Source: Bacilli bacterium
GTDB taxonomy: Bacteria > Bacillota_I > Bacilli_A > RF39 > UBA660
Length of the DNA: 64,000 bases
Assembly (NCBI GenBank): GCA_017484125.1
Contig: JAFUTV010000006.1
Location: forward strand, 1,658 to 65,657
Direction: 5' to 3'
Shown: positions 1 to 64,000 of the stretch, piece after piece
How the letters are laid out: each line of letters starts with the position of its first letter
Position numbering within the stretch: position 1 is the first letter of the stretch
Translations under genes and position numbers: made by a program
The notes under the pieces: model-generated
What the model was told of the DNA's origin: nothing
The model's input: the letters and a program-made list of their open reading frames with translations, nothing else
The model's database searches: none

Positions 1-3000
1 CCTTCAACCTCTAAGTTAGAAAGGTATGTATTTCTTGATTTACCTTTAACAACATTTAAATGATATGTCTTAGTTAAAGCGTTTAGTCCATCATATACTT
101 CAATATCAACCATTGTATTTCCAACAGGTAGTTGATAATTATCAACTTCTTCACCATCTACTTTAACCTTAACAGTTTGTTGATCATTTAAAGTAGTATA
201 AGCAACATCTAATGGATTATATTCATATGGAACTTTAATTTCATATGTTGATCTACTTCCAGTAAATGCTGGAGAAAGTACAAACTCTGTTGGTAAGAAT
301 TCTAATTCTTCATCATAGTTTAATCCAAGATCTGCAAGTTCTTTATCAGTCTTAATAGATCTATGAATATTAACTGTATAATAACTTGTATCACCATTTT
401 CAGCTTGTAATACTATTTTGTTTTCTGTATCATCTTCAGTTAATGTTATTTCACCAGTTCCAGAAAGTATTGCTATATCATCATCAGATGTAGTAGCACT
501 AATTGTTACTTTAGTTTCATTTTCATATAGATATAAATCATATGTTTTTGTTACTGGAGTAAATACTGGAGTTAATCTTCCTTTATTTGCACTTAAACTA
601 TCAAGTTGTGTAAAGTTAGATTTTTCTCTTGTAACAACTATTGTATAAACCTTAGTTACAGTTTCATCATAAGATTTAACTGTTACTTTATAATCAGTTG
701 TTTGTTTTGTAGAAAGACTAACCGTTTCTTGTTTAGTTATTTTTGCATTTGGATCACTTGACGTTGCAATAACATCATTTGGTGTTAGAGTTGCCTTTTC
801 ATTTGGTACTGTTACATGATATGTATAAGTATTTTCATCAAAATCATATTCATCAGTGAAATCATAACCTTCAACATATAAGTTGCTTAATAATGCGTTA
901 TCAGTTCTATCCCTAGTAACATTAATTGTATATGTATCAGTTGAATTTCCATCTTCAGATGTTATTGTTATTTCTCTTTGAGAAGTTCCAACAGCAACAT
1001 ATTCTAAACTATTACCAGTTACTGTTGCAAATTTATTAGTTGTATCTACAGTAAATGATAATTGAGTTATGTTAGAAGCTATTCTTAAATTATAAGTCTT
1101 AGTTGCTGCAGCAAATTCTGGATCTAATGTTCCATTTGATGGTGTTATTAAAGTTACGCTTGCATCACTTGATATTTCACGATTAACAATAATCTTATAT
1201 GTCTTAGTAACAGTTCCATCATAAGATTTAACTGTTACTAAATATTCAACTTGTGATTTACCAATTAAACTTGTATCACCTTGTTTAGTTATTTTAGCAT
1301 TTGGATCACTTGATGTTGCAATTATTTCACTTGGTGATATTACTTCTTTAGAATTTGGAACATGAATATTATATACAGGTGTTTGTTCAATGTCATATTC
1401 ACCTTCGTCAAATTCATATCCAATTACTTCAAGATTAGATAAGTCAGCATTATCAGTTCTATCTCTAATAACATTAATTGTATATTGTGCTGTATTTTCA
1501 TTATCTTCAGCAGTTATTGTTATTACTCTTTGAGAAGTTCCAACAGCTAGGTTTAATTCCTCATTACCAGTAACTGTAGCAAATTCATCAGTCTTATTAA
1601 CATTAAATGATAATTTATCAACATTTGATCCAACTCTTAAAGTATATGTTGAATTATTTTCATCAAATACTGGATCTAATGTTCCACTTGATGGAATAAT
1701 GTTTGTAATTGTTGTGTTACTACTTGCTGGTCTATATACATTAACAGTATAAGTTCTTTCCTTTCCAGAAAGTGATTTAACAACAATTTCTAAACGATTA
1801 TTACCAAGAATTATTGTTCTATTGCCAAGGCCTGTAACAGTAGCTCCTTCACTTACTGTTCCAGCAAAGTTAATTACTTTTGTTCCTGGAGCAACATTAA
1901 TTATATAACTATCAGTTTTTGAATCAAATTCAGGAGAAATTGCTTGTGCAACATTGTTTACTTTAGCTGCAAAAGATAATAAGTAATTATCATTTGCTTC
2001 AGCTCTAGTAACAATAACTTTATAATTTCTTCTTATACCTAAATTAACAACACTAACAACAAATTCATTTTTACCTGTTTCAAGATCTTTTTCACCAAGT
2101 CCAGTTACTGTTGATGTTGCTTCTGCTACTTGACCATCAATTGTGATTTTTTCAACATCACTTGCAACAGAAACATTATATGTTAATGTAGTTTGATTAA
2201 ATTCAGGATCTAAACTTCCTTCACTTACTGTTAAGTTACTTAAGAAATTATTAACATAAGCTTGTCTTACAACATTAAGTGTGTAAGTTTCATGTTTTTC
2301 ATCATCTCTTGATGATGTATTAATTAATACAGTATTTGAACCAACATTAAAGTTTTCATTACCAACTATTGTATATGTGCCAAGTCTATCAAGCATTGTT
2401 GGATGAATATTAAGTTCAGTAGTTTCATTATTTACAATAATATTATAGTTAAATGTTGTAGATTCAAATGTAGGTAATATATCATAATCATCTACTTCAA
2501 TATTAGTTAATAATGCAGATATAGCTTCTTCTCTAGTTACATTTAATGTAATAGTCTTAGTTTTACCAGATTCAGATGTTATAACTACTCTAACTGTATT
2601 ATTAGGTCCTACTTGGAAATTAGAATTACCAGATACTGCATAACTTGCAGTTAAATCTTGTAAAACAATATTTAAATTTAGTGAAGTTTCTTCATAAGGA
2701 ACGGAAACATTATAAATTGAATATTGTTCACTATAAACTTTATCCATAGTACCATTTAAAACTTCAAGAACATTAACTGTATTATTATCACTCTTTTGTC
2801 TATAAATATTAATTGTATATGTTTTTGTTGTATTATCTTCAGATGTAACAACAACATTTATAATATTTTCACCTGTATTTAAGTTAACAACTCCAGTTCC
2901 ATCAACCGTTGCGTTCTTATCATCTGCTTCAGCAATAATATTAACTGAAGTAATATTATTTGGAATATCCGTTGTTAAACTATAATTTGTTCTATTTGAA

Positions 3001-5900
3001 TCAAACTCAGGAATTAATTTATATCCTTCAACTTCTAATTTAGATAAGTTAGCATTATCTGATTCTTGTCTTTCAACATTAAAGATATATTCTTTAGTTG
3101 AAGTACCATTTTCAGCAGTTACTTTTATCTTAACTGTATAATTTCCTACATCAGTCCAAGAGTTTCCTGTTACAACATATGTTGCATTTAAATCCATTGG
3201 AGTAATAGTAGTGAAATCTAAACTATTATCTTTAGTTGTTACATTGTATGTATAAGTATCTGTTCCAAAATTAATACTCTTATCTTTAATTACTACATTA
3301 GATAATCTAGCTTCATCATTTTTTAATCTATTAACTAGGATTTGATAATCTCTAATTTTATCATCTTGTCCTGTTACTCTTATAGTAAATAAATTATTTC
3401 CTGTATGTAAATCATGAGTGCCATTTCCTTCAACTGTTGCATTTTCATCTTCAGAAGTACCATTAAATGTCATTTGAGTAGTAGTATATGGTACTTCAAC
3501 TTCATAGAATTGATTTGTCTTATCAAATGTTGGTTCAAGACTTCCATCACTTATTGTTAGTGAAGAAAGATATGTACTAAATTCACTAAATTCTTGTCTT
3601 ATTACTCTAATATTATAAGTTTTTTCACTTTCGTCTTGAGCCGTTACTTTTACAGAAACAATATTTTCACCTACAACAAGATTTGTATTTCCACTTACTT
3701 CAACAGTTGCATCATTATTTTCTGTTTCATATACAGCATGTACTTCCTCTACATCATAAGGTACTCTTACAACATATTCAATAATATTTTTATCAAAATT
3801 AGGACTTAATTTACCTTCTTTAATGAATAAATCACTTAAATTAGCATTTGCAGATTTATCTCTAGTAACTGTAATGTTATAAGTTAGTGTCGTTGTATTA
3901 TCTTCAGCTAATGTTGTTAATACTATGTTATTTTCTCCAGCTACTAAAGTATAATTTCTATTTCCAGTTACTGTTGTTGTTGAAGCTTCTGGTGTTCCAT
4001 TTATATCAATTGAGGTAACATCAGAACCCACATTAATTGAATAATTAAATTCATTTTTATCAAATGATGGTGAAAGTGTTCCAACTGAATTTACTATACT
4101 AGATAAGTATCCATTAGAATTTGGTAATCTAGTAATATCAATTTGATATGTTTTTTCAGCACCACTCTCACTCTTAACTTTAACAAGTATTTCATTTAGG
4201 CCAACACGAAGTGAATATCTCGCATTACCCGTTACTTTTGCTAAATTTGATGCAGGTGTTGCAACAACATTTACCCAGTTTACTTCATTTTCAACTGTTA
4301 GTGTAAAGTGATCGTCATTTGCTTCTGAATCAAATGCAGGTGTTAAAATAAATTCTTGATTATCATTAGAAACTCTTAATCCACTTAAACCATTATTTGT
4401 ATCAGATGGTCTAGTTATTGTTATATTATATGTCTTAGTAGTATTATCTTCAGCTCTAACTAAGATTCTCTTTAAATTTGTGCCAACATTAATTTTATTA
4501 TTATCAAGTAATTGATATGTAGCAAATTCGCTTTCTAATTCTATATTAAACTCTACTTCACTAGTTCCAATTGGTGCTGTTAGTTCATAATTAAGCTCAT
4601 CAGCATCAAATTCTGGAGTATAAGCAGTATTTACATCATCAAGTAATACTTTTAATGATGAAATATTAGCATTATTATCTTTTTCTCTGAAAATATTAAT
4701 TTTATATGTTTCAACATAACCATCAGATTCAGCTACTGTTACAATATCAAAGTAATTATTACCTTTATTTAAAGTTTTAATACCAGCGCCAGAAACGTTA
4801 GTTGTTACGCTTTCAGGATTAGCTATGATATTAACTTCAGATACATCTTTATCAACAGTTACTTTATATGTTCCAAAATTTATTTTATTAAATTCTGGTA
4901 TCAAATCATAATTAATAGTTCCATCCGTAGATTTAACAGCAAGTGATTCTAAATATATATTTGTATTTGGTTCTCTATAAACATTTAATGTATAAGTTTG
5001 AGTTTCACCATTTTGGGCAACAATCATAATTGGAATTGTATTTTGTCCAACATGTAGATTTCCATCACCTAAAAGGTATGCAGTTGCATTAGTATCATCA
5101 GTTTCATAATATAATTGCATTATATTTTCAGCTAATTCAGTATTTTTTTCTTCAGTATTATTTATAACATAACTATCATAATCATTACCTACAGTAAAGT
5201 AATATTCTGTTACTTCTGGATCAAATACAATAGATATATTATCAGGACTTATTACTTTTAATTTAGATAAGTCATTGTCACCTGTCATATCTCTTGTTAC
5301 ACGATAATTATAAACACTACTATTTGTTTTATCTTCACTATTTACTGTTATTGTAAATAAATTAGCATTTGGTCTAACAGATACTGCTCCTTCACCGCTA
5401 ACATCTTGGAAGTAATGCCCTTTTTCTACATTAAAGTAAATTTCTCTAATTTTATAAGGTATAGTTAATTCATAAGTAGTATTATCTGAGCTAAATGTTG
5501 AAGGCTCAACATTACAATATGATTCATCAATAGCACAATATGATGGAACAAGTCCAGATATTGTAATATTATTTGGTAATCCATTAGAATTTGCTTGTCT
5601 TGTGAAATTAATGTAATAAATTCTAACATCACCAGATTGTGCAGTAACAGAAACTGGAACAATTGTTCTTCCTTGTGGATCATTATTAACATCAGCTGGA
5701 ATATAATGTGTTCCAAGTCCATCTATTGTTGCAAGACTACTACTTGGTCTAGCTTGAATTTTTACTTCTTCTTCTGTATCAGTTAATGTAACATTATAAG
5801 TATAAGTTGTAACATCAAATACTTCTTCCCATGTTCCACCATCAACAGCTCCAACATCAGTTGAAAGTGATTCCAAGAAATTATTTTTATTTAAATCAAC
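1..5900 (-). repeat. Tandem coding repeats (about 240-290 bp each, about 21 copies) encoding cadherin-like beta-sandwich modules inside the giant ORF
   Basis: Each unit ends with a recurring motif: IYYINFTR, TYTLNVYR, TYNITITR, TYQIDITR, TYNITVTR, TYTINIYR, TYTVNVYR, QYTINVIR, TYTINVTR and so on. Copies counted by hand. Confidence 0.75.
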
Positions 5901-7508
5901 AAATGTAATTCTAGCATAACCATTACCAGCATTACCAGTCATTGTATCTTCTGTTCCATCATGTTTAGGCATCGTAGATGTTCCATCAATCATTTCTGCT
6001 TCTTCAAAAACTTTGCCTGAATAATGAACTTGACATTCACTATTATCATTTCCAGTAGCACATTGTACATCATCTATTTCTTTAGGAGAAATATTATCTT
6101 CAGAAGTAACAGCAACTACTCCAGGATATCCAGAAATAAATGATGAACCTCCTGCGCCATATCCAGTAGCATTAGCATCACTCTTAACACCAGCACCACC
6201 ACCGAAATATCCAGCTCCACCACCAGTTCCAGTAGTTCCAGCATTACCACCAACACCAAATGATCCATTTCCTGCAGAACCATTATTAGTACTTGCTCCG
6301 CCAATTCCACCTGTTGTTTGAGTTCCGCCTGTACCATGGTATGAACCGCTTGTAGCTAGTCCTCTTAAAGCACCACCAGCACTAGATGAAGATCCAGCAC
6401 CACCAGCACCTGCAACCATAATACGAGATGCTAAAGATGCACTATTATTCCACTCAGTTTTAGATGATCCTGTTTTTAAACGAATGTCAGTAGCACCACC
6501 ACCACCATTACCAGTAGTAGATGTTCCACCACCATTCCAACCGCCAGCAGTTGTTGTTGGTTGATTTCCTACATAAACATAAACTTTTTCATCAGCTTCA
6601 AGTCTTAATAAACCTTTAGTATAAGCACCATTACCACCATTTGATCCACCTTGAGCTCCCCAAAGTTCTACTAAATATTTACCATTTTTTGGTGCAGTAA
6701 ATGTTTGATATTCTCCTGTATAAGAATATCCATCAACAAAACTTTGATTTACTCTAAGATAAGAAATTGTGTAAACTTGGTCTTCAGCAATATGAGGTTC
6801 ATGAACAGTTATAGTAATTGTTCCAGATGGTTCAAGCATTAAATCAGCACCAGTAACAGTTACTTCTGCTTCTGGATCAAATACATCAGTAGTAATATTT
6901 AAATATAACTCACTTTCTAAGATATCTAAGCCATAAGTATCAGTAAGAGGATCATATCTTGGATCAAGTGAACTATCATATCCCTCAATTTTTAAAATAC
7001 TTAATTTATTTGAATGTTCATTTGGATGATCTAATGGAGTTCTAACTGCATTAATTGTATATATTCTAGTTTCCCCTGCAGCATTAGTAACAGGAATATT
7101 AACAACTGTTGTTTTACCATATTCAACATAATATTCTTGATTTAATCCAGCAACTGTAGAAGTTTCTTCAAAAATAGAACCAGTAAGAGTAAAGTATTGT
7201 TCATAAGTTCCTAGAGTAAGAGTATAGTTAGTTATTAAAGGATTAAAGACAGGATCTAAAACACCTTTAGTAGATTCTAAAGTTTCTAAACACTTGTCTT
7301 CAATAGTCATTAAATAAAGTCCATCTAAGGCATCGTTAACATTATCTACATCCCAGTTTTCATCAGCTGGTGTATATCCTACATCATAAGCATATGTATC
7401 ATAAGCTTTAACACTATTTGTAAACACACAAAAAGACATTAGTATAATTACTAACATAATTAAAATATTAAATTTATTTTTTAAATTTATTATTCTGTTT
7501 TTCATCAT
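1..7508 (-). CDS. Giant secreted surface protein, C-terminal part beyond the left window edge. Layout: signal peptide, LH-family handle, 2 cadherin-like repeats, glycine-rich domain, then about 21 more cadherin-like beta-sandwich repeats
   Basis: Manual minus-strand translation from ATG 7505/7508 (RBS GAGGAA) stays open to nt 1 (codon starts = 2 mod 3). It begins MMKNRIINLKNKFNILIMLVIILMSFCVFTNSVKA/YDTYAYDVGYTPADENWDVDNVNDALDGLY. The ~80-95 aa repeats look like L(S/T).L.V..G.L.P.FD....Y...V...TY.INV.R. The track lists no ORF in this phase, as expected for an ORF with no in-window stop. Confidence 0.85.
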   Translation of the reverse strand, partial: MMKNRIINLKNKFNILIMLVIILMSFCVFTNSVKAYDTYAYDVGYTPADENWDVDNVNDALDGLYLMTIEDKCLETLESTKGVLDPVFNPLITNYTLTLGTYEQYFTLTGSIFEETSTVAGLNQEYYVEYGKTTVVNIPVTNAAGETRIYTINAVRTPLDHPNEHSNKLSILKIEGYDSSLDPRYDPLTDTYGLDILESELYLNITTDVFDPEAEVTVTGADLMLEPSGTITITVHEPHIAEDQVYTISYLRVNQSFVDGYSYTGEYQTFTAPKNGKYLVELWGAQGGSNGGNGAYTKGLLRLEADEKVYVYVGNQPTTTAGGWNGGGTSTTGNGGGGATDIRLKTGSSKTEWNNSASLASRIMVAGAGGAGSSSSAGGALRGLATSGSYHGTGGTQTTGGIGGASTNNGSAGNGSFGVGGNAGTTGTGGGAGYFGGGAGVKSDANATGYGAGGSSFISGYPGVVAVTSEDNISPKEIDDVQCATGNDNSECQVHYSGKVFEEAEMIDGTSTMPKHDGTEDTMTGNAGNGYARITFVDLNKNNFLESLSTDVGAVDGGTWEEVFDVTTYTYNVTLTDTEEEVKIQARPSSSLATIDGLGTHYIPADVNNDPQGRTIVPVSVTAQSGDVRIYYINFTRQANSNGLPNNITISGLVPSYCAIDESYCNVEPSTFSSDNTTYELTIPYKIREIYFNVEKGHYFQDVSGEGAVSVRPNANLFTITVNSEDKTNSSVYNYRVTRDMTGDNDLSKLKVISPDNISIVFDPEVTEYYFTVGNDYDSYVINNTEEKNTELAENIMQLYYETDDTNATAYLLGDGNLHVGQNTIPIMIVAQNGETQTYTLNVYREPNTNIYLESLAVKSTDGTINYDLIPEFNKINFGTYKVTVDKDVSEVNIIANPESVTTNVSGAGIKTLNKGNNYFDIVTVAESDGYVETYKINIFREKDNNANISSLKVLLDDVNTAYTPEFDADELNYELTAPIGTSEVEFNIELESEFATYQLLDNNKINVGTNLKRILVRAEDNTTKTYNITITRPSDTNNGLSGLRVSNDNQEFILTPAFDSEANDDHFTLTVENEVNWVNVVATPASNLAKVTGNARYSLRVGLNEILVKVKSESGAEKTYQIDITRLPNSNGYLSSIVNSVGTLSPSFDKNEFNYSINVGSDVTSIDINGTPEASTTTVTGNRNYTLVAGENNIVLTTLAEDNTTTLTYNITVTRDKSANANLSDLFIKEGKLSPNFDKNIIEYVVRVPYDVEEVHAVYETENNDATVEVSGNTNLVVGENIVSVKVTAQDESEKTYNIRVIRQEFSEFSTYLSSLTISDGSLEPTFDKTNQFYEVEVPYTTTQMTFNGTSEDENATVEGNGTHDLHTGNNLFTIRVTGQDDKIRDYQILVNRLKNDEARLSNVVIKDKSINFGTDTYTYNVTTKDNSLDFTTITPMDLNATYVVTGNSWTDVGNYTVKIKVTAENGTSTKEYIFNVERQESDNANLSKLEVEGYKLIPEFDSNRTNYSLTTDIPNNITSVNIIAEADDKNATVDGTGVVNLNTGENIINVVVTSEDNTTKTYTINIYRQKSDNNTVNVLEVLNGTMDKVYSEQYSIYNVSVPYEETSLNLNIVLQDLTASYAVSGNSNFQVGPNNTVRVVITSESGKTKTITLNVTREEAISALLTNIEVDDYDILPTFESTTFNYNIIVNNETTELNIHPTMLDRLGTYTIVGNENFNVGSNTVLINTSSRDDEKHETYTLNVVRQAYVNNFLSNLTVSEGSLDPEFNQTTLTYNVSVASDVEKITIDGQVAEATSTVTGLGEKDLETGKNEFVVSVVNLGIRRNYKVIVTRAEANDNYLLSFAAKVNNVAQAISPEFDSKTDSYIINVAPGTKVINFAGTVSEGATVTGLGNRTIILGNNRLEIVVKSLSGKERTYTVNVYRPASSNTTITNIIPSSGTLDPVFDENNSTYTLRVGSNVDKLSFNVNKTDEFATVTGNEELNLAVGTSQRVITITAEDNENTAQYTINVIRDRTDNADLSNLEVIGYEFDEGEYDIEQTPVYNIHVPNSKEVISPSEIIATSSDPNAKITKQGDTSLIGKSQVEYLVTVKSYDGTVTKTYKIIVNREISSDASVTLITPSNGTLDPEFAAATKTYNLRIASNITQLSFTVDTTNKFATVTGNSLEYVAVGTSQREITITSEDGNSTDTYTINVTRDRTDNALLSNLYVEGYDFTDEYDFDENTYTYHVTVPNEKATLTPNDVIATSSDPNAKITKQETVSLSTKQTTDYKVTVKSYDETVTKVYTIVVTREKSNFTQLDSLSANKGRLTPVFTPVTKTYDLYLYENETKVTISATTSDDDIAILSGTGEITLTEDDTENKIVLQAENGDTSYYTVNIHRSIKTDKELADLGLNYDEELEFLPTEFVLSPAFTGSRSTYEIKVPYEYNPLDVAYTTLNDQQTVKVKVDGEEVDNYQLPVGNTMVDIEVYDGLNALTKTYHLNVVKGKSRNTYLSNLEVE
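627..1730 (-). repeat. Tandem duplication of a two-repeat superunit (about 555 bp, 185 codons, x2) within the giant ORF
   Basis: Unit 1182-1730 (..SSGTLDPVFDENNSTYTLRV..QYTINVIRDRTDNADLSNLEV..ATSSDPNAKITKQ..TYKIIVNR) parallels unit 627-1181 (..SNGTLDPEFAAATKTYNLRI..TYTINVTRDRTDNALLSNLYV..ATSSDPNAKITKQ..VYTIVVTR). Local near-identical DNA runs occur, e.g. gcatttggatcacttga at ~745 and ~1305. Confidence 0.7.
5905..6735 (-). other. Glycine-rich domain (ALK/LTK-type, PF12810-like pattern) within the giant ORF
   Basis: Translation: YQTFTAPKNGKYLVELWGAQGGSNGGNGAYTKG..VYVGNQ..GGWNGGGTS..GGGGATDIR..RIMVAGAGGAGS..GGTQTTGG..GGGAGYFGGGAG..GAGGSSFISG..GNAGNGYARITFV. The motif order matches the four Gly-rich array genes. 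Confidence 0.6.
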
Positions 7509-7534
7509 TTCCTCATACTCCTACTATTGAGATA

Positions 7535-7564
7535 ATTATAACATTAAATCAATGAATAAATCTA
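7535..7564 (-). promoter_or_regulatory. Candidate sigma-A type promoter of the giant gene (extended -10 TGtTATAAT, weak -35 TAGATT)
   Basis: The minus strand reads ..gTAGATTtattcattgatttaaTGtTATAATtatctc.., about 25 nt upstream of the RBS/ATG. It lies downstream of the terminator at 7695-7721. Confidence 0.35.
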
Positions 7565-7694
7565 CTCTTTTTGAAATTTTTTTTAATTTTTTTTTAGTAT
7601 TTTTTATAAGTTCCTTAATTATGAGGAAATTTAGTAGTTTTTTTTAAAAAAATATCGTTTTCTTTCCTTATTATATATAACTATATAAAAGGCA

Positions 7695-7721
7695 TAAAAA
7701 AACAAGTATAAAAATACTTGT
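7695..7721 (-). terminator. Rho-independent terminator ending the 28-gene array
   Basis: Minus strand: ACAAGTAT-tttt-ATACTTGT (8-bp stem, 7702-7709/7714-7721) followed by TTTTTTT. It sits 45 nt after the stop of 7766..8572. Confidence 0.65.
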
Positions 7722-7765
7722 AATTTAATAAATTTATGTCAAAAAAATAATATTATTTTATAAAC

Positions 7766-8572
7766 TTATACACCATAAAATTGAAGGCCACCTATTTCAA
7801 CATAACTTGAAGAATATATATTAACTATAAATACTCTCCAATATTGATATGATTCATCTAATTTAGTATTAAATAAATAAACCGTAGAATTAGTATTAGC
7901 AAGTGTATAATTATCTGATGCATCAACCCATGTGCTATTATCATTACTTGCTTGTAATCTTACTGTTTTAGCTTGATAAGACTGTGGACCACCATTTAAA
8001 AACTTAGTTATTCTAACATTAACATTTGTATTAAATTTATATCCAATATATTGATTAGTTGTTTTACCATTGACATTACACCATGATTCACTTGCTTCAA
8101 TAAAAGCTTTCCATCCAGCCCAATTAGAAGAATATTCAGTACTATATATAACATTTGTATTATTTGATAAAGTTGGAACAAGTGCAGTTTTTAGTGCATT
8201 TAAAAGTGTAACATTAACTTTGTTTCTAAAATAAGTACTATCCATCATTTTTTTAGCTGCCGCTTTATTACTTGATATTTTACTCATAAAATTAGTAGTT
8301 AAGACATCATTTATATCAACTTTATCACCAGTTATATCAAGTATTTTTTTTAACTCTTCATCAGTATAGCCATTATTAATTTTATATAAACTATCTAAGG
8401 CATCACTAACATTTTCTATTGATGAGCCATCTTCTTTTTTCCAAGAATTATCAGTTGGAGTAAATCCAACATCATTTGAAAAAATTGAAAACGCCAAAAC
8501 AGATGTTATAGTAGTTGTTAATATAACACCTAAAATAAAGGTAAAGACTGAATTATTAAATATTTTCTTCAT
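7766..8572 (-). CDS. LH-family member 28 (long handle). Head: linker plus F5/8 type C (discoidin)-like domain
   Basis: N-terminus MKKIFNNSVFTFILGVILTTTITSVLAFSIFSNDVGFTPTDNSWKKEDGSSIENVSDALDSLY. C-terminus ..WKAF..NQYIGYKFNTNVNVRITKF..ASNDNSTWVD..YWRVFI..EIGGLQFYGV. Confidence 0.85.
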   Translation of the reverse strand: MKKIFNNSVFTFILGVILTTTITSVLAFSIFSNDVGFTPTDNSWKKEDGSSIENVSDALDSLYKINNGYTDEELKKILDITGDKVDINDVLTTNFMSKISSNKAAAKKMMDSTYFRNKVNVTLLNALKTALVPTLSNNTNVIYSTEYSSNWAGWKAFIEASESWCNVNGKTTNQYIGYKFNTNVNVRITKFLNGGPQSYQAKTVRLQASNDNSTWVDASDNYTLANTNSTVYLFNTKLDESYQYWRVFIVNIYSSSYVEIGGLQFYGV

Positions 8573-8629
8573 AGTGTTTTTCCTACCCTATATAGTATTA
8601 TACAATTAAATACTACTTTTTTAAATAAA

Positions 8630-9202
8630 TTATTCAAATTTTATATATCTAAGAACATAACTATCAGGATCATATGAATTAGTACCTTTATTATTAGATA
8701 CTAATGTTCCGTCCTCAGCAAATGTACATCTATAAAATACAAAATCTAGTTTTTGATCAAAATATTGGCTAGAATTATATCTACTAGACCCAGAACTTGT
8801 AAATCCTTTTGAATCAATTATTGTACATGTTCCATTTGTTGGTGTTAAATATACTGTACTGTCTCTTGTATTTACATAATTACATGTAGTCATTGCACCT
8901 GAATAAGAATATATTAAAGCTACTAAATATTTACCTTTAGTGGTATTAATACTTACATTATAATTACTTGTTCCATGCGCTTGTCCATAGGTTCCTAAAA
9001 CATTAGTTGAAGATACTTTATATAAAGGATTATCAGATAAAATATGTAAATAATCAATGGCATCACTTACATTATCTACATCCCATGTATTATCACTTGG
9101 AATATACTCTGTATCAGAAGAAAGGAAAGAAAACGCAAAAACAGTACTTATACTTCCAAAAATAAGTGCACCTAAAATAAAGCTAACTATTTTTCTTTTC
9201 AT
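8630..9202 (-). CDS. LH-family member 27. Small beta-rich head (KGKY type), paralog of 9226..9819
   Basis: N-terminus MKRKIVSFILGALIFGSISTVFAFSFLSSDTEYIPSDNTWDVDNVSDAIDYLH. Head ..TKGKYLVALIYSYSG..LTPTNGTCTIID..YDPDSYVLRYIKFE. Confidence 0.85.
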   Translation of the reverse strand: MKRKIVSFILGALIFGSISTVFAFSFLSSDTEYIPSDNTWDVDNVSDAIDYLHILSDNPLYKVSSTNVLGTYGQAHGTSNYNVSINTTKGKYLVALIYSYSGAMTTCNYVNTRDSTVYLTPTNGTCTIIDSKGFTSSGSSRYNSSQYFDQKLDFVFYRCTFAEDGTLVSNNKGTNSYDPDSYVLRYIKFE

Positions 9203-9225
9203 AATTACTTTCCTTTCTATTAAGA

Positions 9226-9819
9226 TTAATCTTTAAGTCTTATATACCTCATTACATATGTATCTGGATCATAGTTATTTGTTGCATAAGTTGTTGATGT
9301 AACAGAGCCATTTTCTTTAAAATCACATAAGAAAAATCCAAAACGTAATGTATTATTAAAACGATAATTACTAGAATACGCAACTGAATTTCCTCCACTG
9401 CCATAAAAATAAGAATCAATTGTTGTACATGTTCCATTTGTTGGAGTTAAACCTATTCCACCTTGAGATATTGAAGAATAATTATTTGCTTGAATTCCAC
9501 CACCATAAGAATAATATAGCATTACAAAGTATTTTCCTCTAGTAAAATTAGCTGATAAACTATTACTACTTGAAGCATGTGCTTGCTTATATGTTCCTTG
9601 AACATCATTACTATCTAAAGCCATAAATTTTTCTATTCCTATTTCATGAATAGATTCAAGAGCATCATAAACATTATCAACTTACCATTTATTATCTTTT
9701 GGAGTAAAGCCAATATTTGAAGCTATAAGTGAGTATGCAAAAACTGGTGTTATAAAGCTAAAAATAATAGCACCTAAGATAAAATAAAAGATATCTGAAT
9801 TTATTATTTTTTTTATCAT
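9226..9819 (-). pseudogene. LH-family member 26 interrupted by a single in-frame TAA at codon 46 (9682-9684). The head ORF 9226..9624 is still intact
   Basis: Manual translation from ATG 9819: MIKKIINSDIFYFILGAIIFSFITPVFAYSLIASNIGFTPKDNKW*VDNVYDALESIHEIGIEKFMALDSNDVQGTYKQAH.. It is in frame with the track ORF 9226..9624 (195 nt = 65 codons apart). Confidence 0.8.
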
Positions 9820-9847
9820 TTACATACTTCCTATCATATTTAAAATA

Positions 9848-10690
9848 CTATCTAAAATTAGTTTTTGAAACAGTTATTACTGGTCTTAGACCATATATTG
9901 AACTATTGTTACAATTATTAACTAAGCCACCTCTTGAAATACACCAATACTCTGAATATCCAAAAATAAAATCATTTGTCCAATAACCATTTTGTTTTGC
10001 TGAGTTTGAATCAAGTTCTGTTGTTGGATCACAACCAAATGGACTACAATCACTCAAATAGTTAAACAACCATCGATATGGCTTAACAGCAGCTTTACCA
10101 GCTTCTGAAGCATAAGTCCAGTTTCCTTGAGCACATGAAGATTGATCTTTTAATCCCATACAAAACCATCCTGTATTTGCTTTATCTTCATATTTCCATG
10201 TTGGATAATCAACAGCATTAACTATTTGTTGTATATCAGGCATTTTTATAACTTGTACATATTTCCAATTTAAAGCAGAACCGGCTCCAGATTCAAAATA
10301 ATGTTTCGCATTTTTCCATGATATATTAGATTCAGTAATATTTCTTTCCATTATCAAATCCACTGAATTATCCCTTACTTCTAAAACATAAAAATTTCTT
10401 TTGATGTTATCTCCTGGATCACATTCATATTTTGTTCCTACACTAAAGTGATCACTTTCATCACCATATTCACTGTCTACATACCTACATATTTTCTTTA
10501 AAGCAATTGAATTTGTTCTATCATATAAATCATCTAGTGCTTCGGATACGTTTTCTACTTCCCAACTCGAATCTTTTGGAGTAAAACCTACATTACTCGA
10601 AACAATAGAGTATGCTAAAACTGACACTGCACTAAATATTACAGTACCTATGATAAATGTAAAAAGTGGATTTTTAAATATCTTTTTCAT
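9848..10690 (-). CDS. LH-family member 25. Cys-containing DUF6273-like head
   Basis: Leader MKKIFKNPLFTFIIGTVIFSAVSVLAYSIVSSNVGFTPKDSSWEVENVSEALDDLY. Head GTKYECDPGDNIKRNFYVLEVRDNSVDLIMERNI..GYWTND..YGLRPVITVSKTNF. Confidence 0.85.
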   Translation of the reverse strand: MKKIFKNPLFTFIIGTVIFSAVSVLAYSIVSSNVGFTPKDSSWEVENVSEALDDLYDRTNSIALKKICRYVDSEYGDESDHFSVGTKYECDPGDNIKRNFYVLEVRDNSVDLIMERNITESNISWKNAKHYFESGAGSALNWKYVQVIKMPDIQQIVNAVDYPTWKYEDKANTGWFCMGLKDQSSCAQGNWTYASEAGKAAVKPYRWLFNYLSDCSPFGCDPTTELDSNSAKQNGYWTNDFIFGYSEYWCISRGGLVNNCNNSSIYGLRPVITVSKTNFR

Positions 10691-10720
10691 TTTGCATACT
10701 CCTTTTTATATTATATATTA

Positions 10721-11161
10721 TTATTTTCCATATGCAATCCAGTTAATAGTATCTGAATGTAAAACACTAAAGAATGAATTATACCCAATATCAAATGAAG
10801 TAGTTGTTATATTTGTTACATAAACAGATCCGCCAGATGTTCCAGCATTATACTCATACCTTATTTTAGGAATTTCCATAAATGGCTTTTCAAAGGTAAT
10901 TGTTATATATTTCCATGAATGAGTAAATGATATATTAATGCTACCAACTTCAACATGATTACCAATCTTATCTTCAATCATTTGATATTCACCTTTTAAA
11001 TAATCAAGAGCATCACTAACATTATCTACATTCCAATTACTAGCTTTTGGAGTAAAACCTACATTACTAGCTATAATTGAGTATGCAAAAACTGACACTG
11101 TACTAAATATTACAGCACCTAAGATAAAGTAAAATATTTTTATTTTTAATATTTTATCCAT
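10721..11161 (-). CDS. LH-family member 24. Small head, possibly H-type-lectin-like
   Basis: Leader MDKILKIKIFYFILGAVIFSTVSVFAYSIIASNVGFTPKASNWNVDNVSDALDYL. Head ..ITITFEKPFMEIPKIRYEY..VYVTNITTTSFDIGY..INWIAYGK. The lectin call is pattern memory only. Confidence 0.8.
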   Translation of the reverse strand: MDKILKIKIFYFILGAVIFSTVSVFAYSIIASNVGFTPKASNWNVDNVSDALDYLKGEYQMIEDKIGNHVEVGSINISFTHSWKYITITFEKPFMEIPKIRYEYNAGTSGGSVYVTNITTTSFDIGYNSFFSVLHSDTINWIAYGK

Positions 11162-11186
11162 TTTGCATACTCCTTTCTATTATTTA

Positions 11187-12134
11187 TTAAGCATCTACTC
11201 CATAAAATTGAACAGTTACTACATTTACATAACCACTTGATGTAGATGATATTATGTATATTCTCCATTGACTTCCTACATATATATCATTTAAAAAAAT
11301 TGTGTTTGTTCCACTATTTGAGGTATTAGATGCAGTTAGTGTTGTTGTTGCATCTTTCCAACTACCATCATAATATTGAATTTTAAATGTTTTAATATTT
11401 TCACTTAATGTTGGATTCATCCAATATACTTTATAAACAGAAATATTTTTATTAAAATTATAACCTATATAATTACCATTTACACTATTAGCAGGTGATG
11501 CAAATCTTGTGGAATTATTTCCATCAAATGCTCTATATCCACTATAAGTTGCATCATATCTACTTCCATAAACTACATTAGTATCACTTGATAGTGTTGG
11601 AACCTTAGTAGACTTTTTATCAAGTAAAGTAAGTGCTTCACTATCATTTATTATAGTATTTCTATTATCTTTATTTAATAAAATTCTTTGTCTTAAACTA
11701 CTTGATTTAAATATTTGATTATTGTAATTATCATCTTTAAATACTTCTAGTAAAGAAGAGTTTTGTATTCTATTATCTAAAGAATTAAAATACACTTTAC
11801 AATAATCATTTATACCAGTTGTATAAATATTCCAAGCATCTATATTAAAACCACTAGTATTTTCTTCACAATTAATATTAGTAAATAAGTTTTCATTACT
11901 AGGTATTTCTCTTACTTTTGCTCCATCTAAATATAAATAGTATTGTAGATTATTTTTCTTACTTCTTAAATCATCAAGTGCATCCTTAACATTATCTACT
12001 TCCCAATGAGTATCAAGTGGAGTAAAACCTACATCATTTGCTATTAAAGAATATGCAAAAACTGATGTAATACCTACTGCACTTACAAAACCTAATATAA
12101 AGATAAATATTTTTGATTTAAATAGTTTTTGCAC
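11187..12134 (-). CDS. LH-family member 23. Head: discoidin (F5/8 type C)-like domain. GTG start
   Basis: Leader (GTG)QKLFKSKIFIFILGFVSAVGITSVFAYSLIANDVGFTPLDTHWEVDNVKDALDDL. C-terminus ..YRAFDGNNSTRFASP..GNYIGYNFNKNISVYKVYW..YYDGSWKD..QWRIYI..VVTVQFYGVDA. Confidence 0.85.
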   Translation of the reverse strand: MQKLFKSKIFIFILGFVSAVGITSVFAYSLIANDVGFTPLDTHWEVDNVKDALDDLRSKKNNLQYYLYLDGAKVREIPSNENLFTNINCEENTSGFNIDAWNIYTTGINDYCKVYFNSLDNRIQNSSLLEVFKDDNYNNQIFKSSSLRQRILLNKDNRNTIINDSEALTLLDKKSTKVPTLSSDTNVVYGSRYDATYSGYRAFDGNNSTRFASPANSVNGNYIGYNFNKNISVYKVYWMNPTLSENIKTFKIQYYDGSWKDATTTLTASNTSNSGTNTIFLNDIYVGSQWRIYIISSTSSGYVNVVTVQFYGVDA

Positions 12135-12160
12135 AACTTTACTTCCTTTCTTTTTTTATT

Positions 12161-13033
12161 TTAATTATCCATTATTACTCCTGTTGGTTGAAATTGAACA
12201 TTACCATATGTTTCATTATCACTAGATTTAGCAGATACATAAAAGTTGGTATATACTTTTTCATTACTACTTACATCAACTGTTGTATTAACTATTGTTG
12301 CTGATCCAACCTTTACTCCACGTCCGGCTGAAAAACTTTTTATTAATTCCCAACTATTATTTGTATATCCATAAACATATACATATACAGTTGAAGCATA
12401 TATTGCACTACTATTACCAAATGCTCCATATATGTAAAACTTCTTTAACTGTAAATTACAATTACCATAAGTTAATAATGTTGTTGTATTATTAGTTCTA
12501 AGAACATATGGATATGATCCATTAGAGGCAGAGTAATTTTTATTTTCTAATGTAGATGTAGTTTTTAAACTTTGTGATTTACTTCTTAAATATTTATTGT
12601 AAATATCATATGCCATTACATAAACATTGTATTTTTTATTAGAGGTTAATCCAGAAATAGTTAGTTCATTACTTGTTGACATATTTAAATAAATATTTTG
12701 TTCATCATCTATAGCAAATGCATGATAGCCAAATATTTTATTATTATCAGTTGCTTCAACTGTTGGTATTACTTTAATACTATCATTTGTTAATACTGAT
12801 GTAAAAGAGACATTAGTTATAATATCACTTCTTGTTTTTGATTTGGCATATAATTCATTTATAGCTGTTTCTACTTCTTGAATATCATCACCTTCATCTG
12901 TTTTCCATGTAGTGTCTACTGGAGTAAAACCAACATCACTAGCTATAAAAGAGAATGCAAATACTGATGTAGCACTTGCTACAATTAAACCTAAAATAAA
13001 TATAAATAATCTTGATTTAATTAATCTTTTCAT
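12161..13033 (-). CDS. LH-family member 22 (long handle). Head: FN3-like domain plus an extra beta domain
   Basis: Leader MKRLIKSRLFIFILGLIVASATSVFAFSFIASDVGFTPVDTTWKTDEGDDIQEVETAINELY. Head ..ELTISGLTSNKKYNVYVMAYD... Confidence 0.85.
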   Translation of the reverse strand: MKRLIKSRLFIFILGLIVASATSVFAFSFIASDVGFTPVDTTWKTDEGDDIQEVETAINELYAKSKTRSDIITNVSFTSVLTNDSIKVIPTVEATDNNKIFGYHAFAIDDEQNIYLNMSTSNELTISGLTSNKKYNVYVMAYDIYNKYLRSKSQSLKTTSTLENKNYSASNGSYPYVLRTNNTTTLLTYGNCNLQLKKFYIYGAFGNSSAIYASTVYVYVYGYTNNSWELIKSFSAGRGVKVGSATIVNTTVDVSSNEKVYTNFYVSAKSSDNETYGNVQFQPTGVIMDN

Positions 13034-13051
13034 TTTGCATACTCCTTTCTT

Positions 13052-13552
13052 TTATTCTGCTTTAATTTTAATACCAGCTCCACCATTATTTAAGTTATTA
13101 TAACAATAAAAGTTAGCCTGTAATAAATGGTTATGATCAATTTGAAATTCATGTTCATTTAAATCTGATATTGTATATATTAATTGTCCATCTAAATATA
13201 TCCTAATGGAAATATATGTTCCCATATTTCCAGTACCTTGTAATGTTAATTTTTTATATTTATCTAATCCATTTATTGTTACAGGTGTAAAATTCCAATA
13301 TCCACTTCTTGAACCCATTTCAAATGGCCCATATTCTAAATCAAGAGGTTCAAGAGCACATGTATCTCTTAAATCATCAAGTGCTTCTTTGACATTTTCC
13401 ATTGGCTCTCCATTACTTTTTTTCCATGTATTATCTGTTGGAGTAAAAGCAACATCACTTGCAATAATAGAGTATGCAAAAACTGATGTAGTACTAGCTA
13501 CAATTAAGCCTAAAATAAACATAAATATTCTTGATTTAATTAATCTTTTCAT
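13052..13552 (-). CDS. LH-family member 21 (long handle). Small head
   Basis: The track ORF starts MKGVCK-MKRLIK. The first 6 codons are the family's conserved RBS/UTR (AAAGGAGTATGCAAAATG) read as protein, so the true start is ATG 13552. Leader MKRLIKSRIFMFILGLIVASTTSVFAYSIIASDVAFTPTDNTWKKSNGEPMENVKEALDDL. Confidence 0.8.
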   Translation of the reverse strand: MKRLIKSRIFMFILGLIVASTTSVFAYSIIASDVAFTPTDNTWKKSNGEPMENVKEALDDLRDTCALEPLDLEYGPFEMGSRSGYWNFTPVTINGLDKYKKLTLQGTGNMGTYISIRIYLDGQLIYTISDLNEHEFQIDHNHLLQANFYCYNNLNNGGAGIKIKAE

Positions 13553-13588
13553 TTTGCATACTCCTTTCATTTTTTATTAATATTTCTA

Positions 13589-14098
13589 TTAATTAATTTG
13601 AATTATTCTTATTAATCCTCTATAAGAAATTCTTCCAGATATTGTACCTGAAGCATTTTCAATATAATATACTCTGGTACGACCATATCCCTGACGTCCA
13701 TTAAATGCTTCTGAATTAGTCATATCATATAATGTTATATAATCATTTGGAATAGTTATAGTTGAATCTGCCTCACCTAAAGTTACATCTCTAATTGATG
13801 AAAGTATTACTAACACACCTTTAGTATTTGTTTCAATTGTATAAGAATAATTTGCTGGAGTTCCAGGACTATATTCATAAAGTGTTTTAAATTCCATTTT
13901 ACTAATTCTCTTATATAAGCTATCTAAGGCAGTTGAAACATCTTCAATAATTTGTCCATTACTATCTTTAAATGTATTATCAAGTGGAGTATATCCAACA
14001 TTTGTTGCAATTATAGAGTATGCAAAAACTGACACTGCACTAAATATTACAGCACCTAAAATAAACGTAAATATTGGATTTTTAAATAGTTTTTGCAT
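13589..14098 (-). CDS. LH-family member 20 (long handle). Small head
   Basis: Leader MQKLFKNPIFTFILGAVIFSAVSVFAYSIIATNVGYTPLDNTFKDSNGQIIEDVSTALDSLY. Head ..TNTKGVLVILSS..YRGLIRIIQIN. Confidence 0.85.
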   Translation of the reverse strand: MQKLFKNPIFTFILGAVIFSAVSVFAYSIIATNVGYTPLDNTFKDSNGQIIEDVSTALDSLYKRISKMEFKTLYEYSPGTPANYSYTIETNTKGVLVILSSIRDVTLGEADSTITIPNDYITLYDMTNSEAFNGRQGYGRTRVYYIENASGTISGRISYRGLIRIIQIN

Positions 14099-14132
14099 AA
14101 CTCTTTTCCTTCCTTTTATTAATACAATTTTT

Positions 14133-14678
14133 TTACTTTATTCCAAGTATTTTTTCTGGAACTATATATTTACCAGTAGTAGTATCAGAAGCATTACCCA
14201 TTGCTGCATTACCAAATTGAATCTTTTTATCTCCTGGACTTCCAAATGCTCTTAAATATACTCCACTTGCTCCATGTGTTGCTCTTCCACCAAGTCCAAG
14301 TGGTTGAGTAGTATAAGCATATAATTGATCAACAGAATATATTGCATATAATCTATCATTTTGAGCATGTGTTGGATTTGTATTATAAATAATTTTAATA
14401 TACCTATATTTTGCAAAAGTGTCTGATAATATAACAGTTTGAGCAGCAAAAGCAGCAGTTGGTGAAGGATTAGTCCAAAGTACAACTTCTCTTTCTACAT
14501 ATCTTTTATATAAATCATCGAGTGCTTCTTTGGTATCACTTACATTCCATGTATTATCTTTTGGTGTATATCCTACTTGATTAGCAGCTAGGTTGTATGC
14601 AAAAACTGCACTAATAGATCCAAATGTAATAACACCTAAAATATAGTAAAATACTTTTGTTTTAATTATATTTTTCAT
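14133..14678 (-). CDS. LH-family member 19. Small head (LWTNPSPTAAFAAQTV.. type)
   Basis: Leader MKNIIKTKVFYYILGVITFGSISAVFAYNLAANQVGYTPKDNTWNVSDTKEALDDLY. Confidence 0.85.
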   Translation of the reverse strand: MKNIIKTKVFYYILGVITFGSISAVFAYNLAANQVGYTPKDNTWNVSDTKEALDDLYKRYVEREVVLWTNPSPTAAFAAQTVILSDTFAKYRYIKIIYNTNPTHAQNDRLYAIYSVDQLYAYTTQPLGLGGRATHGASGVYLRAFGSPGDKKIQFGNAAMGNASDTTTGKYIVPEKILGIK

Positions 14679-14695
14679 TTTTGCATACTTCCTTT

Positions 14696-15226
14696 CTATT
14701 TTATTTTGTAAATATTAATAATTTTTAGTGAATAACCTCTTGCAATACTTTGTGACATTGTAATAGATACTTCTTTATTTCCTTCAACTTTTATTAAAGC
14801 TTGATATAAATTAACATTTGTTTCACCAACAAATTGATGATAATCAACTGGAGTATCAACAATTGTTGCATTTGTAACACTAACAGACATTGTTGAATTA
14901 AATCCTTCAGAATTAGCTTTAGTTACTTCAAGCAAATAGGTACCACTTGTTAAATTAACTGTTTTTGTCATTGTTGAATCATTATATGAATCAGGATAGA
15001 ATGAATATACGAGCTCTGCATTTGGTTTAGTTCTTTCATATAAATCATCTATTGCTTCTTTAACATTTTCTATATCACTTCCATCATCTTGTTTCCAAGC
15101 ATTATCTGTTGGTGTAAATCCTACATCAGGTGCTAGAATTGAATATGCTAAAACTGATGTAATAGAGCATGATATTATTACACCTAAGATAAACGTAAGT
15201 AATGGGTTTTTCATCAGTTTTTTCAT
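14696..15226 (-). CDS. LH-family member 18 (long handle). Small head
   Basis: Leader MKKLMKNPLLTFILGVIISCSITSVLAYSILAPDVGFTPTDNAWKQDDGSDIENVKEAIDDLY. Head ..LTSGTYLLEVTKANSEG..YSLKIINIYKIK. Confidence 0.85.
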   Translation of the reverse strand: MKKLMKNPLLTFILGVIISCSITSVLAYSILAPDVGFTPTDNAWKQDDGSDIENVKEAIDDLYERTKPNAELVYSFYPDSYNDSTMTKTVNLTSGTYLLEVTKANSEGFNSTMSVSVTNATIVDTPVDYHQFVGETNVNLYQALIKVEGNKEVSITMSQSIARGYSLKIINIYKIK

Positions 15227-15245
15227 ATATCTTTTCCTTTCTATT

Positions 15246-15737
15246 TTACTCTAAACCTTGAGCACTAATAATTGCATATTTAAATGTATATGTTCTACTA
15301 TACGCATCTGATCCCGCATAGTTTATAATTGCATTAGAATAAGTATTTCCTACTATGTTACTTCCACTATATCCCCATTGAGGATATATAGGTGATCCAC
15401 CAGGAGTGACATTATATATAAAGAACCTTGCATAATCACTAGCAACATAAGTATTTTTTAAATGAACTGTTGGTGTAACATAATTACCTCTAGGCATATA
15501 TACTGAAAAACTACCTGTTTCATAGACTTTAATATTATATTTTAATAAATCTTTTAATTCATTTAGAGCATCATCAACATTTGTTATGGCTTCACCACCC
15601 CGTTTTTGCCATGTAGTATCGGTTGGTGTATATCCAACATCTTGTGCTAGATAGGAATATGCAAATACTGATACTGATGAAAATATTACAGCACCTAATA
15701 TGAAGAAAAATAATCTTGATTTTAATATTCTTTTCAT
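15246..15737 (-). CDS. LH-family member 17 (long handle). Small head
   Basis: Leader MKRILKSRLFFFILGAVIFSSVSVFAYSYLAQDVGYTPTDTTWQKRGGEAITNVDDALNEL. Confidence 0.85.
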   Translation of the reverse strand: MKRILKSRLFFFILGAVIFSSVSVFAYSYLAQDVGYTPTDTTWQKRGGEAITNVDDALNELKDLLKYNIKVYETGSFSVYMPRGNYVTPTVHLKNTYVASDYARFFIYNVTPGGSPIYPQWGYSGSNIVGNTYSNAIINYAGSDAYSRTYTFKYAIISAQGLE

Positions 15738-15755
15738 TTTGCATACTCCTTTCTT

Positions 15756-16550
15756 TTAATATAAGTTTGATTTAAACACTATTATTACCGGGCGAACTCC
15801 AAAATACTGTGAATATGATGGATTAGTTTGATTAAATGTTCCTGTATATTCAATACGATATGCTTGCGATGATGATGTACTAACATCTCTTAACCAATAA
15901 CCATTTGCTGAAGCATCACTTGCATCTGTACAGCCTCTAGTATTGCAGCTATTTAAATGATTAAATAACCAAGCATATTTACTAGAATTACATGAACTTA
16001 CACTTCCTCCCGTAGCTAAACACCATGAATTATCCCCTTCAACTATATAACCATCACTTCTTACTGCATCTACTACTGATTGGGCTCTAGGTAAATCAAT
16101 ATATTGAACATTTGTCCACGTCCTTCCATAATTTTCACCATCTTGTCCAGTTTTGAAATATTTCATAGCGGTAAACCATGACGTTGTACCAACATTTATA
16201 TTTCTATCAAGGATCATTTCTACTTGATCACTTTTTATATTTAATATGTAAAAATATCTTTTTTCTCCATCTCCTGGATCACATAAGTATTTAGTTCCAA
16301 TACTATAAAGATCATCGAGATTAGAAAACTCACTATCAACATATGTACAAAACTTTAAGAATGCTTTGGAATTATATTTATCATGTAAATCATCTAGAGC
16401 TTCTTTAACATCATTAACTTGCCATGTATTATCTCTTGGAGTAAATCCTACATTACTAGATATAATAGAGTATGCTAAAGTTGATACTGATGAAAATATT
16501 ACAGCACCTAATATGAAATATAATAATCTTGATTTAAATATTCTTTTCAT
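15756..16550 (-). CDS. LH-family member 16. Cys-containing DUF6273-like head
   Basis: Leader MKRIFKSRLLYFILGAVIFSSVSTLAYSIISSNVGFTPRDNTWQVNDVKEALDDLH. Head GTKYLCDPGDGEKRYFYILNIKSDQVEMILDRNI..GYWLRD..FGVRPVIIVFKSNL. Confidence 0.85.
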   Translation of the reverse strand: MKRIFKSRLLYFILGAVIFSSVSTLAYSIISSNVGFTPRDNTWQVNDVKEALDDLHDKYNSKAFLKFCTYVDSEFSNLDDLYSIGTKYLCDPGDGEKRYFYILNIKSDQVEMILDRNINVGTTSWFTAMKYFKTGQDGENYGRTWTNVQYIDLPRAQSVVDAVRSDGYIVEGDNSWCLATGGSVSSCNSSKYAWLFNHLNSCNTRGCTDASDASANGYWLRDVSTSSSQAYRIEYTGTFNQTNPSYSQYFGVRPVIIVFKSNLY

Positions 16551-16583
16551 ACATCTATTTCCTTTCTTTTTTATTTTATTTTT

Positions 16584-17057
16584 TTATTTAACTGCTACAT
16601 AATTCATTGTATAAGTTAAACCTGTATTATTACCCCACCAAACATTTCTAAAAGTAAATCCTGTATCAGTAAGATTTAATGTTACATAACTTTCTCCTCT
16701 ATTGCCAGCTGAATCATAAGCTAATAATTTATTATTAAATCTTGACACCCAAGTTGTAACACCATAATTTCTTTCTATGTAAAGATATACAAAGCTAGGT
16801 TTAAATCCAACATCGATTGTATATGTAGGATGATAAGTATCAGTATCTACAAATTCAAATGTTCCCTTTTTCATATCGTGAACTTCATTGTACAAATTAT
16901 TTAGTGCATCTGATACATTATCAACATTCCATGTACTTTCAGTTGGTGTAAAACCAACATTTGTTGCAAGTATAGAGTATGCAAAGACTGATACTGTACT
17001 AAATATTACAGCACCTAATATAAAGAATAATAATCTTGATTTTAATATTCTTTTCAT
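16584..17057 (-). CDS. LH-family member 15. Small head (possibly lectin-like, related to member 24)
   Basis: Leader MKRILKSRLLFFILGAVIFSTVSVFAYSILATNVGFTPTESTWNVDNVSDALNNLY. Head ..YTIDVGFKPSFVYLY..LNLTDTGFTFRNV..YTMNYVAVK. Confidence 0.85.
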   Translation of the reverse strand: MKRILKSRLLFFILGAVIFSTVSVFAYSILATNVGFTPTESTWNVDNVSDALNNLYNEVHDMKKGTFEFVDTDTYHPTYTIDVGFKPSFVYLYIERNYGVTTWVSRFNNKLLAYDSAGNRGESYVTLNLTDTGFTFRNVWWGNNTGLTYTMNYVAVK

Positions 17058-17084
17058 ATTTACATACTCCTTTCTTTTATTTTT

Positions 17085-17912
17085 TTATTCCATTCCGTAG
17101 AACTCCAATTCTACCATTCCACCATTTGTTCCATATCCAGTTCCTTGTATTTTCCAATAACGATGTTTACCTACTGATTTATTAGCTAAGAACTTTTGTT
17201 CAGTTCCACCAACTCTTTGCGTTGTATATGTATCACTTGCAAGTGTGTAATTACTATTATCATCTGAATAATATAGTGATACATTATCTACTCCTTCAAC
17301 TGAACTTCTTTGAATTAGCGAAAACTCAAATACATATACAGGATTATCAAATCTAAATCCTAAATAGAAACTTCCATTACCTCGATAAGCATAATCTGAT
17401 GATGTACCATCAAATGCTTTCCATAAGTTCCATGTTCCAGAACCATCATATTGAGCTGTACCAAATATACGATCATTATTTGTTTGAACTGGTGTAGTAA
17501 CTACTGTATAATCTCTTTCAATTATTCCTTTGATTTTTCTTGTATAATCTGAATTATTTTTTATATTTGGTGAACTAATTAATGCATTTAATGTTTCATA
17601 ATCAAAAGTATCAAATCCATTTATAACAGTGTCATATATATCAGCATCTGATATGATATCTTTTAAACCTAAGGTATACTTTTTGTTATGACTAATTAAT
17701 ATTGATTTAATATATCTAGGTACTTCAATAATTGCTCTTTCTTGTAAATCATCTAACGCTTCTTTAACATCACTTACATCCCATTCTTCATCTTTTGGTG
17801 TATATCCTACATTTGGTGCCAATAATGAATATGCAAAAACTGATGTAATACCTATTGATATAACTACACCTAACATAAACATAAATATTGGATTTTTAAT
17901 TAGTTTTTGCAT
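17085..17912 (-). CDS. LH-family member 14. Head: linker plus discoidin (F5/8 type C)-like domain
   Basis: The track start MNYM.. abuts the RBS (AAAGGA-ATGaattatATG), so the second ATG (17912) is the likely start. Leader MQKLIKNPIFMFMLGVVISIGITSVFAYSLLAPNVGYTPKDEEWDVSDVKEALDDL. C-terminus ..WKAFDGTSSDYAY..FYLGFRFDNPVYVFEF..YYSDDNSNY..YWKIQG..MVELEFYGME. Confidence 0.85.
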   Translation of the reverse strand: MQKLIKNPIFMFMLGVVISIGITSVFAYSLLAPNVGYTPKDEEWDVSDVKEALDDLQERAIIEVPRYIKSILISHNKKYTLGLKDIISDADIYDTVINGFDTFDYETLNALISSPNIKNNSDYTRKIKGIIERDYTVVTTPVQTNNDRIFGTAQYDGSGTWNLWKAFDGTSSDYAYRGNGSFYLGFRFDNPVYVFEFSLIQRSSVEGVDNVSLYYSDDNSNYTLASDTYTTQRVGGTEQKFLANKSVGKHRYWKIQGTGYGTNGGMVELEFYGME

Positions 17913-17932
17913 ATAATTCATTCCTTTCTTTT

Positions 17933-18988
17933 TTAATTAATACCTAGTAATGTTATTCTTGCAAATCCATTTCCTTTCTTTGCTTGATTACTATTAGCAC
18001 TCTCATTAAATTCTTGTGTTATTTCTGTTTTAGTATTTTCTTCATTTGATTCATATTTTGTATTTGTTGAATACATAACCATCTTTTTATTTGTTAGAGT
18101 TGGATTTAAATATCCAGAACCTCCACCTGAACCAGCGTGTGCAGCAGAACCACCACCGTAGTAGCCACCACCACCACCAGATGATCCATTTTGTCCAGTT
18201 CCACCTTTTCCAAGTAGACCGTTACCTCCACGGTAACCTCCCGTTCCACCTGAACTTTGTGTTCCACCTTTAGCAGGATCAACACCATAGCCAACAGTGA
18301 ATCCATCGGCACCTTGTTTACCTCCACCGGCACCTCCGTTTACTGAATAATCAGCACCATTTGTGTGGTAATATGCTCCAGCTCCTCCACCAGCAACAAT
18401 AAGTAAATTTTCTCTCATTGTTGATGAAGTAAGAAGTCCAGTTGAAAGTGAAATTGATGTGGCACCTCCACCACCGGCAATATAGTTTTTATTGTCTGGA
18501 TATTGAACTCCTGTTCCACCACCGTTATATCCTCCAGCACAATTTGCATTTAAACATCCACTTTCTCCTTTTGTTCCAACATTGATGTATAAGTTAGTAT
18601 CTTTTTCTAAATTAATAACTCCTGTTGAATAAGCACCATATCCACCAATATAATTATTTATTGCATCTCCTCCTTGTGCTCCCCATACTTCAAGCTTATA
18701 TGTTCCGCTTGTTGGTACTTTAAATACTTCTTCTCTAGATAAGTATTCAAAGTTCCATGTTAGTCCCATTACACTTACTTTGCAATAAGTACAAGTAGTA
18801 TGTAAATCATCAAGTGCTTCACCAGTGTTTTCAATATCACTTCCATCTTTATTCTTCCAAGTATCATCTGCTGGTGTAAATCCAACATTTGGTGCAAATA
18901 AATCATATGCAAAAACTGATGTAATGCTAGCAGCTATTGTTACACCTAATATGAACATAAATATTGGATTTTTAATTAGTTTTTGCAT
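17933..18988 (-). CDS. LH-family member 13 (long handle). Head: C.YC motif plus glycine-rich (ALK/LTK-type, PF12810-like) domain
   Basis: Same MNYM-MQK start structure as its neighbour. Sequence ..FAYDLFAPNVGFTPADDTWKNKDGSDIENTGEALDDLHTTCTYCK..SGTYKLEVWGAQGG..GGGGATSIS..LIVAGGGAGAYY..GGGGGYYGGGSA..KKGNGFARITLL. Confidence 0.85.
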   Translation of the reverse strand: MQKLIKNPIFMFILGVTIAASITSVFAYDLFAPNVGFTPADDTWKNKDGSDIENTGEALDDLHTTCTYCKVSVMGLTWNFEYLSREEVFKVPTSGTYKLEVWGAQGGDAINNYIGGYGAYSTGVINLEKDTNLYINVGTKGESGCLNANCAGGYNGGGTGVQYPDNKNYIAGGGGATSISLSTGLLTSSTMRENLLIVAGGGAGAYYHTNGADYSVNGGAGGGKQGADGFTVGYGVDPAKGGTQSSGGTGGYRGGNGLLGKGGTGQNGSSGGGGGYYGGGSAAHAGSGGGSGYLNPTLTNKKMVMYSTNTKYESNEENTKTEITQEFNESANSNQAKKGNGFARITLLGIN

Positions 18989-19026
18989 ATAATTCATTCC
19001 TTTCTATTATTTTTTTTGTTTATTAA

Positions 19027-19587
19027 TTACAATTTATAAACATATACTGAAGCTCTCTTTGAGTAATTTGCTCCATCTCCATATAAACCTAAGTAGAATC
19101 GATCATTGACATTAAAATCTGCAATGTATGGATATATTGAATAACCACAGTGATGTTGAAATGCAATAGTTTGAACATTATTTATAAATAGTCTCATATA
19201 TCCAGTGTAAGAACATCCTCCATTTGGTGAAGCATTACTTCCTACTACGGATACAATTAAATATTTACCAGGCTTTTTAACAGTAAGTACATTGCCACTA
19301 TTTGATAAGTAATCCGTATTTAATACTGTAATATTCATTTTAAATAGTGACGTACTTCCTGATGAGAAAGTTTGATCACCAGTTGCTATAGCATCAGTTG
19401 GACGATTTATTCTCCAGTATAAATCATCAATTGCCTCTTGAGCATCATCTACTCTCCACTCATTATCTGTTGGTGTAAATCCTACACTACTTGCAATTAA
19501 ATCAAATGCAAAAACTGATGTTATACCTACTGATACTACAACACCCAATATGAAATATATTATTTTTGTTTTAACTAGTTTTTGCAT
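19027..19587 (-). CDS. LH-family member 12. Small head (PGKY type)
   Basis: Leader MQKLVKTKIIYFILGVVVSVGITSVFAFDLIASSVGFTPTDNEWRVDDAQEAIDDLY. Head ..VKKPGKYLIVSVVGSNAS..ASVYVYKL. Confidence 0.85.
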   Translation of the reverse strand: MQKLVKTKIIYFILGVVVSVGITSVFAFDLIASSVGFTPTDNEWRVDDAQEAIDDLYWRINRPTDAIATGDQTFSSGSTSLFKMNITVLNTDYLSNSGNVLTVKKPGKYLIVSVVGSNASPNGGCSYTGYMRLFINNVQTIAFQHHCGYSIYPYIADFNVNDRFYLGLYGDGANYSKRASVYVYKL

Positions 19588-19603
19588 ACTTCTTATTTCC
19601 TTT

Positions 19604-20110
19604 CTATTTTTTAAATAACATTGCTAAATTAGAAGTCATACCTTGATTAGACCATATGGAAAATGTTAATGTTTGACTTGCCTTTAAATCTATTTCATAA
19701 GCATAAATATAAGTGTGTGAAGTTGAAGCACTTGTTAATTTCAGGTTTTCAACTAACACTTTATATGTGCCATTTGTTGTAACACTACTATAGGATGTTC
19801 CACTTCCATAATAAGTAGATAATCCCGCTCCAAATGCTATTAATTTACAATTTTCGGTGGCAGTATAATTTATTGTTGCTTTATTCCGATCATGATAATA
19901 AGCACTATTTATAAATGTAATATCACTTGCTATTTCATCATATAAACTGTTAATAGCATTACTAGCATTTTCAACTTTCCAAGTATTATCTACTGGAGTA
20001 AAAGCTATATTTTCGGCTGCTAAAGAGTATGCAAAAGCTGTACCAACTTTACTAAAGATTATGGCACCTAATATGAAATATAATAATCTAGATTTTAATA
20101 CTTTTTTCAT
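19604..20110 (-). CDS. LH-family member 11. Small head, tandem paralog of member 10
   Basis: Leader MKKVLKSRLLYFILGAIIFSKVGTAFAYSLAAENIAFTPVDNTWKVENASNAINSLY. Head AYYHDRNKATINYTATENCKLIAFGAG..FSIWSNQGMTSN... Confidence 0.85.
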   Translation of the reverse strand: MKKVLKSRLLYFILGAIIFSKVGTAFAYSLAAENIAFTPVDNTWKVENASNAINSLYDEIASDITFINSAYYHDRNKATINYTATENCKLIAFGAGLSTYYGSGTSYSSVTTNGTYKVLVENLKLTSASTSHTYIYAYEIDLKASQTLTFSIWSNQGMTSNLAMLFKK

Positions 20111-20141
20111 ACTCTTTATTTCCTTTCTATTTAATTTGAAT

Positions 20142-20648
20142 TTATACTTTTATTAATATTGCTATATTTGATGTGTTTCCTTGATTAGACCAAATGGAAA
20201 ACTCTACAGTATCACCAGGCTTTAATGAAACAGCATATGCATATATCCTAGAATAAGATGTTGAAGCACTGGATTCTTTTTTATTTTCAACTAAAGGTAT
20301 GTATGTTCCAGTTGTTGTTATGCTACTATAAGTTGTTCCATCACCATAATGAATTGATGTTCCACCACCTGCTGCTATTAATTTACAGTTTTTTGTAGCT
20401 GTATAGCTAACCGTTGCTTTATTTTTGTCATGATAATATGCTCTTGCTACTACTTCACCACTTTTAGTTAACATAGCTCTTAATTCATCCAGTGCTAAGT
20501 TTGCATTATCTACATTCCAGTTGGAATCAGTTGGAGTAAATGAAACATCCGTTGTTAGAAACGAGTATGCTAGAACTGTACTTATTCCACCAAAAATAAG
20601 TGCGCCAATTATAAAATAAAATATTCTTGATATAATTAATTTTTTCAT
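20142..20648 (-). CDS. LH-family member 10. Small head, tandem paralog of member 11
   Basis: Leader MKKLIISRIFYFIIGALIFGGISTVLAYSFLTTDVSFTPTDSNWNVDNANLALDEL. Head AYYHDKNKATVSYTATKNCKLIAAGGG..FSIWSNQGNTSN... Confidence 0.85.
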   Translation of the reverse strand: MKKLIISRIFYFIIGALIFGGISTVLAYSFLTTDVSFTPTDSNWNVDNANLALDELRAMLTKSGEVVARAYYHDKNKATVSYTATKNCKLIAAGGGTSIHYGDGTTYSSITTTGTYIPLVENKKESSASTSYSRIYAYAVSLKPGDTVEFSIWSNQGNTSNIAILIKV

Positions 20649-20671
20649 TTTACATACTCCTTTCTTTTTTA

Positions 20672-21760
20672 TTAACTTACTGTTAGAAGTGTAACTTTGG
20701 CATAGCCATTTCCACTTTTAGCATAATCACTTATTGGATTACTTGAAACATTTGTTGTAGATATAGTTTTAGTACTTTTTTCATCTGAAGTTGTGCAATT
20801 ATAACATGTCATATGTTTAGTAATTGTATTTAGTGATTTTAGATTAGATGAAGCAATATAACTTGAACCACCTCCAGCTCCAGCTACGGTAGAACCTCCA
20901 CCGCCATAGTATCCGCCTCCACCGCCGGAGCCTCCACCATTGTTACTTGCTGTACTGGAGTTACCACCTTTTCCAAAACTACCAGATGAAGGTGCTCCGC
21001 GCGAACCAGATGCAAAGCTTCCACCAGCACTTTGAGTTGCACCATATCCTTCTCTACCATTTGTTGAAGAACTTTTACCACCATTTATTCCTTTTATTCC
21101 TCCAGCAGATCCTCCATTAGCATTTTCGTTAGAAGCATAGTAATATGCTCCGCCTCCGCCACCGGAAGCAATTAATAACATTTCATTAGTTACAGCTTGA
21201 GTATAACCTAAAGATGCTAATGTTCCACTTTTCATAGCAATATGAGTTGCTCCACCGCCAGAGGCATTATATGTATTATTATTTAGCCAATGATAAGAAT
21301 TTCCTCCACCATTATATCCTCCAGTATAATCTCCCGTTGTTGAAGTACCATTCGTTCCAGCACCACCAACATTTATAAATAGTTTTTGTCCTTTTGTTAG
21401 TGAAACAACTCCTATAGAATATGCACCATATCCACCTACTTTATTTCCAGGAGTTGATCCCCCCTGCGCTCCCCATGTTTCTAAAATATATATTCCATTT
21501 AACGGAACAGTAAATTGTTCTTCTTTTCCTTCATAAGCAAAGCCCCATTCAAGTCCATCAAATCTTGTTTTGCAATAATCACATGTTTCATGTAAATCAT
21601 CTATTGCACTACCAGTATTATCAACTTCCCAATCTTCATCTTTTGGATTATAACCAACATCATTAGCAAATATTGAATATGCAAAAACTGATGTTATACC
21701 TATTGTTGATAAAACACCTAATATATAAGTAAATATTGGATTTTTTAATAGTTTTTGCAT
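20672..21760 (-). CDS. LH-family member 9. Head: C.YC motif plus glycine-rich (PF12810-like) domain
   Basis: Sequence MQKLLKNPIFTYILGVLSTIGITSVFAYSIFANDVGYNPKDEDWEVDNTGSAIDDLHETCDYCK..NGIYILETWGAQGG..SGGGATHIA..LIASGGGGGAYY..GGGGGYYGGGGS..KSGNGYAKVTLL. Confidence 0.85.
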   Translation of the reverse strand: MQKLLKNPIFTYILGVLSTIGITSVFAYSIFANDVGYNPKDEDWEVDNTGSAIDDLHETCDYCKTRFDGLEWGFAYEGKEEQFTVPLNGIYILETWGAQGGSTPGNKVGGYGAYSIGVVSLTKGQKLFINVGGAGTNGTSTTGDYTGGYNGGGNSYHWLNNNTYNASGGGATHIAMKSGTLASLGYTQAVTNEMLLIASGGGGGAYYYASNENANGGSAGGIKGINGGKSSSTNGREGYGATQSAGGSFASGSRGAPSSGSFGKGGNSSTASNNGGGSGGGGGYYGGGGSTVAGAGGGSSYIASSNLKSLNTITKHMTCYNCTTSDEKSTKTISTTNVSSNPISDYAKSGNGYAKVTLLTVS

Positions 21761-21802
21761 ATTTTATTTTCCTTTCTATTTTTTTAGTTTTATAAATTAT
21801 TA

Positions 21803-22369
21803 TTAATGATATATAAATATTCCTATGTTTTGTGGCAATGTGTTATATGGCGGATAATCTGGTCCAACATAAGTTAATGTATCACTTTCACTATTTATTT
21901 TTATTTCATATAGTGAGTAGTAAAAATAATTAGATTGATATCCTGATGAAGAAGAGGTAGCACTTACATCAAAGTATTTAGCAGTCTTTCTTTTAATTGA
22001 ACAGCTATTACATGTTAAACTTGTATCACTATCATAATCTTTTATTACTGTAGTGTGTCTAGAAGATGGCATTGCAGAAACTGCATCTATTGTAATTACA
22101 ACGTACCTTCCTTTAGATAATTCTTTAGTCAATGTTCTATTTCTACCTCTATTACCTTGGAAAGATACAATTTCTAAATTATCAAATCTAGCAATATCAT
22201 CTCTTAATTCATCTAATGCATTACTAACATTATCAACATCCCAATCATCGTCTTTTGGATTATAGCCAACATCTTGAGCTAGTAATGAGTATGCAAAAAC
22301 TGATACTGTTGAAAATATTACAGCACCTAATATAAAAGTAAATATTGGATTTTTTACTAGTTTTTTCAT
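21803..22369 (-). CDS. LH-family member 8. Small head (KGRY type)
   Basis: Leader MKKLVKNPIFTFILGAVIFSTVSVFAYSLLAQDVGYNPKDDDWDVDNVSNALDEL. Head ..LSKGRYVVITIDAVSA..IGIFIYH. Confidence 0.85.
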   Translation of the reverse strand: MKKLVKNPIFTFILGAVIFSTVSVFAYSLLAQDVGYNPKDDDWDVDNVSNALDELRDDIARFDNLEIVSFQGNRGRNRTLTKELSKGRYVVITIDAVSAMPSSRHTTVIKDYDSDTSLTCNSCSIKRKTAKYFDVSATSSSSGYQSNYFYYSLYEIKINSESDTLTYVGPDYPPYNTLPQNIGIFIYH

Positions 22370-22404
22370 TTTGCATACTCCTTTCTTTTTTATTTTTTAA
22401 TTAT

Positions 22405-23478
22405 TTATGGAGCAACTATTGAATAATTAGTTTCATTGTCATAAATAATACTGTTTGGTTTTATACTTACAATTGGGTTAAAGTTTACATTTCCATCTTT
22501 GTCAGCATAACACCATGTTTTATTACCATTTAAAATCATTACCCAACCATTTCCATAACTACCAGGACTTGAAAACCAGAATTTTGTATTAGATAAACCA
22601 AATGTATTATCAATTCCAGTCCATGCATTATATGTATAACCAGTAGAATTAAATTGACTATAATTAATGCTTGATCCAGTTTTTAAGTTATATCCAGAGA
22701 AGAACAAATCGATTGTTGGACCTGCTGCTGCAAAGTCACATATATCACTTTTACAATAACTTGAGTAATTTGATGGAGTTAACATACTCCAAGTTTTGGA
22801 TGCACCATTAGCATTTCCATTTGAACTACTATATTGTTTAGCCCAAGCTAACAAATTGTTTCCAGAAGACTTATTTAAAACACTATTTGCATACGTGCCA
22901 TTAGCTGTTGGCTTGCCACTCCATCTAGCAGTTTTACTAATCAAATACATATGAACACCATCAGTTGCAAATTTATTGCCAATAAATAGTATTATCCAAT
23001 TACTATCGCCATTATAATTTACCGTTTTTCCAAGGAAACTCTTATAATCAGATGAAGCAATTTTAGATATTTGTTGTCCATATATCCATTTAGCAAATAA
23101 TACTTTATCATCAGTGGTATCTAAATTATCAACCGTTACTTTAGTGGTATAAGTATCATCGGTATACCAACCAGCAAATACATAATCTTCTTTAGTAGCA
23201 GTTGGTAAACTCCATAGTTTTTCACCCTTAGCCACTTTTATTAAAGATGTTCCTGATGTTCCACCGTTTGTAATAAAACGTATTGTTGAAAATGATGCAT
23301 TTAAGTCGTACAAGTTATCCAATGCTTCTTTTGTATTTTCTACTTCCCAAGAATCATCTTTTGGAGTGTATCCTACATTTTGTGCAATTATAGAGTATGC
23401 AAAAGCAGATGTCATACCCACAAATATAATGGCACCAAGTATAAAGAATAATAATTTTGATTTAAATATCTTTTTCAT
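22405..23478 (-). CDS. LH-family member 7. Head: Listeria-Bacteroides (Flg_new) repeat plus DUF6273-like domain
   Basis: Leader MKKIFKSKLLFFILGAIIFVGMTSAFAYSIIAQNVGYTPKDDSWEVENTKEALDNLY. Then TIRFITNGGTSGTSLIKVAKGEKLWSLPTATKEDYVFAGWYTDDTY..VLFAKW. C-terminus ..FWFSSPGSYGNGWVMILNGN..NPIVSIKPN. Confidence 0.85.
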   Translation of the reverse strand: MKKIFKSKLLFFILGAIIFVGMTSAFAYSIIAQNVGYTPKDDSWEVENTKEALDNLYDLNASFSTIRFITNGGTSGTSLIKVAKGEKLWSLPTATKEDYVFAGWYTDDTYTTKVTVDNLDTTDDKVLFAKWIYGQQISKIASSDYKSFLGKTVNYNGDSNWIILFIGNKFATDGVHMYLISKTARWSGKPTANGTYANSVLNKSSGNNLLAWAKQYSSSNGNANGASKTWSMLTPSNYSSYCKSDICDFAAAGPTIDLFFSGYNLKTGSSINYSQFNSTGYTYNAWTGIDNTFGLSNTKFWFSSPGSYGNGWVMILNGNKTWCYADKDGNVNFNPIVSIKPNSIIYDNETNYSIVAP

Positions 23479-23506
23479 ATTTGTATACTCCTTTCTTTTT
23501 TTATTT

Positions 23507-24091
23507 TTAATCTTGTTTTAGTTTAATTGCATTCAATGTAATTCCTAAGGCAATATTATTATCAGTACCGCCTGTATATTTAAGTGTTATTGCTACATTG
23601 TCTTCATTTACTTCAGCATAGTAAATAAAATTTTGAAATCTAGTTATTGAATACATATTGTTAAATTTATTTGATGCTCGCGCTCTGTAGTGTTTTTTTG
23701 ATATATCTTTTATATCACATTTACTGGTATCATAGTTTAAAACAAGTGAACTATCAATTGTATATACTCCAGAACTTTCAGTTGTAGTATTATATCCATA
23801 ATTTGAAGTAGCTAATATAATGTATTTACCTTTATTTAAAGTAATCGATGTATTTTTAGCAGTTAGTTGCCCTAAATTTTGATTTGATATAGGCTCATCA
23901 AACGTTCCCATTTCCCATATACTATTATGTAAATTATCAAGTGCACTAGAAACATTATCAACATTCCAGTTTGTATCACTCGGAATATAGCCAACATCAT
24001 TTGCAAACAAGTCGTATGCAAATGCACTGCTACTAGCAATAGTTATACCTAAAATAAATGTAAATATTGGATTTTTAAATATTTTCTTCAT
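23507..24091 (-). CDS. LH-family member 6. Small head (KGKY type)
   Basis: The track start MQM.. is the conserved UTR ATGCAA. The likely start is ATG 24091. Leader MKKIFKNPIFTFILGITIASSSAFAYDLFANDVGYIPSDTNWNVDNVSSALDNLH. Head ..LNKGKYIILATSNYGY... Confidence 0.85.
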   Translation of the reverse strand: MKKIFKNPIFTFILGITIASSSAFAYDLFANDVGYIPSDTNWNVDNVSSALDNLHNSIWEMGTFDEPISNQNLGQLTAKNTSITLNKGKYIILATSNYGYNTTTESSGVYTIDSSLVLNYDTSKCDIKDISKKHYRARASNKFNNMYSITRFQNFIYYAEVNEDNVAITLKYTGGTDNNIALGITLNAIKLKQD

Positions 24092-24110
24092 TTGCATACT
24101 CCTTTCTTTT

Positions 24111-24938
24111 TTATTCTGGTGTCACATACACCTCAGTAATATAGTCATATGTATCCCAGTTTGCTATATGTATTTGACCAGTATAGTTATTAAGTGTAAA
24201 TTTATCTAAATATGCTCCCGTTGTTCTATTAGAACTTGCAATATTATTTACACTAATATATGGTACATTTGTTCCACTAATTGATGTTTTATAGTATTTA
24301 ACATAAATACTTTTATATTTTGATACATCAATACTATTTACGGTTATCATTCTTGATTTTGAACATCCAGCAGCTGAATTATATAAAAGTATATTTGTTG
24401 AATTTTTTTGAAATAATCCTCTTCTAGGGGTACATCCTTCATCTACTATTTCTACATTCCATCCTCCTGTTATTATCTCATATTCATTCCCATCATTATA
24501 TAACCATATTCTATTTAAAGTTGTTAAATCTGTTTCTGAAGTTTTGACTAATTTATCATTCGAATCATAAGCATTTACTTTAATTTTATATGTCGTATTT
24601 AGATTTAAATTAGTAAACGTATATGTATCACTTGTTGAATTTTCTTTGAATACATTATCTATGTAATAAGTATACTTTGAAGATATTTGTTTTACATAAT
24701 CTGGTATTTTTACTTTTATATATGTTCCATTTAATTCAAGAGCTTCAACATTAAATGAATTAATTCTATTATGCAAATCATCTATAGCATCTTTTGTATT
24801 ATCTACTTTCCAATTACTATCTCTTGGTGTAAATCCTACATCATCAGCTATAAGTGAGTATGCAAAAACTGATGTAGTGCTTACTACAATTAAACCTAAA
24901 ATAAATACAAATATTCTTGATTTAATTAGTTTTTGCAT
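24111..24938 (-). CDS. LH-family member 5. Head: FN3-like domain plus 'TGGW' beta domain (related to member 1)
   Basis: Leader MQKLIKSRIFVFILGLIVVSTTSVFAYSLIADDVGFTPRDSNWKVDNTKDAIDDLH. Then ..TFTNLNLNTTYKIKVNAYD.., then IWLYNDGNEYEIITGGW... Confidence 0.85.
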   Translation of the reverse strand: MQKLIKSRIFVFILGLIVVSTTSVFAYSLIADDVGFTPRDSNWKVDNTKDAIDDLHNRINSFNVEALELNGTYIKVKIPDYVKQISSKYTYYIDNVFKENSTSDTYTFTNLNLNTTYKIKVNAYDSNDKLVKTSETDLTTLNRIWLYNDGNEYEIITGGWNVEIVDEGCTPRRGLFQKNSTNILLYNSAAGCSKSRMITVNSIDVSKYKSIYVKYYKTSISGTNVPYISVNNIASSNRTTGAYLDKFTLNNYTGQIHIANWDTYDYITEVYVTPE

Positions 24939-24958
24939 ATTTTATTTTCCTTTCTTTT

Positions 24959-26038
24959 TTACTTGACTACTTCTAAAGTTATTCTTGCGTAACCATTTCC
25001 TATTTTAGCTTTATCTGATTGTGGTTTATTTTCTACATCATCAGTTGTAATTGTTTTTGTTGAATCATCATCAGATGTTGTACATTTATAACATGTTGTA
25101 TGTTTAGTCAATAAATTTGTCGAAATCAATCTTGAACTTGCAATATAACTTGAACCACCGCCAGCACCAGAGTGTCTTGATGATCCACCACCGTAGTAGC
25201 CTCCACCGCCACCTGGTTCATTATTTCCATAGCAAGCTCCACCGGCTGCACCTTGGCCAAATGATCCTGAATTACAAGAACCAGTTTGACCAGCACCACC
25301 AGAGTCCTGAGTACCACCATGACCTACACTTGTTGTCCAGTTATTATGAAATCCATCATGTCCTATATAACCACCACCATGGCCACCAGAACCACTCGGA
25401 GTTGTGCCATTAGAACCATCAGAATAGTGAATACTACCACCACCTCCACCGGCAACGATTAAAATATCACCTTTTCTATCAACTAATGATGATAAAACGC
25501 CAGATGAGAAAGCAATGTGAGTGGCACCACCTCCACCGGCACCCCATCCGCCATATCCTTGTGAAGTATATCCAGTACCTTTACCACCACCATTGTAACC
25601 AGCATTACCTGAAGAATCACCTTGGCCACCAACGTTGATAAATAATATATCGCCTTCATTTAATTTAACATAACCAGTAGCAAAACCACCATAACCACCA
25701 CTAAAACTTGAAGAAGCGTTTCCTCCTTGTGCTCCCCATACTTCTAATTTATATATTCCAGATAATGGAACTGGGAAATTTTGTTCTTCTCCTTCATATG
25801 GATAATTCCAAACAAGTCCTTCAAATCTTGTTTTACAATAAGTACAAGTTTCGTGTAATTCATCTAGTGCTTCACCAGTATCATTAATATCAGTTCCATC
25901 AGATTTTTTCCAAGAACTATCTGATGGTGTAAAGCCTACATCACTAGCAATTAAGGAGTATGCAAAAGCTGATGTAGTACTAGCTACAATTAAACCTAAG
26001 ATAAATACAAATATTCTTGATTTAAATAGTTTTTGCAT
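24959..26038 (-). CDS. LH-family member 4 (long handle). Head: C.YC motif plus glycine-rich (PF12810-like) domain
   Basis: Sequence MQKLFKSRIFVFILGLIVASTTSAFAYSLIASDVGFTPSDSSWKKSDGTDINDTGEALDELHETCTYCK..SGIYKLEVWGAQGG..GGGGATHIA..LIVAGGGGGS..GGGGGYYGGGSS..KIGNGYARITL. Confidence 0.85.
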   Translation of the reverse strand: MQKLFKSRIFVFILGLIVASTTSAFAYSLIASDVGFTPSDSSWKKSDGTDINDTGEALDELHETCTYCKTRFEGLVWNYPYEGEEQNFPVPLSGIYKLEVWGAQGGNASSSFSGGYGGFATGYVKLNEGDILFINVGGQGDSSGNAGYNGGGKGTGYTSQGYGGWGAGGGGATHIAFSSGVLSSLVDRKGDILIVAGGGGGSIHYSDGSNGTTPSGSGGHGGGYIGHDGFHNNWTTSVGHGGTQDSGGAGQTGSCNSGSFGQGAAGGACYGNNEPGGGGGYYGGGSSRHSGAGGGSSYIASSRLISTNLLTKHTTCYKCTTSDDDSTKTITTDDVENKPQSDKAKIGNGYARITLEVVK

Positions 26039-26063
26039 ATTTTTACTTCCTTTCTATTTTTTA

Positions 26064-26906
26064 TTAATATAGATTTGTTTTAAATACTGTAATAGTAGGT
26101 CTAACTCCCATATATTTGTTTGTTGTTATTTCCAAATTAGACAATGAACCACTTGAATGAATTCGCCATGCATATTGTGAAGATGTACTAGTATTAATAT
26201 AATCTGAAGTCCAATATCCGTATGCTTCATCAGATGTTAACTCATTTGGACAATGATATTCTTGATCAAAATACAAATAATCATGAAGCCAACAATAATC
26301 AGTATCTTTTTTACATCTTGCACCTGATACATTATCATAGACTTTACTTTTTAAACAAAATATATCATTAACAGTCGCAGTTGTTGCTTTCCAATTAGTT
26401 TTTCCAACAGCTAAAGCAATATCATTTGCTTTTGGTAAGTCTACATCTATTACATTATTCCATAATACTTTTATATTATTGTCATCTATATATGATTTAG
26501 CATCCATCCAAGTCATTACCTTTTTTGATGTTTTTTCAGTTAAATTATGTTGCATTATTAATTTAATAACTTCACCATTAACATTTAATATGTAAAAATT
26601 TCTTAATATTCCATCACCTGGGTCACATTCATATTGTGTTCCAACAGCATATAAATCAGATTTATCTTGAGAATAATCATTATTAGCATAAGTACAAACT
26701 CTTCTAAATGCCATTGAATTAATTTTATTATGTAAATCATCTAGTGCTTCTTTAGTATTTTCTACTTCCCAAGAATTATCTTTTGGAGTAAATCCAACAT
26801 CATTTGCAATTATTGAATATGAGATAGCAAAAACTGATGTAATTCCAATTACACTTGTAACACCTAATATAAATACAAATAATTTTGATTTAAACAGTTT
26901 TTGCAT
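26064..26906 (-). CDS. LH-family member 3. Cys-containing DUF6273-like head
   Basis: Leader MQKLFKSKLFVFILGVTSVIGITSVFAISYSIIANDVGFTPKDNSWEVENTKEALDDLH. Head GTQYECDPGDGILRNFYILNVNGEVIKLIMQHNL..GYWTSD..MGVRPTITVFKTNL. Confidence 0.85.
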   Translation of the reverse strand: MQKLFKSKLFVFILGVTSVIGITSVFAISYSIIANDVGFTPKDNSWEVENTKEALDDLHNKINSMAFRRVCTYANNDYSQDKSDLYAVGTQYECDPGDGILRNFYILNVNGEVIKLIMQHNLTEKTSKKVMTWMDAKSYIDDNNIKVLWNNVIDVDLPKANDIALAVGKTNWKATTATVNDIFCLKSKVYDNVSGARCKKDTDYCWLHDYLYFDQEYHCPNELTSDEAYGYWTSDYINTSTSSQYAWRIHSSGSLSNLEITTNKYMGVRPTITVFKTNLY

Positions 26907-26929
26907 ATCTTTATTTTCCTTTCTATTTT

Positions 26930-28015
26930 TTAATTTGCAATTAATAGTGTTATTTTGGCATATCCATGACCACTTTTTGCATAGTCACTTATTGGATCAT
27001 CCGAAACATTTGTTGTTGATATTGTTTTGGTGCCTTCTTCATCTGAAGTTGTACAATTATAACATGCCATATGTTTAGTAACTGATAATGCTGATTCTAA
27101 GTTTTCTGAAGCTATATAGCCTGATCCTCCAGCTCCACCATGTCGTCCACCGCTTGCTCCACCAAAGTATCCACCGCCACCACCTGGCATTCTAACGTTA
27201 ATTGCTCCACCGCCTTTGCCAAATGATCCACTTTGTGAGTTGTAGCACTGACTACCACCACATGTAGTCATGTAATTTCCTCCAGCTTCTTGAGTACCAC
27301 CAGTTGCTGATCCAATTGGATAAGTATAATTAGACACATTTTTAACTGTGGCTTTTTCTCCTTGTTTTCCTCCACCAGCACCACCAACTCCATAGTAGTC
27401 TGACGAAAATTTAACTGCACCTCCGCCACCACCGGCAACAATTAAAATACTATTCTTGTCATTTTCAAGTGAAGAAAGTAATCCAGATGATGTTGCAATA
27501 TGTGTTGCACCTCCACCAGCGCCAACATATACATCAGCATCATTAATTGACCTTGCAGAACCTCCGCCATTATATCCTCCAGCAATTACAGTATCACTGT
27601 GATATATACTTGTTCCTTGTCCGCCGACATTGATATAAAGAGTATCGTTATTACTTAATCTAACTATTCCAGTTGAATATCCACCATAACCACCAGCATA
27701 AGAATTAGTTGCGTCCCCTCCTTGTGCTCCCCAGGCTTCTAATTTGTAGATTCCTGAAATTGGAACAGGAAATTCTTGTTCTTTTCCTTCATATGGAATT
27801 TTCCAAACCAATCCTTCAAAACGACTCTTGCAATAATCACATGTTTCATGTAAATCATCTAAACCACTCTTAACATTATCCACATTCCAATCCTCATCTT
27901 TTGGAGTAAATCCTACATCTTGAGCTAGTAATGAGTATGCAAAAACTGATACTGTTGAAAACATTACAGCACCTAATACGAAGAAAAATATTCTTGATTT
28001 AAATAGTTTTTTCAT
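26930..28015 (-). CDS. LH-family member 2. Head: C.YC motif plus glycine-rich (PF12810-like) domain
   Basis: Sequence MKKLFKSRIFFFVLGAVMFSTVSVFAYSLLAQDVGFTPKDEDWNVDNVKSGLDDLHETCDYCK..SGIYKLEAWGAQGG..AGGGATHIA..LIVAGGGGGA..GGGGGYFGGASG..KSGHGYAKITLL. Confidence 0.85.
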   Translation of the reverse strand: MKKLFKSRIFFFVLGAVMFSTVSVFAYSLLAQDVGFTPKDEDWNVDNVKSGLDDLHETCDYCKSRFEGLVWKIPYEGKEQEFPVPISGIYKLEAWGAQGGDATNSYAGGYGGYSTGIVRLSNNDTLYINVGGQGTSIYHSDTVIAGGYNGGGSARSINDADVYVGAGGGATHIATSSGLLSSLENDKNSILIVAGGGGGAVKFSSDYYGVGGAGGGKQGEKATVKNVSNYTYPIGSATGGTQEAGGNYMTTCGGSQCYNSQSGSFGKGGGAINVRMPGGGGGYFGGASGGRHGGAGGSGYIASENLESALSVTKHMACYNCTTSDEEGTKTISTTNVSDDPISDYAKSGHGYAKITLLIAN

Positions 28016-28052
28016 ATTTGCATACTCACCTCCTTATTTGTGAATTATTTAT

Positions 28053-28736
28053 TTAATTTGCAGGTCCTTTATTTTTTGATAAATAAACACCATATATTCT
28101 TAAAGTAGTTACCGAATCACTTGATATACCTCTCATTGTTGTAAATGAAATATACCCTGGATCACTACATGTAAGCGGATAAGATACAATAAGCATGTTG
28201 CTACCTACTAAATTGTAGCCGTATATTCTTTCACTTCCATTAATTACATATGTTGGATTTGTTTTACTTTCAACTGCTACCTGAGCCCAGTAAATGTTTG
28301 ATGCATAGTAGAGTATATTTATATATTCATAATTTGTACAATCTATTTTGTTATTGGTATTAGCTACAACATACTGGTAGGTACTATTTATTGAAACATC
28401 CATATGATCAGAATTAAATACTGCACTCTTTTTATTTATTCCTGTGTTATTGCCTCCACCCCAAATTCCATAATTCATTGATGAAGACCAGCCACCTGTT
28501 ACAGCATCAAATGTATTTCCTTTCCAATACAGGAATAATTTTTTTTCTTGTGCATTAAATTCATCTCGCAAATCATCTAGTGCTTCTTTTGTATTATCTA
28601 CTTCCCAAGTAGTGTCTTTTGGAGTAAAACCTACATCTTGTGCTAAAAGTGAGTATGCAAATACTGAAGAAATACCACTAACTATAACTATGCCTAGTAT
28701 CAAAAATAAAAATCTTGATTTAAATAATTTTTTCAT
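28053..28736 (-). CDS. LH-family member 1 (first cistron). Head: 'TGGW' beta-rich domain
   Basis: Leader MKKLFKSRFLFLILGIVIVSGISSVFAYSLLAQDVGFTPKDTTWEVDNTKEALDDL. Head LFLYWKGNTFDAVTGGWSSS.. parallels IWLYNDGNEYEIITGGW of 24111..24938. RBS AAGGAAGGTG. Confidence 0.85.
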   Translation of the reverse strand: MKKLFKSRFLFLILGIVIVSGISSVFAYSLLAQDVGFTPKDTTWEVDNTKEALDDLRDEFNAQEKKLFLYWKGNTFDAVTGGWSSSMNYGIWGGGNNTGINKKSAVFNSDHMDVSINSTYQYVVANTNNKIDCTNYEYINILYYASNIYWAQVAVESKTNPTYVINGSERIYGYNLVGSNMLIVSYPLTCSDPGYISFTTMRGISSDSVTTLRIYGVYLSKNKGPAN

Positions 28737-28761
28737 AGCAATACACCTTCCTTTTTAAAAT

Positions 28762-28792
28762 CACAAAAAGAAATTAGTATTGCTACTAACTT
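28762..28792 (-). promoter_or_regulatory. Hairpin plus U-rich tail in the 5' leader of the array (possible attenuator, weak stem)
   Basis: Minus strand: AAGTTAGTA-gcaa-TACTAATTT (9 bp including one G-U) followed by CTTTTTGTGATTTT. It ends about 25 nt before the RBS of member 1. Confidence 0.25.
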
Positions 28793-28897
28793 AATTAGAA
28801 AAACCAAATTGTATCTATTTAAGTTTACTATCTTCATAACTACTAACCTTTAACTTTTTTATATGGACCTTCTCCATCCTTATTATCCATTATATAG

Positions 28898-28906
28898 ATT
28901 ATAGCA
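28898..28906 (-). promoter_or_regulatory. Candidate promoter of the 28-gene array (extended -10 TGcTATAAT)
   Basis: Minus strand ..ggtgtcaattaTGcTATAATctatat.., about 160 nt upstream of ATG 28736. There is no convincing -35. An AT-rich/(TA)n tract at 28957-28975 lies just upstream. Confidence 0.3.
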
Positions 28907-29264
28907 TAATTGACACCAAAATCATACAAAAAACGCGCTATTTTTTTAACTTTTTAATATATATATAATATATATTAAACTTGGTAAAAAATTGTATAAA
29001 AATACTTATGTAAATTTATCATAAATGCAATGTCAACGGTATTTCAGAAAGTGTAAACAAAAATAAGTAACGTAAACTTAATTTTCAATTTAAAATATCG
29101 GATATTTTTTAGATGATATTTTTGTATAATGTAAAGTATTTTTGCTTTTATTTAGCAAAAATGTATAGTAAAAACGTAAAATAATTAATTAAATGTAAAT
29201 TTACGTTATAAAGAAAATTAAAAGTATATATTTTATATTATAATTATGAGTTTAAAAGACTACA

Positions 29265-29290
29265 TTATTATGTAGTCTTTATAAATTAAA
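29265..29290. other. Perfect 10-bp inverted repeat (AAAGACTACA-ttatta-TGTAGTCTTT) in the long AT-rich intergenic region
   Basis: Seen directly in the sequence. It has no strong T-tract on either side, so it may be a secondary terminator or a protein-binding palindrome. Confidence 0.3.
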
Positions 29291-29371
29291 TATAAATTAA
29301 ACACGTTTTAAAGGCATTTTTAGACACTTTATTTCGTTTTGCAAATAAGTAATCATTCAAGACATTTTCCA

Positions 29372-29399
29372 TAAAAAAACATGGATTTTTATATCCATG
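29372..29399 (-). terminator. Rho-independent terminator of 29401..30420
   Basis: Minus strand: CATGGAT-ataaaa-ATCCATG followed by TTTTTTT, immediately after the stop codon. Confidence 0.7.
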
Positions 29400-29400
29400 A

Positions 29401-30420
29401 TTATTTATTAATATTATATTCTTCAGCATTAATATTATTAATATCAATGTTGTTTTGACTACTTGAATCAATTATCGTACTTGAATTAACAACTCTAACT
29501 GGTTGTGGTGTTGGAATATCATTTAGTGATGGCATATTTTCAGGCACTGGTGCTTCATTTGGTGTAGGATTTGGTAATGTGTCTGGTGTTACAAATACAG
29601 ATGAAAATTGATCATTTTGTGGTGAAGTCAAAGGAACTTCTTCAGCTGCTTGATTAAAGCTTATAGGTTCTTGTTGTGCTTCAGTTTCTTGTTTTACACC
29701 TTCTTTTTGATATTCTGCAAGAAGAGTTGCTGCTATTTCATCTAAATCACTTTCTGCTTTAGTAATATCATCAGTTGTTGTTTCTTTTGGCTCAGTAGCA
29801 TCAATACTTGGTGCTAAAACAGGCTCAGAAACAACTGGATTTTCAACGTTAATTTGTATTGGTTGATTTTCAATTGGTTGTAATACTGGTTCTTCCTTGG
29901 TTTCCACTTGAGGAATAACTGACTCTGTTGGTGCTACAACTGTTTCTGAAGGTACTGATGTTAATTCAATTGGTGCATTTAAATCTATATTAGTTGGTGA
30001 TACTTCACTTTCTACAGCACTTGGCGCTGGTTCAACAACATTTTGTTCAACTATTTGTGTAGGTGGTTCAACAGCTACATTTTCAAAAGTATCACTTACT
30101 GGGGTTACATTATTAACAATATCATCACCAACAGTTACAGTAGGAACTACTTCTGGTTGAATTTCTTGAATTGCTGGAGTAACTTCAACTGGTTGATTAG
30201 CATCTGGTGTTGAAGTTAATTCAACTGGAGTTGGATTTTGCTCAACTTGATTAAAAGCATCAACACTTTGTGGATTTTCTTCTGCTTTCTTTTTATTCTT
30301 CTTACCATCTTTTATAGCCAATATCAAAACAACAACAAAAAGTATTGCTAAAAAAATTATTATTCCAAATAACACTGGTGCAAAATATTCTTTACTATAT
30401 AAATCTTCTAAAAAACTCAT
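29401..30420 (-). CDS. Membrane-anchored low-complexity (P/E/V/T/Q-rich) protein, function unknown
   Basis: N-terminal TM segment FAPVLFGIIIFLAILFVVVLILAI followed by KKNKKK. The remainder is a proline/glutamate/valine-rich, extended-looking sequence. Confidence 0.6.
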   Translation of the reverse strand: MSFLEDLYSKEYFAPVLFGIIIFLAILFVVVLILAIKDGKKNKKKAEENPQSVDAFNQVEQNPTPVELTSTPDANQPVEVTPAIQEIQPEVVPTVTVGDDIVNNVTPVSDTFENVAVEPPTQIVEQNVVEPAPSAVESEVSPTNIDLNAPIELTSVPSETVVAPTESVIPQVETKEEPVLQPIENQPIQINVENPVVSEPVLAPSIDATEPKETTTDDITKAESDLDEIAATLLAEYQKEGVKQETEAQQEPISFNQAAEEVPLTSPQNDQFSSVFVTPDTLPNPTPNEAPVPENMPSLNDIPTPQPVRVVNSSTIIDSSSQNNIDINNINAEEYNINK

Positions 30421-30533
30421 AACATAACCACCTTTTTATTATCTATCTATTTTAAATGATATCATAATCTTTTTGCAAAAGCAATATTTTTATATACTTA
30501 AGGGTATTCTTTAATGTAAATATTTATGAATAC

Positions 30534-31352
30534 TTATTTTTGACATGTTGGACAAAAATAAGTACTTCTTCCATTTACTTTTATTCTTTTTATTGTATCT
30601 AAACATATATTGCATTTTTCATTTTCTCTTTTATGTACCATTAAATAATCTTGATAACGTCCTATAACACCAAGTGATGATGTATAACTACGAATTGTTG
30701 TTCCACCACATTCTATTGCTTTTTTTATAATTTCTTTAGATGAATTGCATATTTTATTAGCTTCATCTAATGTTATTTTATTTGCCTCTTTTAATGGATT
30801 AATATTACTTTTAAATAATACTTCATCTACATAAATATTACCCAATCCTGATATAATACTTTGATCAAGTAATACTGTTTTTATCGGTAATTTTTTATTT
30901 CTAAAATGTTCTAATAAATACTTACCTGTTAAATTATTATCACCTGGCTCTAATCCTAATTTATTTATTTCTTCACATTTAGAAATATCTTCTTTTTTTA
31001 AAAGACGCATACGACCAAATTTTCTAGTATCATGATATCTTAAAGAAGTATTATCATTTAAATAAAAGATAACATGTTCATGTTTTTCTATTTTTTCATC
31101 AATTGGTTTAATAAAATACTTTCCTTCCATTCTTAAATGTGATATTAAATAATAATTTTCTAAATCAAATATTAACCATTTACCTTTTCTTAATATATCA
31201 ATAAATGTTTTACCTATTAATATTTTAGAAAATTCTTTTACATCACTTTCAATCATATTAGGATATAATATTTTTATATTATCTATTCTTTTTTTTAATA
31301 TTTGTTTTTTTAATGTATTTCTAACTGTTTCTACTTCTGCTAATTCAGGCAT
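30534..31352 (-). CDS. fpg: Formamidopyrimidine-DNA glycosylase (Fpg/MutM)
   Basis: True start is the internal MPELAEVETV (RBS AGGAGGaattATG), giving the catalytic N-terminal Pro. C-terminal zinc finger C.IC..17..CPTC. Sits downstream of polA, as in Bacillus. Confidence 0.9.
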   Translation of the reverse strand: MPELAEVETVRNTLKKQILKKRIDNIKILYPNMIESDVKEFSKILIGKTFIDILRKGKWLIFDLENYYLISHLRMEGKYFIKPIDEKIEKHEHVIFYLNDNTSLRYHDTRKFGRMRLLKKEDISKCEEINKLGLEPGDNNLTGKYLLEHFRNKKLPIKTVLLDQSIISGLGNIYVDEVLFKSNINPLKEANKITLDEANKICNSSKEIIKKAIECGGTTIRSYTSSLGVIGRYQDYLMVHKRENEKCNICLDTIKRIKVNGRSTYFCPTCQK

Positions 31353-31360
31353 AATTCCTC

Positions 31361-33928
31361 CTATTTTGTTGTATACCAATTATCACCAAAATCAGAAGAT
31401 ACAATAATTGGAACATCTAGTTTTATTATATTTTCCATTGATTCTTTAACTATTTTTTGAACAATATCTTTTTCCTCATTTACTATATCAAAAATTAATT
31501 CATCATGAACTTGTAAGATCATTTTACTCTTAATATTATTTTTCTTAAATTCATTATATACTTTAATCATAGCCATTTTCATAATATCAGCTTCAGTTCC
31601 TTGGATTGGAGTATTAAGAGCAATTCTTTCTCCAGATTGCCTTATCATAAAATTTTTACTTTGAAGTTCTGATATGGTTCTTTTTCTATTAAGTAATGTT
31701 CTTACTACACCTGTAGAATATGCTTCTTTTACAATATTATCCATATATGTTTTTACTCCAGGATAAATTTCATAATATTTTTCAATAAATTCTTTAGCTT
31801 GTTTAGAAGATATTCCTAAATCTTCACCTAAACCAAAACCTGTTATACCATAAACTATTCCAAATATTACAGCTTTAGCAGCCTTTCTTTCTAATTTTGT
31901 TACATCTTCAATGTTTTTGCCATAGATATCTGCAGCAACTCTAGAGTGAATATCTTCCCCTTTAATAAATGCTTGTTGTAATTCTTTTGATTTAGAAACA
32001 TGAGCAAGTATTCTTAGTTCTATTTGAGAATAATCAGATGACATAAGTAAATCATTACTAGGTAAAAATGCTAATCTTACTTTTCTACCATCTTCATCTC
32101 TTGCAGGTATATTTTGTAAATTAGGATCAACTGAAGATAATCTTCCTGTTCTTGTTAAATTTTGTTTATAAATAGTATGTATTTTATTATCATCTAAAAT
32201 ATATTCTTGTAAACCAATTAAGTAAGTACTATATAATTTAGTAATATTTCTATATTCTAGTATATCTTTAATAATTGGATGAATATCAATTAATTTTTGA
32301 AGTATTTTAGCATCAGTTGAATAACCATTCTTATTCTTTTTACCATATGGTAGATTAAGCTTTTCAAATAAAATATCACCTAATTGTTTTGGAGAAGATA
32401 TATTAAATTCAACTCCAGTACTTTCCCATATTTTTTTAGTTAGTTCATCTATTTTTATTTTTGCATCATTTGCTTGTTCTTCTAAAACATTTTTATCACA
32501 TTTAATTCCTTCAATTTCCATACTTGCTAAAACATTTATTAATGGCATTTCAATATTTAAAAATAAATCATACATTTGTTCTATTTTTAATTTATTTATT
32601 AAATCATCTCTGCTATCATAAATATATCTAACTTTATTTACAATATATTCTTTTATTTTATCTGATTTAACTAATTCATTATGTTTTAAACAATCAATAC
32701 CTTCTTGATTTAATAAATAATACATATCATCACTATCAGAAAGCTCAACAAGATATGAAGATATCATTAAATCATAAATAGTATTAGGACACTTAATATT
32801 ATTTTTATTTAATAAAACTATATTTTTCTTTAAATCAAATGTATATAATACTTTATCTTTTATTTTATTAATAACATCAGTTATTAAACTATTATCTATA
32901 TAATAACTTTTATCTTTTGTAGCAACTGCCATACCTAAAATATTAGCTACATGATAATTTAAATTATCAGTTTCAATATAATAAGCATATGTACTAGATT
33001 CTTCAATTTCATCAATATTATTAACATAAATAATATCAATATTTTTTACTTCTTTTTTTGTTTCTTTTAATTCATGTTTTTTAATTAAAGATTTAAATTC
33101 TAAATCTTCATATAGTCTTATTAATTCTTCTTCATTTGCACCAAGATATTTCATTTTATTAAAATCTTTATCTATTGGAACTTCTTTATATATTGTAGCA
33201 ATTTCTTTTGATATAAAAGCATTTTCTTTATCTTCTTGTAATTTATCCTTTAATTTACCATTTATTTCATCAATATGTTCATAAATATCTTCGATAGTAT
33301 CATATTTAGTAAGTAATGAAATGGCTGTTTTTTCACCTATTCCCTTTACTCCTAAAATATTATCTGATGGATCACCTGCTAAAGCTTTAAAATCAATCAT
33401 TCTAATTGGTTCAAATCCCCAATCTTCAACAAATTTATCATGATCATATCGTATATAATCTTTTTGCTTTAAAAGTTTAACATCTACTTGATTAGATATT
33501 AATTGTAATAAGTCTTTGTCTGAAGAAATAATAGTAGCATCAAAATCTTTATCGCATTCTGCTTCTTTAGCAAGTGTACCAATGATATCATCTGCTTCAT
33601 ATGGTTCTATTTCAAAATATTTTATTCCCATAGCATCAAGTATAGTTCTTGCTATTGGCATTTGTAATTTTAATTCATCTGGTGTTTGAGCACGACCTGC
33701 TTTATATGTTTCATATTTTTGTTTTCTAAAGTTTTTACCAATATCAAAAGCTACAGCAATATATTCTGGTTTTTCCTCTTCAATAATTTTATTCATCATT
33801 AAAATAAAACCATATAAGGCATTAGTTGGAAATCCTTTAGAATTTTTCATAACATTACCCGTATAAGCAGTTGCATAGTAACTTCTAAAAAGTAAATTAT
33901 TACCATCTACTAATATTACTTTCTTCAT
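31361..33928 (-). CDS. polA: DNA polymerase I
   Basis: 855 aa with a 5'-3' exonuclease N-terminus (VILVDGNNLLFRSYYA). Polymerase motifs DYSQIELRILAH, RKAAKAVIFGIVYG and QVHDELIF. Confidence 0.95.
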   Translation of the reverse strand: MKKVILVDGNNLLFRSYYATAYTGNVMKNSKGFPTNALYGFILMMNKIIEEEKPEYIAVAFDIGKNFRKQKYETYKAGRAQTPDELKLQMPIARTILDAMGIKYFEIEPYEADDIIGTLAKEAECDKDFDATIISSDKDLLQLISNQVDVKLLKQKDYIRYDHDKFVEDWGFEPIRMIDFKALAGDPSDNILGVKGIGEKTAISLLTKYDTIEDIYEHIDEINGKLKDKLQEDKENAFISKEIATIYKEVPIDKDFNKMKYLGANEEELIRLYEDLEFKSLIKKHELKETKKEVKNIDIIYVNNIDEIEESSTYAYYIETDNLNYHVANILGMAVATKDKSYYIDNSLITDVINKIKDKVLYTFDLKKNIVLLNKNNIKCPNTIYDLMISSYLVELSDSDDMYYLLNQEGIDCLKHNELVKSDKIKEYIVNKVRYIYDSRDDLINKLKIEQMYDLFLNIEMPLINVLASMEIEGIKCDKNVLEEQANDAKIKIDELTKKIWESTGVEFNISSPKQLGDILFEKLNLPYGKKNKNGYSTDAKILQKLIDIHPIIKDILEYRNITKLYSTYLIGLQEYILDDNKIHTIYKQNLTRTGRLSSVDPNLQNIPARDEDGRKVRLAFLPSNDLLMSSDYSQIELRILAHVSKSKELQQAFIKGEDIHSRVAADIYGKNIEDVTKLERKAAKAVIFGIVYGITGFGLGEDLGISSKQAKEFIEKYYEIYPGVKTYMDNIVKEAYSTGVVRTLLNRKRTISELQSKNFMIRQSGERIALNTPIQGTEADIMKMAMIKVYNEFKKNNIKSKMILQVHDELIFDIVNEEKDIVQKIVKESMENIIKLDVPIIVSSDFGDNWYTTK

Positions 33929-33968
33929 ATAATATCACATCCTTAAATTTATTTTACCATAAAAAAAG

Positions 33969-34166
33969 TTAGTCTACTATCTTAACTAACCCTTTTTCAA
34001 TTTCTTCTAAAGCTCTACCTATTTCTTTTTTGTTTTTGTATTCTCCCTCATTCATTTGAGTATGTTTAGTTTCCATTATTTGTTTACTTCTTTTAGAAAC
34101 TATATTAACTAAACGATATTTAGAATCAACAATATTTAATATTTTGTCTATAGAAGGATATAACAT
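33969..34166 (-). CDS. rpoZ: DNA-directed RNA polymerase omega subunit
   Basis: 65 aa. MLYPSIDKILNIVDSKYRLVNIVSKRSKQI matches the Firmicute RpoZ N-terminus. Confidence 0.8.
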   Translation of the reverse strand: MLYPSIDKILNIVDSKYRLVNIVSKRSKQIMETKHTQMNEGEYKNKKEIGRALEEIEKGLVKIVD

Positions 34167-34252
34167 ATTCGATCAGCTCCTTACAATAACATTTTACTAT
34201 ATTATTGACATTTAATATACTATTTAGTTAAAAATTTTACATTTATTTAACA

Positions 34253-34621
34253 CTAACTTAATTCAGCAATAACTTTATCTTCATCTTCATTATATATTAA
34301 CTTAATTTTAATATTATTCATTTTAGTATAATTATCCCTAATATCTATTATTTCTTCAGTAGAAGATACAATATAACCCTCTTTTATTAAATCATCAATA
34401 GATACTACTGTATTACTTTCTTCTTTGATTTTTTCTTTATTATCATTACCATACATTTCAGCAAGTTTTAAATAATCAGCCATTATTTCATTATATACTT
34501 CATCTTTATTATCGTATTCTTTTAAAGCATTAGAAACGCGTGGAATAACAATTAATGCCGAAATTCCAAGTATAACTATAATAATTAATATATCATATAC
34601 TGTATAACCATTTCTTTTCAT
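34253..34621 (-). CDS. Prepilin-type N-terminal domain protein (type IV pilin/pseudopilin-like)
   Basis: MKRNG/YTVYDILIIIVILGISALIVIP: short basic leader, Gly, then a hydrophobic helix with Asp at +5 instead of the usual Glu. Confidence 0.5.
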   Translation of the reverse strand: MKRNGYTVYDILIIIVILGISALIVIPRVSNALKEYDNKDEVYNEIMADYLKLAEMYGNDNKEKIKEESNTVVSIDDLIKEGYIVSSTEEIIDIRDNYTKMNNIKIKLIYNEDEDKVIAELS

Positions 34622-34670
34622 TTTTACACCTCATAAATATTATATAATAAATGATTTTAAATATAAAGTA

Positions 34671-36257
34671 TCATTGTAATGATAATTCAAATGGATTATC
34701 TATTGTTCCTGCATCAGCTTCATTACAATTATCACACTTAACATTTGATTTTAGATAGACTGCTGGGCGCACACCATGGTTGTATTTAGTTTTTTCACCA
34801 CTGCCAAGATACTGTCCAGTTCTAAGATAGAAAACGCTATTAGTAGTACCGCTAGTTGCAGTTAAAGTCCACCAATCAATACTACTTGAATACATCCAAC
34901 TTGATGTTAAACATACATCTCTATATCCAGTTCCATTCCAGTTATACATATCTTTGTTTAAACAAAAGTTTCTTTTTTCTCCATTTTCTATAGAATATCC
35001 AAAATCAGATAGATATGGTAATGCAACTTTTCCTGGCCATGCATCATATACTATGTTATATCTTTCACATTCATACCAAGTATTTATTAATACTGCATAT
35101 GCAGTTCGATTTCCTCCTAATTTCCATGATGCATCATCTATTAGTTCACTTCCAACATATTTATAAGCATCTCCATTCAAAATTTCCTTTAAACTTGCAT
35201 TGTTCCAATTATTTGAGTTACTACTATCATATGCCATATTGCCCAATGTTTCATCTCTCATTATTTTTACTTTATCACTTGATGAACCATGAGAATTAGA
35301 ATTAAATACTCCAATTACTCTCCATGTTTCATATGTTCCATCACTTAATTTAAAATTAACATAATTTGCTGGATTAGTTCCTGTATATCGCATGTTGTGA
35401 TCAGATGTTCCATCATCAGGTAATACTGTAGTTGATTCTTCTAAACATCTTAAATATCCTGCAAAATTATTATATGAACATGCCCATTTAGCATATAGAT
35501 TAGCTAATTCTTCTGTTACTATTGTATCTGAAGTTACGGCATTAGTTAATTCACTATCACTATACCATCCTAAGAAATCACTATCATCTTTTGTAGGTGT
35601 TGGAAGTACTCCAAGTTTATCTCCAATATTTAAAAATATTCTATTTTGTGATAAGTTCCCACCATTAGTATTTAATGTTATATATTTATCATTTTTATTA
35701 ACAGTTGCAATAACAACAACTTTTGCTTCATAATTTTTGTTTGTAGATTCTTCTCTTGTTGAATCATAATCAATCCATAATCTTAAGTTATATGTTTTTT
35801 CTTCATTACTTATTAATGTTCCTCTTGCTATAGTTTTTGATGATAAAGCAGAATCTATTGTTTTTGTTTCATTAGATGAAATTGATCCTAATATATTTGA
35901 AGGTTCATTATCTAATTTTACTCTTAAGTTATTAGTATTTAATGTTGAAGTTGAAAGAGTTTCAATTGTTACATCATAATTAGAATTATATGAACATATA
36001 TTTTTTATTGTAAAAGTATATGGTCTTGTTTGAGCACCTTCATCTTCTGGCATTGGAAAAGTTCTTGTTAAGTTAATATCAGAACCAGCAACATCACTAA
36101 AGGTAAGTTCAAAACAATCACTATTTACTACATTTATACCACTTTGAGTCGCAGTAAACATAACATATGCATATGATATACCTACACATATTGATATTAT
36201 AAGTAAAGTACCTATGATTAATAAAAATTTTTTCTTATTTCTTTCCAAAACAATCAT
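34671..36257 (-). CDS. Secreted or anchored multidomain protein: TasA/camelysin-like N-terminal region (tentative), Flg_new repeat and DUF6273-like domain
   Basis: N-terminus KKKFLLIIGTLLIISICVGISYAYVMFTATQ. Then ITLNTNGGNLSQNR..LPTPTKDDSDFLGWYSD..LYAKW. Then ..MRYTGTNPANYVNF..ETWRVIGVF..WWTLTA..HGVRPAVYLKSNV. Confidence 0.7.
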   Translation of the reverse strand: MIVLERNKKKFLLIIGTLLIISICVGISYAYVMFTATQSGINVVNSDCFELTFSDVAGSDINLTRTFPMPEDEGAQTRPYTFTIKNICSYNSNYDVTIETLSTSTLNTNNLRVKLDNEPSNILGSISSNETKTIDSALSSKTIARGTLISNEEKTYNLRLWIDYDSTREESTNKNYEAKVVVIATVNKNDKYITLNTNGGNLSQNRIFLNIGDKLGVLPTPTKDDSDFLGWYSDSELTNAVTSDTIVTEELANLYAKWACSYNNFAGYLRCLEESTTVLPDDGTSDHNMRYTGTNPANYVNFKLSDGTYETWRVIGVFNSNSHGSSSDKVKIMRDETLGNMAYDSSNSNNWNNASLKEILNGDAYKYVGSELIDDASWKLGGNRTAYAVLINTWYECERYNIVYDAWPGKVALPYLSDFGYSIENGEKRNFCLNKDMYNWNGTGYRDVCLTSSWMYSSSIDWWTLTATSGTTNSVFYLRTGQYLGSGEKTKYNHGVRPAVYLKSNVKCDNCNEADAGTIDNPFELSLQ

Positions 36258-36300
36258 CTACTCTCTATAAAAATATTATATCAAAAAATAGTATAAATGC

Positions 36301-36329
36301 AAAAGAAAACCTAACATTTTTTTGTTAGG
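36301..36329 (-). terminator. Rho-independent terminator after the cotD-like gene
   Basis: Minus strand: CCTAAC-aaaaaaat-GTTAGG followed by TTTTCTTTT. Confidence 0.5.
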
Positions 36330-36335
36330 CTTTAC

Positions 36336-36647
36336 TTACATACAACAATTACTATCAGTTGAACATATATTTTCTTCAGTGCATGTATATACAGGTTTAT
36401 ATACATGATGATAGATATGATGATTAATTATTCTAGTATTTATTGGAACAATATGTTCTATACAATGATGAATGTCTCTTTGACAACATCTTTCTTGTGG
36501 TGCTTCACAAACTGGTGGGCACATTACCCCTTGTAAAGAACAATTTTGGTTATCCATGTTCATAGACATATTCATATCCATTTTTGATTCACTTGCACTA
36601 GGCATATTATTAAAATCATCAAAATTAAAATCGTTATTAATAAACAT
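36336..36647 (-). CDS. Spore coat protein CotD-like (His/Cys-rich)
   Basis: C-terminal CCQRDIHHCIEHIVPINTRIINHHIYHHVYKPVYTCTEE resembles the CotD pattern of repeated H..VHP/H.H motifs. Confidence 0.5.
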   Translation of the reverse strand: MFINNDFNFDDFNNMPSASESKMDMNMSMNMDNQNCSLQGVMCPPVCEAPQERCCQRDIHHCIEHIVPINTRIINHHIYHHVYKPVYTCTEENICSTDSNCCM

Positions 36648-36723
36648 AAAATTACATCCTTTCTCTAATCATATTCTATGTTTTAATAACGATTTAGGTT
36701 AGTTATTTGTCCTATATTATTAA

Positions 36724-37638
36724 TTATTTATAATAAGATCTTATATCATTTAATATATTTTTATTAAATACTTTATTCTTAATCATTTCTATTTCAAATT
36801 TATATGGTGGATAAATACGATTTTTATCATTTTCATCTTCACCAATATATGGTGTTTCTAAAATTTTAGGAATACCATCTAGTCTTTTGTTATAAATAAT
36901 ATTAACTATATTATCAAAACCTATTGTACCCACTCCAATTACTTCATGTCTATCTTTATGAGAAGCAATATTATTTTTGCTATCATTAATATGAATACAA
37001 CCTATTTTATCAATTCCAATAAGATTATCAAATTCATCTAAATATTCATCAAACTTACTCATATCATATCCTGCATCATTTAAATGACAAGTATCAAGAC
37101 ATACTCCTATTCTGGATTTTACTTTTACTTTATCTATAATTTCTTTTAATTCTTGGGTAGTTATTCCCATTTCATTTCCTTTTCCTGCCATAGTTTCAAG
37201 TAATATTGTAACATTAATATCTTCATTTAATATTTCATTTAATCTATCAGATATATTTGATAGTCCTTCACTTCTTGATATATTAACTGCAGAACCTGGA
37301 TGTAAAACAATTTTTTTAACTTTTAGTTCTTCACATCTTTTTAATTCGTTAATTAAAAAATTAACTGCAAATTCTTGTTTAGAAACATCAGAAGTTGCCG
37401 GATTAACAATATACGGAGCATGACATATAACATTATTAATATCAAATCCATTTTCTTGCATCAATTTTATAGCTTGACTTGTTAAATTACTATCTATTTT
37501 ATTTCTTAAAGTATTTTGAGGAGCTCCAGTATAAAACATAAAAGTATTTGCATTATAAGACAATGCTTCTTTAATTGAACCTAATAATTGTTCTTTATTA
37601 AAACTAACATGTGATCCAATTACTAACATAGTTATCAC
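36724..37638 (-). CDS. nfo: Endonuclease IV (AP endonuclease)
   Basis: Motifs HAPYIVN, LHPGS, LETMAGKGNE, CLDTCH, HINDSK and HKDRHE. Confidence 0.9.
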   Translation of the reverse strand: MITMLVIGSHVSFNKEQLLGSIKEALSYNANTFMFYTGAPQNTLRNKIDSNLTSQAIKLMQENGFDINNVICHAPYIVNPATSDVSKQEFAVNFLINELKRCEELKVKKIVLHPGSAVNISRSEGLSNISDRLNEILNEDINVTILLETMAGKGNEMGITTQELKEIIDKVKVKSRIGVCLDTCHLNDAGYDMSKFDEYLDEFDNLIGIDKIGCIHINDSKNNIASHKDRHEVIGVGTIGFDNIVNIIYNKRLDGIPKILETPYIGEDENDKNRIYPPYKFEIEMIKNKVFNKNILNDIRSYYK

Positions 37639-37698
37639 CTAACATCAATTATACCATTAAATTAAAAAAGATACTATTTTTTGAAGTGATTATTATAT

Positions 37699-37748
37699 AA
37701 AAAAAGACACTTCACTAAATTTTCCACTGGGTTTTATTAGTGAGTGTC
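37699..37748 (-). terminator. Rho-independent terminator after the cysteine desulfurase gene
   Basis: 12-bp stem (37706-37718/37737-37748, one bulge), 18-nt loop, then T7 on the minus strand. Confidence 0.55.
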
Positions 37749-37831
37749 AAACACCATTTGGCACAACATTTCAAATAACTCTAAAAAGTATCCTTATATA
37801 ATTTATAACATTTTTTTATAAATATTAAATG

Positions 37832-38959
37832 TTAATTTAATTTACTTAAATTTTCATATTCTTCTTTAAAATATTTTAAAAAATTATTAACTTCTTCATT
37901 TGTTGTAATACTTGCTAAACTAACTCTAATTGTAGATGTTGCACGTTTTGTATCATTATATAATGCCATGACTGCAGTTGATAAATTACCTGATGAACAT
38001 GCCGTATTGGTACTAATATATATTTCATGTTCTTCCATTGCATGTACAAAAGTTTCACCCTTAATATTTCCTAAACTAATATTTAAAATATGTGGTATAG
38101 AATATTTTGTTCTATTAAATTTTAAATCTTCAATAGTAGATAATTCCTCAACTATTTTATCATTTAATCTTTTAACATACATTTCCTTTTTATCTAAATC
38201 AGTTAGAGATACTCTTAACGCTTTAGAAAAAGCCACAATTAAAGGAAGAGCTGGTGTACCTGGTCTAATATTATCAAATTTTGATGAACCATGAATAACT
38301 GGTTCAAGTTCTATCTTATCACTTTTATATAACATTCCTATACCCTTTGGTCCAAATATCTTATGAGCTGATAAAGATGCTAAATCTACATCATGTAAAT
38401 TAATACTTACCTTACCTATTGCTTGGGTTAAATCACTATGAAAAAAGGTTAATAAATTTTCTTTCTTTATAATTTGTCTTAAAGTTTTTAATGGTTGTCT
38501 TACTCCCGTTTCAGAATTAACACCACAAATGCTGACTAAAATAGTTTCATTAGTTATTTTTTTTCTTAAATCATCAAAATCAATTAATCCATCCTCATTA
38601 TTATTAACATAGCTAATTTTAAATCCCTGTTTTTCTAAATATTGTACTATTGCATAAATAGATGGATGTTCTAATTTAGAAACAATTATATGATTACCCC
38701 TAGATTTATATTTTAATGCTATTCCTATTAGAGCTAAATTATTACTTTCAGTAGCTCCACTAGTGTATATAATTTCTGAATCTAAAATATTAAATGATTG
38801 AGCTATTTGATTTGTTGCACTATTTAAAAGAGCACGAGATTTCATGCCCAAAGAATGAATAGAATTAGCATTACCTATATAATCTCTTGTAGCCTTATTA
38901 TATGATTCTAAAACATCATATGAAACTGGTGTTGTTGCACTATAATCTAAATATATCAT
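37832..38959 (-). CDS. Cysteine desulfurase (class V aminotransferase, NifS/IscS-like)
   Basis: PLP-lysine context SAHKIFGPKGIG. Has ..TSGATESNNLA.. and active-site Cys region NTACSSG. Overlaps the ezrA stop by 4 nt. Confidence 0.85.
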   Translation of the reverse strand: MIYLDYSATTPVSYDVLESYNKATRDYIGNANSIHSLGMKSRALLNSATNQIAQSFNILDSEIIYTSGATESNNLALIGIALKYKSRGNHIIVSKLEHPSIYAIVQYLEKQGFKISYVNNNEDGLIDFDDLRKKITNETILVSICGVNSETGVRQPLKTLRQIIKKENLLTFFHSDLTQAIGKVSINLHDVDLASLSAHKIFGPKGIGMLYKSDKIELEPVIHGSSKFDNIRPGTPALPLIVAFSKALRVSLTDLDKKEMYVKRLNDKIVEELSTIEDLKFNRTKYSIPHILNISLGNIKGETFVHAMEEHEIYISTNTACSSGNLSTAVMALYNDTKRATSTIRVSLASITTNEEVNNFLKYFKEEYENLSKLN

Positions 38960-40680
38960 TTACTTTCCTCCATTATGTTCATTAATGTTTTATAAAAATC
39001 TGGTTCAACTTTATTTATTGCATTAATGGAATTTTCTAAACTTTTCTTAAATTCACCTTTAAAGAAATAGTTTTCAGAAATAGATAAAGAATCATTAATA
39101 CTTTCATTTATTATTCTAAATCTATTACCATATACAACAGCCATTTCAGCCATATATGCTGTTTTAACTAGTTCATTAGATGTACTATATAGTTTTAATA
39201 CTAAATCTCTTGCTGTATCAACTCTAATATTTAATGTTTTTATAGAAATCGGTTGTTTATTTAATTCTTTTACCATTTCTTTTATACTTTCTGTAGCCTC
39301 AGCAAGTTCAACATAATATTTTTTAGGAACAACTGGTAGTTTATAGGTACTAATTTTTATTTGAGATTTTCTTAATATTTCTTTTATTTCAACTAATTGA
39401 TCACGAGCTCTAGCTTCATCTTCTTTTAAACTTCCTAAGCTTTTTAAAGCAGCATCTAATTTTTCTTTTATTTTAATTAATTTAGTATTTAATATATCCA
39501 TTTCTTTGTCTAATTTTGTATATGAAAACGTTCTTGATCTATATGAATTTATTATTCTTTCATAGTCTTTTTTTACGCTTTGAATTTCTTGATTGATAAT
39601 ACTTAAAATTTTAAAATCATCATCAGTTAAATCATAAGAATATTTATATTCAGCAGACTTTTTTCTTAAATCATTATTAATTTTACTATATCTGGCTGCA
39701 CGAGCAATAATTGTTGTCATATACTCTTCAAACGACTTTTGAGCTTCTTTTTCTTTATCAAATGCAACATAAATACTATCAAAATAATCCATAATTGTTT
39801 TTAAATCAAATGTAGAATCTTCTATATTTAAAACTTTTAATCTTTCCAAAATATCAGTTATTTTTTTATTGGATTCTTCTATATTATAAGGAATATTTAA
39901 GTAATCTAAATTAAATCCTTCCTCTTCCATTTTTTTAGATATATTTTCAATATCATTGATTTTAGTTGGTATTAGTTTAGTTCCCATCATAACTATAGAA
40001 GGAGCTTCTTCAATAACTAATTCTAAATTGCCAAGTAAATCTTCTAAACCTTTTACTATTTTATTAACTTCAGAATAATTATTATTATCCATTGCAATTT
40101 CAAAGGCACTAAATAATTTATCAATTCTTTCAAATTGAAGATCTATACCACTAGAAATACTTTCATATTCTTCTTTGCTATTATTATATTTAGAAACAAT
40201 TTCTCTATATTTAGCTTTTAGTTTAGTTACACTATTTCTGTTTCTATCATTACTTAAAGTTATTTCTCTTATTTCATTTAATAAATAATTACTCTTTGTT
40301 TTTACAAAGTATATTTCATATTCTACTTTAGCAAGCTTTTCTTTTAATTCTTTATATTTTTTAGAAGAATATAATTCCTCTAATTCAATTAATTCATCAC
40401 TAATTTTAGGAATATCTTTTTCTTTAATATCTTTAAATCTTGAAGACCAATCATCAAATTTTTTTCTTAAAGTATCATTATTAATTAGAGATTCTACCTT
40501 ATTTAATTCAGTTAATATATTAGCTGATATTATTAAGTTTTTTTCTCTTTCTAAATCATTTATCTTTGTTTGATAAGTTCCTTTAGTTTTCTTACTTATT
40601 ATATGAAGAACAATAACTATTATAATAAGTGCTAATATATAATATGTTACTCCTAGTAAAATAAATGTTCTACTACTCAT
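38956..40680 (-). CDS. ezrA: Septation ring formation regulator EzrA
   Basis: 574 aa with an N-terminal TM and a long coiled coil. The C-terminus ..STYKLPVVPKKYY..AEMAVVYGNRFR.. parallels B. subtilis EzrA (..NIPGIP..IIQFGNRYR). Confidence 0.85.
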   Translation of the reverse strand: MSSRTFILLGVTYYILALIIIVIVLHIISKKTKGTYQTKINDLEREKNLIISANILTELNKVESLINNDTLRKKFDDWSSRFKDIKEKDIPKISDELIELEELYSSKKYKELKEKLAKVEYEIYFVKTKSNYLLNEIREITLSNDRNRNSVTKLKAKYREIVSKYNNSKEEYESISSGIDLQFERIDKLFSAFEIAMDNNNYSEVNKIVKGLEDLLGNLELVIEEAPSIVMMGTKLIPTKINDIENISKKMEEEGFNLDYLNIPYNIEESNKKITDILERLKVLNIEDSTFDLKTIMDYFDSIYVAFDKEKEAQKSFEEYMTTIIARAARYSKINNDLRKKSAEYKYSYDLTDDDFKILSIINQEIQSVKKDYERIINSYRSRTFSYTKLDKEMDILNTKLIKIKEKLDAALKSLGSLKEDEARARDQLVEIKEILRKSQIKISTYKLPVVPKKYYVELAEATESIKEMVKELNKQPISIKTLNIRVDTARDLVLKLYSTSNELVKTAYMAEMAVVYGNRFRIINESINDSLSISENYFFKGEFKKSLENSINAINKVEPDFYKTLMNIMEESK

Positions 40681-40776
40681 AAGTTCACTCCCTAGTCTAA
40701 TAGTATTTTATCACATTTATTTTAGTTTTTACATATAAATTATAAAAAAATTAAAAAACAACTATTATTTCATAAA

Positions 40777-41103
40777 TTAAGTAAAAAGTTTTCCTAATAA
40801 TTCAAAAAAATCAGATAATCCCCCTTGCATAAAACTATCTATAGAAGATGCTAATTTATTCCCTATTTTAGACATAGAAGAAGAATAGTCAACAAAATCA
40901 TTTTCAACATAATCTTTAATATCTATTTCTTTTCCATCTTTAACATCTTGTTCAAATTCTTCCATTTTTTCTTCAGTTATTTTTGATTTTCTACTAATAT
41001 TTGCTTCATAATATCCACTTTCATAAGCAATAGTATAAGCTAAAAATATTAAAAATAAAGCGCTAATAATCCACCAAAAATAATTAACTTTTTTCTTTTC
41101 CAT
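40777..41103 (-). CDS. Small membrane protein (YqxA-like, downstream of spoIIP)
   Basis: One N-terminal TM. Abuts the spoIIP stop, the position yqxA occupies in B. subtilis. Sequence similarity is judged only loosely. Confidence 0.4.
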   Translation of the reverse strand: MEKKKVNYFWWIISALFLIFLAYTIAYESGYYEANISRKSKITEEKMEEFEQDVKDGKEIDIKDYVENDFVDYSSSMSKIGNKLASSIDSFMQGGLSDFFELLGKLFT

Positions 41104-42042
41104 TTATAATTCCTCCTTAATATAAGAATATAAGGCTTCTCCTAAAATATTAATCGTATTAGATACTTCAATAATATTATTATCCTGACCACCAATTTCA
41201 ATTAATACTAAATTGGGAGAAAAATCTTGATTATAAATACCATTTACTCCTGGTCCCTCTTTTTTTAATATTCCTTTTGATAGATTAGGAATTTTTTCAT
41301 TAACTATATTGCTTAACTTTGTGGCTATACTTAAATTTTGTTCGTAATTATCATGTTCTAATCCAACAATAAATAATACTTTAGCATATTTTTGATTATT
41401 ATATTCTAATATTGTCTTTTCATATCTAGAAGAATCACGATGAATATCTATATAATATTTTATAGAATTAATTTCTTTTGTTTGCTCTAAAAGAATTCTA
41501 CTAGCTCGATAAGAATCTCGATATAGCCAATTATTTTGATTTAAAATATTTTTAATATCTTTTGTTTCCACAATAGAAGGAATTTTTAAATTTTCTAATT
41601 TTTCTTGTAATATATAGGATGCTAACTTAACATTAGGGACTATAGAATATTCATATTTATATTCTATTTTATATTCTTCTTTATCATGACTATTATAAAT
41701 ATAGATAAGGGGTTCATCCATTTCTTTGTTAACACTTTCTATATATTTTGTTGTTTCTTTTTCTATATTATCGGTATTTTTCGATGCTTTAAATGATAAA
41801 TTATTTTCTATTAATGTTATGGGATTAGAAAAAATAAAGGAATTATTATACTGTTTTTTATTTAATTGATTATTAAAGCCTGTATTAATTAGTGATTTAA
41901 TATATTTTTCTGGGTCAATTTTTGTATCTTTTTTTAAGAAATTAAATGTAAATATAAAAGAAATATAAGTTATAGATATATAAAAAAATATTTTAAAAAT
42001 CTTTCTTTTCCTTTTTGTTTTAAATTTTTTCATAATAATCAC
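41104..42042 (-). CDS. spoIIP: Stage II sporulation protein P
   Basis: IYIYNSHDKEEY, YIDIHRDS and LFIVG motifs typical of SpoIIP. Divergent from rpsT, as in Bacillus. Confidence 0.75.
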   Translation of the reverse strand: MIIMKKFKTKRKRKIFKIFFYISITYISFIFTFNFLKKDTKIDPEKYIKSLINTGFNNQLNKKQYNNSFIFSNPITLIENNLSFKASKNTDNIEKETTKYIESVNKEMDEPLIYIYNSHDKEEYKIEYKYEYSIVPNVKLASYILQEKLENLKIPSIVETKDIKNILNQNNWLYRDSYRASRILLEQTKEINSIKYYIDIHRDSSRYEKTILEYNNQKYAKVLFIVGLEHDNYEQNLSIATKLSNIVNEKIPNLSKGILKKEGPGVNGIYNQDFSPNLVLIEIGGQDNNIIEVSNTINILGEALYSYIKEEL

Positions 42043-42096
42043 TATAGCAATATTATCATTTTTTTTATAAAAAATATGTCAAAACCTAGTATTTGC

Positions 42097-42125
42097 TTGC
42101 AAAAAACAAATATTTTTGATAAAAT
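42097..42125 (+). promoter_or_regulatory. Candidate sigma-A promoter of rpsT
   Basis: TTGCAA, 17 nt, TAAAAT with upstream TG (TGaTAAAAT). Followed by RBS AAGGAGGGAG and ATG 42153. Confidence 0.5.
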
Positions 42126-42152
42126 CTTTATGTATCAAGGAGGGAGCAGATT

Positions 42153-42419
42153 ATGGCTAATATCAAAAGTGCAAAAAAAGCAATTAAAGTAACTAAAAAA
42201 GTAACTGCTAATAACCATGAATTAAAAGCAAGAGTAAAAAATAGCATTAAGGCAGTTGAAAAGGCAGTTTCTTCTGGTGATAAAGAACTAGCAAATAAAA
42301 CTTTAAAAACTATGCAAAAAAATGTTGATAAAGCTCAAGCTAAAGGATTAGTTAAGAAAAATACTGCAGCTAGAGAAAAGTCAAGATTAAATAATAAAGT
42401 TAAAGAAATGAATAAATAA
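42153..42419 (+). CDS. rpsT: 30S ribosomal protein S20
   Basis: MANIKSAKKAIKVTKK.., 88 aa, basic. Confidence 0.95.
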   Translation: MANIKSAKKAIKVTKKVTANNHELKARVKNSIKAVEKAVSSGDKELANKTLKTMQKNVDKAQAKGLVKKNTAAREKSRLNNKVKEMNK

Positions 42420-42465
42420 TTGTATCGTTTCTTTTTTTTTGCTATAATCATAATGGTGATGGATA

Positions 42466-43380
42466 ATGAAAAAGTTTATTATACCTATTATTCTTGCAAT
42501 ATTAATAGTTTTAGAACTTGTGTTTATGAATCCAATTAAAAACTTTGCTACAGATGTAATTAATAATCGTCCTGAATTAATAATATTGCCTAAAAATGAA
42601 TATTATAAAGATTACGATTTTTTATATGTGGAAAGATCAAAAGACTATATCCCATATAGTATTAAAGATATAAGAAACATATTTTTTAGTGTAATTAATA
42701 ATGGTTGGGATGAATTTACATTTTATTGTCCAAATGAATATGAAGATTGTATAAAAGATGTTCAAACTATAAGTGGTAATGACACACTTTTAACAAATAT
42801 CAATAATTATACCAGTCCATTTAATGCTTTTACTTCAATTGAAACAACTTATGATGATTCTGGAGAAGTAAATATTAAACTAAATAAACTATATAGTAAA
42901 GAACAAATAAATATAATTAATAAAGAAGTCGATAGAATAATAAAAGAATTAATTACAGATAACATGAATAATGAAACTAAGATAAGAACTATTCATGATT
43001 ATATAATTAATAATACTTATTATGATAAAGTAAGAAATGATACAGGTAATTCTACTTATGCATCAAATACAGCATATGGTGCATTAATTGAACATCAAGC
43101 AATTTGTTCAGGATATGCTGATGCAATGGAATTATTTTTAAATAAATTTAATATTAAAAATTATAAAATTGCATCCAAAACTCATGTTTGGAATGCTCTT
43201 TATTTAGATAATAATTGGTATCATTTAGATTTAACTTGGGATGATCCAGTAAGTGAAAGAGGTCCAATATTAGATCATAAATATTTTTTAGTAAATAATG
43301 ATGAGTTAACTAAAGCAGATGATAATAATATTGATACTCATATATTTGATAAAACTATTTATTTAGAATTTAATAATTAA
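42466..43380 (+). CDS. Membrane-anchored transglutaminase-like (Cys-His-Asp core) protein
   Basis: N-terminal TM. Core is AICSGYADAMELF..KTHVWNALYLDNNWYHLDLTWDD. Confidence 0.7.
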   Translation: MKKFIIPIILAILIVLELVFMNPIKNFATDVINNRPELIILPKNEYYKDYDFLYVERSKDYIPYSIKDIRNIFFSVINNGWDEFTFYCPNEYEDCIKDVQTISGNDTLLTNINNYTSPFNAFTSIETTYDDSGEVNIKLNKLYSKEQINIINKEVDRIIKELITDNMNNETKIRTIHDYIINNTYYDKVRNDTGNSTYASNTAYGALIEHQAICSGYADAMELFLNKFNIKNYKIASKTHVWNALYLDNNWYHLDLTWDDPVSERGPILDHKYFLVNNDELTKADDNNIDTHIFDKTIYLEFNN

Positions 43381-43408
43381 AAGTCAAACTATATTTGTTT
43401 GACTTTTT
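43381..43408 (+). terminator. Rho-independent terminator (overlaps the 3' end of convergent miaA)
   Basis: AAGTCAAAC-tatattt-GTTTGACTT followed by TTTT. Confidence 0.55.
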
Positions 43409-44259
43409 ATATAATCTAATACTTCATAAATAGTTTTATTAAAATCATTATAATTTGTATTAAACCATTTAATATTCATTTGATTATTAAACCATGTATA
43501 TTGTCTTTTTGCATAATGTCTTGAATTCTTTTTGATTAATTCTATTGCTTCATCCAATGATATTTCTTTATTAAAATATTTATATAATTCTTTATATCCT
43601 ATTGCAGTATTTATTGCTTTACTATTTATTTTATTATCATATAATTGTTTTACTTCATCTATTAATCCATTTTTAATCATAGAATCTACTCTATCATTAA
43701 TTCTCTTATATAAATTATTTCTATCGGTAGTAAGTCCAATAAATATAGTTGGATATAATAGTTTTGGTTCAACTACTACACTATTCTCCTTATTTAAAAA
43801 TCTTATTAATCTTTGTCTATTATTTTTATGTATCAACATTTTTTTATCTTTTTGTAATGCTAAATTATAAAGTTCTTCATTTGACAAATCTTCATAATTA
43901 TTATTTGTTGTTTCCTCTTCAAATCGATAATCAAATAAAGCAGCTTTTAAATAAAGCCCTGTTCCTCCAACAAATATTATATTTTTATCTTTATTATCAT
44001 TAATTATTTTTCTAACATCTTTTTGATAATCATAAACTGTATAATTAATAGTAGGATCTACAAAATCAAGTAAATAATGTTTTATTCCTTCTTTTTCTTC
44101 TAATGTTGGTTTTGCAGTGCCAATATTTAGATATTTATATACTTGCATTGCATCATTATTAATGATAATTGCATTAAATCTTTTTGCAAGTTCAATACTT
44201 AATTTAGTTTTACCAACACCAGTTGGACCAACTATTGATAAAATCATAAAAATCACCAC
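43384..44259 (-). CDS. miaA: tRNA dimethylallyltransferase
   Basis: P-loop IVGPTGVGKTKLSIELAK. Also ..GGTGLYLKA.. and ..RQYTWF.. motifs. Confidence 0.9.
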   Translation of the reverse strand: MVIFMILSIVGPTGVGKTKLSIELAKRFNAIIINNDAMQVYKYLNIGTAKPTLEEKEGIKHYLLDFVDPTINYTVYDYQKDVRKIINDNKDKNIIFVGGTGLYLKAALFDYRFEEETTNNNYEDLSNEELYNLALQKDKKMLIHKNNRQRLIRFLNKENSVVVEPKLLYPTIFIGLTTDRNNLYKRINDRVDSMIKNGLIDEVKQLYDNKINSKAINTAIGYKELYKYFNKEISLDEAIELIKKNSRHYAKRQYTWFNNQMNIKWFNTNYNDFNKTIYEVLDYIKSQTNIV

Positions 44260-44274
44260 AAAGATATTATATCA

Positions 44275-45069
44275 TTATCTTCTTGCTAATGCATAATTTT
44301 CATCAATATATGGTAAATTAATATCTAAATAAGATTTCATTTCTTCATCTGTTGTACCATCTTTATATAGTTTAGTAACATCAGCAATAACTAAATCTTT
44401 TATTCCTATAAACCTTGATTGTTGACTACTATTTAATCCATTAATTTCAATTTTAAACTCTTGTTTTACATTATTAATGAAAACAGTAATTAGTTTTGAT
44501 TTTAAAACCCAGTTTTCAAAATCACCACATAAATCAGTTTTATCAAATACATCTATATCACTTGTACCAATACTTAATGAAAATTTTGCATCACTACATT
44601 CAATTAAACCATTCTTAAATATTTTATATGAAATATATATTTTATGATCTTGTCTATTATTAACAAATCTTTTTCCATCTAAAGACTTTGATAATTTAGC
44701 ACTTCCACTGCCATTATATTGAAATTTAAGATAAGATATTTGATTATCATTATCATGATATGGCACAACATTATTTTTAACTCCAGTCCAAATACCATTA
44801 AAAGTTGGGTATGTTGAAGTTAATCCTGATTTAAAGTCTTTATCAATACTTTCTAAGTTACCATCTTTAATTGCATTACTTACAAAAGAATATTTATGAG
44901 CTATAATATTCTCGTTTAAATCATCAAGTATTGACATATTTAAATTATTAATCAAAACTTTATAATGAGCATATGCTGCTAATACGATTACAATTAATGC
45001 AGTAAATACTAAAAAGAAAGAAAACATAACTGAAGTAGCAATAAATCCATTCTTTTTCATATTACTCAC
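44275..45069 (-). CDS. Membrane-anchored hypothetical protein with a pilin-like N-terminus
   Basis: MSNMKKNG/FIATSVMFSFFLVFTALIVIVLAAY. No Glu at +5. The rest is unrecognised. Confidence 0.55.
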   Translation of the reverse strand: MSNMKKNGFIATSVMFSFFLVFTALIVIVLAAYAHYKVLINNLNMSILDDLNENIIAHKYSFVSNAIKDGNLESIDKDFKSGLTSTYPTFNGIWTGVKNNVVPYHDNDNQISYLKFQYNGSGSAKLSKSLDGKRFVNNRQDHKIYISYKIFKNGLIECSDAKFSLSIGTSDIDVFDKTDLCGDFENWVLKSKLITVFINNVKQEFKIEINGLNSSQQSRFIGIKDLVIADVTKLYKDGTTDEEMKSYLDINLPYIDENYALARR

Positions 45070-45133
45070 CTACTATTATATATTTTAGCATAATTACTAC
45101 TAAAAAAAAAGACTAAGTATTTTCATTATTTAC

Positions 45134-45160
45134 AAAAAAATAAGAGAATTTATTCTCTTA
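45134..45160 (-). terminator. Rho-independent terminator of the bacteriocin operon
   Basis: Minus strand: TAAGAGAA-taaa-TTCTCTTA followed by TTTTTTT, directly after the stop at 45163. Confidence 0.65.
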
Positions 45161-45162
45161 TT

Positions 45163-45312
45163 TTATAATATACAACTTAGATAGTTTCCTAATATTCTTC
45201 CCAAATGATTAATTAATTCTAATCCAAAAGATATACCAATATAAAATATAGGAACAAATATTAAGATAATAAATAATCTAAAATATCTATTATTTATTAA
45301 TTTATTTAACAT
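45163..45312 (-). CDS. Small hydrophobic protein (49 aa), candidate bacteriocin immunity protein. Not in the ORF track
   Basis: Manual translation: MLNKLINNRYFRLFIILIFVPIFYIGISFGLELINHLGRILGNYLSCIL. Its ATG overlaps the stop of peptide B (ATGTTAA). Confidence 0.45.
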   Translation of the reverse strand: MLNKLINNRYFRLFIILIFVPIFYIGISFGLELINHLGRILGNYLSCIL

Positions 45313-45461
45313 CTTTTACCACTAACAAGCATTCTAATTGAAGTTCCTATTGTTCTTCCAAAGTCCATAATGGTATTAATTGTTCTAGACATAGCATTTA
45401 AAAATGCTGCACTAAAAGAAAATCCTCCACCAACTACTTCATATAGTTCTAAATCACTCAT
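45306..45461 (-). CDS. Class II bacteriocin precursor B (51 aa, double-glycine leader). Not in the ORF track
   Basis: Manual translation: MSDLELYEVVGG/GFSFSAAFLNAMSRTINTIMDFGRTIGTSIRMLVSGKRC. RBS TAGGAGG lies 6 nt upstream. Confidence 0.75.
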   Translation of the reverse strand: MSDLELYEVVGGGFSFSAAFLNAMSRTINTIMDFGRTIGTSIRMLVSGKRC

Positions 45462-45471
45462 TAATAACCTC

Positions 45472-45603
45472 CTATCTACATTTATATGGTCTTAAATAAC
45501 CATCTATTATGCCAGCGACAAATGCACCAATTGCCATTATTCCACCAATAATAGTCCATTTAAATGCTCCACCTTTTATATTACTTAATTCTTCATTACT
45601 CAT
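45472..45603 (-). CDS. Class II bacteriocin precursor A (43 aa, double-glycine leader). Not in the ORF track
   Basis: Manual translation: MSNEELSNIKGG/AFKWTIIGGIMAIGAFVAGIIDGYLRPYKCR. RBS AAGGAGG upstream. The mature part is Gly-rich and hydrophobic. Confidence 0.75.
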   Translation of the reverse strand: MSNEELSNIKGGAFKWTIIGGIMAIGAFVAGIIDGYLRPYKCR

Positions 45604-45610
45604 ATAATTA

Positions 45611-46057
45611 TTACCTCCTTATTAAATTAAGTATTTTTCTAATTAATAATTCATAATTAGAATATATTTTAACATCTTGAATTGTATTTAATATATCAGT
45701 ATCTAAATTATCAACTTGATAACTAACAATCTGATAATTATTTTGATTATCCTCTGATATTTGTATTTCACCTATATTAATACTATTTGGATAAATAACA
45801 CTTTTATTTAATCTTATATGATCTATTTTATTTATTTTGTTTGAAAAAGTTGAATCTATATTAAATAGAATTTGACATTTTTCTTCGCATGTAATATATC
45901 CTTTGAGACTATATACATCATATGTTTTAAAACAAAATAAAGATATTACAATGATAACAATTGAGATAATTAAAACAGAAATAACAATATTAAATCTTGG
46001 TTTAATAGATAGTAAGTATTCTTTATTATAATATCTATAATTAATCATTAAAATCAC
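45611..46057 (-). CDS. Putative bacteriocin export accessory protein (short, single TM)
   Basis: 148 aa with TM FNIVISVLIISIVIIVISLFCF. Overlaps the ABC gene by 17 nt and precedes the peptides. Much shorter than LcnD/HlyD-type accessories. Confidence 0.4.
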   Translation of the reverse strand: MILMINYRYYNKEYLLSIKPRFNIVISVLIISIVIIVISLFCFKTYDVYSLKGYITCEEKCQILFNIDSTFSNKINKIDHIRLNKSVIYPNSINIGEIQISEDNQNNYQIVSYQVDNLDTDILNTIQDVKIYSNYELLIRKILNLIRR

Positions 46058-48092
46058 CTACTATTTCTTGATCAAATTTATATTTAGGTTTAAAATGAGA
46101 AATTAATATAATGGTTTTATCTTTATACTCTGTAAAAATATCATTTATTATTTTATTGGCATCTTTTTCTGAAATTGCCGAAAATGTTTCATCAAATATT
46201 AAAATAGATGAATCTTTCAATAAATTTCTGGCAAGTATTATTCTTGCTTTTTCACCTCCTGATAAATTTGATGCATCTTCCATAATAAATGTATTTAATC
46301 TTAATTTTTTCTTATCTAATATTTCGTTTACTTGACATATTTCTAATACTTTGTTTAATTTATCTAAAAAAACGTCATTTCCTAATACAATATTATTATA
46401 AATAGTATCATTATATATTGATTCATCTTGAGAGACATAGGCAATATTTTTTCTTATTGTTTCTAAATTATAATCTAAAATATTTATATTATTAATACTT
46501 ATAGTTCCACTTATTGGTTCATATAATCTAAATAATAATTTAAATAAAGTAGATTTACCTGTTCCAGATGGCCCCATAACTAAAACCTTATTACCTTTAA
46601 TAATATTTAAAGAATAATTTTTAATAGGAAAGTCATACATATTATAAGAAAAATTTATATTATTAAAGAATATATTTCCATTACTAAAAGACTCTTTATT
46701 ACTTTCTTTTTCTTCTTCCTCCAACATTAAGAAATCATTTATTTTAATAAAGCTTCTTTTTATATATACATACTTTGGTATTAAATTTATTATTTCTTTA
46801 ATTGGGTCAATAAAATATAAATATAAAGAATTATAAGTTATTAAATCAATTAATTCTAACAAATTATTCATAATAAGTATAAATCCTAAAGTATTTAAAA
46901 CAAACAACCCTATTTCAACAATAAAATTATTAATAAAATTATATATATTTATTTTATTTTGAAATTTAAAACTATTTTCTAAATATGAAATAAGATTTTC
47001 TTCCAACTTATTATTTAAATAATTACCGTTATTTTTAATAGAAATTATATGTGCCAAATTATTAGTTAATGTAGAATTAAAATTTGTCTCTAAACTTATA
47101 TTATCTTCGACTAAATTATTAATTGGTTTTATCCATAAAATATTATTAATTAAATAAATACAAATAAGAACTAATAATACAATTGTTAATTTTTGGCTAA
47201 TAGCCATTAAGACAAAACAAGACGTTAGTGCTAAAAGTAAATTAAGAACTAATGTTATAAACATATTAGAAAATATTTCTTTGATATTATTTATTTCATT
47301 TACTCTGGTAGTTATTTCTCCAGTAGTTCTATTACTTATAGCATTTAAAGGAAGATTAAAGATATGACTAATAAAAGATGGCAATAGTTTAATATCAATA
47401 TTTTTATTTAAATATGTTTCATAATGCCCCTTTATATATGAAAGAAATATTTTAAGTAAAGTAATAATAGTAAATGTTAAAATAATAAATAGAGTTAAAG
47501 ATTTAATATTATTATCAATACTATTTAAAATACTTTTCATATAAAAAGAACTTAAAATAGATAATATAGTAAATATTATACTTGTTAATAACAAACTAAT
47601 TATTAACTTTTTATCTTCTTTTAAAAAATTAAGAAAAATATTAATAAGTTTATTATCTTGACTATAATTAACTATTTTAGAGATTGGACATAGTTCAATT
47701 ATTACATTTTTAAAATTATTTTTAAAAATATCTAATTTAACTTTTTTTAATCCCTTGGCTGGATCCATTATTAAAATATAATTTTTACATATCTTATATA
47801 TTACAACATAATGTCTTAAACCATTAGATAATTCCAAATATGCAATACATGGTAAAACAATTCTATTACTTAGCAACTCATCAAATGTGATTTTAATTCC
47901 ATGGCTATCAAAACCATATTTTTTTGAAGCTAATATTAAATTGTAAGCACTTATGCCTTTTTTATCAATGCATGTATCTATTTTTATTTTTTCTAATGAT
48001 ATATTACCATTATAATACTTAATAATAGATAATAAGCAAGCTGCCCCACAATCTCTAATGTCATGTTGTTTAATTGACACTTTATTTAGCAT
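46041..48092 (-). CDS. Bacteriocin-processing ABC transporter with an N-terminal C39 peptidase domain
   Basis: C39 Cys QHDIRDCGAACLLSI and His RHYVVIY. Six-TM region. Walker A GPSGTGKST, signature LSGGEKARI, Walker B ILIFDE. Confidence 0.9.
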   Translation of the reverse strand: MLNKVSIKQHDIRDCGAACLLSIIKYYNGNISLEKIKIDTCIDKKGISAYNLILASKKYGFDSHGIKITFDELLSNRIVLPCIAYLELSNGLRHYVVIYKICKNYILIMDPAKGLKKVKLDIFKNNFKNVIIELCPISKIVNYSQDNKLINIFLNFLKEDKKLIISLLLTSIIFTILSILSSFYMKSILNSIDNNIKSLTLFIILTFTIITLLKIFLSYIKGHYETYLNKNIDIKLLPSFISHIFNLPLNAISNRTTGEITTRVNEINNIKEIFSNMFITLVLNLLLALTSCFVLMAISQKLTIVLLVLICIYLINNILWIKPINNLVEDNISLETNFNSTLTNNLAHIISIKNNGNYLNNKLEENLISYLENSFKFQNKINIYNFINNFIVEIGLFVLNTLGFILIMNNLLELIDLITYNSLYLYFIDPIKEIINLIPKYVYIKRSFIKINDFLMLEEEEKESNKESFSNGNIFFNNINFSYNMYDFPIKNYSLNIIKGNKVLVMGPSGTGKSTLFKLLFRLYEPISGTISINNINILDYNLETIRKNIAYVSQDESIYNDTIYNNIVLGNDVFLDKLNKVLEICQVNEILDKKKLRLNTFIMEDASNLSGGEKARIILARNLLKDSSILIFDETFSAISEKDANKIINDIFTEYKDKTIILISHFKPKYKFDQEIVGDFND

Positions 48093-48186
48093 ACCTTATT
48101 TCTCCCTTCATAAGATATATTATAGATAAACTGTCAATTTCCTTTTTTTTCATAAAAAAAGTGAAAAATATATAATTTTACACTTT

Positions 48187-48903
48187 TTATTTTTTCTTAG
48201 CATCAATAACCATTTTTCTAACAGTATTAAGTTCTTTACGCAAATCCTTAGCCAAATTTGGATAGTTTTTAATTAAACGGTTACTCTTAAATTTAATTCT
48301 AGCCAATTGATCGTGATACCTTTTTTCAAATAATTTAGGTATTAATTTAATTTTTGCTTCCTTTAATTCTTCAGCAACTATTAATCTTGATTTTAAGTTA
48401 TAAGCAATTATTATTGACCAAATTAAATCAATAATAAATATAAACATAATAACACTAGATATTACTAAAGCTAAAATATCGTTTAAAGAGCCTAAAATAT
48501 TTGTTATTACTGGATTAATAAAATACATAACAATTAATGTTCCAATACCAAAATATATTGAATTACTTAAACATATTCTACCATTAATATTATCTGGTTT
48601 ATTTGAATAATCCCACCATTTATTATGAAATATTTTTTCAAAAATATAACTTGTATAATATTCTATTGCTGATGTTATAATCATTCCTAAAATTAAAATC
48701 ATTATTAGATTATCCAAAAAGTTTTTTAAACAATATACTATGGCAATAGAGCCAACTCCATATATTGGACAAATAGGTCCAAAAAGAAATCCCCTATTTA
48801 CAACCTTTTTTTGTTTATAACTACAATATATAACTTCAGCAAAATATCCAATAAAACTATATATAATAAATTGTAAAAAAATATCGGCTATTTTAAATAT
48901 CAT
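48187..48903 (-). CDS. Polytopic membrane protein, PF06541-like (putative ABC-transporter type IV / DUF1113)
   Basis: FIIYSFIGYFAEVIYCS..NRGFLFGPICPIYGVG matches my memory of that family's N-terminal motif. Confidence 0.6.
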   Translation of the reverse strand: MIFKIADIFLQFIIYSFIGYFAEVIYCSYKQKKVVNRGFLFGPICPIYGVGSIAIVYCLKNFLDNLIMILILGMIITSAIEYYTSYIFEKIFHNKWWDYSNKPDNINGRICLSNSIYFGIGTLIVMYFINPVITNILGSLNDILALVISSVIMFIFIIDLIWSIIIAYNLKSRLIVAEELKEAKIKLIPKLFEKRYHDQLARIKFKSNRLIKNYPNLAKDLRKELNTVRKMVIDAKKK

Positions 48904-50117
48904 TAATTTCCTCCAGTAAAGTTAACATTTGGACATTGGCCAGGATCAGTTAAACATACAATACATGTTTCATATTTACTTTCAACATCATCAAATCCAT
49001 CAATAACTTTAAATAATCCTAAAATAATAGATGGAGCAAAAAATACTAAAATACCTGCAACACTTCTTTGGGCAAATGTGATAAAACTTTTCTTTAGTGC
49101 ACCATCTTTGTTGTCAGCAACCGCTTTTGATATATCAAGCATACCCATCACAATCAAAATAATTGGTACAATTATTTTAGCAATAGTAATTAATATTCCA
49201 CCTAACTTAAACGCTGCAACAATTCTTGGATTTTCTTGTGGATTGCATATTTGTAAAAAGCCAATATCATTATTACTACTATTATTAGAATTACTTAAAT
49301 AGCTCTGATAATAAGGATTATCTTTAAGTTCTTCGTCACTTATACTAGATTTTATATCAGTTCCCATTTCGTCATTATATTCGTTAGTTGATATTTTATC
49401 TAAAGCCTTTTCAAAATTTTCTAAATTTCCTTTTGCTTTTTCGCAATTTTTTATTACTTGATCATATTCTTTATCGCTATTTGTTATAAGATATTGACTA
49501 ACATATCTTTTTGCAGTAGTAATATATGAATTTGCTAAACTAATTTTAGATGCAGTATCACTTTTACACTCTGAAAATCTAGTAGTTATTTTTTCACTAT
49601 TTCTACAATCATCAATACTAAATGTTGTTGATGCCCAACTGTTACAAGAATTAGCATACGATCCTAGTTCTTTTTTAGCACTATCTATTTGAGAATAATC
49701 TTTTGTATCTTCTGCTAATGTAGTACTTTGTAATATAGTGGATTTTTGTGAAGTTGCAGCACTTGATGAAGCATTTTGATCATAGTATGCCCAAACACTG
49801 GCTCCACCAATTCCGCCATAAGTCATATTAACATAATATGGACAATGACCAGTAGATTGATAAGAACTAACTACGCTACTCCAATTTGAAACACCTTCAG
49901 AATTATTTACTACCTTACCATCTGCTAGTGTAATTGTTGCATCGGCACTATTATCAGTATATATTCTAATAGTTACAGCACCTTGTCCTGCCATAGTATT
50001 ACCTGCATTATTATAACTACAAACCTTACTTGCAGTTTTAGCTTCGACATTACTAATTAACATAAATATTGCAAAAATAAATAATACTAAATAATTAATT
50101 TTTTTCATAACTATCAA
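48903..50117 (-). CDS. Secreted Cys-containing protein with two C-terminal TM helices, function unknown
   Basis: Signal peptide ..MLISNVEA/KT. C-terminal helices are GGILITIAKIIVPIILIVMGML and VAGILVFFAPSIILGLF. Its stop overlaps the next ATG (TAATG). Confidence 0.6.
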   Translation of the reverse strand: MIVMKKINYLVLFIFAIFMLISNVEAKTASKVCSYNNAGNTMAGQGAVTIRIYTDNSADATITLADGKVVNNSEGVSNWSSVVSSYQSTGHCPYYVNMTYGGIGGASVWAYYDQNASSSAATSQKSTILQSTTLAEDTKDYSQIDSAKKELGSYANSCNSWASTTFSIDDCRNSEKITTRFSECKSDTASKISLANSYITTAKRYVSQYLITNSDKEYDQVIKNCEKAKGNLENFEKALDKISTNEYNDEMGTDIKSSISDEELKDNPYYQSYLSNSNNSSNNDIGFLQICNPQENPRIVAAFKLGGILITIAKIIVPIILIVMGMLDISKAVADNKDGALKKSFITFAQRSVAGILVFFAPSIILGLFKVIDGFDDVESKYETCIVCLTDPGQCPNVNFTGGN

Positions 50118-50204
50118 CTCTTCATTATAATTATACCATAAAAATATGTATTTTCTATCATAAATATATCTTACTATACATAAATATTATTAGGTGATTA
50201 AAAA

Positions 50205-50690
50205 GTGAATAAACAAAAATTGTGGTATATATCCTTATTTAGCATTATTTTAATTCTTTGTATTTATTATATTTCTATTCCAAGTAATATATTTGAAAGT
50301 GTTGAACCTACTATTTCAGAAAGTGTTGAAACTATTGAAGTAAATGAATCAAGTGACTTAGTCGGACTTAGAGTGGAAAATGATGAAACAGTTTTAGCAG
50401 AAATAGAAAATTTACAAGGTATTATTGTAGATAATACTAAAAGTGTTGAAGAAAAAAATTTAGCTTATGAACAATTAAAAACAATTAATCAAAATAAAGG
50501 AAGACAAGAAGAAATAGAAAATTTAATAAAAAAAGAATTTAATTACGATTCATTTGTAAAGATAGATAATGATCAAATTAGTATTATTATTAAAGAAAAA
50601 AATCATAATAAAGAACTTGCAAATAACATTATTAAAAGGGTTCAAAGTTTATTTAATGATAAAAAATATATAACTGTCAAATTTAATTAA
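50205..50690 (+). CDS. SpoIIIAH-like sporulation protein
   Basis: GTG start and N-terminal TM. C-terminus ..KNLAYEQLKTINQNKGRQEEIENLIKKEFNYDSFVKIDNDQISIIIK..ANNIIKRVQ.. follows the SpoIIIAH pattern. Confidence 0.55.
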   Translation: MNKQKLWYISLFSIILILCIYYISIPSNIFESVEPTISESVETIEVNESSDLVGLRVENDETVLAEIENLQGIIVDNTKSVEEKNLAYEQLKTINQNKGRQEEIENLIKKEFNYDSFVKIDNDQISIIIKEKNHNKELANNIIKRVQSLFNDKKYITVKFN

Positions 50691-50739
50691 TTAACATGTA
50701 AAAGAAATAATTCATACAATAAATTAGAGAGTGATTTGT

Positions 50740-50946
50740 ATGAAAAGTAAAGTATTAACCAATCGTGAAAAACAAGTATTTGATTTACTAATAACTAATG
50801 CTACAACTAAAGATATATCAAATATATTAAAAATTAGTGAAAAAACAGTTCGTAATCATATATCAAATGTTATACAAAAATTAGGAGTTAAAGGTCGTGC
50901 TCAAGCCATTATAGAATTAATTAGACTTGACGAACTAAATTTATAG
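50740..50946 (+). CDS. gerE: LuxR-type HTH sporulation regulator GerE
   Basis: Likely start MKSKVLTNREKQVFDLL..TKDISNILKISEKTVRNHISNVIQKLGVKGRAQAIIELIRLDELNL. This is near-collinear with B. subtilis GerE. Confidence 0.75.
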   Translation: MKSKVLTNREKQVFDLLITNATTKDISNILKISEKTVRNHISNVIQKLGVKGRAQAIIELIRLDELNL

Positions 50947-50966
50947 GTCTTATTAAGACCTTTTTT
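50945..50966 (+). terminator. Rho-independent terminator after gerE
   Basis: AGGTCTT-att-AAGACCT followed by TTTTTT. Confidence 0.65.
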
Positions 50967-50995
50967 AATATAATTTATAAAGAGGATTTGAAAGT

Positions 50996-51913
50996 ATGTT
51001 AAAAAAAGCTATTAAAAAAAGAATTATAATAACATTTATGACTTTATTTATTATATTGATAATTTATTTAATTCCAGTTAATAAAAACTACGAAAAAACT
51101 ATTACTTTAAATAAAAATGTAAATTATGTGTATTTATTAAATAATAAAAATATGCTAATTAGAGCAAACGTTATTGGTAGTAATTCTAATCAAGATATAT
51201 TAAATAAAGTGAAAGAAATAGTTGATTCTCTAACAGTAAATAGTAAAACAAGTAATTATATAAATGATAAATTAAAACCTATAATACCAGAAAATACTAA
51301 AGTATTAGATTTATCGTTAAATGATAATATTTTAAAAATAAATTTTAGTAAAGAACTTTTAAATATAAATGAAAAGTTAGAAGAAAAGTTAATAGAATCT
51401 TTAGTTTATTCTATAACAGAAATAGATAGAATAAAAAATTTAATGATATTTGTAGATGGTAATTCTTTAACAAAACTTCCTCACTCTAATAAGAGTTTAC
51501 CTATACTATTAAATAGAGACTATGGAATAAATAAAGTATATGATATTACTACTATATCAAATACAAGTAAATATACTATTTATTACTATACTAATATTGA
51601 AGAAAATTATAATGCAGTACCAGTAACAATATTTACAAATAATAGTGATGATAAAATTGAAGTTATTATTAAAAATTTAAAATCATCTAATATATATCAA
51701 AGTGATTTGGTGTCATTTTTATCTACTAATACAAAACTATTGGACTATGAAATAAAAGAAAATAAGATTAAATTAAATTTTAATCAATACTTATTAGACA
51801 CTTTTTATGATGACTCATTAATTGAAGAAGTAAAATATGCAATATCTAATTCTATTAAAGATTCTTTAGGGATTAACGAAATAGATATGTTAGTTAATGG
51901 TAAAAAAATATAA
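50996..51913 (+). CDS. GerM-like (GerMN-domain) germination/sporulation protein
   Basis: N-terminal TM and two repeated halves (..LDLSLNDNILKINFSKELL.. and ..YEIKENKIKLNFNQYLL..) of the GerMN type. Adjacent to gerE. Confidence 0.45.
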   Translation: MLKKAIKKRIIITFMTLFIILIIYLIPVNKNYEKTITLNKNVNYVYLLNNKNMLIRANVIGSNSNQDILNKVKEIVDSLTVNSKTSNYINDKLKPIIPENTKVLDLSLNDNILKINFSKELLNINEKLEEKLIESLVYSITEIDRIKNLMIFVDGNSLTKLPHSNKSLPILLNRDYGINKVYDITTISNTSKYTIYYYTNIEENYNAVPVTIFTNNSDDKIEVIIKNLKSSNIYQSDLVSFLSTNTKLLDYEIKENKIKLNFNQYLLDTFYDDSLIEEVKYAISNSIKDSLGINEIDMLVNGKKI

Positions 51914-51940
51914 CTTACATTTTATGTAAGTTATTTTTTT
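51912..51940. terminator. Bidirectional terminator between convergent genes
   Basis: AACTTACAT-ttt-ATGTAAGTT followed by ATTTTTTT. The stem overlaps both stop codons. Confidence 0.55.
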
Positions 51941-52800
51941 AATACTCTTTTAATTAATTCTTGATTATTATCAAATTTAATTGCATTTGGAATTACTTCA
52001 ATATTAAATATATTAGAAATATATGATTCTCCATCTATATTACATTCCATATAATAATTTGAATTTATAGTAATCTTATTTGTAGAAATTTTTCTTACAA
52101 ATTTGCTTTTTTCATGGGAAGCATCTTTCATGCTTAAAATTGTTTTAGCCATTTCTAATTTCTTCATTTCCTCAACTAAATAAACATCTAACAATCCATC
52201 ATTTAATAAAGCACTTGGTGCAATTTTATAGCCACCACCATAATATTTGCCATTACAAACAGCAATAGTAGTAAAATTACCTTTAATAAGTTCATCATTA
52301 ACAAATACATCAAAATATTTAGGATTATATTTTAGAAAGTGATATAAAACGCTAGCATTATATCTTTGCGATGATGGAATTAAATTATTATGAATAAAAG
52401 AATCATCATTAGCAATTTCAGCATCAATTCCAAAACAAGCAACATTAATATAATATTTATCATTAATTTTAACAATATCTAAATTTTGAATACCAGCTTT
52501 TAAGCTTTCTTTAACACTTCTATCTAAGTCATTTCCTGTACCATATGGAATATATCCTAACATATTATTAGTACCTACTATTTCATTTAAAACTCTATTT
52601 ATCATGCCATCTCCACCAACAGCATAAATAATATGATTACCATATTTATATTTATTTAATATATCATGAGTTGTATTTGCATTACTATTATTTTCAATAA
52701 TAAAATCATAATTATTATAAATACAAGCATATGCAATGTCATGTTCAATTTTACTAGTATCTTTTTGACCAAACTTATTTAATATAAATACATATTTCAT
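51931..52800 (-). CDS. Diacylglycerol/lipid kinase family protein (DagK/YegS-like)
   Basis: GGDGMINRVLNE motif plus ..YIPYGTGNDLDR... 289 aa. Confidence 0.8.
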   Translation of the reverse strand: MKYVFILNKFGQKDTSKIEHDIAYACIYNNYDFIIENNSNANTTHDILNKYKYGNHIIYAVGGDGMINRVLNEIVGTNNMLGYIPYGTGNDLDRSVKESLKAGIQNLDIVKINDKYYINVACFGIDAEIANDDSFIHNNLIPSSQRYNASVLYHFLKYNPKYFDVFVNDELIKGNFTTIAVCNGKYYGGGYKIAPSALLNDGLLDVYLVEEMKKLEMAKTILSMKDASHEKSKFVRKISTNKITINSNYYMECNIDGESYISNIFNIEVIPNAIKFDNNQELIKRVLKK

Positions 52801-52908
52801 TAAAACCCTCCATTATATTATAAAATAAGAATCTAATTAAGATTGTCTTCTTTAAAAAATATATTATCAACAATATTTAATATTTCATTTAACTTAATAA
52901 TAATATTA

Positions 52909-53838
52909 TTATTTAATTCTTTTTAATTTACTTATAAATCTACTTATGCCTTTAGAATTTTTTTGCTCATTTTCTTTTATTTCCTTTTCAGCTATAATTC
53001 TATCATATATTTTTTTGTCTGCACCAGCTGCAATTAAAATATCAATAGTCTCTTGACTACAATCATTTTTAGCAGCCCATTTAATTGCAAAATTATCTTC
53101 ATCTGTCACATTAGCACCTGCTTTAATTAATATTTTTATTATTTTAGGATAGTCATACCATGCAGCGTATCTTACAGCATTATTATGATCGGCAGTTACA
53201 TCAGCACCTGCCTTGATTAAAGAAGTTACACAATTTTCAAACCCATTACATGCAGCCCATTTAATAGCATGATTGTCATCAATAGTAACATCAACACCAT
53301 CTTCAATTAGTATATCTATCATTTTTGTATAAATAATTTCATTTAATTGATGCATTCTATCTTCTTTTTGTGATTTTTTTAACTCCACTTCACTTATAAT
53401 CTCTATATTTTTTTCTTTTTCTATAGTCAAAATTAGTTCAAATAATGTTGGTGAGTGTAATGAATAATTATCCAAAATTAATCTTAATCTTCTCTCGGAT
53501 TCCCCATATTTCTCGTTGTACCATTTTTCAATTATTTTATTATTAATAAAATTACTTTTCGAAAATGCTTGATTATTTGATGTTTGATTTTCTTTATGTT
53601 GATTAATTTTATATGACAATTGCGAATATCTTAATTCTGTCAAAAACAGCATAAGTATGCTATTATCATTTAAATTATTATCATTAATATATTCTTGATA
53701 AGTATCAGCAAAACACTTTATATTTTCATAATTTGATAAATCTTTTTCCCTTAAAAATTCAATATTATCATCAAAAAAAGTGGCTAATACTTTTTTATCT
53801 TCTTTCGAAAGAACTACTTCTTCATCATTAATAGTCAT
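52909..53838 (-). CDS. Ankyrin-repeat protein (cytoplasmic)
   Basis: Three consecutive repeats: DNHAIKWAACNGFENCVTSLIKAGADVT / HNNAVRYAAWYDYPKIIKILIKAGANVT / DNFAIKWAAKNDCSQETIDILIAAGAD. Confidence 0.8.
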   Translation of the reverse strand: MTINDEEVVLSKEDKKVLATFFDDNIEFLREKDLSNYENIKCFADTYQEYINDNNLNDNSILMLFLTELRYSQLSYKINQHKENQTSNNQAFSKSNFINNKIIEKWYNEKYGESERRLRLILDNYSLHSPTLFELILTIEKEKNIEIISEVELKKSQKEDRMHQLNEIIYTKMIDILIEDGVDVTIDDNHAIKWAACNGFENCVTSLIKAGADVTADHNNAVRYAAWYDYPKIIKILIKAGANVTDEDNFAIKWAAKNDCSQETIDILIAAGADKKIYDRIIAEKEIKENEQKNSKGISRFISKLKRIK

Positions 53839-53936
53839 TTAAAACCCTCCAATATCAGTTATAACATCGAAACTTATTATACCAAATAATTATTCAATTT
53901 AAAACTACATTATAATAATATTAATATAATCTTTAA

Positions 53937-54626
53937 TTAGTTATAAAATTTTGAACTACTAAATTTGCTCTTTTTCTTTTGAAATGCTTCATCTAATTCG
54001 TTATATACCTCTTCTTCATCATATTGAATTAACATCATAAAATCGTTTAGTTCATCGATAAATTTTTGATTGTTAGAATTTTGTGCTATTGACATTATTA
54101 ATGGTATTGTCATAGATAATTCAATTCTTTTTTTACCATATGGTTTAAAATCGTCAATAGTTGTATTTTTAATATCATTATAAAGTTTTTGACATTCACT
54201 TGTAGAACAATATTCTTCTTTAGTGCATTTAGAAATATTTGTTGGCTTATATATTTCATAATATAAATCTTTATCAAATCTCATCATTAACGATGGATCA
54301 TATACATAATTATCCATTTCTATCCAACCATGACCTGCATCATCTTTTCCATATCTTAATTCTAAATCTTTATTATCAGCTCGAACCAAGAGTGCATCAT
54401 CAAAACAAAAAAACATATATAAACTTCTATCATAACATTTACTTGGACCAACTATTGGCTTTAAATACTTAATATGAATAGATACTGGTAATCCACTAAT
54501 ATAAGTATGATTTAATTTTTCATAGAATTCATCATCAAACGGAATAATTTTTTTATCAGCAATACCTTTATTTAAAAGTAATTGCATTTTGCTAAAATAT
54601 AAACTCTTTTTAATATTATCAAACAT
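53937..54626 (-). CDS. Transglutaminase/papain-like (Cys-His-Asp) family protein, tandem paralog 2
   Basis: SKCYDRSLYM .. DDAGHGWIEMDNYVYDPS. Aligns with its neighbour at all three putative catalytic residues. No signal peptide. Confidence 0.6.
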   Translation of the reverse strand: MFDNIKKSLYFSKMQLLLNKGIADKKIIPFDDEFYEKLNHTYISGLPVSIHIKYLKPIVGPSKCYDRSLYMFFCFDDALLVRADNKDLELRYGKDDAGHGWIEMDNYVYDPSLMMRFDKDLYYEIYKPTNISKCTKEEYCSTSECQKLYNDIKNTTIDDFKPYGKKRIELSMTIPLIMSIAQNSNNQKFIDELNDFMMLIQYDEEEVYNELDEAFQKKKSKFSSSKFYN

Positions 54627-54627
54627 A

Positions 54628-55332
54628 TTATCTTTTCAACCCTAATCTTTTCATATCATCATCTATTTCTTTATATACATCGTCATAATTAATTACTTTT
54701 TTAAAATGTTCTACTTCTCTTTGTAATAATTCTATTCCTATATGAGAATACATTTCTGTTGGTCTTCCATAAGTCATTTCAATCATTGGTAATATTAATG
54801 GAGTAGCATATTTATCTCTTTTGATATCTTCAGGATGATAGTATTCATCAGATTTAACAAATTCAATTATAGAACTTTTTTTGTTTATTTTTCTTATTTT
54901 TGGGTGTTCCATTAGCCAATATAATCTCTTATCATAAACAAATCCAGATGAAGTATCATAAATAAGATGCTCTCCATCTTTCGTAATTCTTTCTACAATA
55001 CAATGATCTGCAAATAAAGGATCATCTTTACCAGCAAACTGTGGATTTAATTTTAAACTATCAATAGTTGCATAAACTAATTGCACATCATCTTCATCAT
55101 CTAAAAATGCTTTTGACATAAGTAATGCTCTATCATAACAATAACCATTTGACATACCATCAGATAATAATAATATTGACGCAGGAATACCACCATAATA
55201 AATGTTTCTTAATTTATCTATTAAATTATCATCATATAGTTTAATAAAACCATTTTTTAATCCCCATACTAACAAATGTTTATATTTATACTTATACAAT
55301 TTCCATTTTAATTCTTGTAATTTTGTATTCAC
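54628..55332 (-). CDS. Transglutaminase/papain-like (Cys-His-Asp) family protein, tandem paralog 1
   Basis: NGYCYDRALLM .. FADHCIVERITKDGEHLIYDTS. Only 1 nt separates it from paralog 2. Confidence 0.6.
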   Translation of the reverse strand: MNTKLQELKWKLYKYKYKHLLVWGLKNGFIKLYDDNLIDKLRNIYYGGIPASILLLSDGMSNGYCYDRALLMSKAFLDDEDDVQLVYATIDSLKLNPQFAGKDDPLFADHCIVERITKDGEHLIYDTSSGFVYDKRLYWLMEHPKIRKINKKSSIIEFVKSDEYYHPEDIKRDKYATPLILPMIEMTYGRPTEMYSHIGIELLQREVEHFKKVINYDDVYKEIDDDMKRLGLKR

Positions 55333-55425
55333 AGAAAACCCACCTTTTTAAAATAATCTATATAATACTATAAAAAGGATATTTTTGCAAATAGTATCCT
55401 TTTTATCATAATTCAGACTTTAAAT

Positions 55426-55453
55426 GAAAAAACAATCAATTATTTTGATTGTT
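55426..55453 (-). terminator. Rho-independent terminator after the tRNA pair
   Basis: Minus strand: AACAATCAA-aataa-TTGATTGTT followed by TTTTT. Confidence 0.6.
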
Positions 55454-55493
55454 TATATATTTAATGTTCGAATAACTCGAACAGATTTCCCTA

Positions 55494-55569
55494 TGGTGCC
55501 GGAGAAAGGAATCAAACCTCTAACCTACTGATTACGATTCAGTTGCTCTATCAATTGAGCTACTCCGGC
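55494..55569 (-). tRNA. tRNA-Thr (anticodon CGT), CCA encoded
   Basis: GCCGGAGTAGCTCAATTGATAGAGCAACTGAATCGTAATCAGTAGGTTAGAGGTTTGATTCCTTTCTCCGGCACCA. Cloverleaf folded by hand: anticodon stem ACTGA/TCAGT, loop ATCGTAA. Confidence 0.9.
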
Positions 55570-55571
55570 AA

Positions 55572-55647
55572 TGGTGGACCCTTAGGGATTCGAACCCTAG
55601 ACCCACTGATTAAGAGTCAGTTGCTCTACCAACTGAGCTAAGGGTCC
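55572..55647 (-). tRNA. tRNA-Lys (anticodon CTT), CCA encoded
   Basis: GGACCCTTAGCTCAGTTGGTAGAGCAACTGACTCTTAATCAGTGGGTCTAGGGTTCGAATCCCTAAGGGTCCACCA. Anticodon loop CTCTTAA. Confidence 0.9.
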
Positions 55648-55664
55648 ATTTGCATTACTTAATT

Positions 55665-55673
55665 ATTATATCA
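55665..55673 (-). promoter_or_regulatory. Candidate promoter of the tRNA pair (extended -10 TGaTATAAT)
   Basis: Minus strand ..TTGTATacttttttaaaaaataTGaTATAATaattaag.., about 17 nt before tRNA-Lys. Confidence 0.35.
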
Positions 55674-55713
55674 TATTTTTTAAAAAAGTATACAAAAAAA
55701 TAATTATCTTAAA

Positions 55714-55742
55714 TAAAAAAGAAGATAACAATAATTATCTTC
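55714..55742 (-). terminator. Rho-independent terminator of thrS
   Basis: Minus strand: GAAGATAA-ttattg-TTATCTTC followed by TTTTTT. Confidence 0.65.
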
Positions 55743-55760
55743 AATTTCATTTATTTAATA

Positions 55761-57515
55761 TTATACCCTTTTATTTTTTATTTCTTCTAATAATAGTTTA
55801 ACAAATTCTTCTTTTTTTAATGTCTTAGTTTCTTGTGAAGAATACATACGATATGATACTTCATTATTATCTTTTTCTTTATCACCTATAACAAGATTAT
55901 ATGGTATCTTTCTAATTTGTGACTCTCTTAAACGATAACCTAGTTTTTCATCTCTATTATCCAGTTCTACTCTGATATCATTTTCTTTTAGTAATTCATA
56001 TATTTCTTTGGCATATTCGTCATGATATTCATTATTTACTGGTAAAATATTAACTTGAACTGGTGATAACCAAAGTGGTAATGCTCCTTTTGTCATTTCT
56101 AAATAAAGTGCAATAAATCTATCAAGTGTTCCAAGTATTGCTCTATGAATTACTACTGGTGTTTTTTTAGAACCATCAGAATCAATATATTTTAAATCAA
56201 ATTTAGCAGGTAAGCAAAAGTCTAATTGACATGTTGAAAGAGTAACTTCATTTCCTACTGCTGGTTTAATTTGGACATCAAGTTTTGGACCATAGAAGGC
56301 TGCTTCACCTATTTTTTCAACATAATCTATTTTTAAATCATTTAATACTTCTCTTAATTTATTTTCTGCTAAATCCCACATTTTATCATCTTGATGATAT
56401 TTGACTTTATCTTCTTTATCTCTTAGAGATAATTCAAATCTATAATCAGTAATATTTAACTCTTTATATACTTCTAAGATTAAATCAACTACACCTTTAA
56501 ATTCAGCTTCAATTTGTTCTGGAGTACAAAATATATGACAATCATTTTGGCAGAATGTTCTAACACGTTCAATTCCTTTTAATGAACCAGATGCTTCATA
56601 TCTACAATCTCTTGCAATTTCAGCAATTCTTATTGGAAGTTCTTTATAAGAATGTAAATCATTAGAATACATAACCATATGATGCGGACAATTCATAGGA
56701 CGAAGAACATATTCTTCATCTTCAACTTGCATGATTGGAAACATTGAATCCTTATAATGTTCTAAATGTCCTGACGTTTTATAAAGTTCAACATTACCTA
56801 AAGGTGGAGTTTGAACATGAACATATCCTCTTTTTATTTCTTTATCTCTTATATAATTTTCTAAAATATTCCATAACGTAAATCCATTTGGTAAATACAT
56901 AGGAAGTCCTCTTCCTACTAAATCAGACATCATATATATTTTTAAATCTTTACCAATTTTCCTATGATCTCTTTCTTTAGCATCTTCTAATTCTTGTAAG
57001 TGATTATTTAAATCCTCTTCGCTTCTAAAGCATACTCCATATATTCTTTGAAGCATTTTATTATTACTATCACCTTTCCAATATGCACCAGAAAATTTAG
57101 TTAATTTAAAATATTTACATTCCTTAACACTTTCAACATGTGGTCCACGACAAAGATCAGTATAATCTCCTTGTGTGTAACACGAAATATTTGTATCATC
57201 TGCCATATTATTTATTAAATCTATCTTGTATGGATCATCTTTAAATAAATCTAGTGCTTCTTTTCTTGTTATTTCATGTCTAACAATTCTTTTACCATCT
57301 TTTATTATTTTTTTCATTTCTTTAGAGATGTTTTCTATATCTTCTTCAGATATTACTTTATCTCCTAAATCTATATCATAATAAAAGCCTTCTTCAACTA
57401 CTGGTCCAACCCAAAACTTAGCATTTGGAAATAAATGTTTAACTGCTTGAGCCATAACATGTGCACATGAGTGATTTAGTGGCATTAAATCCTTATCTTC
57501 TTTAAAATTAATCAT
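55761..57515 (-). CDS. thrS: Threonine--tRNA ligase lacking the N-terminal TGS domain
   Basis: 584 aa. It starts at the editing-domain motif (LNHSCAHVMAQAV, compare B. subtilis HSTAHLLAQAI at about residue 75). Class II core ..RPMNCPHHM.. and ..FYGPKLDVQ... Confidence 0.95.
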   Translation of the reverse strand: MINFKEDKDLMPLNHSCAHVMAQAVKHLFPNAKFWVGPVVEEGFYYDIDLGDKVISEEDIENISKEMKKIIKDGKRIVRHEITRKEALDLFKDDPYKIDLINNMADDTNISCYTQGDYTDLCRGPHVESVKECKYFKLTKFSGAYWKGDSNNKMLQRIYGVCFRSEEDLNNHLQELEDAKERDHRKIGKDLKIYMMSDLVGRGLPMYLPNGFTLWNILENYIRDKEIKRGYVHVQTPPLGNVELYKTSGHLEHYKDSMFPIMQVEDEEYVLRPMNCPHHMVMYSNDLHSYKELPIRIAEIARDCRYEASGSLKGIERVRTFCQNDCHIFCTPEQIEAEFKGVVDLILEVYKELNITDYRFELSLRDKEDKVKYHQDDKMWDLAENKLREVLNDLKIDYVEKIGEAAFYGPKLDVQIKPAVGNEVTLSTCQLDFCLPAKFDLKYIDSDGSKKTPVVIHRAILGTLDRFIALYLEMTKGALPLWLSPVQVNILPVNNEYHDEYAKEIYELLKENDIRVELDNRDEKLGYRLRESQIRKIPYNLVIGDKEKDNNEVSYRMYSSQETKTLKKEEFVKLLLEEIKNKRV

Positions 57516-57517
57516 AA

Positions 57518-57694
57518 TTATCTTCCTTTCCTTACTTGTTCTAATGCTTCTTTTTTTAATTTATCTCTTACTTCTTCAATCTCAGTTTTTAATATCTTTA
57601 TTTTTTCTTCATCAAGAGCCATTTTAGCATATTCTAAAGCTAATCTTAATTGATATAGTTTTTCTTTGGTTTCATTTCTTGTGCTTTTACTCAT
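57518..57694 (-). CDS. Small helical, charged protein (58 aa) between the T-box terminator and thrS. Not in the ORF track
   Basis: Manual translation: MSKSTRNETKEKLYQLRLALEYAKMALDEEKIKILKTEIEEVRDKLKKEALEQVRKGR. Strong RBS AGGAGGaattaaATG. Stop TAA lies 2 nt before the thrS ATG. Confidence 0.55.
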   Translation of the reverse strand: MSKSTRNETKEKLYQLRLALEYAKMALDEEKIKILKTEIEEVRDKLKKEALEQVRKGR

Positions 57695-57712
57695 TTAATT
57701 CCTCCTAAAAAT

Positions 57713-57905
57713 AAAAAAGATGATACTTTTAAGGAGTCAATATATGACGGTACCATCCTTTATTTAACTTAATTATGTTAACGACTACTAAAGCCGGGAT
57801 TCTCTTTCGAGTCCAATTCATAGGTAGTAATTTAATAATACTTTAATTAATCTTTCAGCTAAATGATTAACTCTCTTTGTAAAGCAATATATTAAACCAT
57901 GTCCT
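57713..57905 (-). promoter_or_regulatory. T-box riboswitch leader (Thr specifier candidate ACC/ACU) with terminator
   Basis: The minus strand contains AGAGAG (GA motif), an AGTA box, ..ttACTACCtatg.., and the T-box AAAGGATGGTACCGTC. Its GGATGGTAC pairs with GTATCATCT and is followed by TTTTTT (terminator 57713-57758). Confidence 0.75.
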
Positions 57906-57921
57906 AATCAACATCTTTACA

Positions 57922-57955
57922 ATTATAAATTATCATAATTATGAATAAAATTCAA
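57922..57955 (-). promoter_or_regulatory. Candidate promoter of the T-box/thrS transcript
   Basis: TTGAAT, 17 nt, TAATTT (TG-extended). A perfect TATAAT follows immediately. Confidence 0.3.
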
Positions 57956-57964
57956 GTACTAACA

Positions 57965-59356
57965 TCAAATAAGTGTATAGATAGTGCCTTCTCTAGTATC
58001 TTTAATTTCAATACCTTTTTCTAATAATTCATTTCTAATTTGATCAGCAAGTTCAAAATTTTTATCCTGTTTTGCTTGTTTTCTTTCTTCAATCTTTGAA
58101 TTAATATATTCCTCTAAATCATTATCTATTTCTTTACTTTGGATTAAATTAATGCTTAGTACTTTATCAAAATCATTAATCAATTTTAATTTAGTATTAC
58201 CATTTACTTCATTATCTTTTAATAATTCATATAGCACTGATAATGCATTAGATGTATTTAAATCATTAGAAATTTCATTTTTAAATTTATCGTTATATAA
58301 ATTATATTTATCGTCTAAAATATCACCTTCACTTGTTATATTTGATATTTTATTTCTTAACTTAATTAATGTTTCTTGTGCTTGTTTTAATGCATCATAA
58401 GAAAATATTAATTGTTTTTTATAATGAGAGTTTAAACACATAAATCTAAATGCAAGAGGATCATATCCTTCTTCTTCTAGGGCACTTACAGTAAGTATAG
58501 CACCATTTGATTTAGACATTTTACCGCTTTCATCAAGTAAATGTTCATTATGGAACCAATAATTACACCATTTATGTCCAAGATAAGATTCACTTTGAGC
58601 AATTTCATTAGTATGATGAGGGAAAATATTATCTACTCCACCACCATGAATATCTAAATGTTCTCCTAAATACTTAATTGAAATACCAGAACATTCAATA
58701 TGCCATCCAGGATACCCTTTTCCAAAAGGAGAATCCCAAAGTAATTCATGATTTTCAAATTTTGATGTTGTAAACCACAATGCAAAATCAGCTTGGTTTC
58801 TTTTTCTTTCATCTTCTTCAACACCATCACGTACTCCAACAACCATCTCATCTTCTTGGTTATTAGTTAAAACATAATAATTTTTTAGTTTTGAAATATC
58901 AAAATATACATTACCACCAGATACATATGCATATTCATCATTAATTAATTTTTCTATCATTTTGATATACATATCAATATTTTGTGTTGCGGGTGATACA
59001 ATTTCAGGCATTTTACAATTAACCTTTTTAAAATCATTAAAGAACGCATCAGTATAAAACTTTGCTATTTCCATTGCTGATTTATGCTCTCTTTTTTTGG
59101 CAACTTCCATTTTATCAATGCCCGAATCAGAATCACTTGTTAAATGTCCAACATCAGTAATATTCATTGCTCTAACTACGTTATATCCTAGATATCTTAA
59201 TGTTTTTTCTAAAATATCATGTCCTATATAATTTCTTATATTTCCTATATGTGCATAGTGATATACTGTAGGTCCACATGTATACATTGTAACTTTATCT
59301 TTATTATAAGGAACAAATTCTTCTTTTTTTCTTGTTAATGTATTATATATAATCAT
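57965..59356 (-). CDS. cysS: Cysteine--tRNA ligase
   Basis: HIGH motif (HYAHIGNIR), KMSKS (GKMSKSNG), and Zn ligand context CGPTVY.. / ..HIECS... Confidence 0.95.
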   Translation of the reverse strand: MIIYNTLTRKKEEFVPYNKDKVTMYTCGPTVYHYAHIGNIRNYIGHDILEKTLRYLGYNVVRAMNITDVGHLTSDSDSGIDKMEVAKKREHKSAMEIAKFYTDAFFNDFKKVNCKMPEIVSPATQNIDMYIKMIEKLINDEYAYVSGGNVYFDISKLKNYYVLTNNQEDEMVVGVRDGVEEDERKRNQADFALWFTTSKFENHELLWDSPFGKGYPGWHIECSGISIKYLGEHLDIHGGGVDNIFPHHTNEIAQSESYLGHKWCNYWFHNEHLLDESGKMSKSNGAILTVSALEEEGYDPLAFRFMCLNSHYKKQLIFSYDALKQAQETLIKLRNKISNITSEGDILDDKYNLYNDKFKNEISNDLNTSNALSVLYELLKDNEVNGNTKLKLINDFDKVLSINLIQSKEIDNDLEEYINSKIEERKQAKQDKNFELADQIRNELLEKGIEIKDTREGTIYTLI

Positions 59357-59421
59357 TTTTAATCACCTTCCTAATTATACATCACTTATTCAAATATATG
59401 TCAAAATAATTATAACACAAA

Positions 59422-60675
59422 TTATTTATTATAAATATTTTTAACAATACTATAGTTTGATTTATCTATCTTATTTAATAAAGTTTTACATTCTTTAATA
59501 TTTAAATTTTTGATAAAATTAACATCATCAACTTGATATAAATTATATAGTAAAACATTATTTATAAAGTTATCAGTTATCCAATTTATTTTTTCAAAAT
59601 TATTAATATTGCCAATAATAGATTGATTTTTCCATGTAGTAAATGTTTTATCTTCTATTTCTAAATTATTAAATTTATCATTAATTAGTTTAATAACTTT
59701 ATCAAATTCATTTGTATAACAAACAAAAGATATTAATAAATAATCTCCCACTGTTTTTGGATTAAAGTTATAATCAATAGCATACAGTGATAATTTATTT
59801 TGAATCAAATAGTTAAATAATTTTGATTCTTCTCCAAAGTTAGTTTGAAGTAAATATCCAAAATAATAATCTAATTTATTTTTTTCAAGAGGTGTTAACT
59901 TAGAAAGATTTATTTTATATGTTATATTAAAAAAACTTTCTTTTAATTCACCAGAATATATACTTCTTTTTTTAATAACTTTATCATTTTCAATAATTGG
60001 CACTCTTTTTACTTTTATTTTTTTATAATTAAAATTTGCATACTCTTTTTTTATTAAACTAACAATATTTTTAGGAAAATTACCAGTTAAAATAATCATT
60101 TGATTTTCTGGACGATAAAAAGCATCATAAAAATCTTTTAATGTATTAATATTCATATTTAAAATATCATCGGGATTTCCAAGTCCAATATTAAAATACT
60201 TTGTTTTAAAAACACTTTTAAAAACACAATCCATAAAAGCTATATTTTTATTATCATTTTTTCTATTTATTTCTGCAACAATAGGCTTTTTTGTTAACTC
60301 TACACTTTCTTCATCAAATTTAGGATTATTTACTAAATTTAAAAGCTTTATAAAATTCTCTTTAAAATCATGAACTGTGTCTATAAAATATACAGTTCTA
60401 TCATTTGATGTATATCCATTACTATTAACATAATCTTTAGAAAAAATATTACTAAGATTTCCATATATACTTCTTTCAATTAAATAATGTTCAAGAAAAT
60501 GAGCTACTCCATATGGTTGAATAACTTTTTTATTATTAACATAAAATTCATTATTATTTGCTCCAGCATTAACAATAATTGTTGCATGAACATGATGTTT
60601 TTTATTATCTCTATTTAAAACAATTTTTAAACCATTATCTAAATTTATTTGTTTAATATTACTCATGCATATCAC
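59422..60675 (-). CDS. M16 (insulinase/pitrilysin) family zinc peptidase, active-type subunit
   Basis: HxxEH zinc motif present (GVAHFLEHYLIE). Confidence 0.7.
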   Translation of the reverse strand: MICMSNIKQINLDNGLKIVLNRDNKKHHVHATIIVNAGANNNEFYVNNKKVIQPYGVAHFLEHYLIERSIYGNLSNIFSKDYVNSNGYTSNDRTVYFIDTVHDFKENFIKLLNLVNNPKFDEESVELTKKPIVAEINRKNDNKNIAFMDCVFKSVFKTKYFNIGLGNPDDILNMNINTLKDFYDAFYRPENQMIILTGNFPKNIVSLIKKEYANFNYKKIKVKRVPIIENDKVIKKRSIYSGELKESFFNITYKINLSKLTPLEKNKLDYYFGYLLQTNFGEESKLFNYLIQNKLSLYAIDYNFNPKTVGDYLLISFVCYTNEFDKVIKLINDKFNNLEIEDKTFTTWKNQSIIGNINNFEKINWITDNFINNVLLYNLYQVDDVNFIKNLNIKECKTLLNKIDKSNYSIVKNIYNK

Positions 60676-61912
60676 CTGCTACCATAATCATTTTTCTAGT
60701 TAATTTTATTCTATCTAAGAATTTAACCATGTCATTTAAACTTAACTTTTTAACAAACTTTAATTTATCACTTAAAGAATCATAATTAGTAATATACTTA
60801 GATATCTTATCATTAGGAGCATTAAATAAATCATCTTTTTGACTAAGTATGTCGTATTCTAAAGCTTTAATTAATCTATTTTTATATAAATTAAAGTTAT
60901 CTTCTTTTTTAATCATTTCAAAAGTGTCATTAATTAAATCTATAATAGTTTTTAAATCCTCTATAGAAAAGAATACTCTTATAATTAATGAAGCATATAT
61001 GTTACTATGAGTAACATAAGAATTATAAATTAAATTATGTTTATTTCTTAACACCTCATATATTAAGTCATTTTCTCTAGAAGCTAAAAAATAATATAGT
61101 GTTGTTAATAATAAAACATCATCTTCTTTCATATTATCTACCTGATAATATAAATTAACAACGGATTGATTATACTTAGTCTTAATCTTTTTTTCTTTAT
61201 ATTCAATTAATTTTTGAAATTTATAAAAATTACAATCAAAACTAAATAATTTTTTATCTTGTTTAAAATATTTATTAAATATAGAAGCAATATTTTTTTT
61301 ATCATCTAAATTTCCATATATATAGCAAATAAAATTATTATTTATAATACTTTTTTTATAAAATTTATATACGTCTTTGTTAGTAATTGTTTTTAAATTA
61401 TTTATATATTCATCATAATGAATATCTTGATTTCTTTTTTCATCATAAAAATCTTCAAAAGTATCTGCAGCAAATTGATTAATTGAATTAGGATAGTCTT
61501 TTTCTCTTTCTAAGAGAAAATCTTTTTCCCATTTAAAATGTTCTTCATCAAAACTATTATTATTGGTAAACGGCTTATATATAGATTCATAAAAGAATTT
61601 AATTGAATTTTCTAAAGAAAAATCATCAATTAATGAAGACTTAGGAATAACAAGTCTAAAAACAATAACGCATACATTACCAATTGTTTGTGAAGAAACA
61701 TCATAATCCATTATTAATAAATCTTTTATATTTCTTTTAAAATCAGTTGTGTTAGTATAAATACTATTACATGATGATAAAATTCTCTTCATTATTATTT
61801 TAGATACTACATCACTATTTTTATGAGGTAATAAATAAAATAATCTAATGATAGTTTTATTTACATCCTTTACTTTTATGAATCTTGGCTTGGTACTAAA
61901 TTTTTGAATCAT
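60659..61912 (-). CDS. M16-like peptidase partner subunit (no HxxEH motif seen)
   Basis: Same length (417 aa). Overlaps the downstream M16 gene by 17 nt. I found no zinc motif. The typical arrangement is an inactive/active pair. Confidence 0.5.
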   Translation of the reverse strand: MIQKFSTKPRFIKVKDVNKTIIRLFYLLPHKNSDVVSKIIMKRILSSCNSIYTNTTDFKRNIKDLLIMDYDVSSQTIGNVCVIVFRLVIPKSSLIDDFSLENSIKFFYESIYKPFTNNNSFDEEHFKWEKDFLLEREKDYPNSINQFAADTFEDFYDEKRNQDIHYDEYINNLKTITNKDVYKFYKKSIINNNFICYIYGNLDDKKNIASIFNKYFKQDKKLFSFDCNFYKFQKLIEYKEKKIKTKYNQSVVNLYYQVDNMKEDDVLLLTTLYYFLASRENDLIYEVLRNKHNLIYNSYVTHSNIYASLIIRVFFSIEDLKTIIDLINDTFEMIKKEDNFNLYKNRLIKALEYDILSQKDDLFNAPNDKISKYITNYDSLSDKLKFVKKLSLNDMVKFLDRIKLTRKMIMVAGDMHE

Positions 61913-62663
61913 GTATAACCTCCCTTATTTTAACCACTTCTTCATTTGATAATTCATCAAATAATTTATTTAAAAAAGTATCATCAATATTATAAGATTT
62001 CACTATTTGCCTTGCATTATTTTGAGTAATATTATCTAATCTTATTAATATTTCTTTTAATGCATTTTTAACTTTCATATATCTATATTTATAAAGTAAT
62101 CTTATTATTTGTTCACTTTTATTTAAACTATTTATATCTTTAGGAGAAAAAGTTATTAAGGATGACATTGTTTTAGGTGCTGGATTAAACGACTCTGGTT
62201 TTATATCAATTACGTGTTCAATATTAAAATATAAATTAACAAGTATTGAAAGTTTAGTATTATTTTTTAAAATACTATCATATAATTTTTTCCCACATAT
62301 CATGATTAATTTATCAAAATCTACATCAATTAACTTATATATGAATGGATCAGTAATAGAATATGGTAAACTAGTTACTATTTTATTTACTCTTGGAATA
62401 TTATAATTTAGTATATCTTCATATATAATTAAAGCATTAATATCTTTAAGATAACTACTTAATCTTTTATCTTTTTCAACAACAATTAATTTTTTACAAT
62501 TATTTTCAAGTTTATTTGTAATTACACCCTTACCAGGTCCAATTTCTAAAATAATATCATTTTCTTTTTCATCTATAGTTTTATAAAACAAATCAATTAT
62601 TTTTTGATCTATTAAAAAATGCTGATCTAAATAATTTGTGTCATTTATAAACATAAATATCAC
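61896..62663 (-). CDS. rRNA adenine N6-dimethyltransferase family protein (KsgA/Erm-like)
   Basis: LDQHFLIDQKII.., SAM motif ILEIGPGKGVIT, VVEKD, and SLPYSIT in place of N(L/I)PYNI(S/T). 255 aa. Confidence 0.6.
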   Translation of the reverse strand: MIFMFINDTNYLDQHFLIDQKIIDLFYKTIDEKENDIILEIGPGKGVITNKLENNCKKLIVVEKDKRLSSYLKDINALIIYEDILNYNIPRVNKIVTSLPYSITDPFIYKLIDVDFDKLIMICGKKLYDSILKNNTKLSILVNLYFNIEHVIDIKPESFNPAPKTMSSLITFSPKDINSLNKSEQIIRLLYKYRYMKVKNALKEILIRLDNITQNNARQIVKSYNIDDTFLNKLFDELSNEEVVKIREVIHDSKI

Positions 62664-62713
62664 CTTTATATATTATATCATGCCAAAAGAAAATAATCTT
62701 CATTAATTGAAGA

Positions 62714-64000
62714 TTATTCATCATAATATAATTTATAAGGATTATCTTTAGAACCATCACCGGATAATATTCTTATTGTTGGTTTTAAATATATAGTTGG
62801 CAAAATATCGTTTTCAGATGAAGCCACTTGATTATATAATCCTCCACCAAGCAATCTAATCATCATATTTTTGTGAACACTATCTGCCTTTGGCATTAAA
62901 AACCACATATAATTAGCAATAGATATAATCCAATTATTACTAGCACATCCTTTTGTTGATTTCCAAGCAAAATTTTCACTACTACTACTATAAACAGCTG
63001 AATTTAAACATTCATCTCTACTTATATCTTCTCCACCGGATGTAGCATAATAATAATCACTTGGATAAAGTAAAGCTACTTTTCCAATCCATGTTGTTTT
63101 TCTTTCTACATTATCTGTACAATTCTGAACATAAAATTCATCATAACCAGGTGATGTACAATATTGAGTGTTATTTGCCCTTTCAGCATTATAAAAATTA
63201 GATGCATTATATGTATATATGTTTTCTTCACCATTACTTGAAGTATGCCAAACTACTGTATCAATATATTTTTTAGAATCATCTTTCAATCCTGATGAAG
63301 TGAAATCACAAGATTTTGTATGATTTTGGTTAGAATTGTAACATATTCCTGATGATTTATTCCAATATAAACTATTATTTACTAATTGCTTTTCATTATT
63401 ATTACATACCAAAGCATGTGATGAACCTGTATATTCTTCATTACAATTGCTATTAATGTAATCTTTATTTTCTTCATATTTATCATTAAGTAATTTCATT
63501 ATATCCGATTGTGACCATTCATTAATTCCTCTACCCCAGTTTTCATTATTTGAACTATCAAAAGAATATTTACCAATAGAATTTGCTCTAGATAGTTTGA
63601 CTCTGGAAGCTTTATTACCATTAGCATCTTCAATATTATTCATTAAGCCAACAACTCGCCACTCTTCACCATTGAAAGTTACATAATTATTTGGATCTGC
63701 ACCAATATATCTTAAATTATTATCAATTGTATTATCATATGCTAATTCAGTACTAGTTTTAGCTAAATTAGTTAAAGTATCTACAAATGTGCTATATATT
63801 AGATCAGACCATTTAGGACTAATGGTTGAATTACTTGCTCCAATTTTATAAATATTATTTTCTATAGTACCCGATGATGCTTGCCAGCCAAGAAAACTAT
63901 ATCCATCTCTTTTAGGAGTACATAGTTCAAATGTTTCACCATAATTCATTTCATAATCACCATCACACACATTTGTTCCACTAATTGTTAATTTATATGT
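62714..64000 (-). CDS. Flg_new repeat plus DUF6273-like protein, N-terminus beyond the right window edge
   Basis: The reading frame stays open upstream of the track start to nt 64000 (..TYKLTISGTNV-CDGDYEMNYGETFELCTPKRDGYSFLGWQ..). Later ..LRYIGADPNNYVTFNGEEWRVVGLMNN.. and ..ILPTIYLKPT... Related to 34671..36257. Confidence 0.8.
   Translation of the reverse strand, partial: TYKLTISGTNVCDGDYEMNYGETFELCTPKRDGYSFLGWQASSGTIENNIYKIGASNSTISPKWSDLIYSTFVDTLTNLAKTSTELAYDNTIDNNLRYIGADPNNYVTFNGEEWRVVGLMNNIEDANGNKASRVKLSRANSIGKYSFDSSNNENWGRGINEWSQSDIMKLLNDKYEENKDYINSNCNEEYTGSSHALVCNNNEKQLVNNSLYWNKSSGICYNSNQNHTKSCDFTSSGLKDDSKKYIDTVVWHTSSNGEENIYTYNASNFYNAERANNTQYCTSPGYDEFYVQNCTDNVERKTTWIGKVALLYPSDYYYATSGGEDISRDECLNSAVYSSSSENFAWKSTKGCASNNWIISIANYMWFLMPKADSVHKNMMIRLLGGGLYNQVASSENDILPTIYLKPTIRILSGDGSKDNPYKLYYDE

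Follow-up and report, generated by a model that had tools for sequence, protein, structure and literature searches.

A giant cadherin-like repeat protein with a predicted signal peptide shares a short N-terminal module with an adjoining array of lectin-like proteins in an uncultured Bacilli bacterium

Genes and features of the locus

The window, i.e. the whole 64,000-nucleotide stretch of DNA that was analysed, holds on its minus strand an array of genes whose products consist of a leader, a short conserved module (the handle) and a variable head. Adjoining it at the left edge lies the N-terminal part of a very large gene (the giant). The following features were assigned, in window coordinates:

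3..7508, minus strand: N-terminal part of the giant, 2,502 codons, equal to 62% of a 4,007-aa gene; leaves the window at the left edge
7404..7508, minus strand: Sec-type signal peptide of the giant, aa 1–35 (MMKNRIINLKNKFNILIMLVIILMSFCVFTNSVKA), cleavage predicted between VKA and YD
7314..7403, minus strand: handle of the giant, aa 36–65 (YDTYAYDVGYTPADENWDVDNVNDALDGLY), found by profile match, core invariant in orthologs
7278..7313, minus strand: post-handle segment, aa 66–77 (LMTIEDKCLETL), found in the giant type only and hardly varying among orthologs
6750..7289, minus strand: two cadherin-like beta-sandwich repeats, aa 74–157 and 171–253 (59.2 and 58.2 bits; PF12733)
5901..6689, minus strand: ALK/LTK-type glycine-rich domain (TNF-like plus polyglycine), aa 274–536 (PF12810)
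42..5858, minus strand: stalk of 21 complete cadherin-like repeats, aa 551–2489 (55–92 bits per repeat)
3..23, minus strand: beginning of the next repeat, clipped at the window edge and whole in L001 (see below) at aa 2496–2580
7517–7522, minus strand: candidate ribosome-binding site of the giant, AGGAGT, read from the sequence as a consensus match only
7535–7543, minus strand: candidate extended −10 element of the giant, TGTTATAAT, likewise a consensus match only
7696..7721, minus strand: AT-rich hairpin with T-run (ACAAGTAT-TTTT-ATACTTGT-TTTTTT), terminator-like, after the last array gene
7766..28736, minus strand: array of 27 intact genes and 1 disrupted gene, each leader–handle–variable head

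The hairpin at 7696–7721 was recognised from the sequence and from RNA folding; a G+C-based terminator scan did not report it. Intergenic gaps within the array measure 11–57 bp. The heads named by Pfam are glycine-rich (four), F5/8 type C, H-type lectin, Flg_new and DUF6273. No further recognisable anchor was found in the array proteins, and 20 of them were without a PF07963 match at E ≤ 0.05; the G-F-T-L-I-E prepilin motif does not occur in the array sequences either. Polymorphic toxin arrays have variable C-terminal toxin domains, with an immunity gene after each; the array was considered as such a system and rejected, since its recognised heads are lectin-like or binding domains, not toxins, and since gaps of 11–57 bp are too small for immunity genes.

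Chromosomal neighbours include polA, mutM, ezrA, tRNA ligases and sporulation genes, and no virion genes. The host is an uncultured, spore-forming, low-GC Bacilli bacterium, probably of gut origin, as the record names and the sample types containing its relatives suggest. A wall-less mollicute was ruled out as host, SpoIIP, SpoIIIAH, a Germane-domain protein and EzrA being encoded in the window.

In a second species, which holds a giant ortholog of 49% identity, the giant layout is kept over an open frame of at least 3,652 codons, and a decayed array-type gene lies immediately upstream on the same strand. There are also handle arrays elsewhere that have no giant gene within ~10 kb, and across different species no gene was found to adjoin such arrays consistently.

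Integrity of the giant reading frame

Computed translation of the minus strand from the ATG at 7508 down to window position 3 gave 2,502 codons with 0 stops; the earlier note, which had claimed an open frame to the window edge, had thus overlooked no in-frame stop. It had also rightly observed that the frame is missing from the ORF track. ORFs that leave an end go unlisted, and within 1–7600 only five ORFs of 63–85 aa are given, three antisense and two off-frame on the minus strand.

The giant DNA was recovered on a 226-kb ENA scaffold (ERZ28654702 scaffold_48, here L001) at 100% identity across all 2,502 residues. There the frame is stop-free through at least aa 3,247, and gene calling gives a product of 4,007 aa. 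In the NCBI MAG the giant gene neighbours MBR1416334.1 / IJ572_00760; on L001 its remainder lies beyond position ~66,644. This scaffold is a metagenome assembly; residues were read for aa 1–3247, and the last ~760 aa are covered by a precomputed record alone. An independent Logan assembly differed from the giant locus by 1 base in 9,335, the first 1,268 codons being identical.

The 4,007-aa product was absent from the results of a large-database search with the giant, in which every match listed was shorter than 960 aa. The same kind of search with aa 2950–3247 returned cadherin-like proteins alone, at 30% identity or less, and a metagenome scan with this segment gave no match. Scanning of genome contigs with aa 2001–2502 yielded just two distant loci, both without the handle.

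Modules of the giant protein

The signal peptide of the giant has four K/R residues in its n-region, an uncharged core of 16–17 residues, V at −3 and A at −1; by the −3/−1 rule alone, it is predicted to be cut between VKA and YD. A profile built from 27 array leaders (MKKLFKSRIFFFILG...SVFA) did not match the giant, in agreement with the earlier claim that the two leaders are unrelated. The giant therefore represents a separate branch that has only the handle in common with the array. Neither a PF07963 match (Pfam) nor a G-F-T-L-I-E prepilin motif (sequence inspection) was found in it.

The handle comprises 30 residues with the motif Y-S-x-x-A-x-D-V-G-F/Y-T-P-x-D-x-x-W-x-V-x-N-V-x-x-A-L-D-x-L, which is present in the giant at the predicted mature N-terminus, where the earlier note had placed it. 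A profile of the 27 array members, with the giant excluded, matched aa 36–65 over its full length with 39.4 bits (E = 2e-14 with the giant as the only target; E = 2e-11 when the 985 six-frame ORFs of the window were all searched). When P0001 and P0002, at 87% and 51% identity, were aligned with the giant, the handle proved nearly invariant and its core invariant.

The PF12733 (Cadherin-like) model, proposed earlier as a check, matched the giant in 16 stretches with E = 3.5e-124 and 406 bits, against a cut-off of 24.2. Repeats were counted with a self-built repeat profile, by which the window holds 23 complete repeats (2 before the glycine-rich domain and 21 after it) and 1 partial repeat, matching the earlier estimate of about 23; over the window and L001 together, at least 31 were found through aa 3221. 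The layout described in the earlier note, i.e. two repeats, a glycine-rich domain and a long cadherin-like stalk, was recovered with Pfam and the repeat profile. The stalk repeats are mostly separated by 6-residue linkers, and mean pairwise identity among the repeats is 26%, with one recent two-repeat duplication at ~60%.

PF12810 (ALK_LTK_GRD) matched aa 274–536 with E = 3.7e-40 and 138.9 bits, against a cut-off of 24.5. The domain belongs to the same Pfam family as the four glycine-rich array heads, to which the earlier note had likened it, yet it shares only 28–37% identity with them; its closest relatives are pilin-linked glycine-rich proteins at ~40% identity (for example P0004 and P0017).

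On aa 1–3247, Pfam reported PF12733 and PF12810 alone, with no cohesin, Big_2 or dockerin. For the full 4,007-aa product, a precomputed Pfam list additionally names Big_2 (PF02368) and Dockerin_1 (PF00404), which must therefore lie within the last ~760 aa. This list contains no cohesin and no LPXTG, SLH or cell-wall binding repeat family, the kinds of wall anchor that the earlier note had suggested looking for being thus absent from it.

Distribution of the handle

Proteins defined by the handle form at least 1,069 cluster representatives at E ≤ 1e-3, from low-GC Bacilli, and nearly all of them consist of a signal peptide, the handle and a variable, often lectin-like head. Among the 150 best representatives, 148 carry the handle at about residues 8–31 to 40–66, directly behind a short leader. 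Heads among 135 representatives were 14 glycine-rich, 7 discoidin, 2 H-type lectin and 1 ConA-like, the others being unassigned. Pfam, NCBIfam and PHROGs hold no model of the handle, and no description of a handle system was found in a literature search.

The handle follows three kinds of N-terminus (the array leader, the giant signal peptide and a pilin-like helix) and also occurs in leaderless phage fibre-like proteins. P0187 has two tandem C-terminal handles behind a pilin-like N-terminus, and the gene after it encodes a one-handle head protein. P0125, encoded in a phage tail and lysis module, has three internal copies and a centre resembling annotated tail fibres, and a fibre-like protein on a 144-kb viral contig has one internal copy (40.9 bits). 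The Anaeroplasmataceae phage fibre nearest to P0125 is without the handle.

These contexts, the family size and the near-invariance of the handle at 51% overall identity bear out the earlier proposal that it is conserved apart from the leader. They support the view that the handle is an independent, strongly constrained module that must serve a function of its own.

Several further searches delimit the family. A strict, hand-written degenerate DNA pattern had 1 genuine match in 2.9 million viral contigs, compared with 11 in the window; L011 was discarded as a handle carrier, being a chance match of this pattern. A word-indexed search with the leader-plus-handle alignment returned 16 short fragments and nothing more, and two array proteins searched by tblastn had no match in phage genomes. 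Identity of the handle with the canonical phage 'NPHxVTKxQVGL' repeat was rejected, as the weak YomR-type matches stem from this neighbouring motif and the handle profile scored below 0 on them; canonical YomR-type fibres have only the neighbouring NPH..QVGL motif in common and do not carry the handle.

Structure prediction

An AlphaFold2 monomer model of an array member composed of handle and glycine-rich head reached a mean pLDDT of 89, with more than 90 in the head and only 52–67 in the handle. The leader was modelled as a single helix of residues 8–30 that spans the putative cleavage site. The first half of the handle is modelled as coil, and its second half begins a helix (48–66) running into the head; in the alignments, the conserved motif residues V22, A25, L26 and L29 share one helical face. 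As modelled, the handle looks like an interface. For the giant N-terminus, a model from three sequences had a pLDDT of 44. Sequences of solved structures (PDB) were searched with the handle profile and with P0125, in both cases with no match.

With Foldseek, the glycine-rich fold was checked on this array paralog, and the results apply to it rather than to the giant. The top match was the human ALK/LTK glycine-rich domain (E ~1e-9), at 17–20% sequence identity and TM-scores of 0.31–0.43. The Pam3 fibre (7ypx) and the Bxb1 tail tip (9d93) were matched with E = 1.6e-3 and 2.1e-4, respectively, and matches to 107 viral models were obtained. Pam3 gp24 trimerises and docks to the baseplate by a helical domain at its N-terminus; its receptor-binding domains, TNF-like and glycine-rich, come next (PMC9608196).

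Relation to known systems

Proteins with a handle and a glycine-rich domain share with Pam3 gp24 the order of an adaptor with a helix, a TNF-like part and a glycine-rich domain. Unlike the Pam3 and Bxb1 proteins, those described here have Sec signal peptides and sit among housekeeping genes with no virion genes; no test that was run equates the handle with the Pam3 helical domain, and the two array proteins searched have no sequence-level match to sequenced phages. The giant moreover adds more than 30 beta-sandwich repeats, and we know of no phage fibre of the Pam3/Bxb1 type with so many. A phage tail fibre was rejected as an identity for the giant in view of its housekeeping neighbours and signal peptide, the resemblance being limited to modules (handle and glycine-rich tip).

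Large PF12733-repeat surface proteins occur in Firmicutes, some of them with dockerins. The giant resembles these in its signal peptide, its tens of repeats and the Big_2 and dockerin modules on record, and the same repeat type is found in an unrelated Bacillota protein (L004). It differs by its array-shared handle and its embedded ALK-type glycine-rich domain; L003 and L004 are without a handle. To our knowledge, neither a handle shared with a neighbouring multigene family nor an embedded glycine-rich domain is a feature of this class.

A likeness to cellulosomes lies in one very long repeat protein beside many small secreted proteins with a common short module, and in the dockerin on record for the giant. 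The shared module is, however, N-terminal and not a dockerin, and the heads are lectin-like, not enzymes. The giant was rejected as a cellulosomal scaffoldin, with 0 cohesins in the 3,247 residues seen.

Human ALK/LTK and the giant share a Pfam family for the glycine-rich domain, but in bacteria and phages this domain serves as a fibre tip or head rather than in a cytokine receptor, and no functional equivalence is implied. Pilin-like glycine-rich proteins of other Bacilli (PF07963 plus PF12810), such as P0017, whose record names it a prepilin-type Bacilli protein, likewise combine a conserved N-terminal mount with a binding head; the mount of the giant and the array, by contrast, is not a prepilin signal, and one protein, P0187, joins a pilin-like N-terminus to two handles.

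Proposed function and alternative readings

Neither giant repeat adhesins nor glycine-rich fibre tips are new in themselves; the novelty lies in a short module linking a 4,007-residue fibre, a 28-gene lectin-like repertoire, more than 1,000 secreted proteins of uncultured gut Bacilli and a few phage fibre proteins.

The reading that we favour, at a probability of roughly 55%, is that the giant is a secreted, long-reach adhesin fibre and the handle a portable docking or oligomerisation adaptor common to it and the array. The giant would leave the cell via the Sec pathway, its signal peptide being cut between A and Y, and would form a long, thin fibre made of the handle, two beta-sandwiches, a binding domain and a stalk with some 30 or more additional repeats, with Big_2 and dockerin modules presumably at the far end. 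The binding domain would be the TNF-like/glycine-rich one; in some phage fibres, domains of this type make up the receptor-binding tip. The handle is a portable module separate from the signal peptide and from every head, and would act as an adaptor. Once freed, it would most likely form an intermolecular interface, either by bundling chains, as minimal phage fibres do with the helical shaft at their N-terminus, or by plugging into a single partner shared by all carriers. In either case the 28 small lectin-like proteins and the giant would have the same kind of mount, the giant being the long-reach member. We infer that the giant is located at the surface and binds glycans or receptors, and that the handle docks or bundles. 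Pam3 gp24 provides a structural precedent, and the synteny kept in the second species speaks for this reading as well; against it stand the rarity of genuine handle matches in viruses, the absence of the handle from canonical YomR-type fibres, the negative search of solved structures with the handle profile, and the fact that no gene consistently adjoins handle arrays in different species.

Should the handle prove to be a mount shared by these proteins, this would explain how small secreted proteins without a recognisable anchor are retained by the cell, and would point to a plug-in system for varying surface specificity in a poorly known group of gut bacteria. The handle can also serve as a search marker for proteins of this type, being short and easy to find, and as a defined peptide in binding and structural studies.

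Cleavage of the leader enters this reading at its first step. It is rather unlikely that the leaders instead stay in the membrane as uncleaved anchors, with the handle as a membrane-proximal stem, all family members (the giant among them) as spikes rooted in the membrane and the dockerin of the giant at the distal end. Such an arrangement would suit array proteins without another recognisable anchor and the AlphaFold2 leader helix (8–30) that crosses the putative cleavage site, and it fits with a bundling role of the handle. It is opposed by the small −3/−1 residues (VFA, VLA, AFA, VKA) and the adjoining Y at +1, a pattern that over 90% of members keep and that persists in two unrelated leader types, as is characteristic of a signal peptidase I site; phage proteins, moreover, carry the handle far from any membrane segment.

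More doubtful is the proposal that the handle is a self-associating bundling unit, common to or borrowed from phage fibres, through which Sec-exported carriers form mixed bundles. Were this true, the giant would provide a stalk more than 100 nm long, and two array proteins would join its handle to give a changeable, multi-specific tip, i.e. cell-made 'tail fibres' with ~28 interchangeable receptor-binding heads. The pilin-like P0187, with its two handles, and the one-handle gene next to it would apply the same principle to a pilus, and the whole would amount to a novel form of modular surface display among Gram-positive bacteria.

The earlier note had suggested that the giant may be the stalk or scaffold member of the system. 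We consider it improbable that the giant is a cellulosome-like scaffold, each repeat of which binds one array handle so that ~28 different heads are displayed on one stalk, with the stalk fixed to the cell by the C-terminal dockerin. The number of repeats (at least 31) is of the same order of magnitude as the 28 array genes, the array adjoins the giant in two species, and the record of the full product lists a dockerin. The giant itself, however, bears a handle, and its repeats average only 26% identity, so that a common binding site is not evident. Moreover, aa 1–3247 contain no cohesin, the handle arrays of another organism have no giant gene within ~10 kb, and most handle proteins come from contexts showing no giant gene.

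A poor prospect is also given to the handle as a sorting or processing signal, read together with the signal peptide by a dedicated enzyme or step and without a later structural role. YSIRK, the lipobox and prepilin motifs are processing or sorting motifs that may be compared. The position directly behind the leader in 148 of the 150 best representatives and the nearly invariant junction of A and Y would fit such a signal, whereas internal and multiple copies in leaderless phage fibre-like proteins and the C-terminal tandem pair of P0187 would not. Thirty conserved residues with an amphipathic helix are long for a processing signal, and no gene linked to the arrays is a candidate for such processing.

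The suggestion of the earlier note that the giant is the ancestral full-length form, the array genes being its truncated and diversified descendants and the handle a mark of descent, is very unlikely to hold. Giant and array do share the handle and a glycine-rich domain, and the genes are adjacent; against this, the glycine-rich subtype of the giant stands closer to the pilin-linked proteins than to the array heads, the leaders are unrelated, and most array heads have unrelated folds. Small handle-plus-head proteins predominate in the family, making up 148 of the 150 best representatives, the module occurs in phage proteins as well, and strong purifying selection on the handle of the giant lineage is unexplained by descent alone.

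Finally, a decaying pseudogene or a repeat misassembly, to which repeat-rich genes on a metagenome contig might be prone, is scarcely credible for a frame with 0 stops in at least 3,247 codons of 26% G+C DNA, whose repeats are on average 26% identical and therefore leave little to collapse in assembly, on which two independent assemblies agree, which has a 49%-identity ortholog of the same layout, and which is preceded by its own putative ribosome-binding site and promoter-like element.

Reading frame and domain organization of the giant gene

The giant gene (window 3-7508, minus strand) runs off the left edge of the window, which holds the first 2,502 of its 4,007 residues. Translation from ATG 7508 to window position 3 gave 2,502 codons with zero stops, far beyond chance since stop codons are frequent at random in 26% G+C DNA. 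The earlier note had described this frame as open and as missing from the ORF list, and both points hold: ORFs running off an end go unlisted, and beneath it are just five ORFs, 63-85 aa long, of which three are antisense and two off-frame. The window belongs to ENA scaffold XIEF21-1_SAMN15829977_METAG-scaffold_48 (226 kb; metagenome MAG), on which 2,502/2,502 residues were identical, the frame continued without a stop through residue 3,247 at least and the gene was called at 4,007 aa. An independent Logan assembly from another run differed by one base in 9,335, and repeat collapse is no concern, because the internal repeats average only 26% identity. The following features were assigned to the product:

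aa 1-35: classical Sec signal peptide (four basic residues, uncharged core of 16-17 residues, V-K-A before the predicted cut)
aa 36-65: handle, the 30-residue conserved motif common to the neighbouring array proteins (profile match)
aa 74-157 and 171-253: two cadherin-like beta-sandwiches, following the handle
aa 274-536: ALK/LTK-type glycine-rich domain (PF12810, E = 3.7e-40)
aa 551-2489: 21 complete cadherin-like repeats, following the glycine-rich domain
Window edge: partial cadherin-like repeat, with only its start inside the window

Complete cadherin-like repeats in the window thus number 23, as counted previously, and at least 31 were found through residue 3,221. Only the cadherin-like and PF12810 families were matched by Pfam in residues 1-3,247; Big_2 and Dockerin_1, the Pfam matches stored for the full-length product (precomputed list), are placed in the last ~760 residues because both are absent from residues 1-3,247. 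Its domains make the giant a variant of the repeat adhesins already known. One two-repeat unit was recently duplicated in tandem (window 624-1709, minus strand; aa 1934-2295), repeats 1934-2016 and 2023-2111 being 59-60% identical to 2118-2200 and 2207-2295, against a stalk mean of 26%. The gene is probably transcribed separately from the array, as judged from its own AGGAG ribosome-binding site, an extended -10 element and a 257 bp gap to the array with an AT-rich hairpin and T-run.

The handle in the giant, the array and orthologs

The array (window 7766-28736, minus strand) comprises 27 intact and one disrupted small genes, each encoding a leader, the handle and a variable head. A profile of the 27 intact members matched giant residues 36-65 end to end (39.4 bits; E = 2e-11 when searched against the full set of 985 six-frame ORFs in the window), and the array-leader profile gave the giant no match, in agreement with the proposal that it carries the handle behind an unrelated signal peptide. 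It is the only one of the 29 handle copies in the window (27 intact array genes, the disrupted member and the giant) without the array leader. A strict degenerate DNA pattern for the handle matched 11 times in the window and never in 100 shuffles. Two observations were made on the array itself:

9229-9819, minus strand: disrupted 28th member, in which a frame break divides leader and truncated handle (9685-9819) from a head (9229-9681) paralogous to the adjoining head of 8630-9202
8378-8500, 12842-12964 and 18794-18916, minus strand: examples of a longer handle, in which 8/27 members have a six-residue insert (e.g. WKKEDGSSIENV) after a conserved aromatic position, usually Trp; this variant is present in other organisms too

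The order signal peptide, handle, two repeats, glycine-rich domain was kept in P0001 and P0002, partial orthologs of the giant with 87% and 51% identity in the alignment, respectively. Across the three proteins VGYTPAD..WDVDNVNDAL.GLYLMTIE.KCLETL is almost invariant, while signal peptide and remainder diverge; conservation of the handle independently of the leader, as earlier suggested, is borne out, and on these alignments the handle is under selection of its own. Locus L010 (metagenome, 32% G+C) carries the more distant ortholog, with no stop over at least 3,652 residues and at least 34 repeats after the glycine-rich domain. The gene immediately upstream, on the same strand, is a decayed one of array type: leader and handle are followed by a TAG stop, and its C-terminal remnant resembles the window 24111-24938 protein. 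Giant layout and position beside array-type genes therefore recur in a second species, the synteny evidence comprising these two species only. The pattern differs in a third organism, where handle genes form an array of seven (L014) or are scattered (L008) and no giant was found within about 10 kb.

The handle family beyond the window

The new element is the handle, which has no covering model in Pfam, NCBIfam or PHROGs; no description of this handle system was found in the literature searched. When 1.84 billion cluster representatives were searched exhaustively with the handle profile, 1,069 proteins matched at E <= 1e-3 (146 at E <= 1e-10). Among the best 150 of the 1,069, mostly of 140-530 aa, 148 carried the handle at about residues 24-58, behind a short hydrophobic leader. 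Heads were mutually unrelated in the 135 proteins scanned by Pfam (14 glycine-rich, 7 discoidin (F5/8 type C), 2 H-type lectin, 1 ConA-like, the remainder with zero Pfam match), and the array heads show the same mix plus Flg_new and DUF6273. Handle loci recovered had 24-34% G+C and housekeeping gene neighbours.

Handles also occur away from a signal peptide. A phage-like contig (L005 7261-17135, 32% G+C) carries a tail and lysis module with the fibre protein P0125, which is leaderless and contains three handle copies (38.8, 24.5 and 32.3 bits), each preceded by an NPHEVK motif. It is flanked on one side by a protein of 907 aa and on the other by a GDSL tail-lysin-like protein, with a holin downstream, and in its central part it matches annotated tail fibres, crAss-like ones among them; its closest sequenced phage fibre (Anaeroplasmataceae phage) is without the handle. 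Weak matches of P0125 to YomR-type fibres were rejected, as they reflect the neighbouring NPH..QVGL repeat rather than the handle. A single handle (40.9 bits) lies within a fibre-like protein encoded on viral contig L012 (144 kb). Viral cases are rare: across 2.9 million viral contigs, the strict DNA pattern had just one genuine match. P0187 (L013 997-2114) is made up entirely of a pilin-like N-terminus and a tandem pair of handles. The gene after it codes for a signal peptide followed by a handle that has diverged further (EVKYTDNKSVEQALNELY) and a head; this arrangement hints at a broader motif family and handle-to-handle pairing. The handle can safely be called a portable structural module; it is mostly cellular but can be used by phage fibre proteins as well. 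The handle joins giant fibre, large head repertoire and phage fibres, which is a new link.

Structure of handle and glycine-rich heads

An AlphaFold2 model of array protein 26930-28015 (handle and glycine-rich head; 67-sequence alignment) was confident (mean pLDDT 89, pTM 0.82; head > 90), with only 52-67 for the handle. The leader was modelled as helical and the first half of the handle as coil, its second half beginning a helix (residues 48-66) that runs into the head. The handle looks like an intermolecular interface in this model, because it is strongly conserved, does not pack against its own variable head and has conserved hydrophobic residues on one helical face. The head model matched ALK/LTK glycine-rich domains (E about 1e-9), two solved phage structures (Bxb1 tail tip, Pam3 fibre) and 107 viral models, several of them named tail fibres. 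The closest precedent for the whole arrangement is Pam3 gp24, whose N-terminal helical domain forms trimers, docks the fibre and precedes receptor-binding domains of TNF-like and glycine-rich type (PMC9608196). The glycine-rich array members are:

17933-18997, minus strand
20672-21760, minus strand
24959-26038, minus strand
26930-28015, minus strand

All four have a CxxC right after the handle helix (e.g. ETCDYCK) and in three of them another Cys pair (CYNC/CYKC) lies close to the C-terminus; neither motif is present in the giant's glycine-rich domain.

Proposed function of the giant

The giant would be a Sec-exported, surface-located, long-reach adhesin fibre. One beta-sandwich spans about 4 nm, so that its > 30 repeats could reach well over 100 nm. 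Its handle would be the same mounting piece as in the 28 neighbouring small proteins and, once cleaved at the predicted A|Y site, most likely forms an intermolecular interface that bundles chains or plugs into a shared partner; the heads and the giant's glycine-rich domain may bind glycans or other surface ligands. An uncleaved signal-anchor topology is a live alternative to cleavage and is compatible with bundling by the handle. The stalk or scaffold role suggested in the earlier note is a less likely reading: the giant bears the handle itself, has divergent repeats and shows no cohesin in residues 1-3,247, and arrays occur without a giant nearby. Its other suggestion, an ancestral full-length form of the array genes, is unlikely: the glycine-rich domain is of a different subtype, 28-37% identical to array heads and about 40% to pilin-linked glycine-rich proteins. 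A purely sorting-signal function of the handle is difficult to reconcile with the leaderless phage proteins, which carry it internally and in several copies.

Other genes of the window

Nearly all genes lie on the minus strand, and the plus strand is skewed over the whole window (T 25,488 vs A 21,700; C 10,081 vs G 6,731). Further genes were:

29401-30420, minus strand: 339-aa protein just upstream of the array, one N-terminal transmembrane segment, long Pro/Glu/Val-rich low-complexity region, zero Pfam match; possibly a surface or wall-spanning protein of extended shape
34671-36257, minus strand: 528-aa protein 6 kb beyond the array, with a different hydrophobic N-terminus and no handle; its Flg_new and DUF6273 are also head domains of array members 22405-23478 and 15756-16550
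41104-42042: SpoIIP
50205-50690: SpoIIIAH-like protein
50996-51913: Germane-domain protein
52909-53838, minus strand: 309-aa ankyrin-repeat protein

The SpoIIP, SpoIIIAH-like and Germane-domain genes identify the low-GC MAG as a walled spore-former, and a mollicute-like host was therefore rejected. An ankyrin-repeat protein is unusual in a free-living Firmicute.

Follow-up and report, generated by a model that had tools for sequence, protein, structure and literature searches.

The handle, a short module that follows the leader peptide in a large bacterial gene family, is probably a cell-owned, leader-attached version of a phage-fibre repeat module, acting as an oligomerization or junction neck for exchangeable heads. 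This suggests that an uncultured small-genome bacterium of the gut or rumen uses one shared connector to display about 43 phage-style binding heads that can be interchanged.

The array and the two forms of the handle

The open reading frames (ORFs) and translations of the window (i.e., the whole 64,000-nucleotide stretch of DNA analyzed) revealed 28 co-directional minus-strand genes at 7766-28736. On the evidence of ORFs, ribosome-binding sites and a handle hidden Markov model (HMM), they form a tandem array encoding leader, handle and variable head. The intergenic gaps are 11-57 bp, with a AGAAAGGA-type ribosome-binding site in each. Each product starts with a K-rich n-region, an uncharged stretch of ~19 residues, V-x-A and Y[ST]..A.[DN], followed by the handle, with the pattern VG[FY]TP.D..W.V[DE]N[VT]..A[LI]D.L. 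Handle carriers in the window are 27 intact array genes, one TAA-broken gene and a giant gene (3-7508, minus strand; at least 3059 amino acids on its contig), which combines an unrelated leader, a short-form handle (7311-7415), a glycine-rich domain and an extended stalk of repeats. When the handle HMM was run against every six-frame ORF in the genome, E values ranged from 1e-12 to 1e-23 per copy, the giant-gene handle (ORF C6:1-9177) scored 57.6 bits, and 14 more copies were found beyond the array. This recurrence is far beyond chance.

All handles described below are on the minus strand, with coordinates and length class from MAFFT alignment A2 unless stated otherwise. The long form occupies 8381-8503 in gene 7766-8572 (discoidin head), 12845-12967 in 12161-13033, 13364-13486 in 13052-13570, 13910-14032 in 13589-14098 (with F in place of W), 15035-15157 in 14696-15226, 15549-15671 in 15246-15737, 18797-18919 in 17933-18997 and 25850-25972 in 24959-26038, the last two with glycine-rich heads (Pfam PF12810). 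These are exactly the eight array genes to which the original prediction had assigned it, although the long-form pattern proposed was slightly over-strict, because gene 13589 has F for W and gene 15246 has WQ for WK. The insertion, originally put at four residues, is of six residues in A2, lying between W and [VI] (W-KKSDGT-DI versus W-EV), with the array consensus KK.[ND]G.

The short form lies at 9041-9145 in gene 8630-9202, 10520-10624 in 9848-10690 (whose head is one of three in a single BLAST class by head clustering), 10991-11095 in 10721-11161, 11961-12065 in 11187-12134 (discoidin head), 14505-14609 in 14133-14678, 16380-16484 in 15756-16550, 16887-16991 in 16584-17057, 17739-17843 in 17085-17921 (discoidin head; A2 and A1) and 19414-19518 in 19027-19587. 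It continues at 19937-20041 in 19604-20110, 20475-20579 in 20142-20648, 21587-21691 in 20672-21760 (glycine-rich head), 22199-22303 in 21803-22369, 23305-23409 in 22405-23478, 23924-24028 in 23507-24097, 24768-24872 in 24111-24938 (A2 and A1), 26727-26831 in 26064-26906, 27845-27949 in 26930-28015 (glycine-rich head; AlphaFold2 model m74f2fbd21d19) and 28563-28667 in 28053-28736, the first array gene. One further copy, at 9643-9747, was identified by reading the sequence and by profile search; here the gene (ATG at 9819) is interrupted by an in-frame TAA at 9682-9684, immediately 3' of the W codon, which cuts the handle. The count of 20 short-form array genes plus the giant gene thus holds as a total, but only 19 of the 20 are intact.

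Both forms occur across several head classes, as had been claimed and as BLAST clustering of the heads and Pfam now show. Glycine-rich heads follow the long form in 17933 and 24959 and the short form in 20672, 26930 and the giant gene; discoidin heads follow the long form in 7766 and the short form in 11187 and 17085; and the long form is also found on five singleton head types. Pfam DUF6273 matched one array member. Among representatives of the best 150 metagenomic clusters, 119 had the short and 27 the long form, the insert consensus being KK[SAQ][ND]G[ESD]. The two lengths are thus discrete and old.

Of 175 family members, 170 have A at -8 from the core V and 168 have V, A or I at -10; the A is followed first by Y (159 members) and then by S or T (154). 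Family members have an n-region of ~8 residues and an uncharged stretch of 19 on average. Array proteins have the module 8 residues past the V-x-A/Y-[ST] junction, and the variable head comes directly after the module. Judged by these residues, the junction conforms to an ordinary type-I signal-peptidase site, at which cleavage is predicted.

Distribution and homology to phage tail-fibre repeats

The handle module was found in 1045 metagenomic clusters (E <= 1e-3), with less than 50% identity to one another, and sits directly behind the leader in 146 of the best 150. Within the order, it occurs in only three of 151 genomes, yet a profile search found 43 matches in this 1.18-Mb genome, the TAA-interrupted gene included, i.e., a lineage-specific expansion. 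In pilin-like proteins from Clostridia metagenome-assembled genomes, the module lies 1-4 residues from the C-terminus. Six such ORFs comprised four with a prepilin-type N-terminus and two fragments; Pfam PF07963 was tested, and matched, for one.

The original prediction had noted a resemblance to a motif near the N-termini of phage tail fibres. The resemblance extends to profile-level homology, but in phages the motif is not confined to N-termini, being a repeat unit seen at N-terminal, internal and C-terminal positions. The phage consensus A..V.YDN..SGL.ATNVQDAIDEL corresponds to A.DVGFTP.D..W.V.NV..ALDDL in the handle, over a core of ~27 residues. Comparison of alignments A2 and A4 by hhalign gave a probability of 95.7% (E 9e-9), with 26 gapless columns in one register. 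A second comparison, of 134 handle sequences with 85 phage motifs, scored 30.0, against 7.1 +/- 1.75 (maximum 13.3) for 200 column shuffles and 7.4 for a reversed alignment; omitting the bridging proteins P0005 and P0068 left the result as it was. Sequence-to-profile searches of Pfam and PHROG linked no family to the handle, and the classical phage motif scored just 7 bits with the handle HMM, so the homology rests on profile-profile comparison and on intermediates, over ~27 residues. No solved structure with either motif was found by sequence.

The bridging protein P0005 has no signal peptide. It is encoded beside a holin on a phage-like contig of 34.9 kb, matches tail PHROGs and has the W-type module three times in its interior (e.g., QVGFTPTDTTWAVTDVAGALDDL). 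In its relatives the classical form is found, again in fibre-type proteins of this kind, and several of these copies come after a similar histidine-containing stretch. From the other side, the leader-bearing glycine-rich protein P0217 carries the classical motif VYYDNNESNLSSTTVQDAIDEIY, and two more such proteins, P0191 and P0221, carry shortened forms. The module is portable: it is placed behind leaders, repeated inside a phage fibre and set at the very C-terminal end of pilin-like proteins.

The heads point to phages as well. Array heads include a glycine-rich domain, discoidin, H-type lectin and DUF6273, with tail-collar heads on paralogs elsewhere in the genome; judged by domain matches, these are the kinds that phages use as receptor-binding tips. 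In phages, glycine-rich, DUF6273, H-type lectin and tail-collar heads follow the motif, with the qualification that the phage collar proteins inspected had no clear motif before the collar. For the collar heads on C27 paralogs, 739 phage records matched, and the modelled head of gene 26930 matched phage glycine-rich proteins at 3e-17. In phage phiCDHM11, the motif lies at the end of tail fibre gp20, and the gene that follows encodes gp21, a glycine-rich-domain protein. FP_Taranis gp68, a target of a diversity-generating retroelement, combines an N-terminal motif with a DUF6273 head. The Clostridioides difficile prophage receptor-binding protein PtsM has an N-terminal glycine-rich domain, behaves as a homotrimer and, together with the baseplate-attachment protein PtsL, assembles into a stable complex (PMC9615553).

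Role of the handle

From its residue pattern, the handle would fold with a short strand or hairpin first (V.F..../W.V), and NV..ALDDL would form an amphipathic helix behind it. The long form would differ in the hairpin alone, to which it adds the conserved six-residue KK.[ND]G. turn. Most likely the module acts as an oligomerization or junction neck, starting or capping an assembly that is probably trimeric. It would then provide the same connector for every exported head, and the genes together would supply a set of interchangeable binding proteins, either secreted or at the surface. Because monomer AlphaFold models define the handle poorly, we can only infer this role: in AlphaFold2 monomers, residues 31-47 are low-confidence coil (pLDDT 51-73) without head contacts, and the model of P0005 was poor (mean pLDDT 54). 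That the handle is an assembly or docking element rather than a spacer is plausible, and fits the portability of the module.

It is unlikely, although partly compatible with a neck, that the leader is an uncleaved type-II membrane anchor, with a juxtamembrane handle that sets the distance or orientation of the head and possibly clusters the anchors laterally. In the seven paralogs on C27, as in those on C26, a conserved cytoplasmic tail of 25-50 residues precedes the hydrophobic segment, an arrangement that suits a signal peptide less well than it does such an anchor. Taken together with Y-S-hydrophobic-hydrophobic-A, the uncharged stretch (~25 residues in all) is long enough for a transmembrane helix, AlphaFold2 predicts one helix at residues 3-30, and every array head lacks a C-terminal anchor in translation. 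However, the near-invariant V-x-A at -3/-1, seen even in the giant gene, whose leader is unrelated (VKA/YD), fits a peptidase site, and the module also occurs away from membranes, in phage fibres and at pilin C-termini. An anchored neck would, in any case, still be a neck.

We consider it improbable that the handle is a terminal sorting or processing tag (like LPXTG, PEP-CTERM or the T9SS C-terminal domain), through which a dedicated machine anchors, modifies or hands over its cargo. Its strictly terminal position in cellular proteins, whether after the leader or at pilin-like C-termini, the invariance of the tag beside highly variable cargo and the unusually conserved leader (F-I-L-G) would agree with this. 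However, a tag would not repeat internally, so the three internal copies in the signal-less P0005, and up to five per phage ORF in the classical homologue, count against it. No conserved candidate enzyme gene was found beside the arrays in the window or at the C27 and Tb.RUG.233 loci.

Very unlikely is a functionless spacer that looks conserved because gene conversion homogenizes the 5' ends of the array genes, with the shared DNA as a recombination substrate for head shuffling. The low AlphaFold2 confidence would be consistent with it, and leaders do resemble those of neighbors rather than those of genes of the same head class, being near-identical within the pairs 24959/24111 and 17933/17085 (alignment A1). 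Yet each pair combines a long and a short handle, which therefore was not simply swept along, and the same residues are kept across the 1045 clusters, in contexts as distant as Clostridia pilins and phage fibres and at other protein positions, where local gene conversion cannot reach.

Scarcely credible, and largely refuted, is the original suggestion that VFA/YS is a SipW-cognate cleavage site exposing the handle as the donor strand of a TasA-like fibre. The genome does encode two archaeal/SipW-type signal peptidases (TIGR02228, 93 and 91 bits), on other contigs, one beside TasA-like genes. A LepB-type peptidase was not found in this 88.9%-complete assembly, and the junction (small residue-x-A, then aromatic) superficially resembles TFA/YFSD. 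However, a LepB-type peptidase is present in 27 of 31 related genomes, and a gap in the assembly may therefore explain why none was seen here. SipW-type genes are likewise present in 27 of 31 relatives, against the three of 151 genomes of the order with the handle, i.e., the two do not co-occur, and the handle HMM found no handle gene on either SipW contig among six-frame genome ORFs. A handle acting as a SipW-cognate or TasA-type donor-strand signal was rejected, since TIGR04088 matched none of the 27 intact array proteins even at E <= 1, and nothing in the array when the whole genome was scanned in six frames at E <= 10, and the heads have glycine-rich, discoidin, lectin or collar folds rather than those of TasA or camelysin. 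The sole match to TIGR04088, below threshold at 13.9-15.2 bits, came from another gene, a TasA-like one (...GTTFAFFTAS) that lies near a SipW-type peptidase gene on contig C20.

Array anatomy and the leader junction

The array lies on the minus strand between positions 7766 and 28736 and consists of 28 co-directional genes, separated by gaps of 11-57 bp that each contain a AGAAAGGA-type ribosome-binding site. Its neighbors are a giant gene (3..7508, minus strand) at one end and mutM and polA at the other end, and no phage genes were found in the window. The array products share a common start, i.e., a lysine-rich n-region, an uncharged stretch of about 19 residues with a conserved F-I-L-G, and then S-V-F-A followed by Y-S-x-x-A-x-[DN]. 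This leads into the handle, a short conserved module with the core V-G-[FY]-T-P-x-D-x-x-W-x-V-[DE]-N-[VT]-x-x-A-[LI]-D-x-L, behind which stands an unrelated head. The giant gene, which encodes at least 3059 aa on its contig, has an unrelated leader, but the same kind of junction (VKA/YD) and a short handle.

The handle occurs in two lengths. The long form was present in exactly the eight array genes named in the original prediction (7766, 12161, 13052, 13589, 14696, 15246, 17933 and 24959, all on the minus strand), but the insertion that defines it is of six residues rather than the four proposed. The short form, expected in 20 array genes and the giant gene, was found in 19 intact array genes and the giant gene; the twentieth (minus strand, ATG at 9819) is broken by a TAA after the W. 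As had also been claimed, both forms occur on several head classes, each being seen on glycine-rich and on discoidin heads. The broken member (9226-9819) contains a single in-frame TAA (9682-9684), just past the W of its handle, beyond which the head ORF (9226..9624) continues in the same frame; recent pseudogenization or a sequencing error is the probable cause.

Neighboring genes with near-identical leaders can differ in the length of their handle (24959 versus 24111, and 17933 versus 17085), showing that leader, hairpin length and head form a mosaic. Between 12161 and 26038 we observed several leader subtypes (FILGLIVASTTS.., FILGAVIFSTVS.. and FILGV.S.IGITS..). These track the gene neighborhood rather than head class or handle length, suggesting that local gene conversion acts on the 5' ends.

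Across 175 members of the family, the junction between leader and handle has V, A or I at -3 and A at -1 (97%), followed by Y and then S or T. Judged by these residues, it is an ordinary type-I signal-peptidase site, and a cut at Y-[ST] would leave the handle at the N-terminus, with mature peptides beginning YSLLAQDVGFTPK. The earlier suggestion that the junction is of the SipW/TasA type was not supported. Like SipW-cognate signals (TIGR04088), the leader ends in small-x-A followed by an aromatic residue, and, as in SipW/TasA systems, genes for SipW-type peptidases exist in this genome. However, unlike SipW-cognate proteins, the array proteins lack a TIGR04088 match and linkage to sipW, and they carry other domains behind the leader. 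Using a criterion of at least 19 bits at the N-terminus, there was no match to TIGR04088 in 27 array proteins even at E <= 1, and a re-run of gene 26930 likewise gave none. Scanning all six frames of the genome at E <= 10 yielded five weak matches, none of them in the array; in control genomes, the cut-off was passed in 2 of 14. Pfam searches of the array proteins revealed no TasA/camelysin-type domain behind the leader, and the head that was modeled matches the ALK/LTK glycine-rich domain.

The search for sipW-like genes elsewhere in the genome, which the original prediction had recommended, did identify two genes for SipW/archaeal-type signal peptidases (93 and 91 bits), on the contigs C20 (11685-12065) and C23 (763-1266). 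Both are apart from the handle genes, of which the handle HMM found none on either contig. SipW-type genes occur in 27 of the 31 genomes of the family; because they are common there and the handle is rare, the two do not travel together. We found no LepB-type peptidase in this genome, which is 88.9% complete, nor in 3 of 30 relatives. The idea that the genome uses only SipW-type peptidases was rejected as unsafe, because a LepB-type enzyme is present in 27 of the 31 genomes of the family and the assembly is incomplete.

The SipW-type domain on C20 ends a 382-aa ORF (11679-12824) with a long N-terminal part containing multiple hydrophobic segments, and the copy on C23 lies within a 347-aa ORF (316-1356). 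The C20 gene sits among TasA-like genes, one of which ('...GTTFAFFTAS') scores below threshold with TIGR04088; WXG/LXG-like genes are also found near it. A separate class of genes in this genome (C20:4121-4867 and, in the window, 34671..36257) bears a TasA-like '..YA.F' leader. The window member encodes a 528-aa protein with the leader '..GISYA/YVMFTATQ' and a Flg_new repeat, and from its sequence its C-terminal part may resemble the DUF6273-type heads of the array. A partial gene at 62714..64000 looks like another of the same kind.

Relationship of the handle to a phage tail-fibre repeat

The second resemblance noted originally, to a motif of phage tail fibres, was supported as homology at the profile level. 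The classical form of this motif is A..V.YDN..SGL.ATNVQDAIDEL, and from the V to the last hydrophobic residue it is equal in length to the handle. Profile-profile comparison with hhalign gave a significant result (probability 95.7%, E = 9e-9), the alignment being gapless and in one register. A second profile comparison scored 30.0, against 7.1 +/- 1.75 for 200 column shuffles (maximum 13.3) and 7.4 for the reversed alignment, and the result was unchanged when the metagenomic proteins P0005 and P0068 were omitted. The handle HMM scored the classical motif at 7.2 bits, so that HMMER alone does not join the forms, and searches of PHROG and Pfam with handle peptides gave nothing better than E = 0.06. 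We regard the homology as well supported, with the caveat that the module is short and the alignments span only about 27 residues.

Handle and phage repeat agree in length over 26-27 residues, with an aromatic residue at position 3, a hydrophobic residue at position 10 and the sequence [DN]-V-x-x-A-[LI]-D-[DE]-[LIV] in one register, and both precede glycine-rich or DUF6273 heads. The handle differs in having TP.D..W in place of DN..SGL, in belonging to chromosomal genes away from any phage, where it stands behind a Sec-type leader, and in being present once per protein, whereas the phage repeat is often in tandem.

The first link to phages was P0005, an exceptional match in the handle profile search. 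This 478-aa protein is leaderless, contains three internal copies of the W-type ('NPHEVKGSQVGFTPTDTTWAVTDVAGALDDLK') and matches tail PHROGs; the 34.9-kb contig that encodes it is phage-like, with a holin gene just downstream. In IMG/VR, relatives of P0005 bear the classical motif, e.g., 'AVSYDNTGSGLTATNVQDAIDEV', in similar fibre-type proteins, and there was no match to its repeat region among annotated phages using tblastn. As in P0005, W-type copies lie inside a phage fibre in P0295; P0302 bears 'ITYNPTGTTLVSTNVQLAINEL', and P0344, a related protein whose flanking context differs, has classical copies. Scanning IMG/VR for the pattern of the classical motif gave 85 loci with 102 distinct instances, and phage ORFs often held two to five copies. 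The placement of the motif near the N-terminus, as first described, was therefore only part of the picture: N-terminal copies exist, but others are internal or C-terminal.

Leader-bearing glycine-rich proteins were also recovered from metagenomes, including P0217, which has the classical motif behind its signal peptide, and P0191, P0192, P0221 and P0222, which have shortened hairpins. Side by side, these proteins show hairpins of graded length: 'VTYKDKTVEKALNELY' lacks one altogether, the classical phage form is intermediate, and WKK.NG stands at the long end.

There is no Pfam family for the motif itself. It is embedded in the C-terminal end of the PHROG family phrog_2137 ('tail fiber protein') without a model of its own. 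Neither profile (handle or phage motif), nor gp20 of phage phiCDHM11, had a meaningful match in sequence searches of the PDB, and among open-access texts we found no paper that quotes the motif strings.

The motif and the handle go with heads of receptor-binding type in the array, in paralogs on another contig of the genome (C27) and in annotated phages. In the array, Pfam identified ALK/LTK-type glycine-rich heads (PF12810) in four genes (17933, 20672, 24959 and 26930) and the giant gene, discoidin heads (F5_F8_type_C) in three, and also fn3, H_lectin, Flg_new and DUF6273; the C27 paralogs have tail-collar heads. The model of gene 26930 matched phage glycine-rich proteins (3e-17) and the ALK/LTK glycine-rich domain (1.5e-9). 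The annotated phage proteins with the motif are tail fibre proteins of Clostridioides difficile phages and proteins of Faecalibacterium phages. In FP_Taranis gp68, annotated as a target of a diversity-generating retroelement, the motif is at about residues 19-44 and is followed by Ig-like repeats and a DUF6273 head. The notion that collar heads are always accompanied by the motif was dropped: tblastn matches of two phage collar proteins seemed to extend into the handle, but neither has a real motif.

A further parallel is with PtsM, a glycine-rich receptor-binding protein of a C. difficile prophage. PtsM behaves as a homotrimer, and together with the baseplate-attachment protein PtsL it makes up a stable complex (PMC9615553). 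The N-terminal glycine-rich domain of PtsM, in the prophage and diffocin, belongs to PF12810, the family also found in array heads and in the giant gene product. In phiCDHM11, gp20 (PF12571, phrog_2137) is at the position of PtsL and ends in the motif, and the next gene product, gp21, starts with a glycine-rich domain. The array differs in fusing motif and glycine-rich domain in one exported polypeptide; moreover, binding of PtsL maps to the C-terminus of PtsM and not to its glycine-rich domain (PMC9615553). In architecture, the array proteins thus look like the last few residues of a phage fibre joined to the receptor-binding protein encoded after it, the whole set behind an export signal.

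A portable module expanded in one lineage

An HMM of the window's handles, run against the 1.18-Mb, 33-contig genome, detected 14 further copies outside the array; in a search across genomes, 43 matches were counted here overall, the TAA-interrupted gene included. This expansion is specific to the lineage: the handle was present in 3 of 151 genomes of the order, with only two to three copies in each of the other two. One of the further sites is a second tandem set of seven handle genes with phage tail-collar heads (C27:10192-15806). The proteins of this set have conserved cytoplasmic N-terminal tails of 25-50 residues ahead of the hydrophobic segment, one member (10925-11689) has a degenerate handle, and a prepilin-type gene (C27:9428-9850) lies directly downstream.

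A search of 1.84 billion representative proteins with the handle profile gave 1045 clusters at E <= 1e-3, of which we inspected the best 150. The handle was at about residues 23-58, right behind the leader, in 146 of these 150, being short in 119 and long in 27, and the insert of the long form had its own consensus, KK[SAQ][ND]G[ESD]. Given this split and the conserved sequence of the insert, the two forms are old, discrete variants of a hairpin turn. Among named genomes, close relatives were found in one rumen MAG ('Bacilli bacterium Tb.RUG.233'), where arrays are also present. Related loci were recovered using a six-sequence sub-alignment of the handle, which found no relative in the viral contigs searched; a word-indexed homolog search with the handle alone, being insensitive, returned just three proteins.

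The module also occurs at the opposite end of proteins. In several Clostridia MAGs (loci L018-L023), it ends pilin-like proteins ('...ADMVAFTPEDPNWKVENVKEALDYLYNN'), stopping 1-4 residues short of the C-terminus. Of the six such ORFs, four have a prepilin-type N-terminus and two are fragments; one of these proteins has 828 aa and fn3-like repeats, and in another pilin-like protein, P0068, there are two tandem C-terminal copies. The prepilin methylation motif PF07963 was matched by one of the C-terminal-module ORFs (L023, 23.1 bits) and by proteins sharing the glycine-rich head of the array (P0226, P0244 and others), and was absent from the Pfam matches of 27 array proteins. Elsewhere, array-type glycine-rich heads follow a prepilin N-terminus or a TasA-like '..YA.F' leader, and some have no leader. 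Given this range of contexts, the module is a portable unit, complete in itself, and the device that exports or anchors the heads can be exchanged. The window itself contains a pseudopilin-like gene (34253..34621) with weak matches to ComGC/GspG, adjoining the gene at 34671..36257.

Proposed role and cell-owned counterparts

We propose that the handle acts as an oligomerization or junction neck, which would give every exported head a common connector. Four features of the module and its hosts point in this direction. First, it is conserved in contexts beyond the reach of gene conversion. Second, it packs the hydrophobic residues V, F, W, V, V, A, L and L into 24 residues, too dense for a spacer. 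Third, the phage motif is repeated in fibre-type proteins and occurs beside coiled coils, as in phiCDHM11 gp20. Fourth, the leader aside, nothing else in the small array proteins could serve for their retention or assembly. In addition, several of the head classes are trimeric where studied, i.e., PtsM, the collar of T4 gp12 and H-type lectins. We consider each of the competing readings less likely: a tag for sorting, a passive spacer kept for recombination, a juxtamembrane part of an anchor that stays uncleaved, and the SipW/TasA type.

The AlphaFold2 monomer for gene 26930, with a mean pLDDT of 87 and a head above 90, has a helix at residues 3-30 running from the leader into YSLLA, a coil at 31-47 (pLDDT 51-73) and a helix at 48-58. 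In this model, the handle is not folded with confidence and does not pack on the head. Such a prediction would suit folding in the oligomer only and a flexible linker equally. The model of P0005 is poor (mean pLDDT 54) and shows nothing of the three modules but their helices, the third extending into a long helix ahead of the C-terminal domain.

A bolder idea, which we consider unlikely, is that the handle, together with the classical phage form, is a previously unrecognized self- and hetero-associating plug, by which secreted handle-heads mount interchangeably on scaffolds bearing the same module. Three copies of the module would zip into a small knot. In this genome, the giant fibre (at least 3059 aa) encoded beside the array would offer its distal N-terminus as the scaffold; in Clostridia, pili with subunits ending in the module would do so. 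The cell would thereby gain a phage-derived, combinatorial adhesin tip, and the short and long hairpins could set two compatibility classes.

Whatever its mode of assembly, the closest functional analog of the array would, by architecture, be the mosaic adhesive trimer (MAT) fibres of Bdellovibrio bacteriovorus, a phage-like multigene family (Caulton et al., 2024; PMC10769870). Both have a signal peptide, one N-terminal element common to all members and varied binding tips, those of MAT being diverse, adhesive, phage-like trimers on the cell surface (PMC10769870). However, the shared element of MAT proteins is beta-rich and of about 130 aa, and MAT fibres have long trimeric beta-helix or coiled shafts (PMC10769870), whereas the handle is five times smaller (about 27-35 aa) and the array members are mostly shaftless. 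MAT proteins also often carry an S74 chaperone-protease (PMC10769870), and Peptidase_S74 was absent from the Pfam matches of the array. The scale is different too. The genome here, from an uncultured Bacilli lineage of low GC, fits 43 handle genes into 1.18 Mb, a single tandem array accounting for 28 of them; relative to genome size, the handle family is larger than MAT.

Like the Vlp, Vsp and Vsa variable surface proteins of Mycoplasma, the array proteins keep a conserved export region at the N-terminus, vary in their surface-exposed remainder, and are encoded by a large set of tandem genes in a small genome. Unlike those families, they have no lipobox cysteine, their genes have no obvious switchable promoter of their own, the 11-57 bp gaps holding just a ribosome-binding site, and their variable parts are folded, phage-type binding domains rather than repeats. 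In open-access texts, we found nothing relevant on tandem arrays of signal-peptide glycine-rich fibre proteins.

The module would amount to a very small portable connector common to pilin-like proteins, the tail fibres of phages and proteins that bacteria export, and an uncultured bacterium with a 1.2-Mb genome would devote about 4% of its genes to phage-style heads behind that connector, as a counterpart of the MAT fibres in a Gram-positive lineage. The motif could be used to find phage receptor-binding proteins and 'domesticated' fibre proteins in metagenomes, and the module, if it proves to be a self-assembling neck, would be a compact tag for oligomeric binders.

Two other features of the window were judged by eye: an ABC exporter (46041-48092) with an N-terminus that reads like a bacteriocin-type C39 peptidase domain, and a 103-aa Cys/His-rich protein (36336-36647) akin to CotD-like proteins of the spore coat.

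Follow-up and report, generated by a model that had tools for sequence, protein, structure and literature searches.

The minus-strand array at positions 28736 to 7766 of the window, i.e. of the whole 64,000-nucleotide stretch analyzed here, is probably an operonic repertoire of secreted lectin- or adhesin-like proteins that are built like phage fibre tips. The proposed architecture has three parts: a Sec-type signal peptide that would export each of the 27 intact products, a constant segment of about 30 aa that appears to be a divergent copy of a phage tail-fibre motif, and one of many unrelated beta-rich binding domains per protein. As signal peptide, phage-fibre motif and beta-rich binding heads are combined in this way, the products would be exported lectin/adhesin-like proteins that are organized like distal fibre tips. 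The heads may supply many ligand specificities by binding, e.g., glycans of plants, of the host or of microbes in the rumen. For the constant part, we infer a shared role in assembly or attachment after export, e.g. oligomerization or cell-surface retention, and one may speculate that the proteins dock through it. An earlier sequence-only reading had proposed an export module with binding heads. The shared module and the unrelated heads were borne out, but the giant neighbor as independent docking partner was not.

Organization and expression signals of the array

The listing of open reading frames and the extraction of ribosome-binding sites (RBS) and starts agree with the earlier description of 28 consecutive minus-strand cistrons, each with its own start and with an RBS of the AGAAAGGAG/A type at constant spacing. 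RBS-supported starts give gaps of 16-57 bp instead of the 11-57 bp stated before, and such gaps leave no room for interleaved immunity genes, which had likewise been noted as absent. All 28 cistrons had been described as translatable, but only 27 are, because in gene 26 (9226-9819) an in-frame TAA follows the handle Trp; "handle" here denotes the common N-terminal region with its leader. The 45-aa N-terminal fragment of gene 26 is annotated separately as MBR1416337. The family does not end at 7766, as had been assumed, since the giant gene at 1-7508 has the same handle (hmmsearch). The features are, from the upstream leader onwards:

28898-28906, minus: extended -10 element, promoter-like (TGcTATAAT), 5' of the array, read from sequence
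28752-28831, minus: putative relic of the giant gene 5' end in the array leader (signal-peptide part, frame broken; local alignment)
28736-28785, minus: predicted RNA hairpin pairing the RBS of the first array gene (inverted repeat I5)
28053-28736, minus: gene 1, 227 aa, handle (E 1.5e-33) and unclassified beta-rich head
26930-28015, minus: gene 2, 361 aa, handle and ALK_LTK_GRD head (PF12810, E 8.5e-39)
26064-26906, minus: gene 3, 280 aa, handle and DUF6273-like (GT.Y.CDPGD) head, BLAST cluster with the genes at 15756 and 9848
24959-26038, minus: gene 4, 359 aa, long-form handle and ALK_LTK_GRD head (PF12810, E 1.1e-34)
24111-24938, minus: gene 5, 275 aa, handle, weak fn3 (E 0.0015, below cut-off) and unknown C-terminal domain
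23507-24091, minus: gene 6, 194 aa, handle and small beta-sandwich head (cluster C00)
22405-23478, minus: gene 7, 357 aa, handle, Flg_new repeat (PF09479, E 1.8e-12) and unknown C-terminal domain
21803-22369, minus: gene 8, 188 aa, handle and beta-sandwich head (cluster C00), modelled with AlphaFold2
20672-21760, minus: gene 9, 362 aa, handle and ALK_LTK_GRD head (PF12810, E 4.2e-34)
20142-20648, minus: gene 10, 168 aa, handle and small head, paralogue of gene 11 (heads 64% identical)
19604-20110, minus: gene 11, 168 aa, handle and small head
19027-19587, minus: gene 12, 186 aa, handle and small head, singleton in the window
17933-18988, minus: gene 13, 351 aa, long-form handle and ALK_LTK_GRD head (PF12810, E 1.7e-39)
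17085-17912, minus: gene 14, 275 aa, handle and discoidin-like head (PF00754, E 9.2e-4, weak; BLAST-linked to the genes at 11187 and 7766)
16584-17057, minus: gene 15, 157 aa, handle and small head
15756-16550, minus: gene 16, 264 aa, handle and DUF6273-like head (PF19789, E 4.2e-4, below cut-off)
15246-15737, minus: gene 17, 163 aa, long-form handle and small head
14696-15226, minus: gene 18, 176 aa, long-form handle and small head
14133-14678, minus: gene 19, 181 aa, handle and small head
13589-14098, minus: gene 20, 169 aa, long-form handle and small head
13052-13552, minus: gene 21, 166 aa, long-form handle and small head, RBS-supported start
12161-13033, minus: gene 22, 290 aa, long-form handle, weak fn3 (E 0.0083) and unknown domain
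11187-12134, minus: gene 23, 315 aa, GTG start, handle and F5/8 type C (discoidin) head (PF00754, E 2.3e-7, and PF22633, E 3.1e-6, both above cut-off)
10721-11161, minus: gene 24, 146 aa, handle and H-type lectin head (PF09458, E 9.6e-7, above cut-off)
9848-10690, minus: gene 25, 280 aa, handle and DUF6273-like head (BLAST cluster)
9226-9819, minus: gene 26, pseudogene, head 47% identical to that of its paralogue gene 27
8630-9202, minus: gene 27, 190 aa, handle and beta-sandwich head (cluster C00)
7766-8572, minus: gene 28, 268 aa, long-form handle and discoidin-like head (PF00754, E 7.8e-5, weak)
7695-7721, minus: intrinsic-terminator-like hairpin (8-bp stem, U7) 3' of the last array gene
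7535-7543, minus: extended -10 element, promoter-like (TGtTATAAT), before the giant gene; conserved in L020, the orthologous locus
1-7508, minus: giant gene, 5' 7.5 kb of a 29th family member of 4007 aa (handle E 1.3e-14; Pfam)

None of the 27 junctions folds into a terminator-like hairpin (best dG -1.4 kcal/mol), and the hairpin with U7 at 7695-7721 reaches -8.8 kcal/mol (z -4.87), in agreement with the claimed single terminal terminator. The promoter-like box upstream of the array lies in a 660-bp non-coding region (28737-29400), and it recurs as TAATGyTATAAT 5' of the giant gene, both in the window and in L020. The leader hairpin at 28736-28785 has a minimum free energy of -20.9 kcal/mol (z -4.58), and none of 200 shuffles folds as well. 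In a promoter scan, the only junction with a promoter-like site was the 57 bp before gene 28 (TTTAAA-17-TATAAT, 8597-8625). As there is one upstream promoter-like region, no internal terminator, one terminal terminator and no space for promoters at each gene, the array is probably transcribed as one long operon, as had been suggested.

Phase or antigenic variation, with expression of only one or a few copies as in Mycoplasma vlp/vsp/vsa or in pilin cassettes, would in principle fit tandem paralogues with conserved 5' ends and variable 3' parts, and exact stretches of 40-52 nt in some 5' modules could be a recombination substrate. Such a system is nevertheless extremely unlikely, as each intact copy comes with an RBS and a start codon of its own (ATG, or GTG in gene 23), the junctions are too short for promoters, and the median DNA identity of the handles is only 67%. 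Moreover, neither simple-sequence repeats within or between genes nor convincing inverted repeats around the promoter were found. Among the window ORFs that were scanned, Pfam detected no recombinase or reverse transcriptase domain, as already reported. The array thus shares tandem paralogues and a constant 5' end with the Mycoplasma systems, but differs from them in lacking lipobox and repeats, and its earlier separation from silent cassettes, Mycoplasma lipoproteins and polymorphic toxins is upheld.

A conserved, probable export leader

All array genes share an N-terminus of about 60 aa, and the 27 aligned N-termini (52% mean column identity; G15, A27, P39 and L62 invariant) confirm the consensus given in the sequence-only reading. 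This recurrence is not due to chance, since a degenerate DNA pattern of the handle has 12 matches in the window and none in 100 shuffles. Among 210 distinct N-termini of the family, the leader has K/R in its n-region and a hydrophobic core of about 17 aa, with A at position -1 in 99% and V at -3 in 86% (V or A in 95%). We therefore predict that the leader is a signal peptide of the Sec type and that signal peptidase I cuts after V-x-A (position 26/27), which would expose the constant segment [YF]S..A.[DN][VI]G[FY]TP.D..W.V.NV..A[LI]D.L. AlphaFold2 predicts no compact fold for the handle (pLDDT 48-82, pTM 0.36; 48-69 for the handle of gene 8). Neither Pfam, NCBIfam, PHROG nor PDB has an entry that covers the family, in line with the earlier reading, which did not recognize the array as a described system.

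For a Sec signal, the leader shows an unusual degree of conservation (F12 92%, L14 92%, G15 96% in the 210 N-termini), and it could therefore be retained as membrane anchor. In such signal-anchored surface proteins, the uncleaved helix would tether the heads, and the conserved segment would form a stalk next to the membrane and might pack with other members. Small residues at positions 20/21 and an AlphaFold2 helix that runs unbroken from position 8 to 30-33 through the putative cleavage site agree with this idea. The array proteins also offer no alternative anchor, as LPXTG, a conserved lipobox and C-terminal TM segments were not found, the first two in line with the earlier note. We nevertheless consider anchoring unlikely: the residues at -1 and -3 follow the signal-peptidase-I rule exactly, in the giant members the motif follows another, canonical signal peptide that has a VKA site, and a head of 100-130 aa on a stalk of about 30 aa is probably too short to cross the wall that the sporulation and cell-division genes of this organism suggest.

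Constant N-termini and variable C-termini would also be expected of polymorphic toxins, or of bacteriocins of the lectin-like type, that have one trafficking domain in common, and a C39-peptidase ABC exporter is encoded 18 kb away. However, Pfam finds a toxin domain in none of the heads, the gaps are too small for immunity genes, and the leader is hydrophobic with A, V, I or L before G15, which is not a double-glycine signal. This explanation is hardly credible.

Similarity to a phage tail-fibre motif

The handle is not without relatives, since a motif found very commonly in the tail-fibre proteins of phages matches its mature part. This uncurated motif of about 30 aa aligns with the mature handle over 28 columns (hhalign probability 97.2%, E 3.6e-11), and the handle is most likely a divergent copy of it. 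At least 120 IMG/VR loci match the motif pattern; the carriers, among the matches listed, have a median length of 421 aa and often several motif copies, and four of six tested carriers match PHROG tail-fibre or tail-collar families. With an HMM of the phage segments only, the top 13 of 700 window ORF segments are array genes (best E 7e-5, matches mostly across the handle), and 134 of 210 family N-termini score above the best of 1,260 decoys. As the input sequences of the phage profile were selected with a preset pattern, ascertainment fixes ten columns of this profile, and as the motif is short, handle and phage motif may have converged. Neither a solved structure nor a curated family was found for the motif, and a mechanism of the handle does not follow from the phage link.

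Could the array then encode receptor-binding proteins of a phage or tailocin, as a remnant or as an accessory library, that serve particle assembly inside the cell and are not secreted? The motif, GRD (present in PHROGs), DUF6273 and, in a relative, Gp10_C are typical of phage fibres. This is very unlikely all the same, as every copy has a hydrophobic signal peptide, unlike tail fibres, with which the array otherwise shares the motif and several head types. The flanks in the window are housekeeping genes (Fpg, PolA, EzrA), the window has no other phage structural gene, and neither the consensus handle in IMG/VR nor the mature-handle peptide in GenBank phages found a relative.

The variable heads

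Beyond the common N-terminus the proteins are unrelated, as previously stated: all-vs-all BLAST sorts the 28 heads into 19 clusters with 14 singletons, and profile-profile comparison of 21 clusters from window and relatives revealed no cross-cluster homology except one link, which involves a cluster without window member. The head types comprise GRD, discoidin, H-lectin, Flg_new, DUF6273-like, weak FN3 and novel beta-sandwiches. Four ALK_LTK_GRD heads (Pfam E 1e-34 to 1e-39) and the Flg_new head of gene 7 match their earlier classification, as does the discoidin trio, with one member above the curated cut-off and two weak ones that are BLAST-linked to it. The DUF6273-like trio (DUF6273 being presumably C-type-lectin-like, as reported by others) holds together in BLAST, with a weak domain match in only one of three, and both proposed FN3 fusions give weak matches; two fn3, two discoidin and the DUF6273 assignments thus lie below Pfam cut-offs. 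Of two suggested lectin-like heads only the H_lectin one (PF09458) is supported, and the second, like the "TGGW type" class, is not (hhalign probability <20%). The head of gene 8 is a confident AlphaFold2 beta-sandwich (blocks mostly at pLDDT 88-96, two at 78-79) without significant PDB fold match. Two GRD heads common to window and L020 have dN/dS values of 0.18-0.19; array heads are under purifying selection, and therefore functional and not junk.

The giant neighbor

The product of the giant gene has 4007 aa, and its 5' 7.5 kb in the window encode, in this order, a canonical signal peptide, the handle motif, GRD and at least 21 cadherin-like domains (Pfam); Big_2 and Dockerin_1 follow beyond residue 3247, outside the window, according to a precomputed Pfam list. 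Since giant proteins have the mature motif behind a non-homologous signal peptide ending in VKA, the motif and not the leader appears to be the constant functional unit. With the common handle and a C-terminal dockerin of its own, the giant protein belongs to the family and is not the independent docking partner that had been suggested.

A related idea is that the small proteins are exchangeable tips that join the N-terminal end of this dockerin-anchored fibre by co-assembly of the handle motifs, which would yield a single surface appendage with a choice of binding tips. Phage fibres, from which the motif is known, are oligomeric, and the handle alone is predicted to be unstructured. A second rumen species (L020) has the same order of array and giant gene despite a differing upstream flank, and promoter box and 5' end of the giant gene recur as a copy in the array leader: the relic aligns with a score of 69 as compared to 23.4 +/- 2.9 (maximum 34) in 200 shuffles, with a small ORF MKIVNLNRYNLVFLIKLVAILISFCDF versus MMKNRIINLKNKFNILIMLVIILMSFCVF of the giant gene. 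This synteny can be explained by a birth of the array from the giant gene 5' end, and Tb.RUG.233 and L019 have handle genes without any giant gene in the retrieved stretches. Exchangeable tips are therefore rather improbable, and we prefer a repertoire of secreted, fibre-tip-like proteins.

Relatives and evolution

The array is not unique: similar arrays occur in other rumen MAGs and metagenome contigs, and the handle family comprises 1,867 clusters at 50% identity, with every traced member being of rumen metagenome or MAG origin. In Tb.RUG.233 and L019, handle genes are also found scattered one by one, or in an array that has housekeeping genes (e.g. MutS) on one side. The gene family of the window is chromosomal, and its owner is an uncultured rumen bacterium (MAG "Bacilli bacterium") that is spore-forming and walled, with sporulation and cell-division genes typical of walled Firmicutes.

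Heads turn over fast between species, and only 3 of 13 heads of the L020 array match window heads. The array probably evolves by tandem duplication, conversion of 5' modules between neighbors, recombination of handles with heads, and gene decay. Among the 5' modules, the highest identities (86-89%) are those of three pairs of neighboring genes whose heads are unrelated: genes 4 and 5 (86%), genes 21 and 22 (89%), and genes 13 and 14, which have an exact 5' stretch of 52 nt in common. Handles and heads appear to recombine, as a near-identical head is found behind different handle subtypes in two species: the L020 relative of gene 4 is 84% identical overall and has a short-form handle there versus the long form here.

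A probable exported repertoire of binding proteins

The array of 28 tandem minus-strand genes is best read as a probably operonic repertoire of exported fibre-tip-like lectins/adhesins, a reading in which we infer the function of the handle, i.e. of the constant N-terminus of ~60 residues (signal peptide plus a mature motif of ~30 residues) that precedes a variable C-terminal head. The repertoire would probably consist of Sec-exported lectin/adhesin-like proteins, each with a layout that recalls the distal end of phage tail fibres. Export would be provided by the constant module, and the mature motif probably has a further shared function thereafter, as the giant proteins encoded next to such arrays have kept it although their signal peptide is a different one; oligomerisation and surface retention are candidates for this function.

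Organisation of the array

The window contains 28 consecutive minus-strand cistrons from 28736 down to 7766, each preceded by a ribosome-binding site (RBS) of the AGAAAGGAG/A type at a fixed distance from the ATG, with a GTG start in one case. The ORF listing and the extraction of RBS and starts thus agree with the one-strand array of individually initiated genes described in the sequence-only reading; its gaps of 11-57 bp had to be corrected, as the junctions measure 16-57 bp (n=27) when RBS-supported starts are used. Mean column identity across 27 aligned N-termini is 52%, with G15, A27, P39 and L62 being invariant, and a degenerate DNA pattern of the handle had 12 matches in the window and none in 100 shuffles. 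The claim that every copy is translatable holds for 27 of the 28 genes; the copy at 9226-9819 (-) is a pseudogene with an in-frame TAA directly after the conserved Trp, and its 45-aa stump appears as a separate protein in the public annotation.

When the 27 junctions were folded, no terminator-like hairpin was detected in any of them (best dG -1.4 kcal/mol), and the single terminator lies at the end of the array, both as previously noted. The 660-bp non-coding region upstream of the first array gene holds an extended -10 box (TGcTATAAT), and promoter-like hexamers within the array are not in excess (129 seen, 145 +/- 13 expected from shuffled sequence). A second hairpin stops one base short of the ATG of the first array gene and could act as translational control or as an mRNA-stabilising element for the whole array. 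The two elements are:

7695-7721 (-): terminator-like hairpin with an 8-bp stem and U7, -8.8 kcal/mol, z -4.9
28736-28785 (-): RNA hairpin pairing the RBS of the first array gene, -20.9 kcal/mol, z -4.6

The Mycoplasma vlp/vsp/vsa systems likewise comprise paralogues in tandem, whose 5' end (leader) is conserved and whose remainder is variable, and share surface exposure with the present reading; phase variation of this type is a rival explanation. However, its testable defining features are missing: no simple-sequence repeats were found in the array region, no convincing inverted repeats flank the array promoter, and no recombinase was detected among the window ORFs scanned with Pfam. In contrast to the Mycoplasma genes, the array also lacks a lipobox Cys, internal repeats, phase-variable promoters and an invertase, and its heads are unrelated folded domains, not repeat variants. 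The array products contain no LPXTG motif, no conserved lipobox and no C-terminal transmembrane segment; as to LPXTG and lipobox, as well as recombinases and reverse transcriptases in the window, sequence inspection and the Pfam scan bear out the sequence-only reading. Variable proteins of diversity-generating retroelements were rejected, as there is no reverse transcriptase domain among the window ORFs scanned.

The handle as a predicted export signal

The first part of the handle is predicted to be a signal peptide of the Sec type. Among 210 different N-termini, residue -1 is Ala in 99% and residue -3 is Val in 86% or Ala in 9% (95% together), Lys occupies positions 2, 3 and 6 in 82-86%, and a hydrophobic core of ~17 residues lies within positions 9-26. 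As judged by inspection, this combines the charged n-region, the h-region of 15-20 residues and the small neutral residues at -3 and -1 that are typical of Sec and signal peptidase I substrates. The leader is at the same time unusually conserved (F12 92%, L14 92%, G15 96% of the 210 N-termini), which keeps alive the alternative that the N-terminal helix is a signal anchor that remains uncleaved in the membrane; the nearly uniform residues at -1 and -3 argue against such a membrane anchor. In the AlphaFold2 model of the handle, two helices (8-33 and 48-67) are joined by a loop, and there is no compact fold (pLDDT 60-87 per block, pTM 0.36).

Other kinds of N-termini were considered and rejected. 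Type IV pilins share with the array proteins the "lollipop" layout of a constant hydrophobic N-terminus and a variable head, but the handle has neither a Gly at -1 after the charged leader nor F+1/E+5. A class III pilin signal does not fit either, since the charged leader runs straight into the hydrophobic core, G15 lies inside this core, and there is no E/D at +5. The handle likewise does not fit the rule for double-glycine leaders, which a nearby C39 exporter might have suggested. In case of lipoproteins, there is no conserved Cys in the leader, and the one regular-expression match (gene 14696) is not conserved. A single-segment dockerin or EF-hand is a likeness by eye without profile support, and for TasA/camelysin fibres there was no match to Peptidase_M73 or to a SipW-cognate signal (Pfam; NCBIfam for 10 of the 28 proteins).

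Two loci in the window deserve mention in this context. The C39-peptidase ABC exporter is of the bacteriocin type (46041-48092 (-)) and has unannotated small ORFs nearby (45611-46057, 44275-45069). A 122-aa protein (34253-34621 (-)) has a type IV pilin-like N-terminus, MKRNG/YTVYDILIIIVILG, that is unlike the handle; its gene adjoins 34671-36257 (-), which encodes a 528-aa Flg_new plus DUF6273 protein with a head type as in some array heads and without a handle.

The mature motif and phage tail fibres

The mature part of the handle comprises ~30 residues, [YF]S..A.[DN][VI]G[FY]TP.D..W.V.NV..A[LI]D.L, and comes in two versions, a short form and a long form that is longer by six residues. Its likeness to a motif of phage fibres was then tested. 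A DNA pattern for TNV[QE][DE]A[LI][DN]EL occurs in at least 120 IMG/VR loci, with less than one chance match estimated. Half of the carriers exceed 421 aa (median), several copies per protein are frequent, and the stretch preceding the searched part reads A..[VI].[YN]....G[LI].A. Six carriers were compared with PHROG, and four of these matched tail fibre or tail-collar fibre families. An HMM built from 63 phage segments only was run against 700 window ORF segments, and its top 13 matches were array genes, most of them matched across the handle (best E-values 7e-5, 0.002, 0.025 and 0.027). With the same HMM, 134 of the 210 family N-termini scored higher than any of 1,260 decoys (reversed or shuffled sequences). 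Alignment of the mature-handle and phage-motif alignments by hhalign gave a probability of 97.2% (E 3.6e-11, 28 columns). This value has to be seen against the shortness of the motif and against the search pattern, which fixed ten of the columns in the phage profile. The handle also has the defining ~28-aa segment (A, [VI].[YFN], then [ST]NV..A[IL][DN].L at fixed spacing), as compared with a phage set that was chosen by pattern.

A phage tail-fibre element thus appears to have been put to new use by a bacterium, in proteins destined for secretion or for the cell surface. That the array is simply the remnant of a phage or tailocin could be thought from this likeness, but the array is flanked by housekeeping genes (Fpg, PolA, EzrA, tRNA synthetases), there are no phage structural genes in the window, and all copies carry a signal peptide. 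Moreover, a search of IMG/VR with the consensus handle found no relative, and tblastn with the mature handle found nothing in GenBank phages. The comparison with phage tail fibres and receptor-binding proteins (RBPs) is therefore two-sided. The mature handle aligns with A..V.Y...ATNVQDAIDEL, which is abundant in tail-fibre proteins, the head types ALK_LTK glycine-rich domain (GRD), DUF6273 and, in a relative, Gp10_C are shared, and both have a constant proximal part with an exchangeable distal binding domain. Unlike the phage proteins, the array proteins each have a Sec signal peptide and are encoded on a chromosome in arrays of 13-28 genes without phage genes nearby.

Neither the handle profile nor the phage-motif profile had a meaningful match among PDB sequences, and no paper was found by the motif's sequence string. 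As the motif A..[VI].[YN]....G[LI].ATNVQ[DE]A[IL][DN]EL is extremely common, and often repeated, in tail-fibre-like proteins of IMG/VR (loci L023-L142), it looks like a gap in curation and structure, and this very common phage-fibre motif merits a structure. A shortened handle variant without the TP.D..W loop (…AYNYNAKDVSYKNTNVEDALKDLY…) is encoded in a related rumen locus (L019 1169-1759); it looks closer still to the phage motif and, judged by its sequence, may be an evolutionary intermediate.

Diversity of the heads

Pfam assigns four ALK/LTK glycine-rich domains (PF12810, E 1e-34 to 1e-39), one clear and two weak F5/8 type C domains, one H-type lectin, one Flg_new repeat, two fn3 domains (both weak), and a weak DUF6273 match in one member of a BLAST-linked trio. 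All-vs-all BLAST sorted the 28 heads into 19 clusters with 14 singletons, and 172 heads (the 28 plus 144 from database relatives) into 83 clusters with 56 singletons. Between 21 clusters of heads, drawn from the window as well as from its relatives, hhalign detected no cross-cluster homology except for one link, which joins the largest cluster to one without any window member.

For gene 21803-22369, AlphaFold2 with 20 homologues gave a confident all-beta head (pLDDT 88-96 in most 10-residue head blocks). Foldseek with this head found no PDB match at E <= 0.001 and a single viral match under 0.001 (E 7.9e-4, TM-score 0.14), and its remaining matches were weak (jelly-roll, TNF, C1q, CBM3, fibre tips). 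When all heads were searched by tblastn against the 120 viral loci that carry the motif, one head alone had matches (best E 5e-5). Taken together, the BLAST clusters, hhalign, Pfam and Foldseek results uphold the view that the heads are unrelated to one another.

Polymorphic toxins of the LXG, Rhs or CDI kind would be another explanation for such variable C-termini. However, Pfam and, for 10 of the 28 proteins, NCBIfam revealed no toxin domain in the heads, which are binding-type domains or unknown beta-sandwiches, and immunity genes would not fit into the gaps of 16-57 bp.

Evolution of handles and heads

Between paralogues, handle DNA has a median identity of 67%, with median proportions of 0.40-0.50 for synonymous and 0.29 for non-synonymous differences. 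It is thus mainly the protein sequence that has been conserved between these old paralogues, and gene conversion as its sole cause can be rejected at this degree of DNA divergence. The three most similar pairs of 5' modules (upstream plus handle-coding DNA; 86-89% over -22..+117) are each found in neighbouring genes whose heads are unrelated, and in one pair an exact stretch of 52 nt is shared.

In a second species (rumen locus L020), 3 of 13 heads match window heads, and the remainder match in the handle alone. Two GRD heads common to both loci have dN/dS values of 0.18-0.19 and are therefore functional. The GRD proteins 24959-26038 and L020 13187-14251 are 84% identical with a head dN of 0.06, and their handles, one of the long and one of the short form, have a dN of 0.30. 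A nearly unchanged head behind handles of different subtype shows that handles and heads recombine, and as the giant proteins of the two loci are only 58% identical, this suggests that the head was transferred recently or is under strong constraint.

The giant neighbour

The gene at 1-7508 (-) starts with MMKNRIINLKNKFNILIMLVIILMSFCVFTNSVKA/YDTYAYDVGYTPADENWDVDNVNDALDGLY, a different canonical signal peptide that is followed by the handle motif (hmmsearch E 1.3e-14). The protein has 4007 aa with a GRD and at least 21 cadherin-like domains, and Big_2 and Dockerin_1 lie in its last 760 residues, the Dockerin_1 assignment being from precomputed Pfam and the gene continuing beyond window 1-7508 (cf. 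L021 11065-20807 and beyond). A protein search with the giant N-terminus gave a single 402-aa match, and one with the short handle gave fragments only. L020, which stems from another rumen sample, has a 58%-identical orthologue of the giant protein next after its array of 13 genes, and the upstream flank differs (spoIIGA-sigE). The array leader contains, at 28752-28831 (-), a decayed, frame-broken copy of the signal-peptide coding region of the giant gene (alignment score 69 vs 23 +/- 3 for shuffles), and a promoter box, TAATGyTATAAT, is common to array start and giant gene, which suggests that the array start arose by duplication of the start of the giant gene. The motif, the synteny in L020 and the relic therefore identify the giant protein as an array-linked family member, and the earlier suggestion of an independent docking partner had to be given up.

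A more ambitious hypothesis, which we regard as improbable, takes the handle for a co-assembly element derived from phage fibres, such that the giant protein would receive the ~27 small proteins at its N-terminal tip by handle oligomerisation. This would constitute a dockerin-anchored surface appendage with co-expressed, fast-evolving and interchangeable binding tips, i.e. the cell's own equivalent of a phage tail fibre whose receptor-binding heads can be swapped. As to the dockerin, its presence on a fibre of a "Bacilli" MAG that forms spores implies that a cohesin partner is encoded elsewhere in the genome; none was seen in the window.

Relation to known systems

Returning to the exported repertoire of lectin/adhesin-like proteins, the combination of a constant leader or proximal module with swappable heads follows a known logic. 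The SVM-signal proteins (PF12113) of phytoplasmas, a low-GC lineage of Gram-positive origin, have a lineage-specific, unusually conserved signal peptide before many unrelated secreted proteins; they are effectors that are scattered in mobile units without a long operon-like array, and they are not known to have a conserved mature segment. The array proteins resemble them in the conserved signal peptide on many unrelated secreted proteins and differ in the conserved mature segment, the long operon-like array and the lectin-like domains, and the SVM_signal profile was not among the Pfam matches of 27 handles at E up to 1. SVM-signal proteins of phytoplasmas are mentioned in PMC6638208.

Cellulosome systems share the rumen habitat, a small constant module joined to diverse functional modules, and Dockerin_1, here on the giant protein. 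In contrast to dockerins, the handle is a single unduplicated N-terminal segment, and the heads are of the binding type and not enzymes; PF00404 had no match to any of the 28 array products at E up to 0.01, and the scan of 27 handles at E up to 1 was equally negative.

The array proteins fall outside phage RBPs, SVM proteins, Mycoplasma lipoproteins, dockerin-bearing proteins and pilins alike. New are the combination of a Sec signal, the phage-fibre motif and extreme head diversity, the long operon-like arrays, the tie to a giant fibre that bears a dockerin, and how large the uncurated family is. An export-plus-motif module is here joined to an exceptional range of unrelated binding domains, and operon-like organisation, fast head turnover and the tie to the giant fibre lead to clear, testable predictions. 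If the heads bind glycans, the family would be a ready-made catalogue of new lectin folds and would hint at the means by which poorly known Bacilli of the rumen adhere to plant fibre, to the host or to other microbes.

Family size, source and host

The handle has no matching entry in Pfam, NCBIfam, PHROG or PDB. In 1.84 billion cluster representatives, its HMMER profile detected 1,867 proteins at E <= 1e-3, 615 of them even at E <= 1e-10, i.e. a family of ~1,900 clusters at 50% identity that is in no curated library, and the handle is at residues 1-60 in 150 of the 150 matches listed. All traced members are from rumen or ruminant metagenomes or MAGs (XIEF21, STEW19, WILK20 and Tb.RUG sets), with no cultured isolate among them. 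The window's array proteins match MBR1416337-MBR1416365 exactly, which stem from a "Bacilli bacterium" MAG (225,976-bp contig) of a ruminant gut study and are all annotated as hypothetical except one. The array is 100% identical in two other assemblies and hence not an assembly artefact. Other arrays comprise six genes in Tb.RUG.233, seven in L008 and thirteen in L020, and there are dispersed single copies as well; a JGI metagenome scan returned Tb.RUG.233 contigs only.

Three genes in the window imply that the host is a walled endospore former:

41104-42042: SpoIIP
50205-50690: SpoIIIAH-like protein
50996-51913: GerM

The related array of L020 directly follows spoIIGA-sigE, with a CotZ-like gene nearby. 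A Cys/His-rich protein of 103 aa in the window (36336-36647 (-), …CPPVCEAPQERCCQRDIHHCIEH…) has no Pfam match and might be of spore-coat type, and an ankyrin-repeat protein, unusual in free-living Firmicutes, is encoded at 52909-53838 (-).
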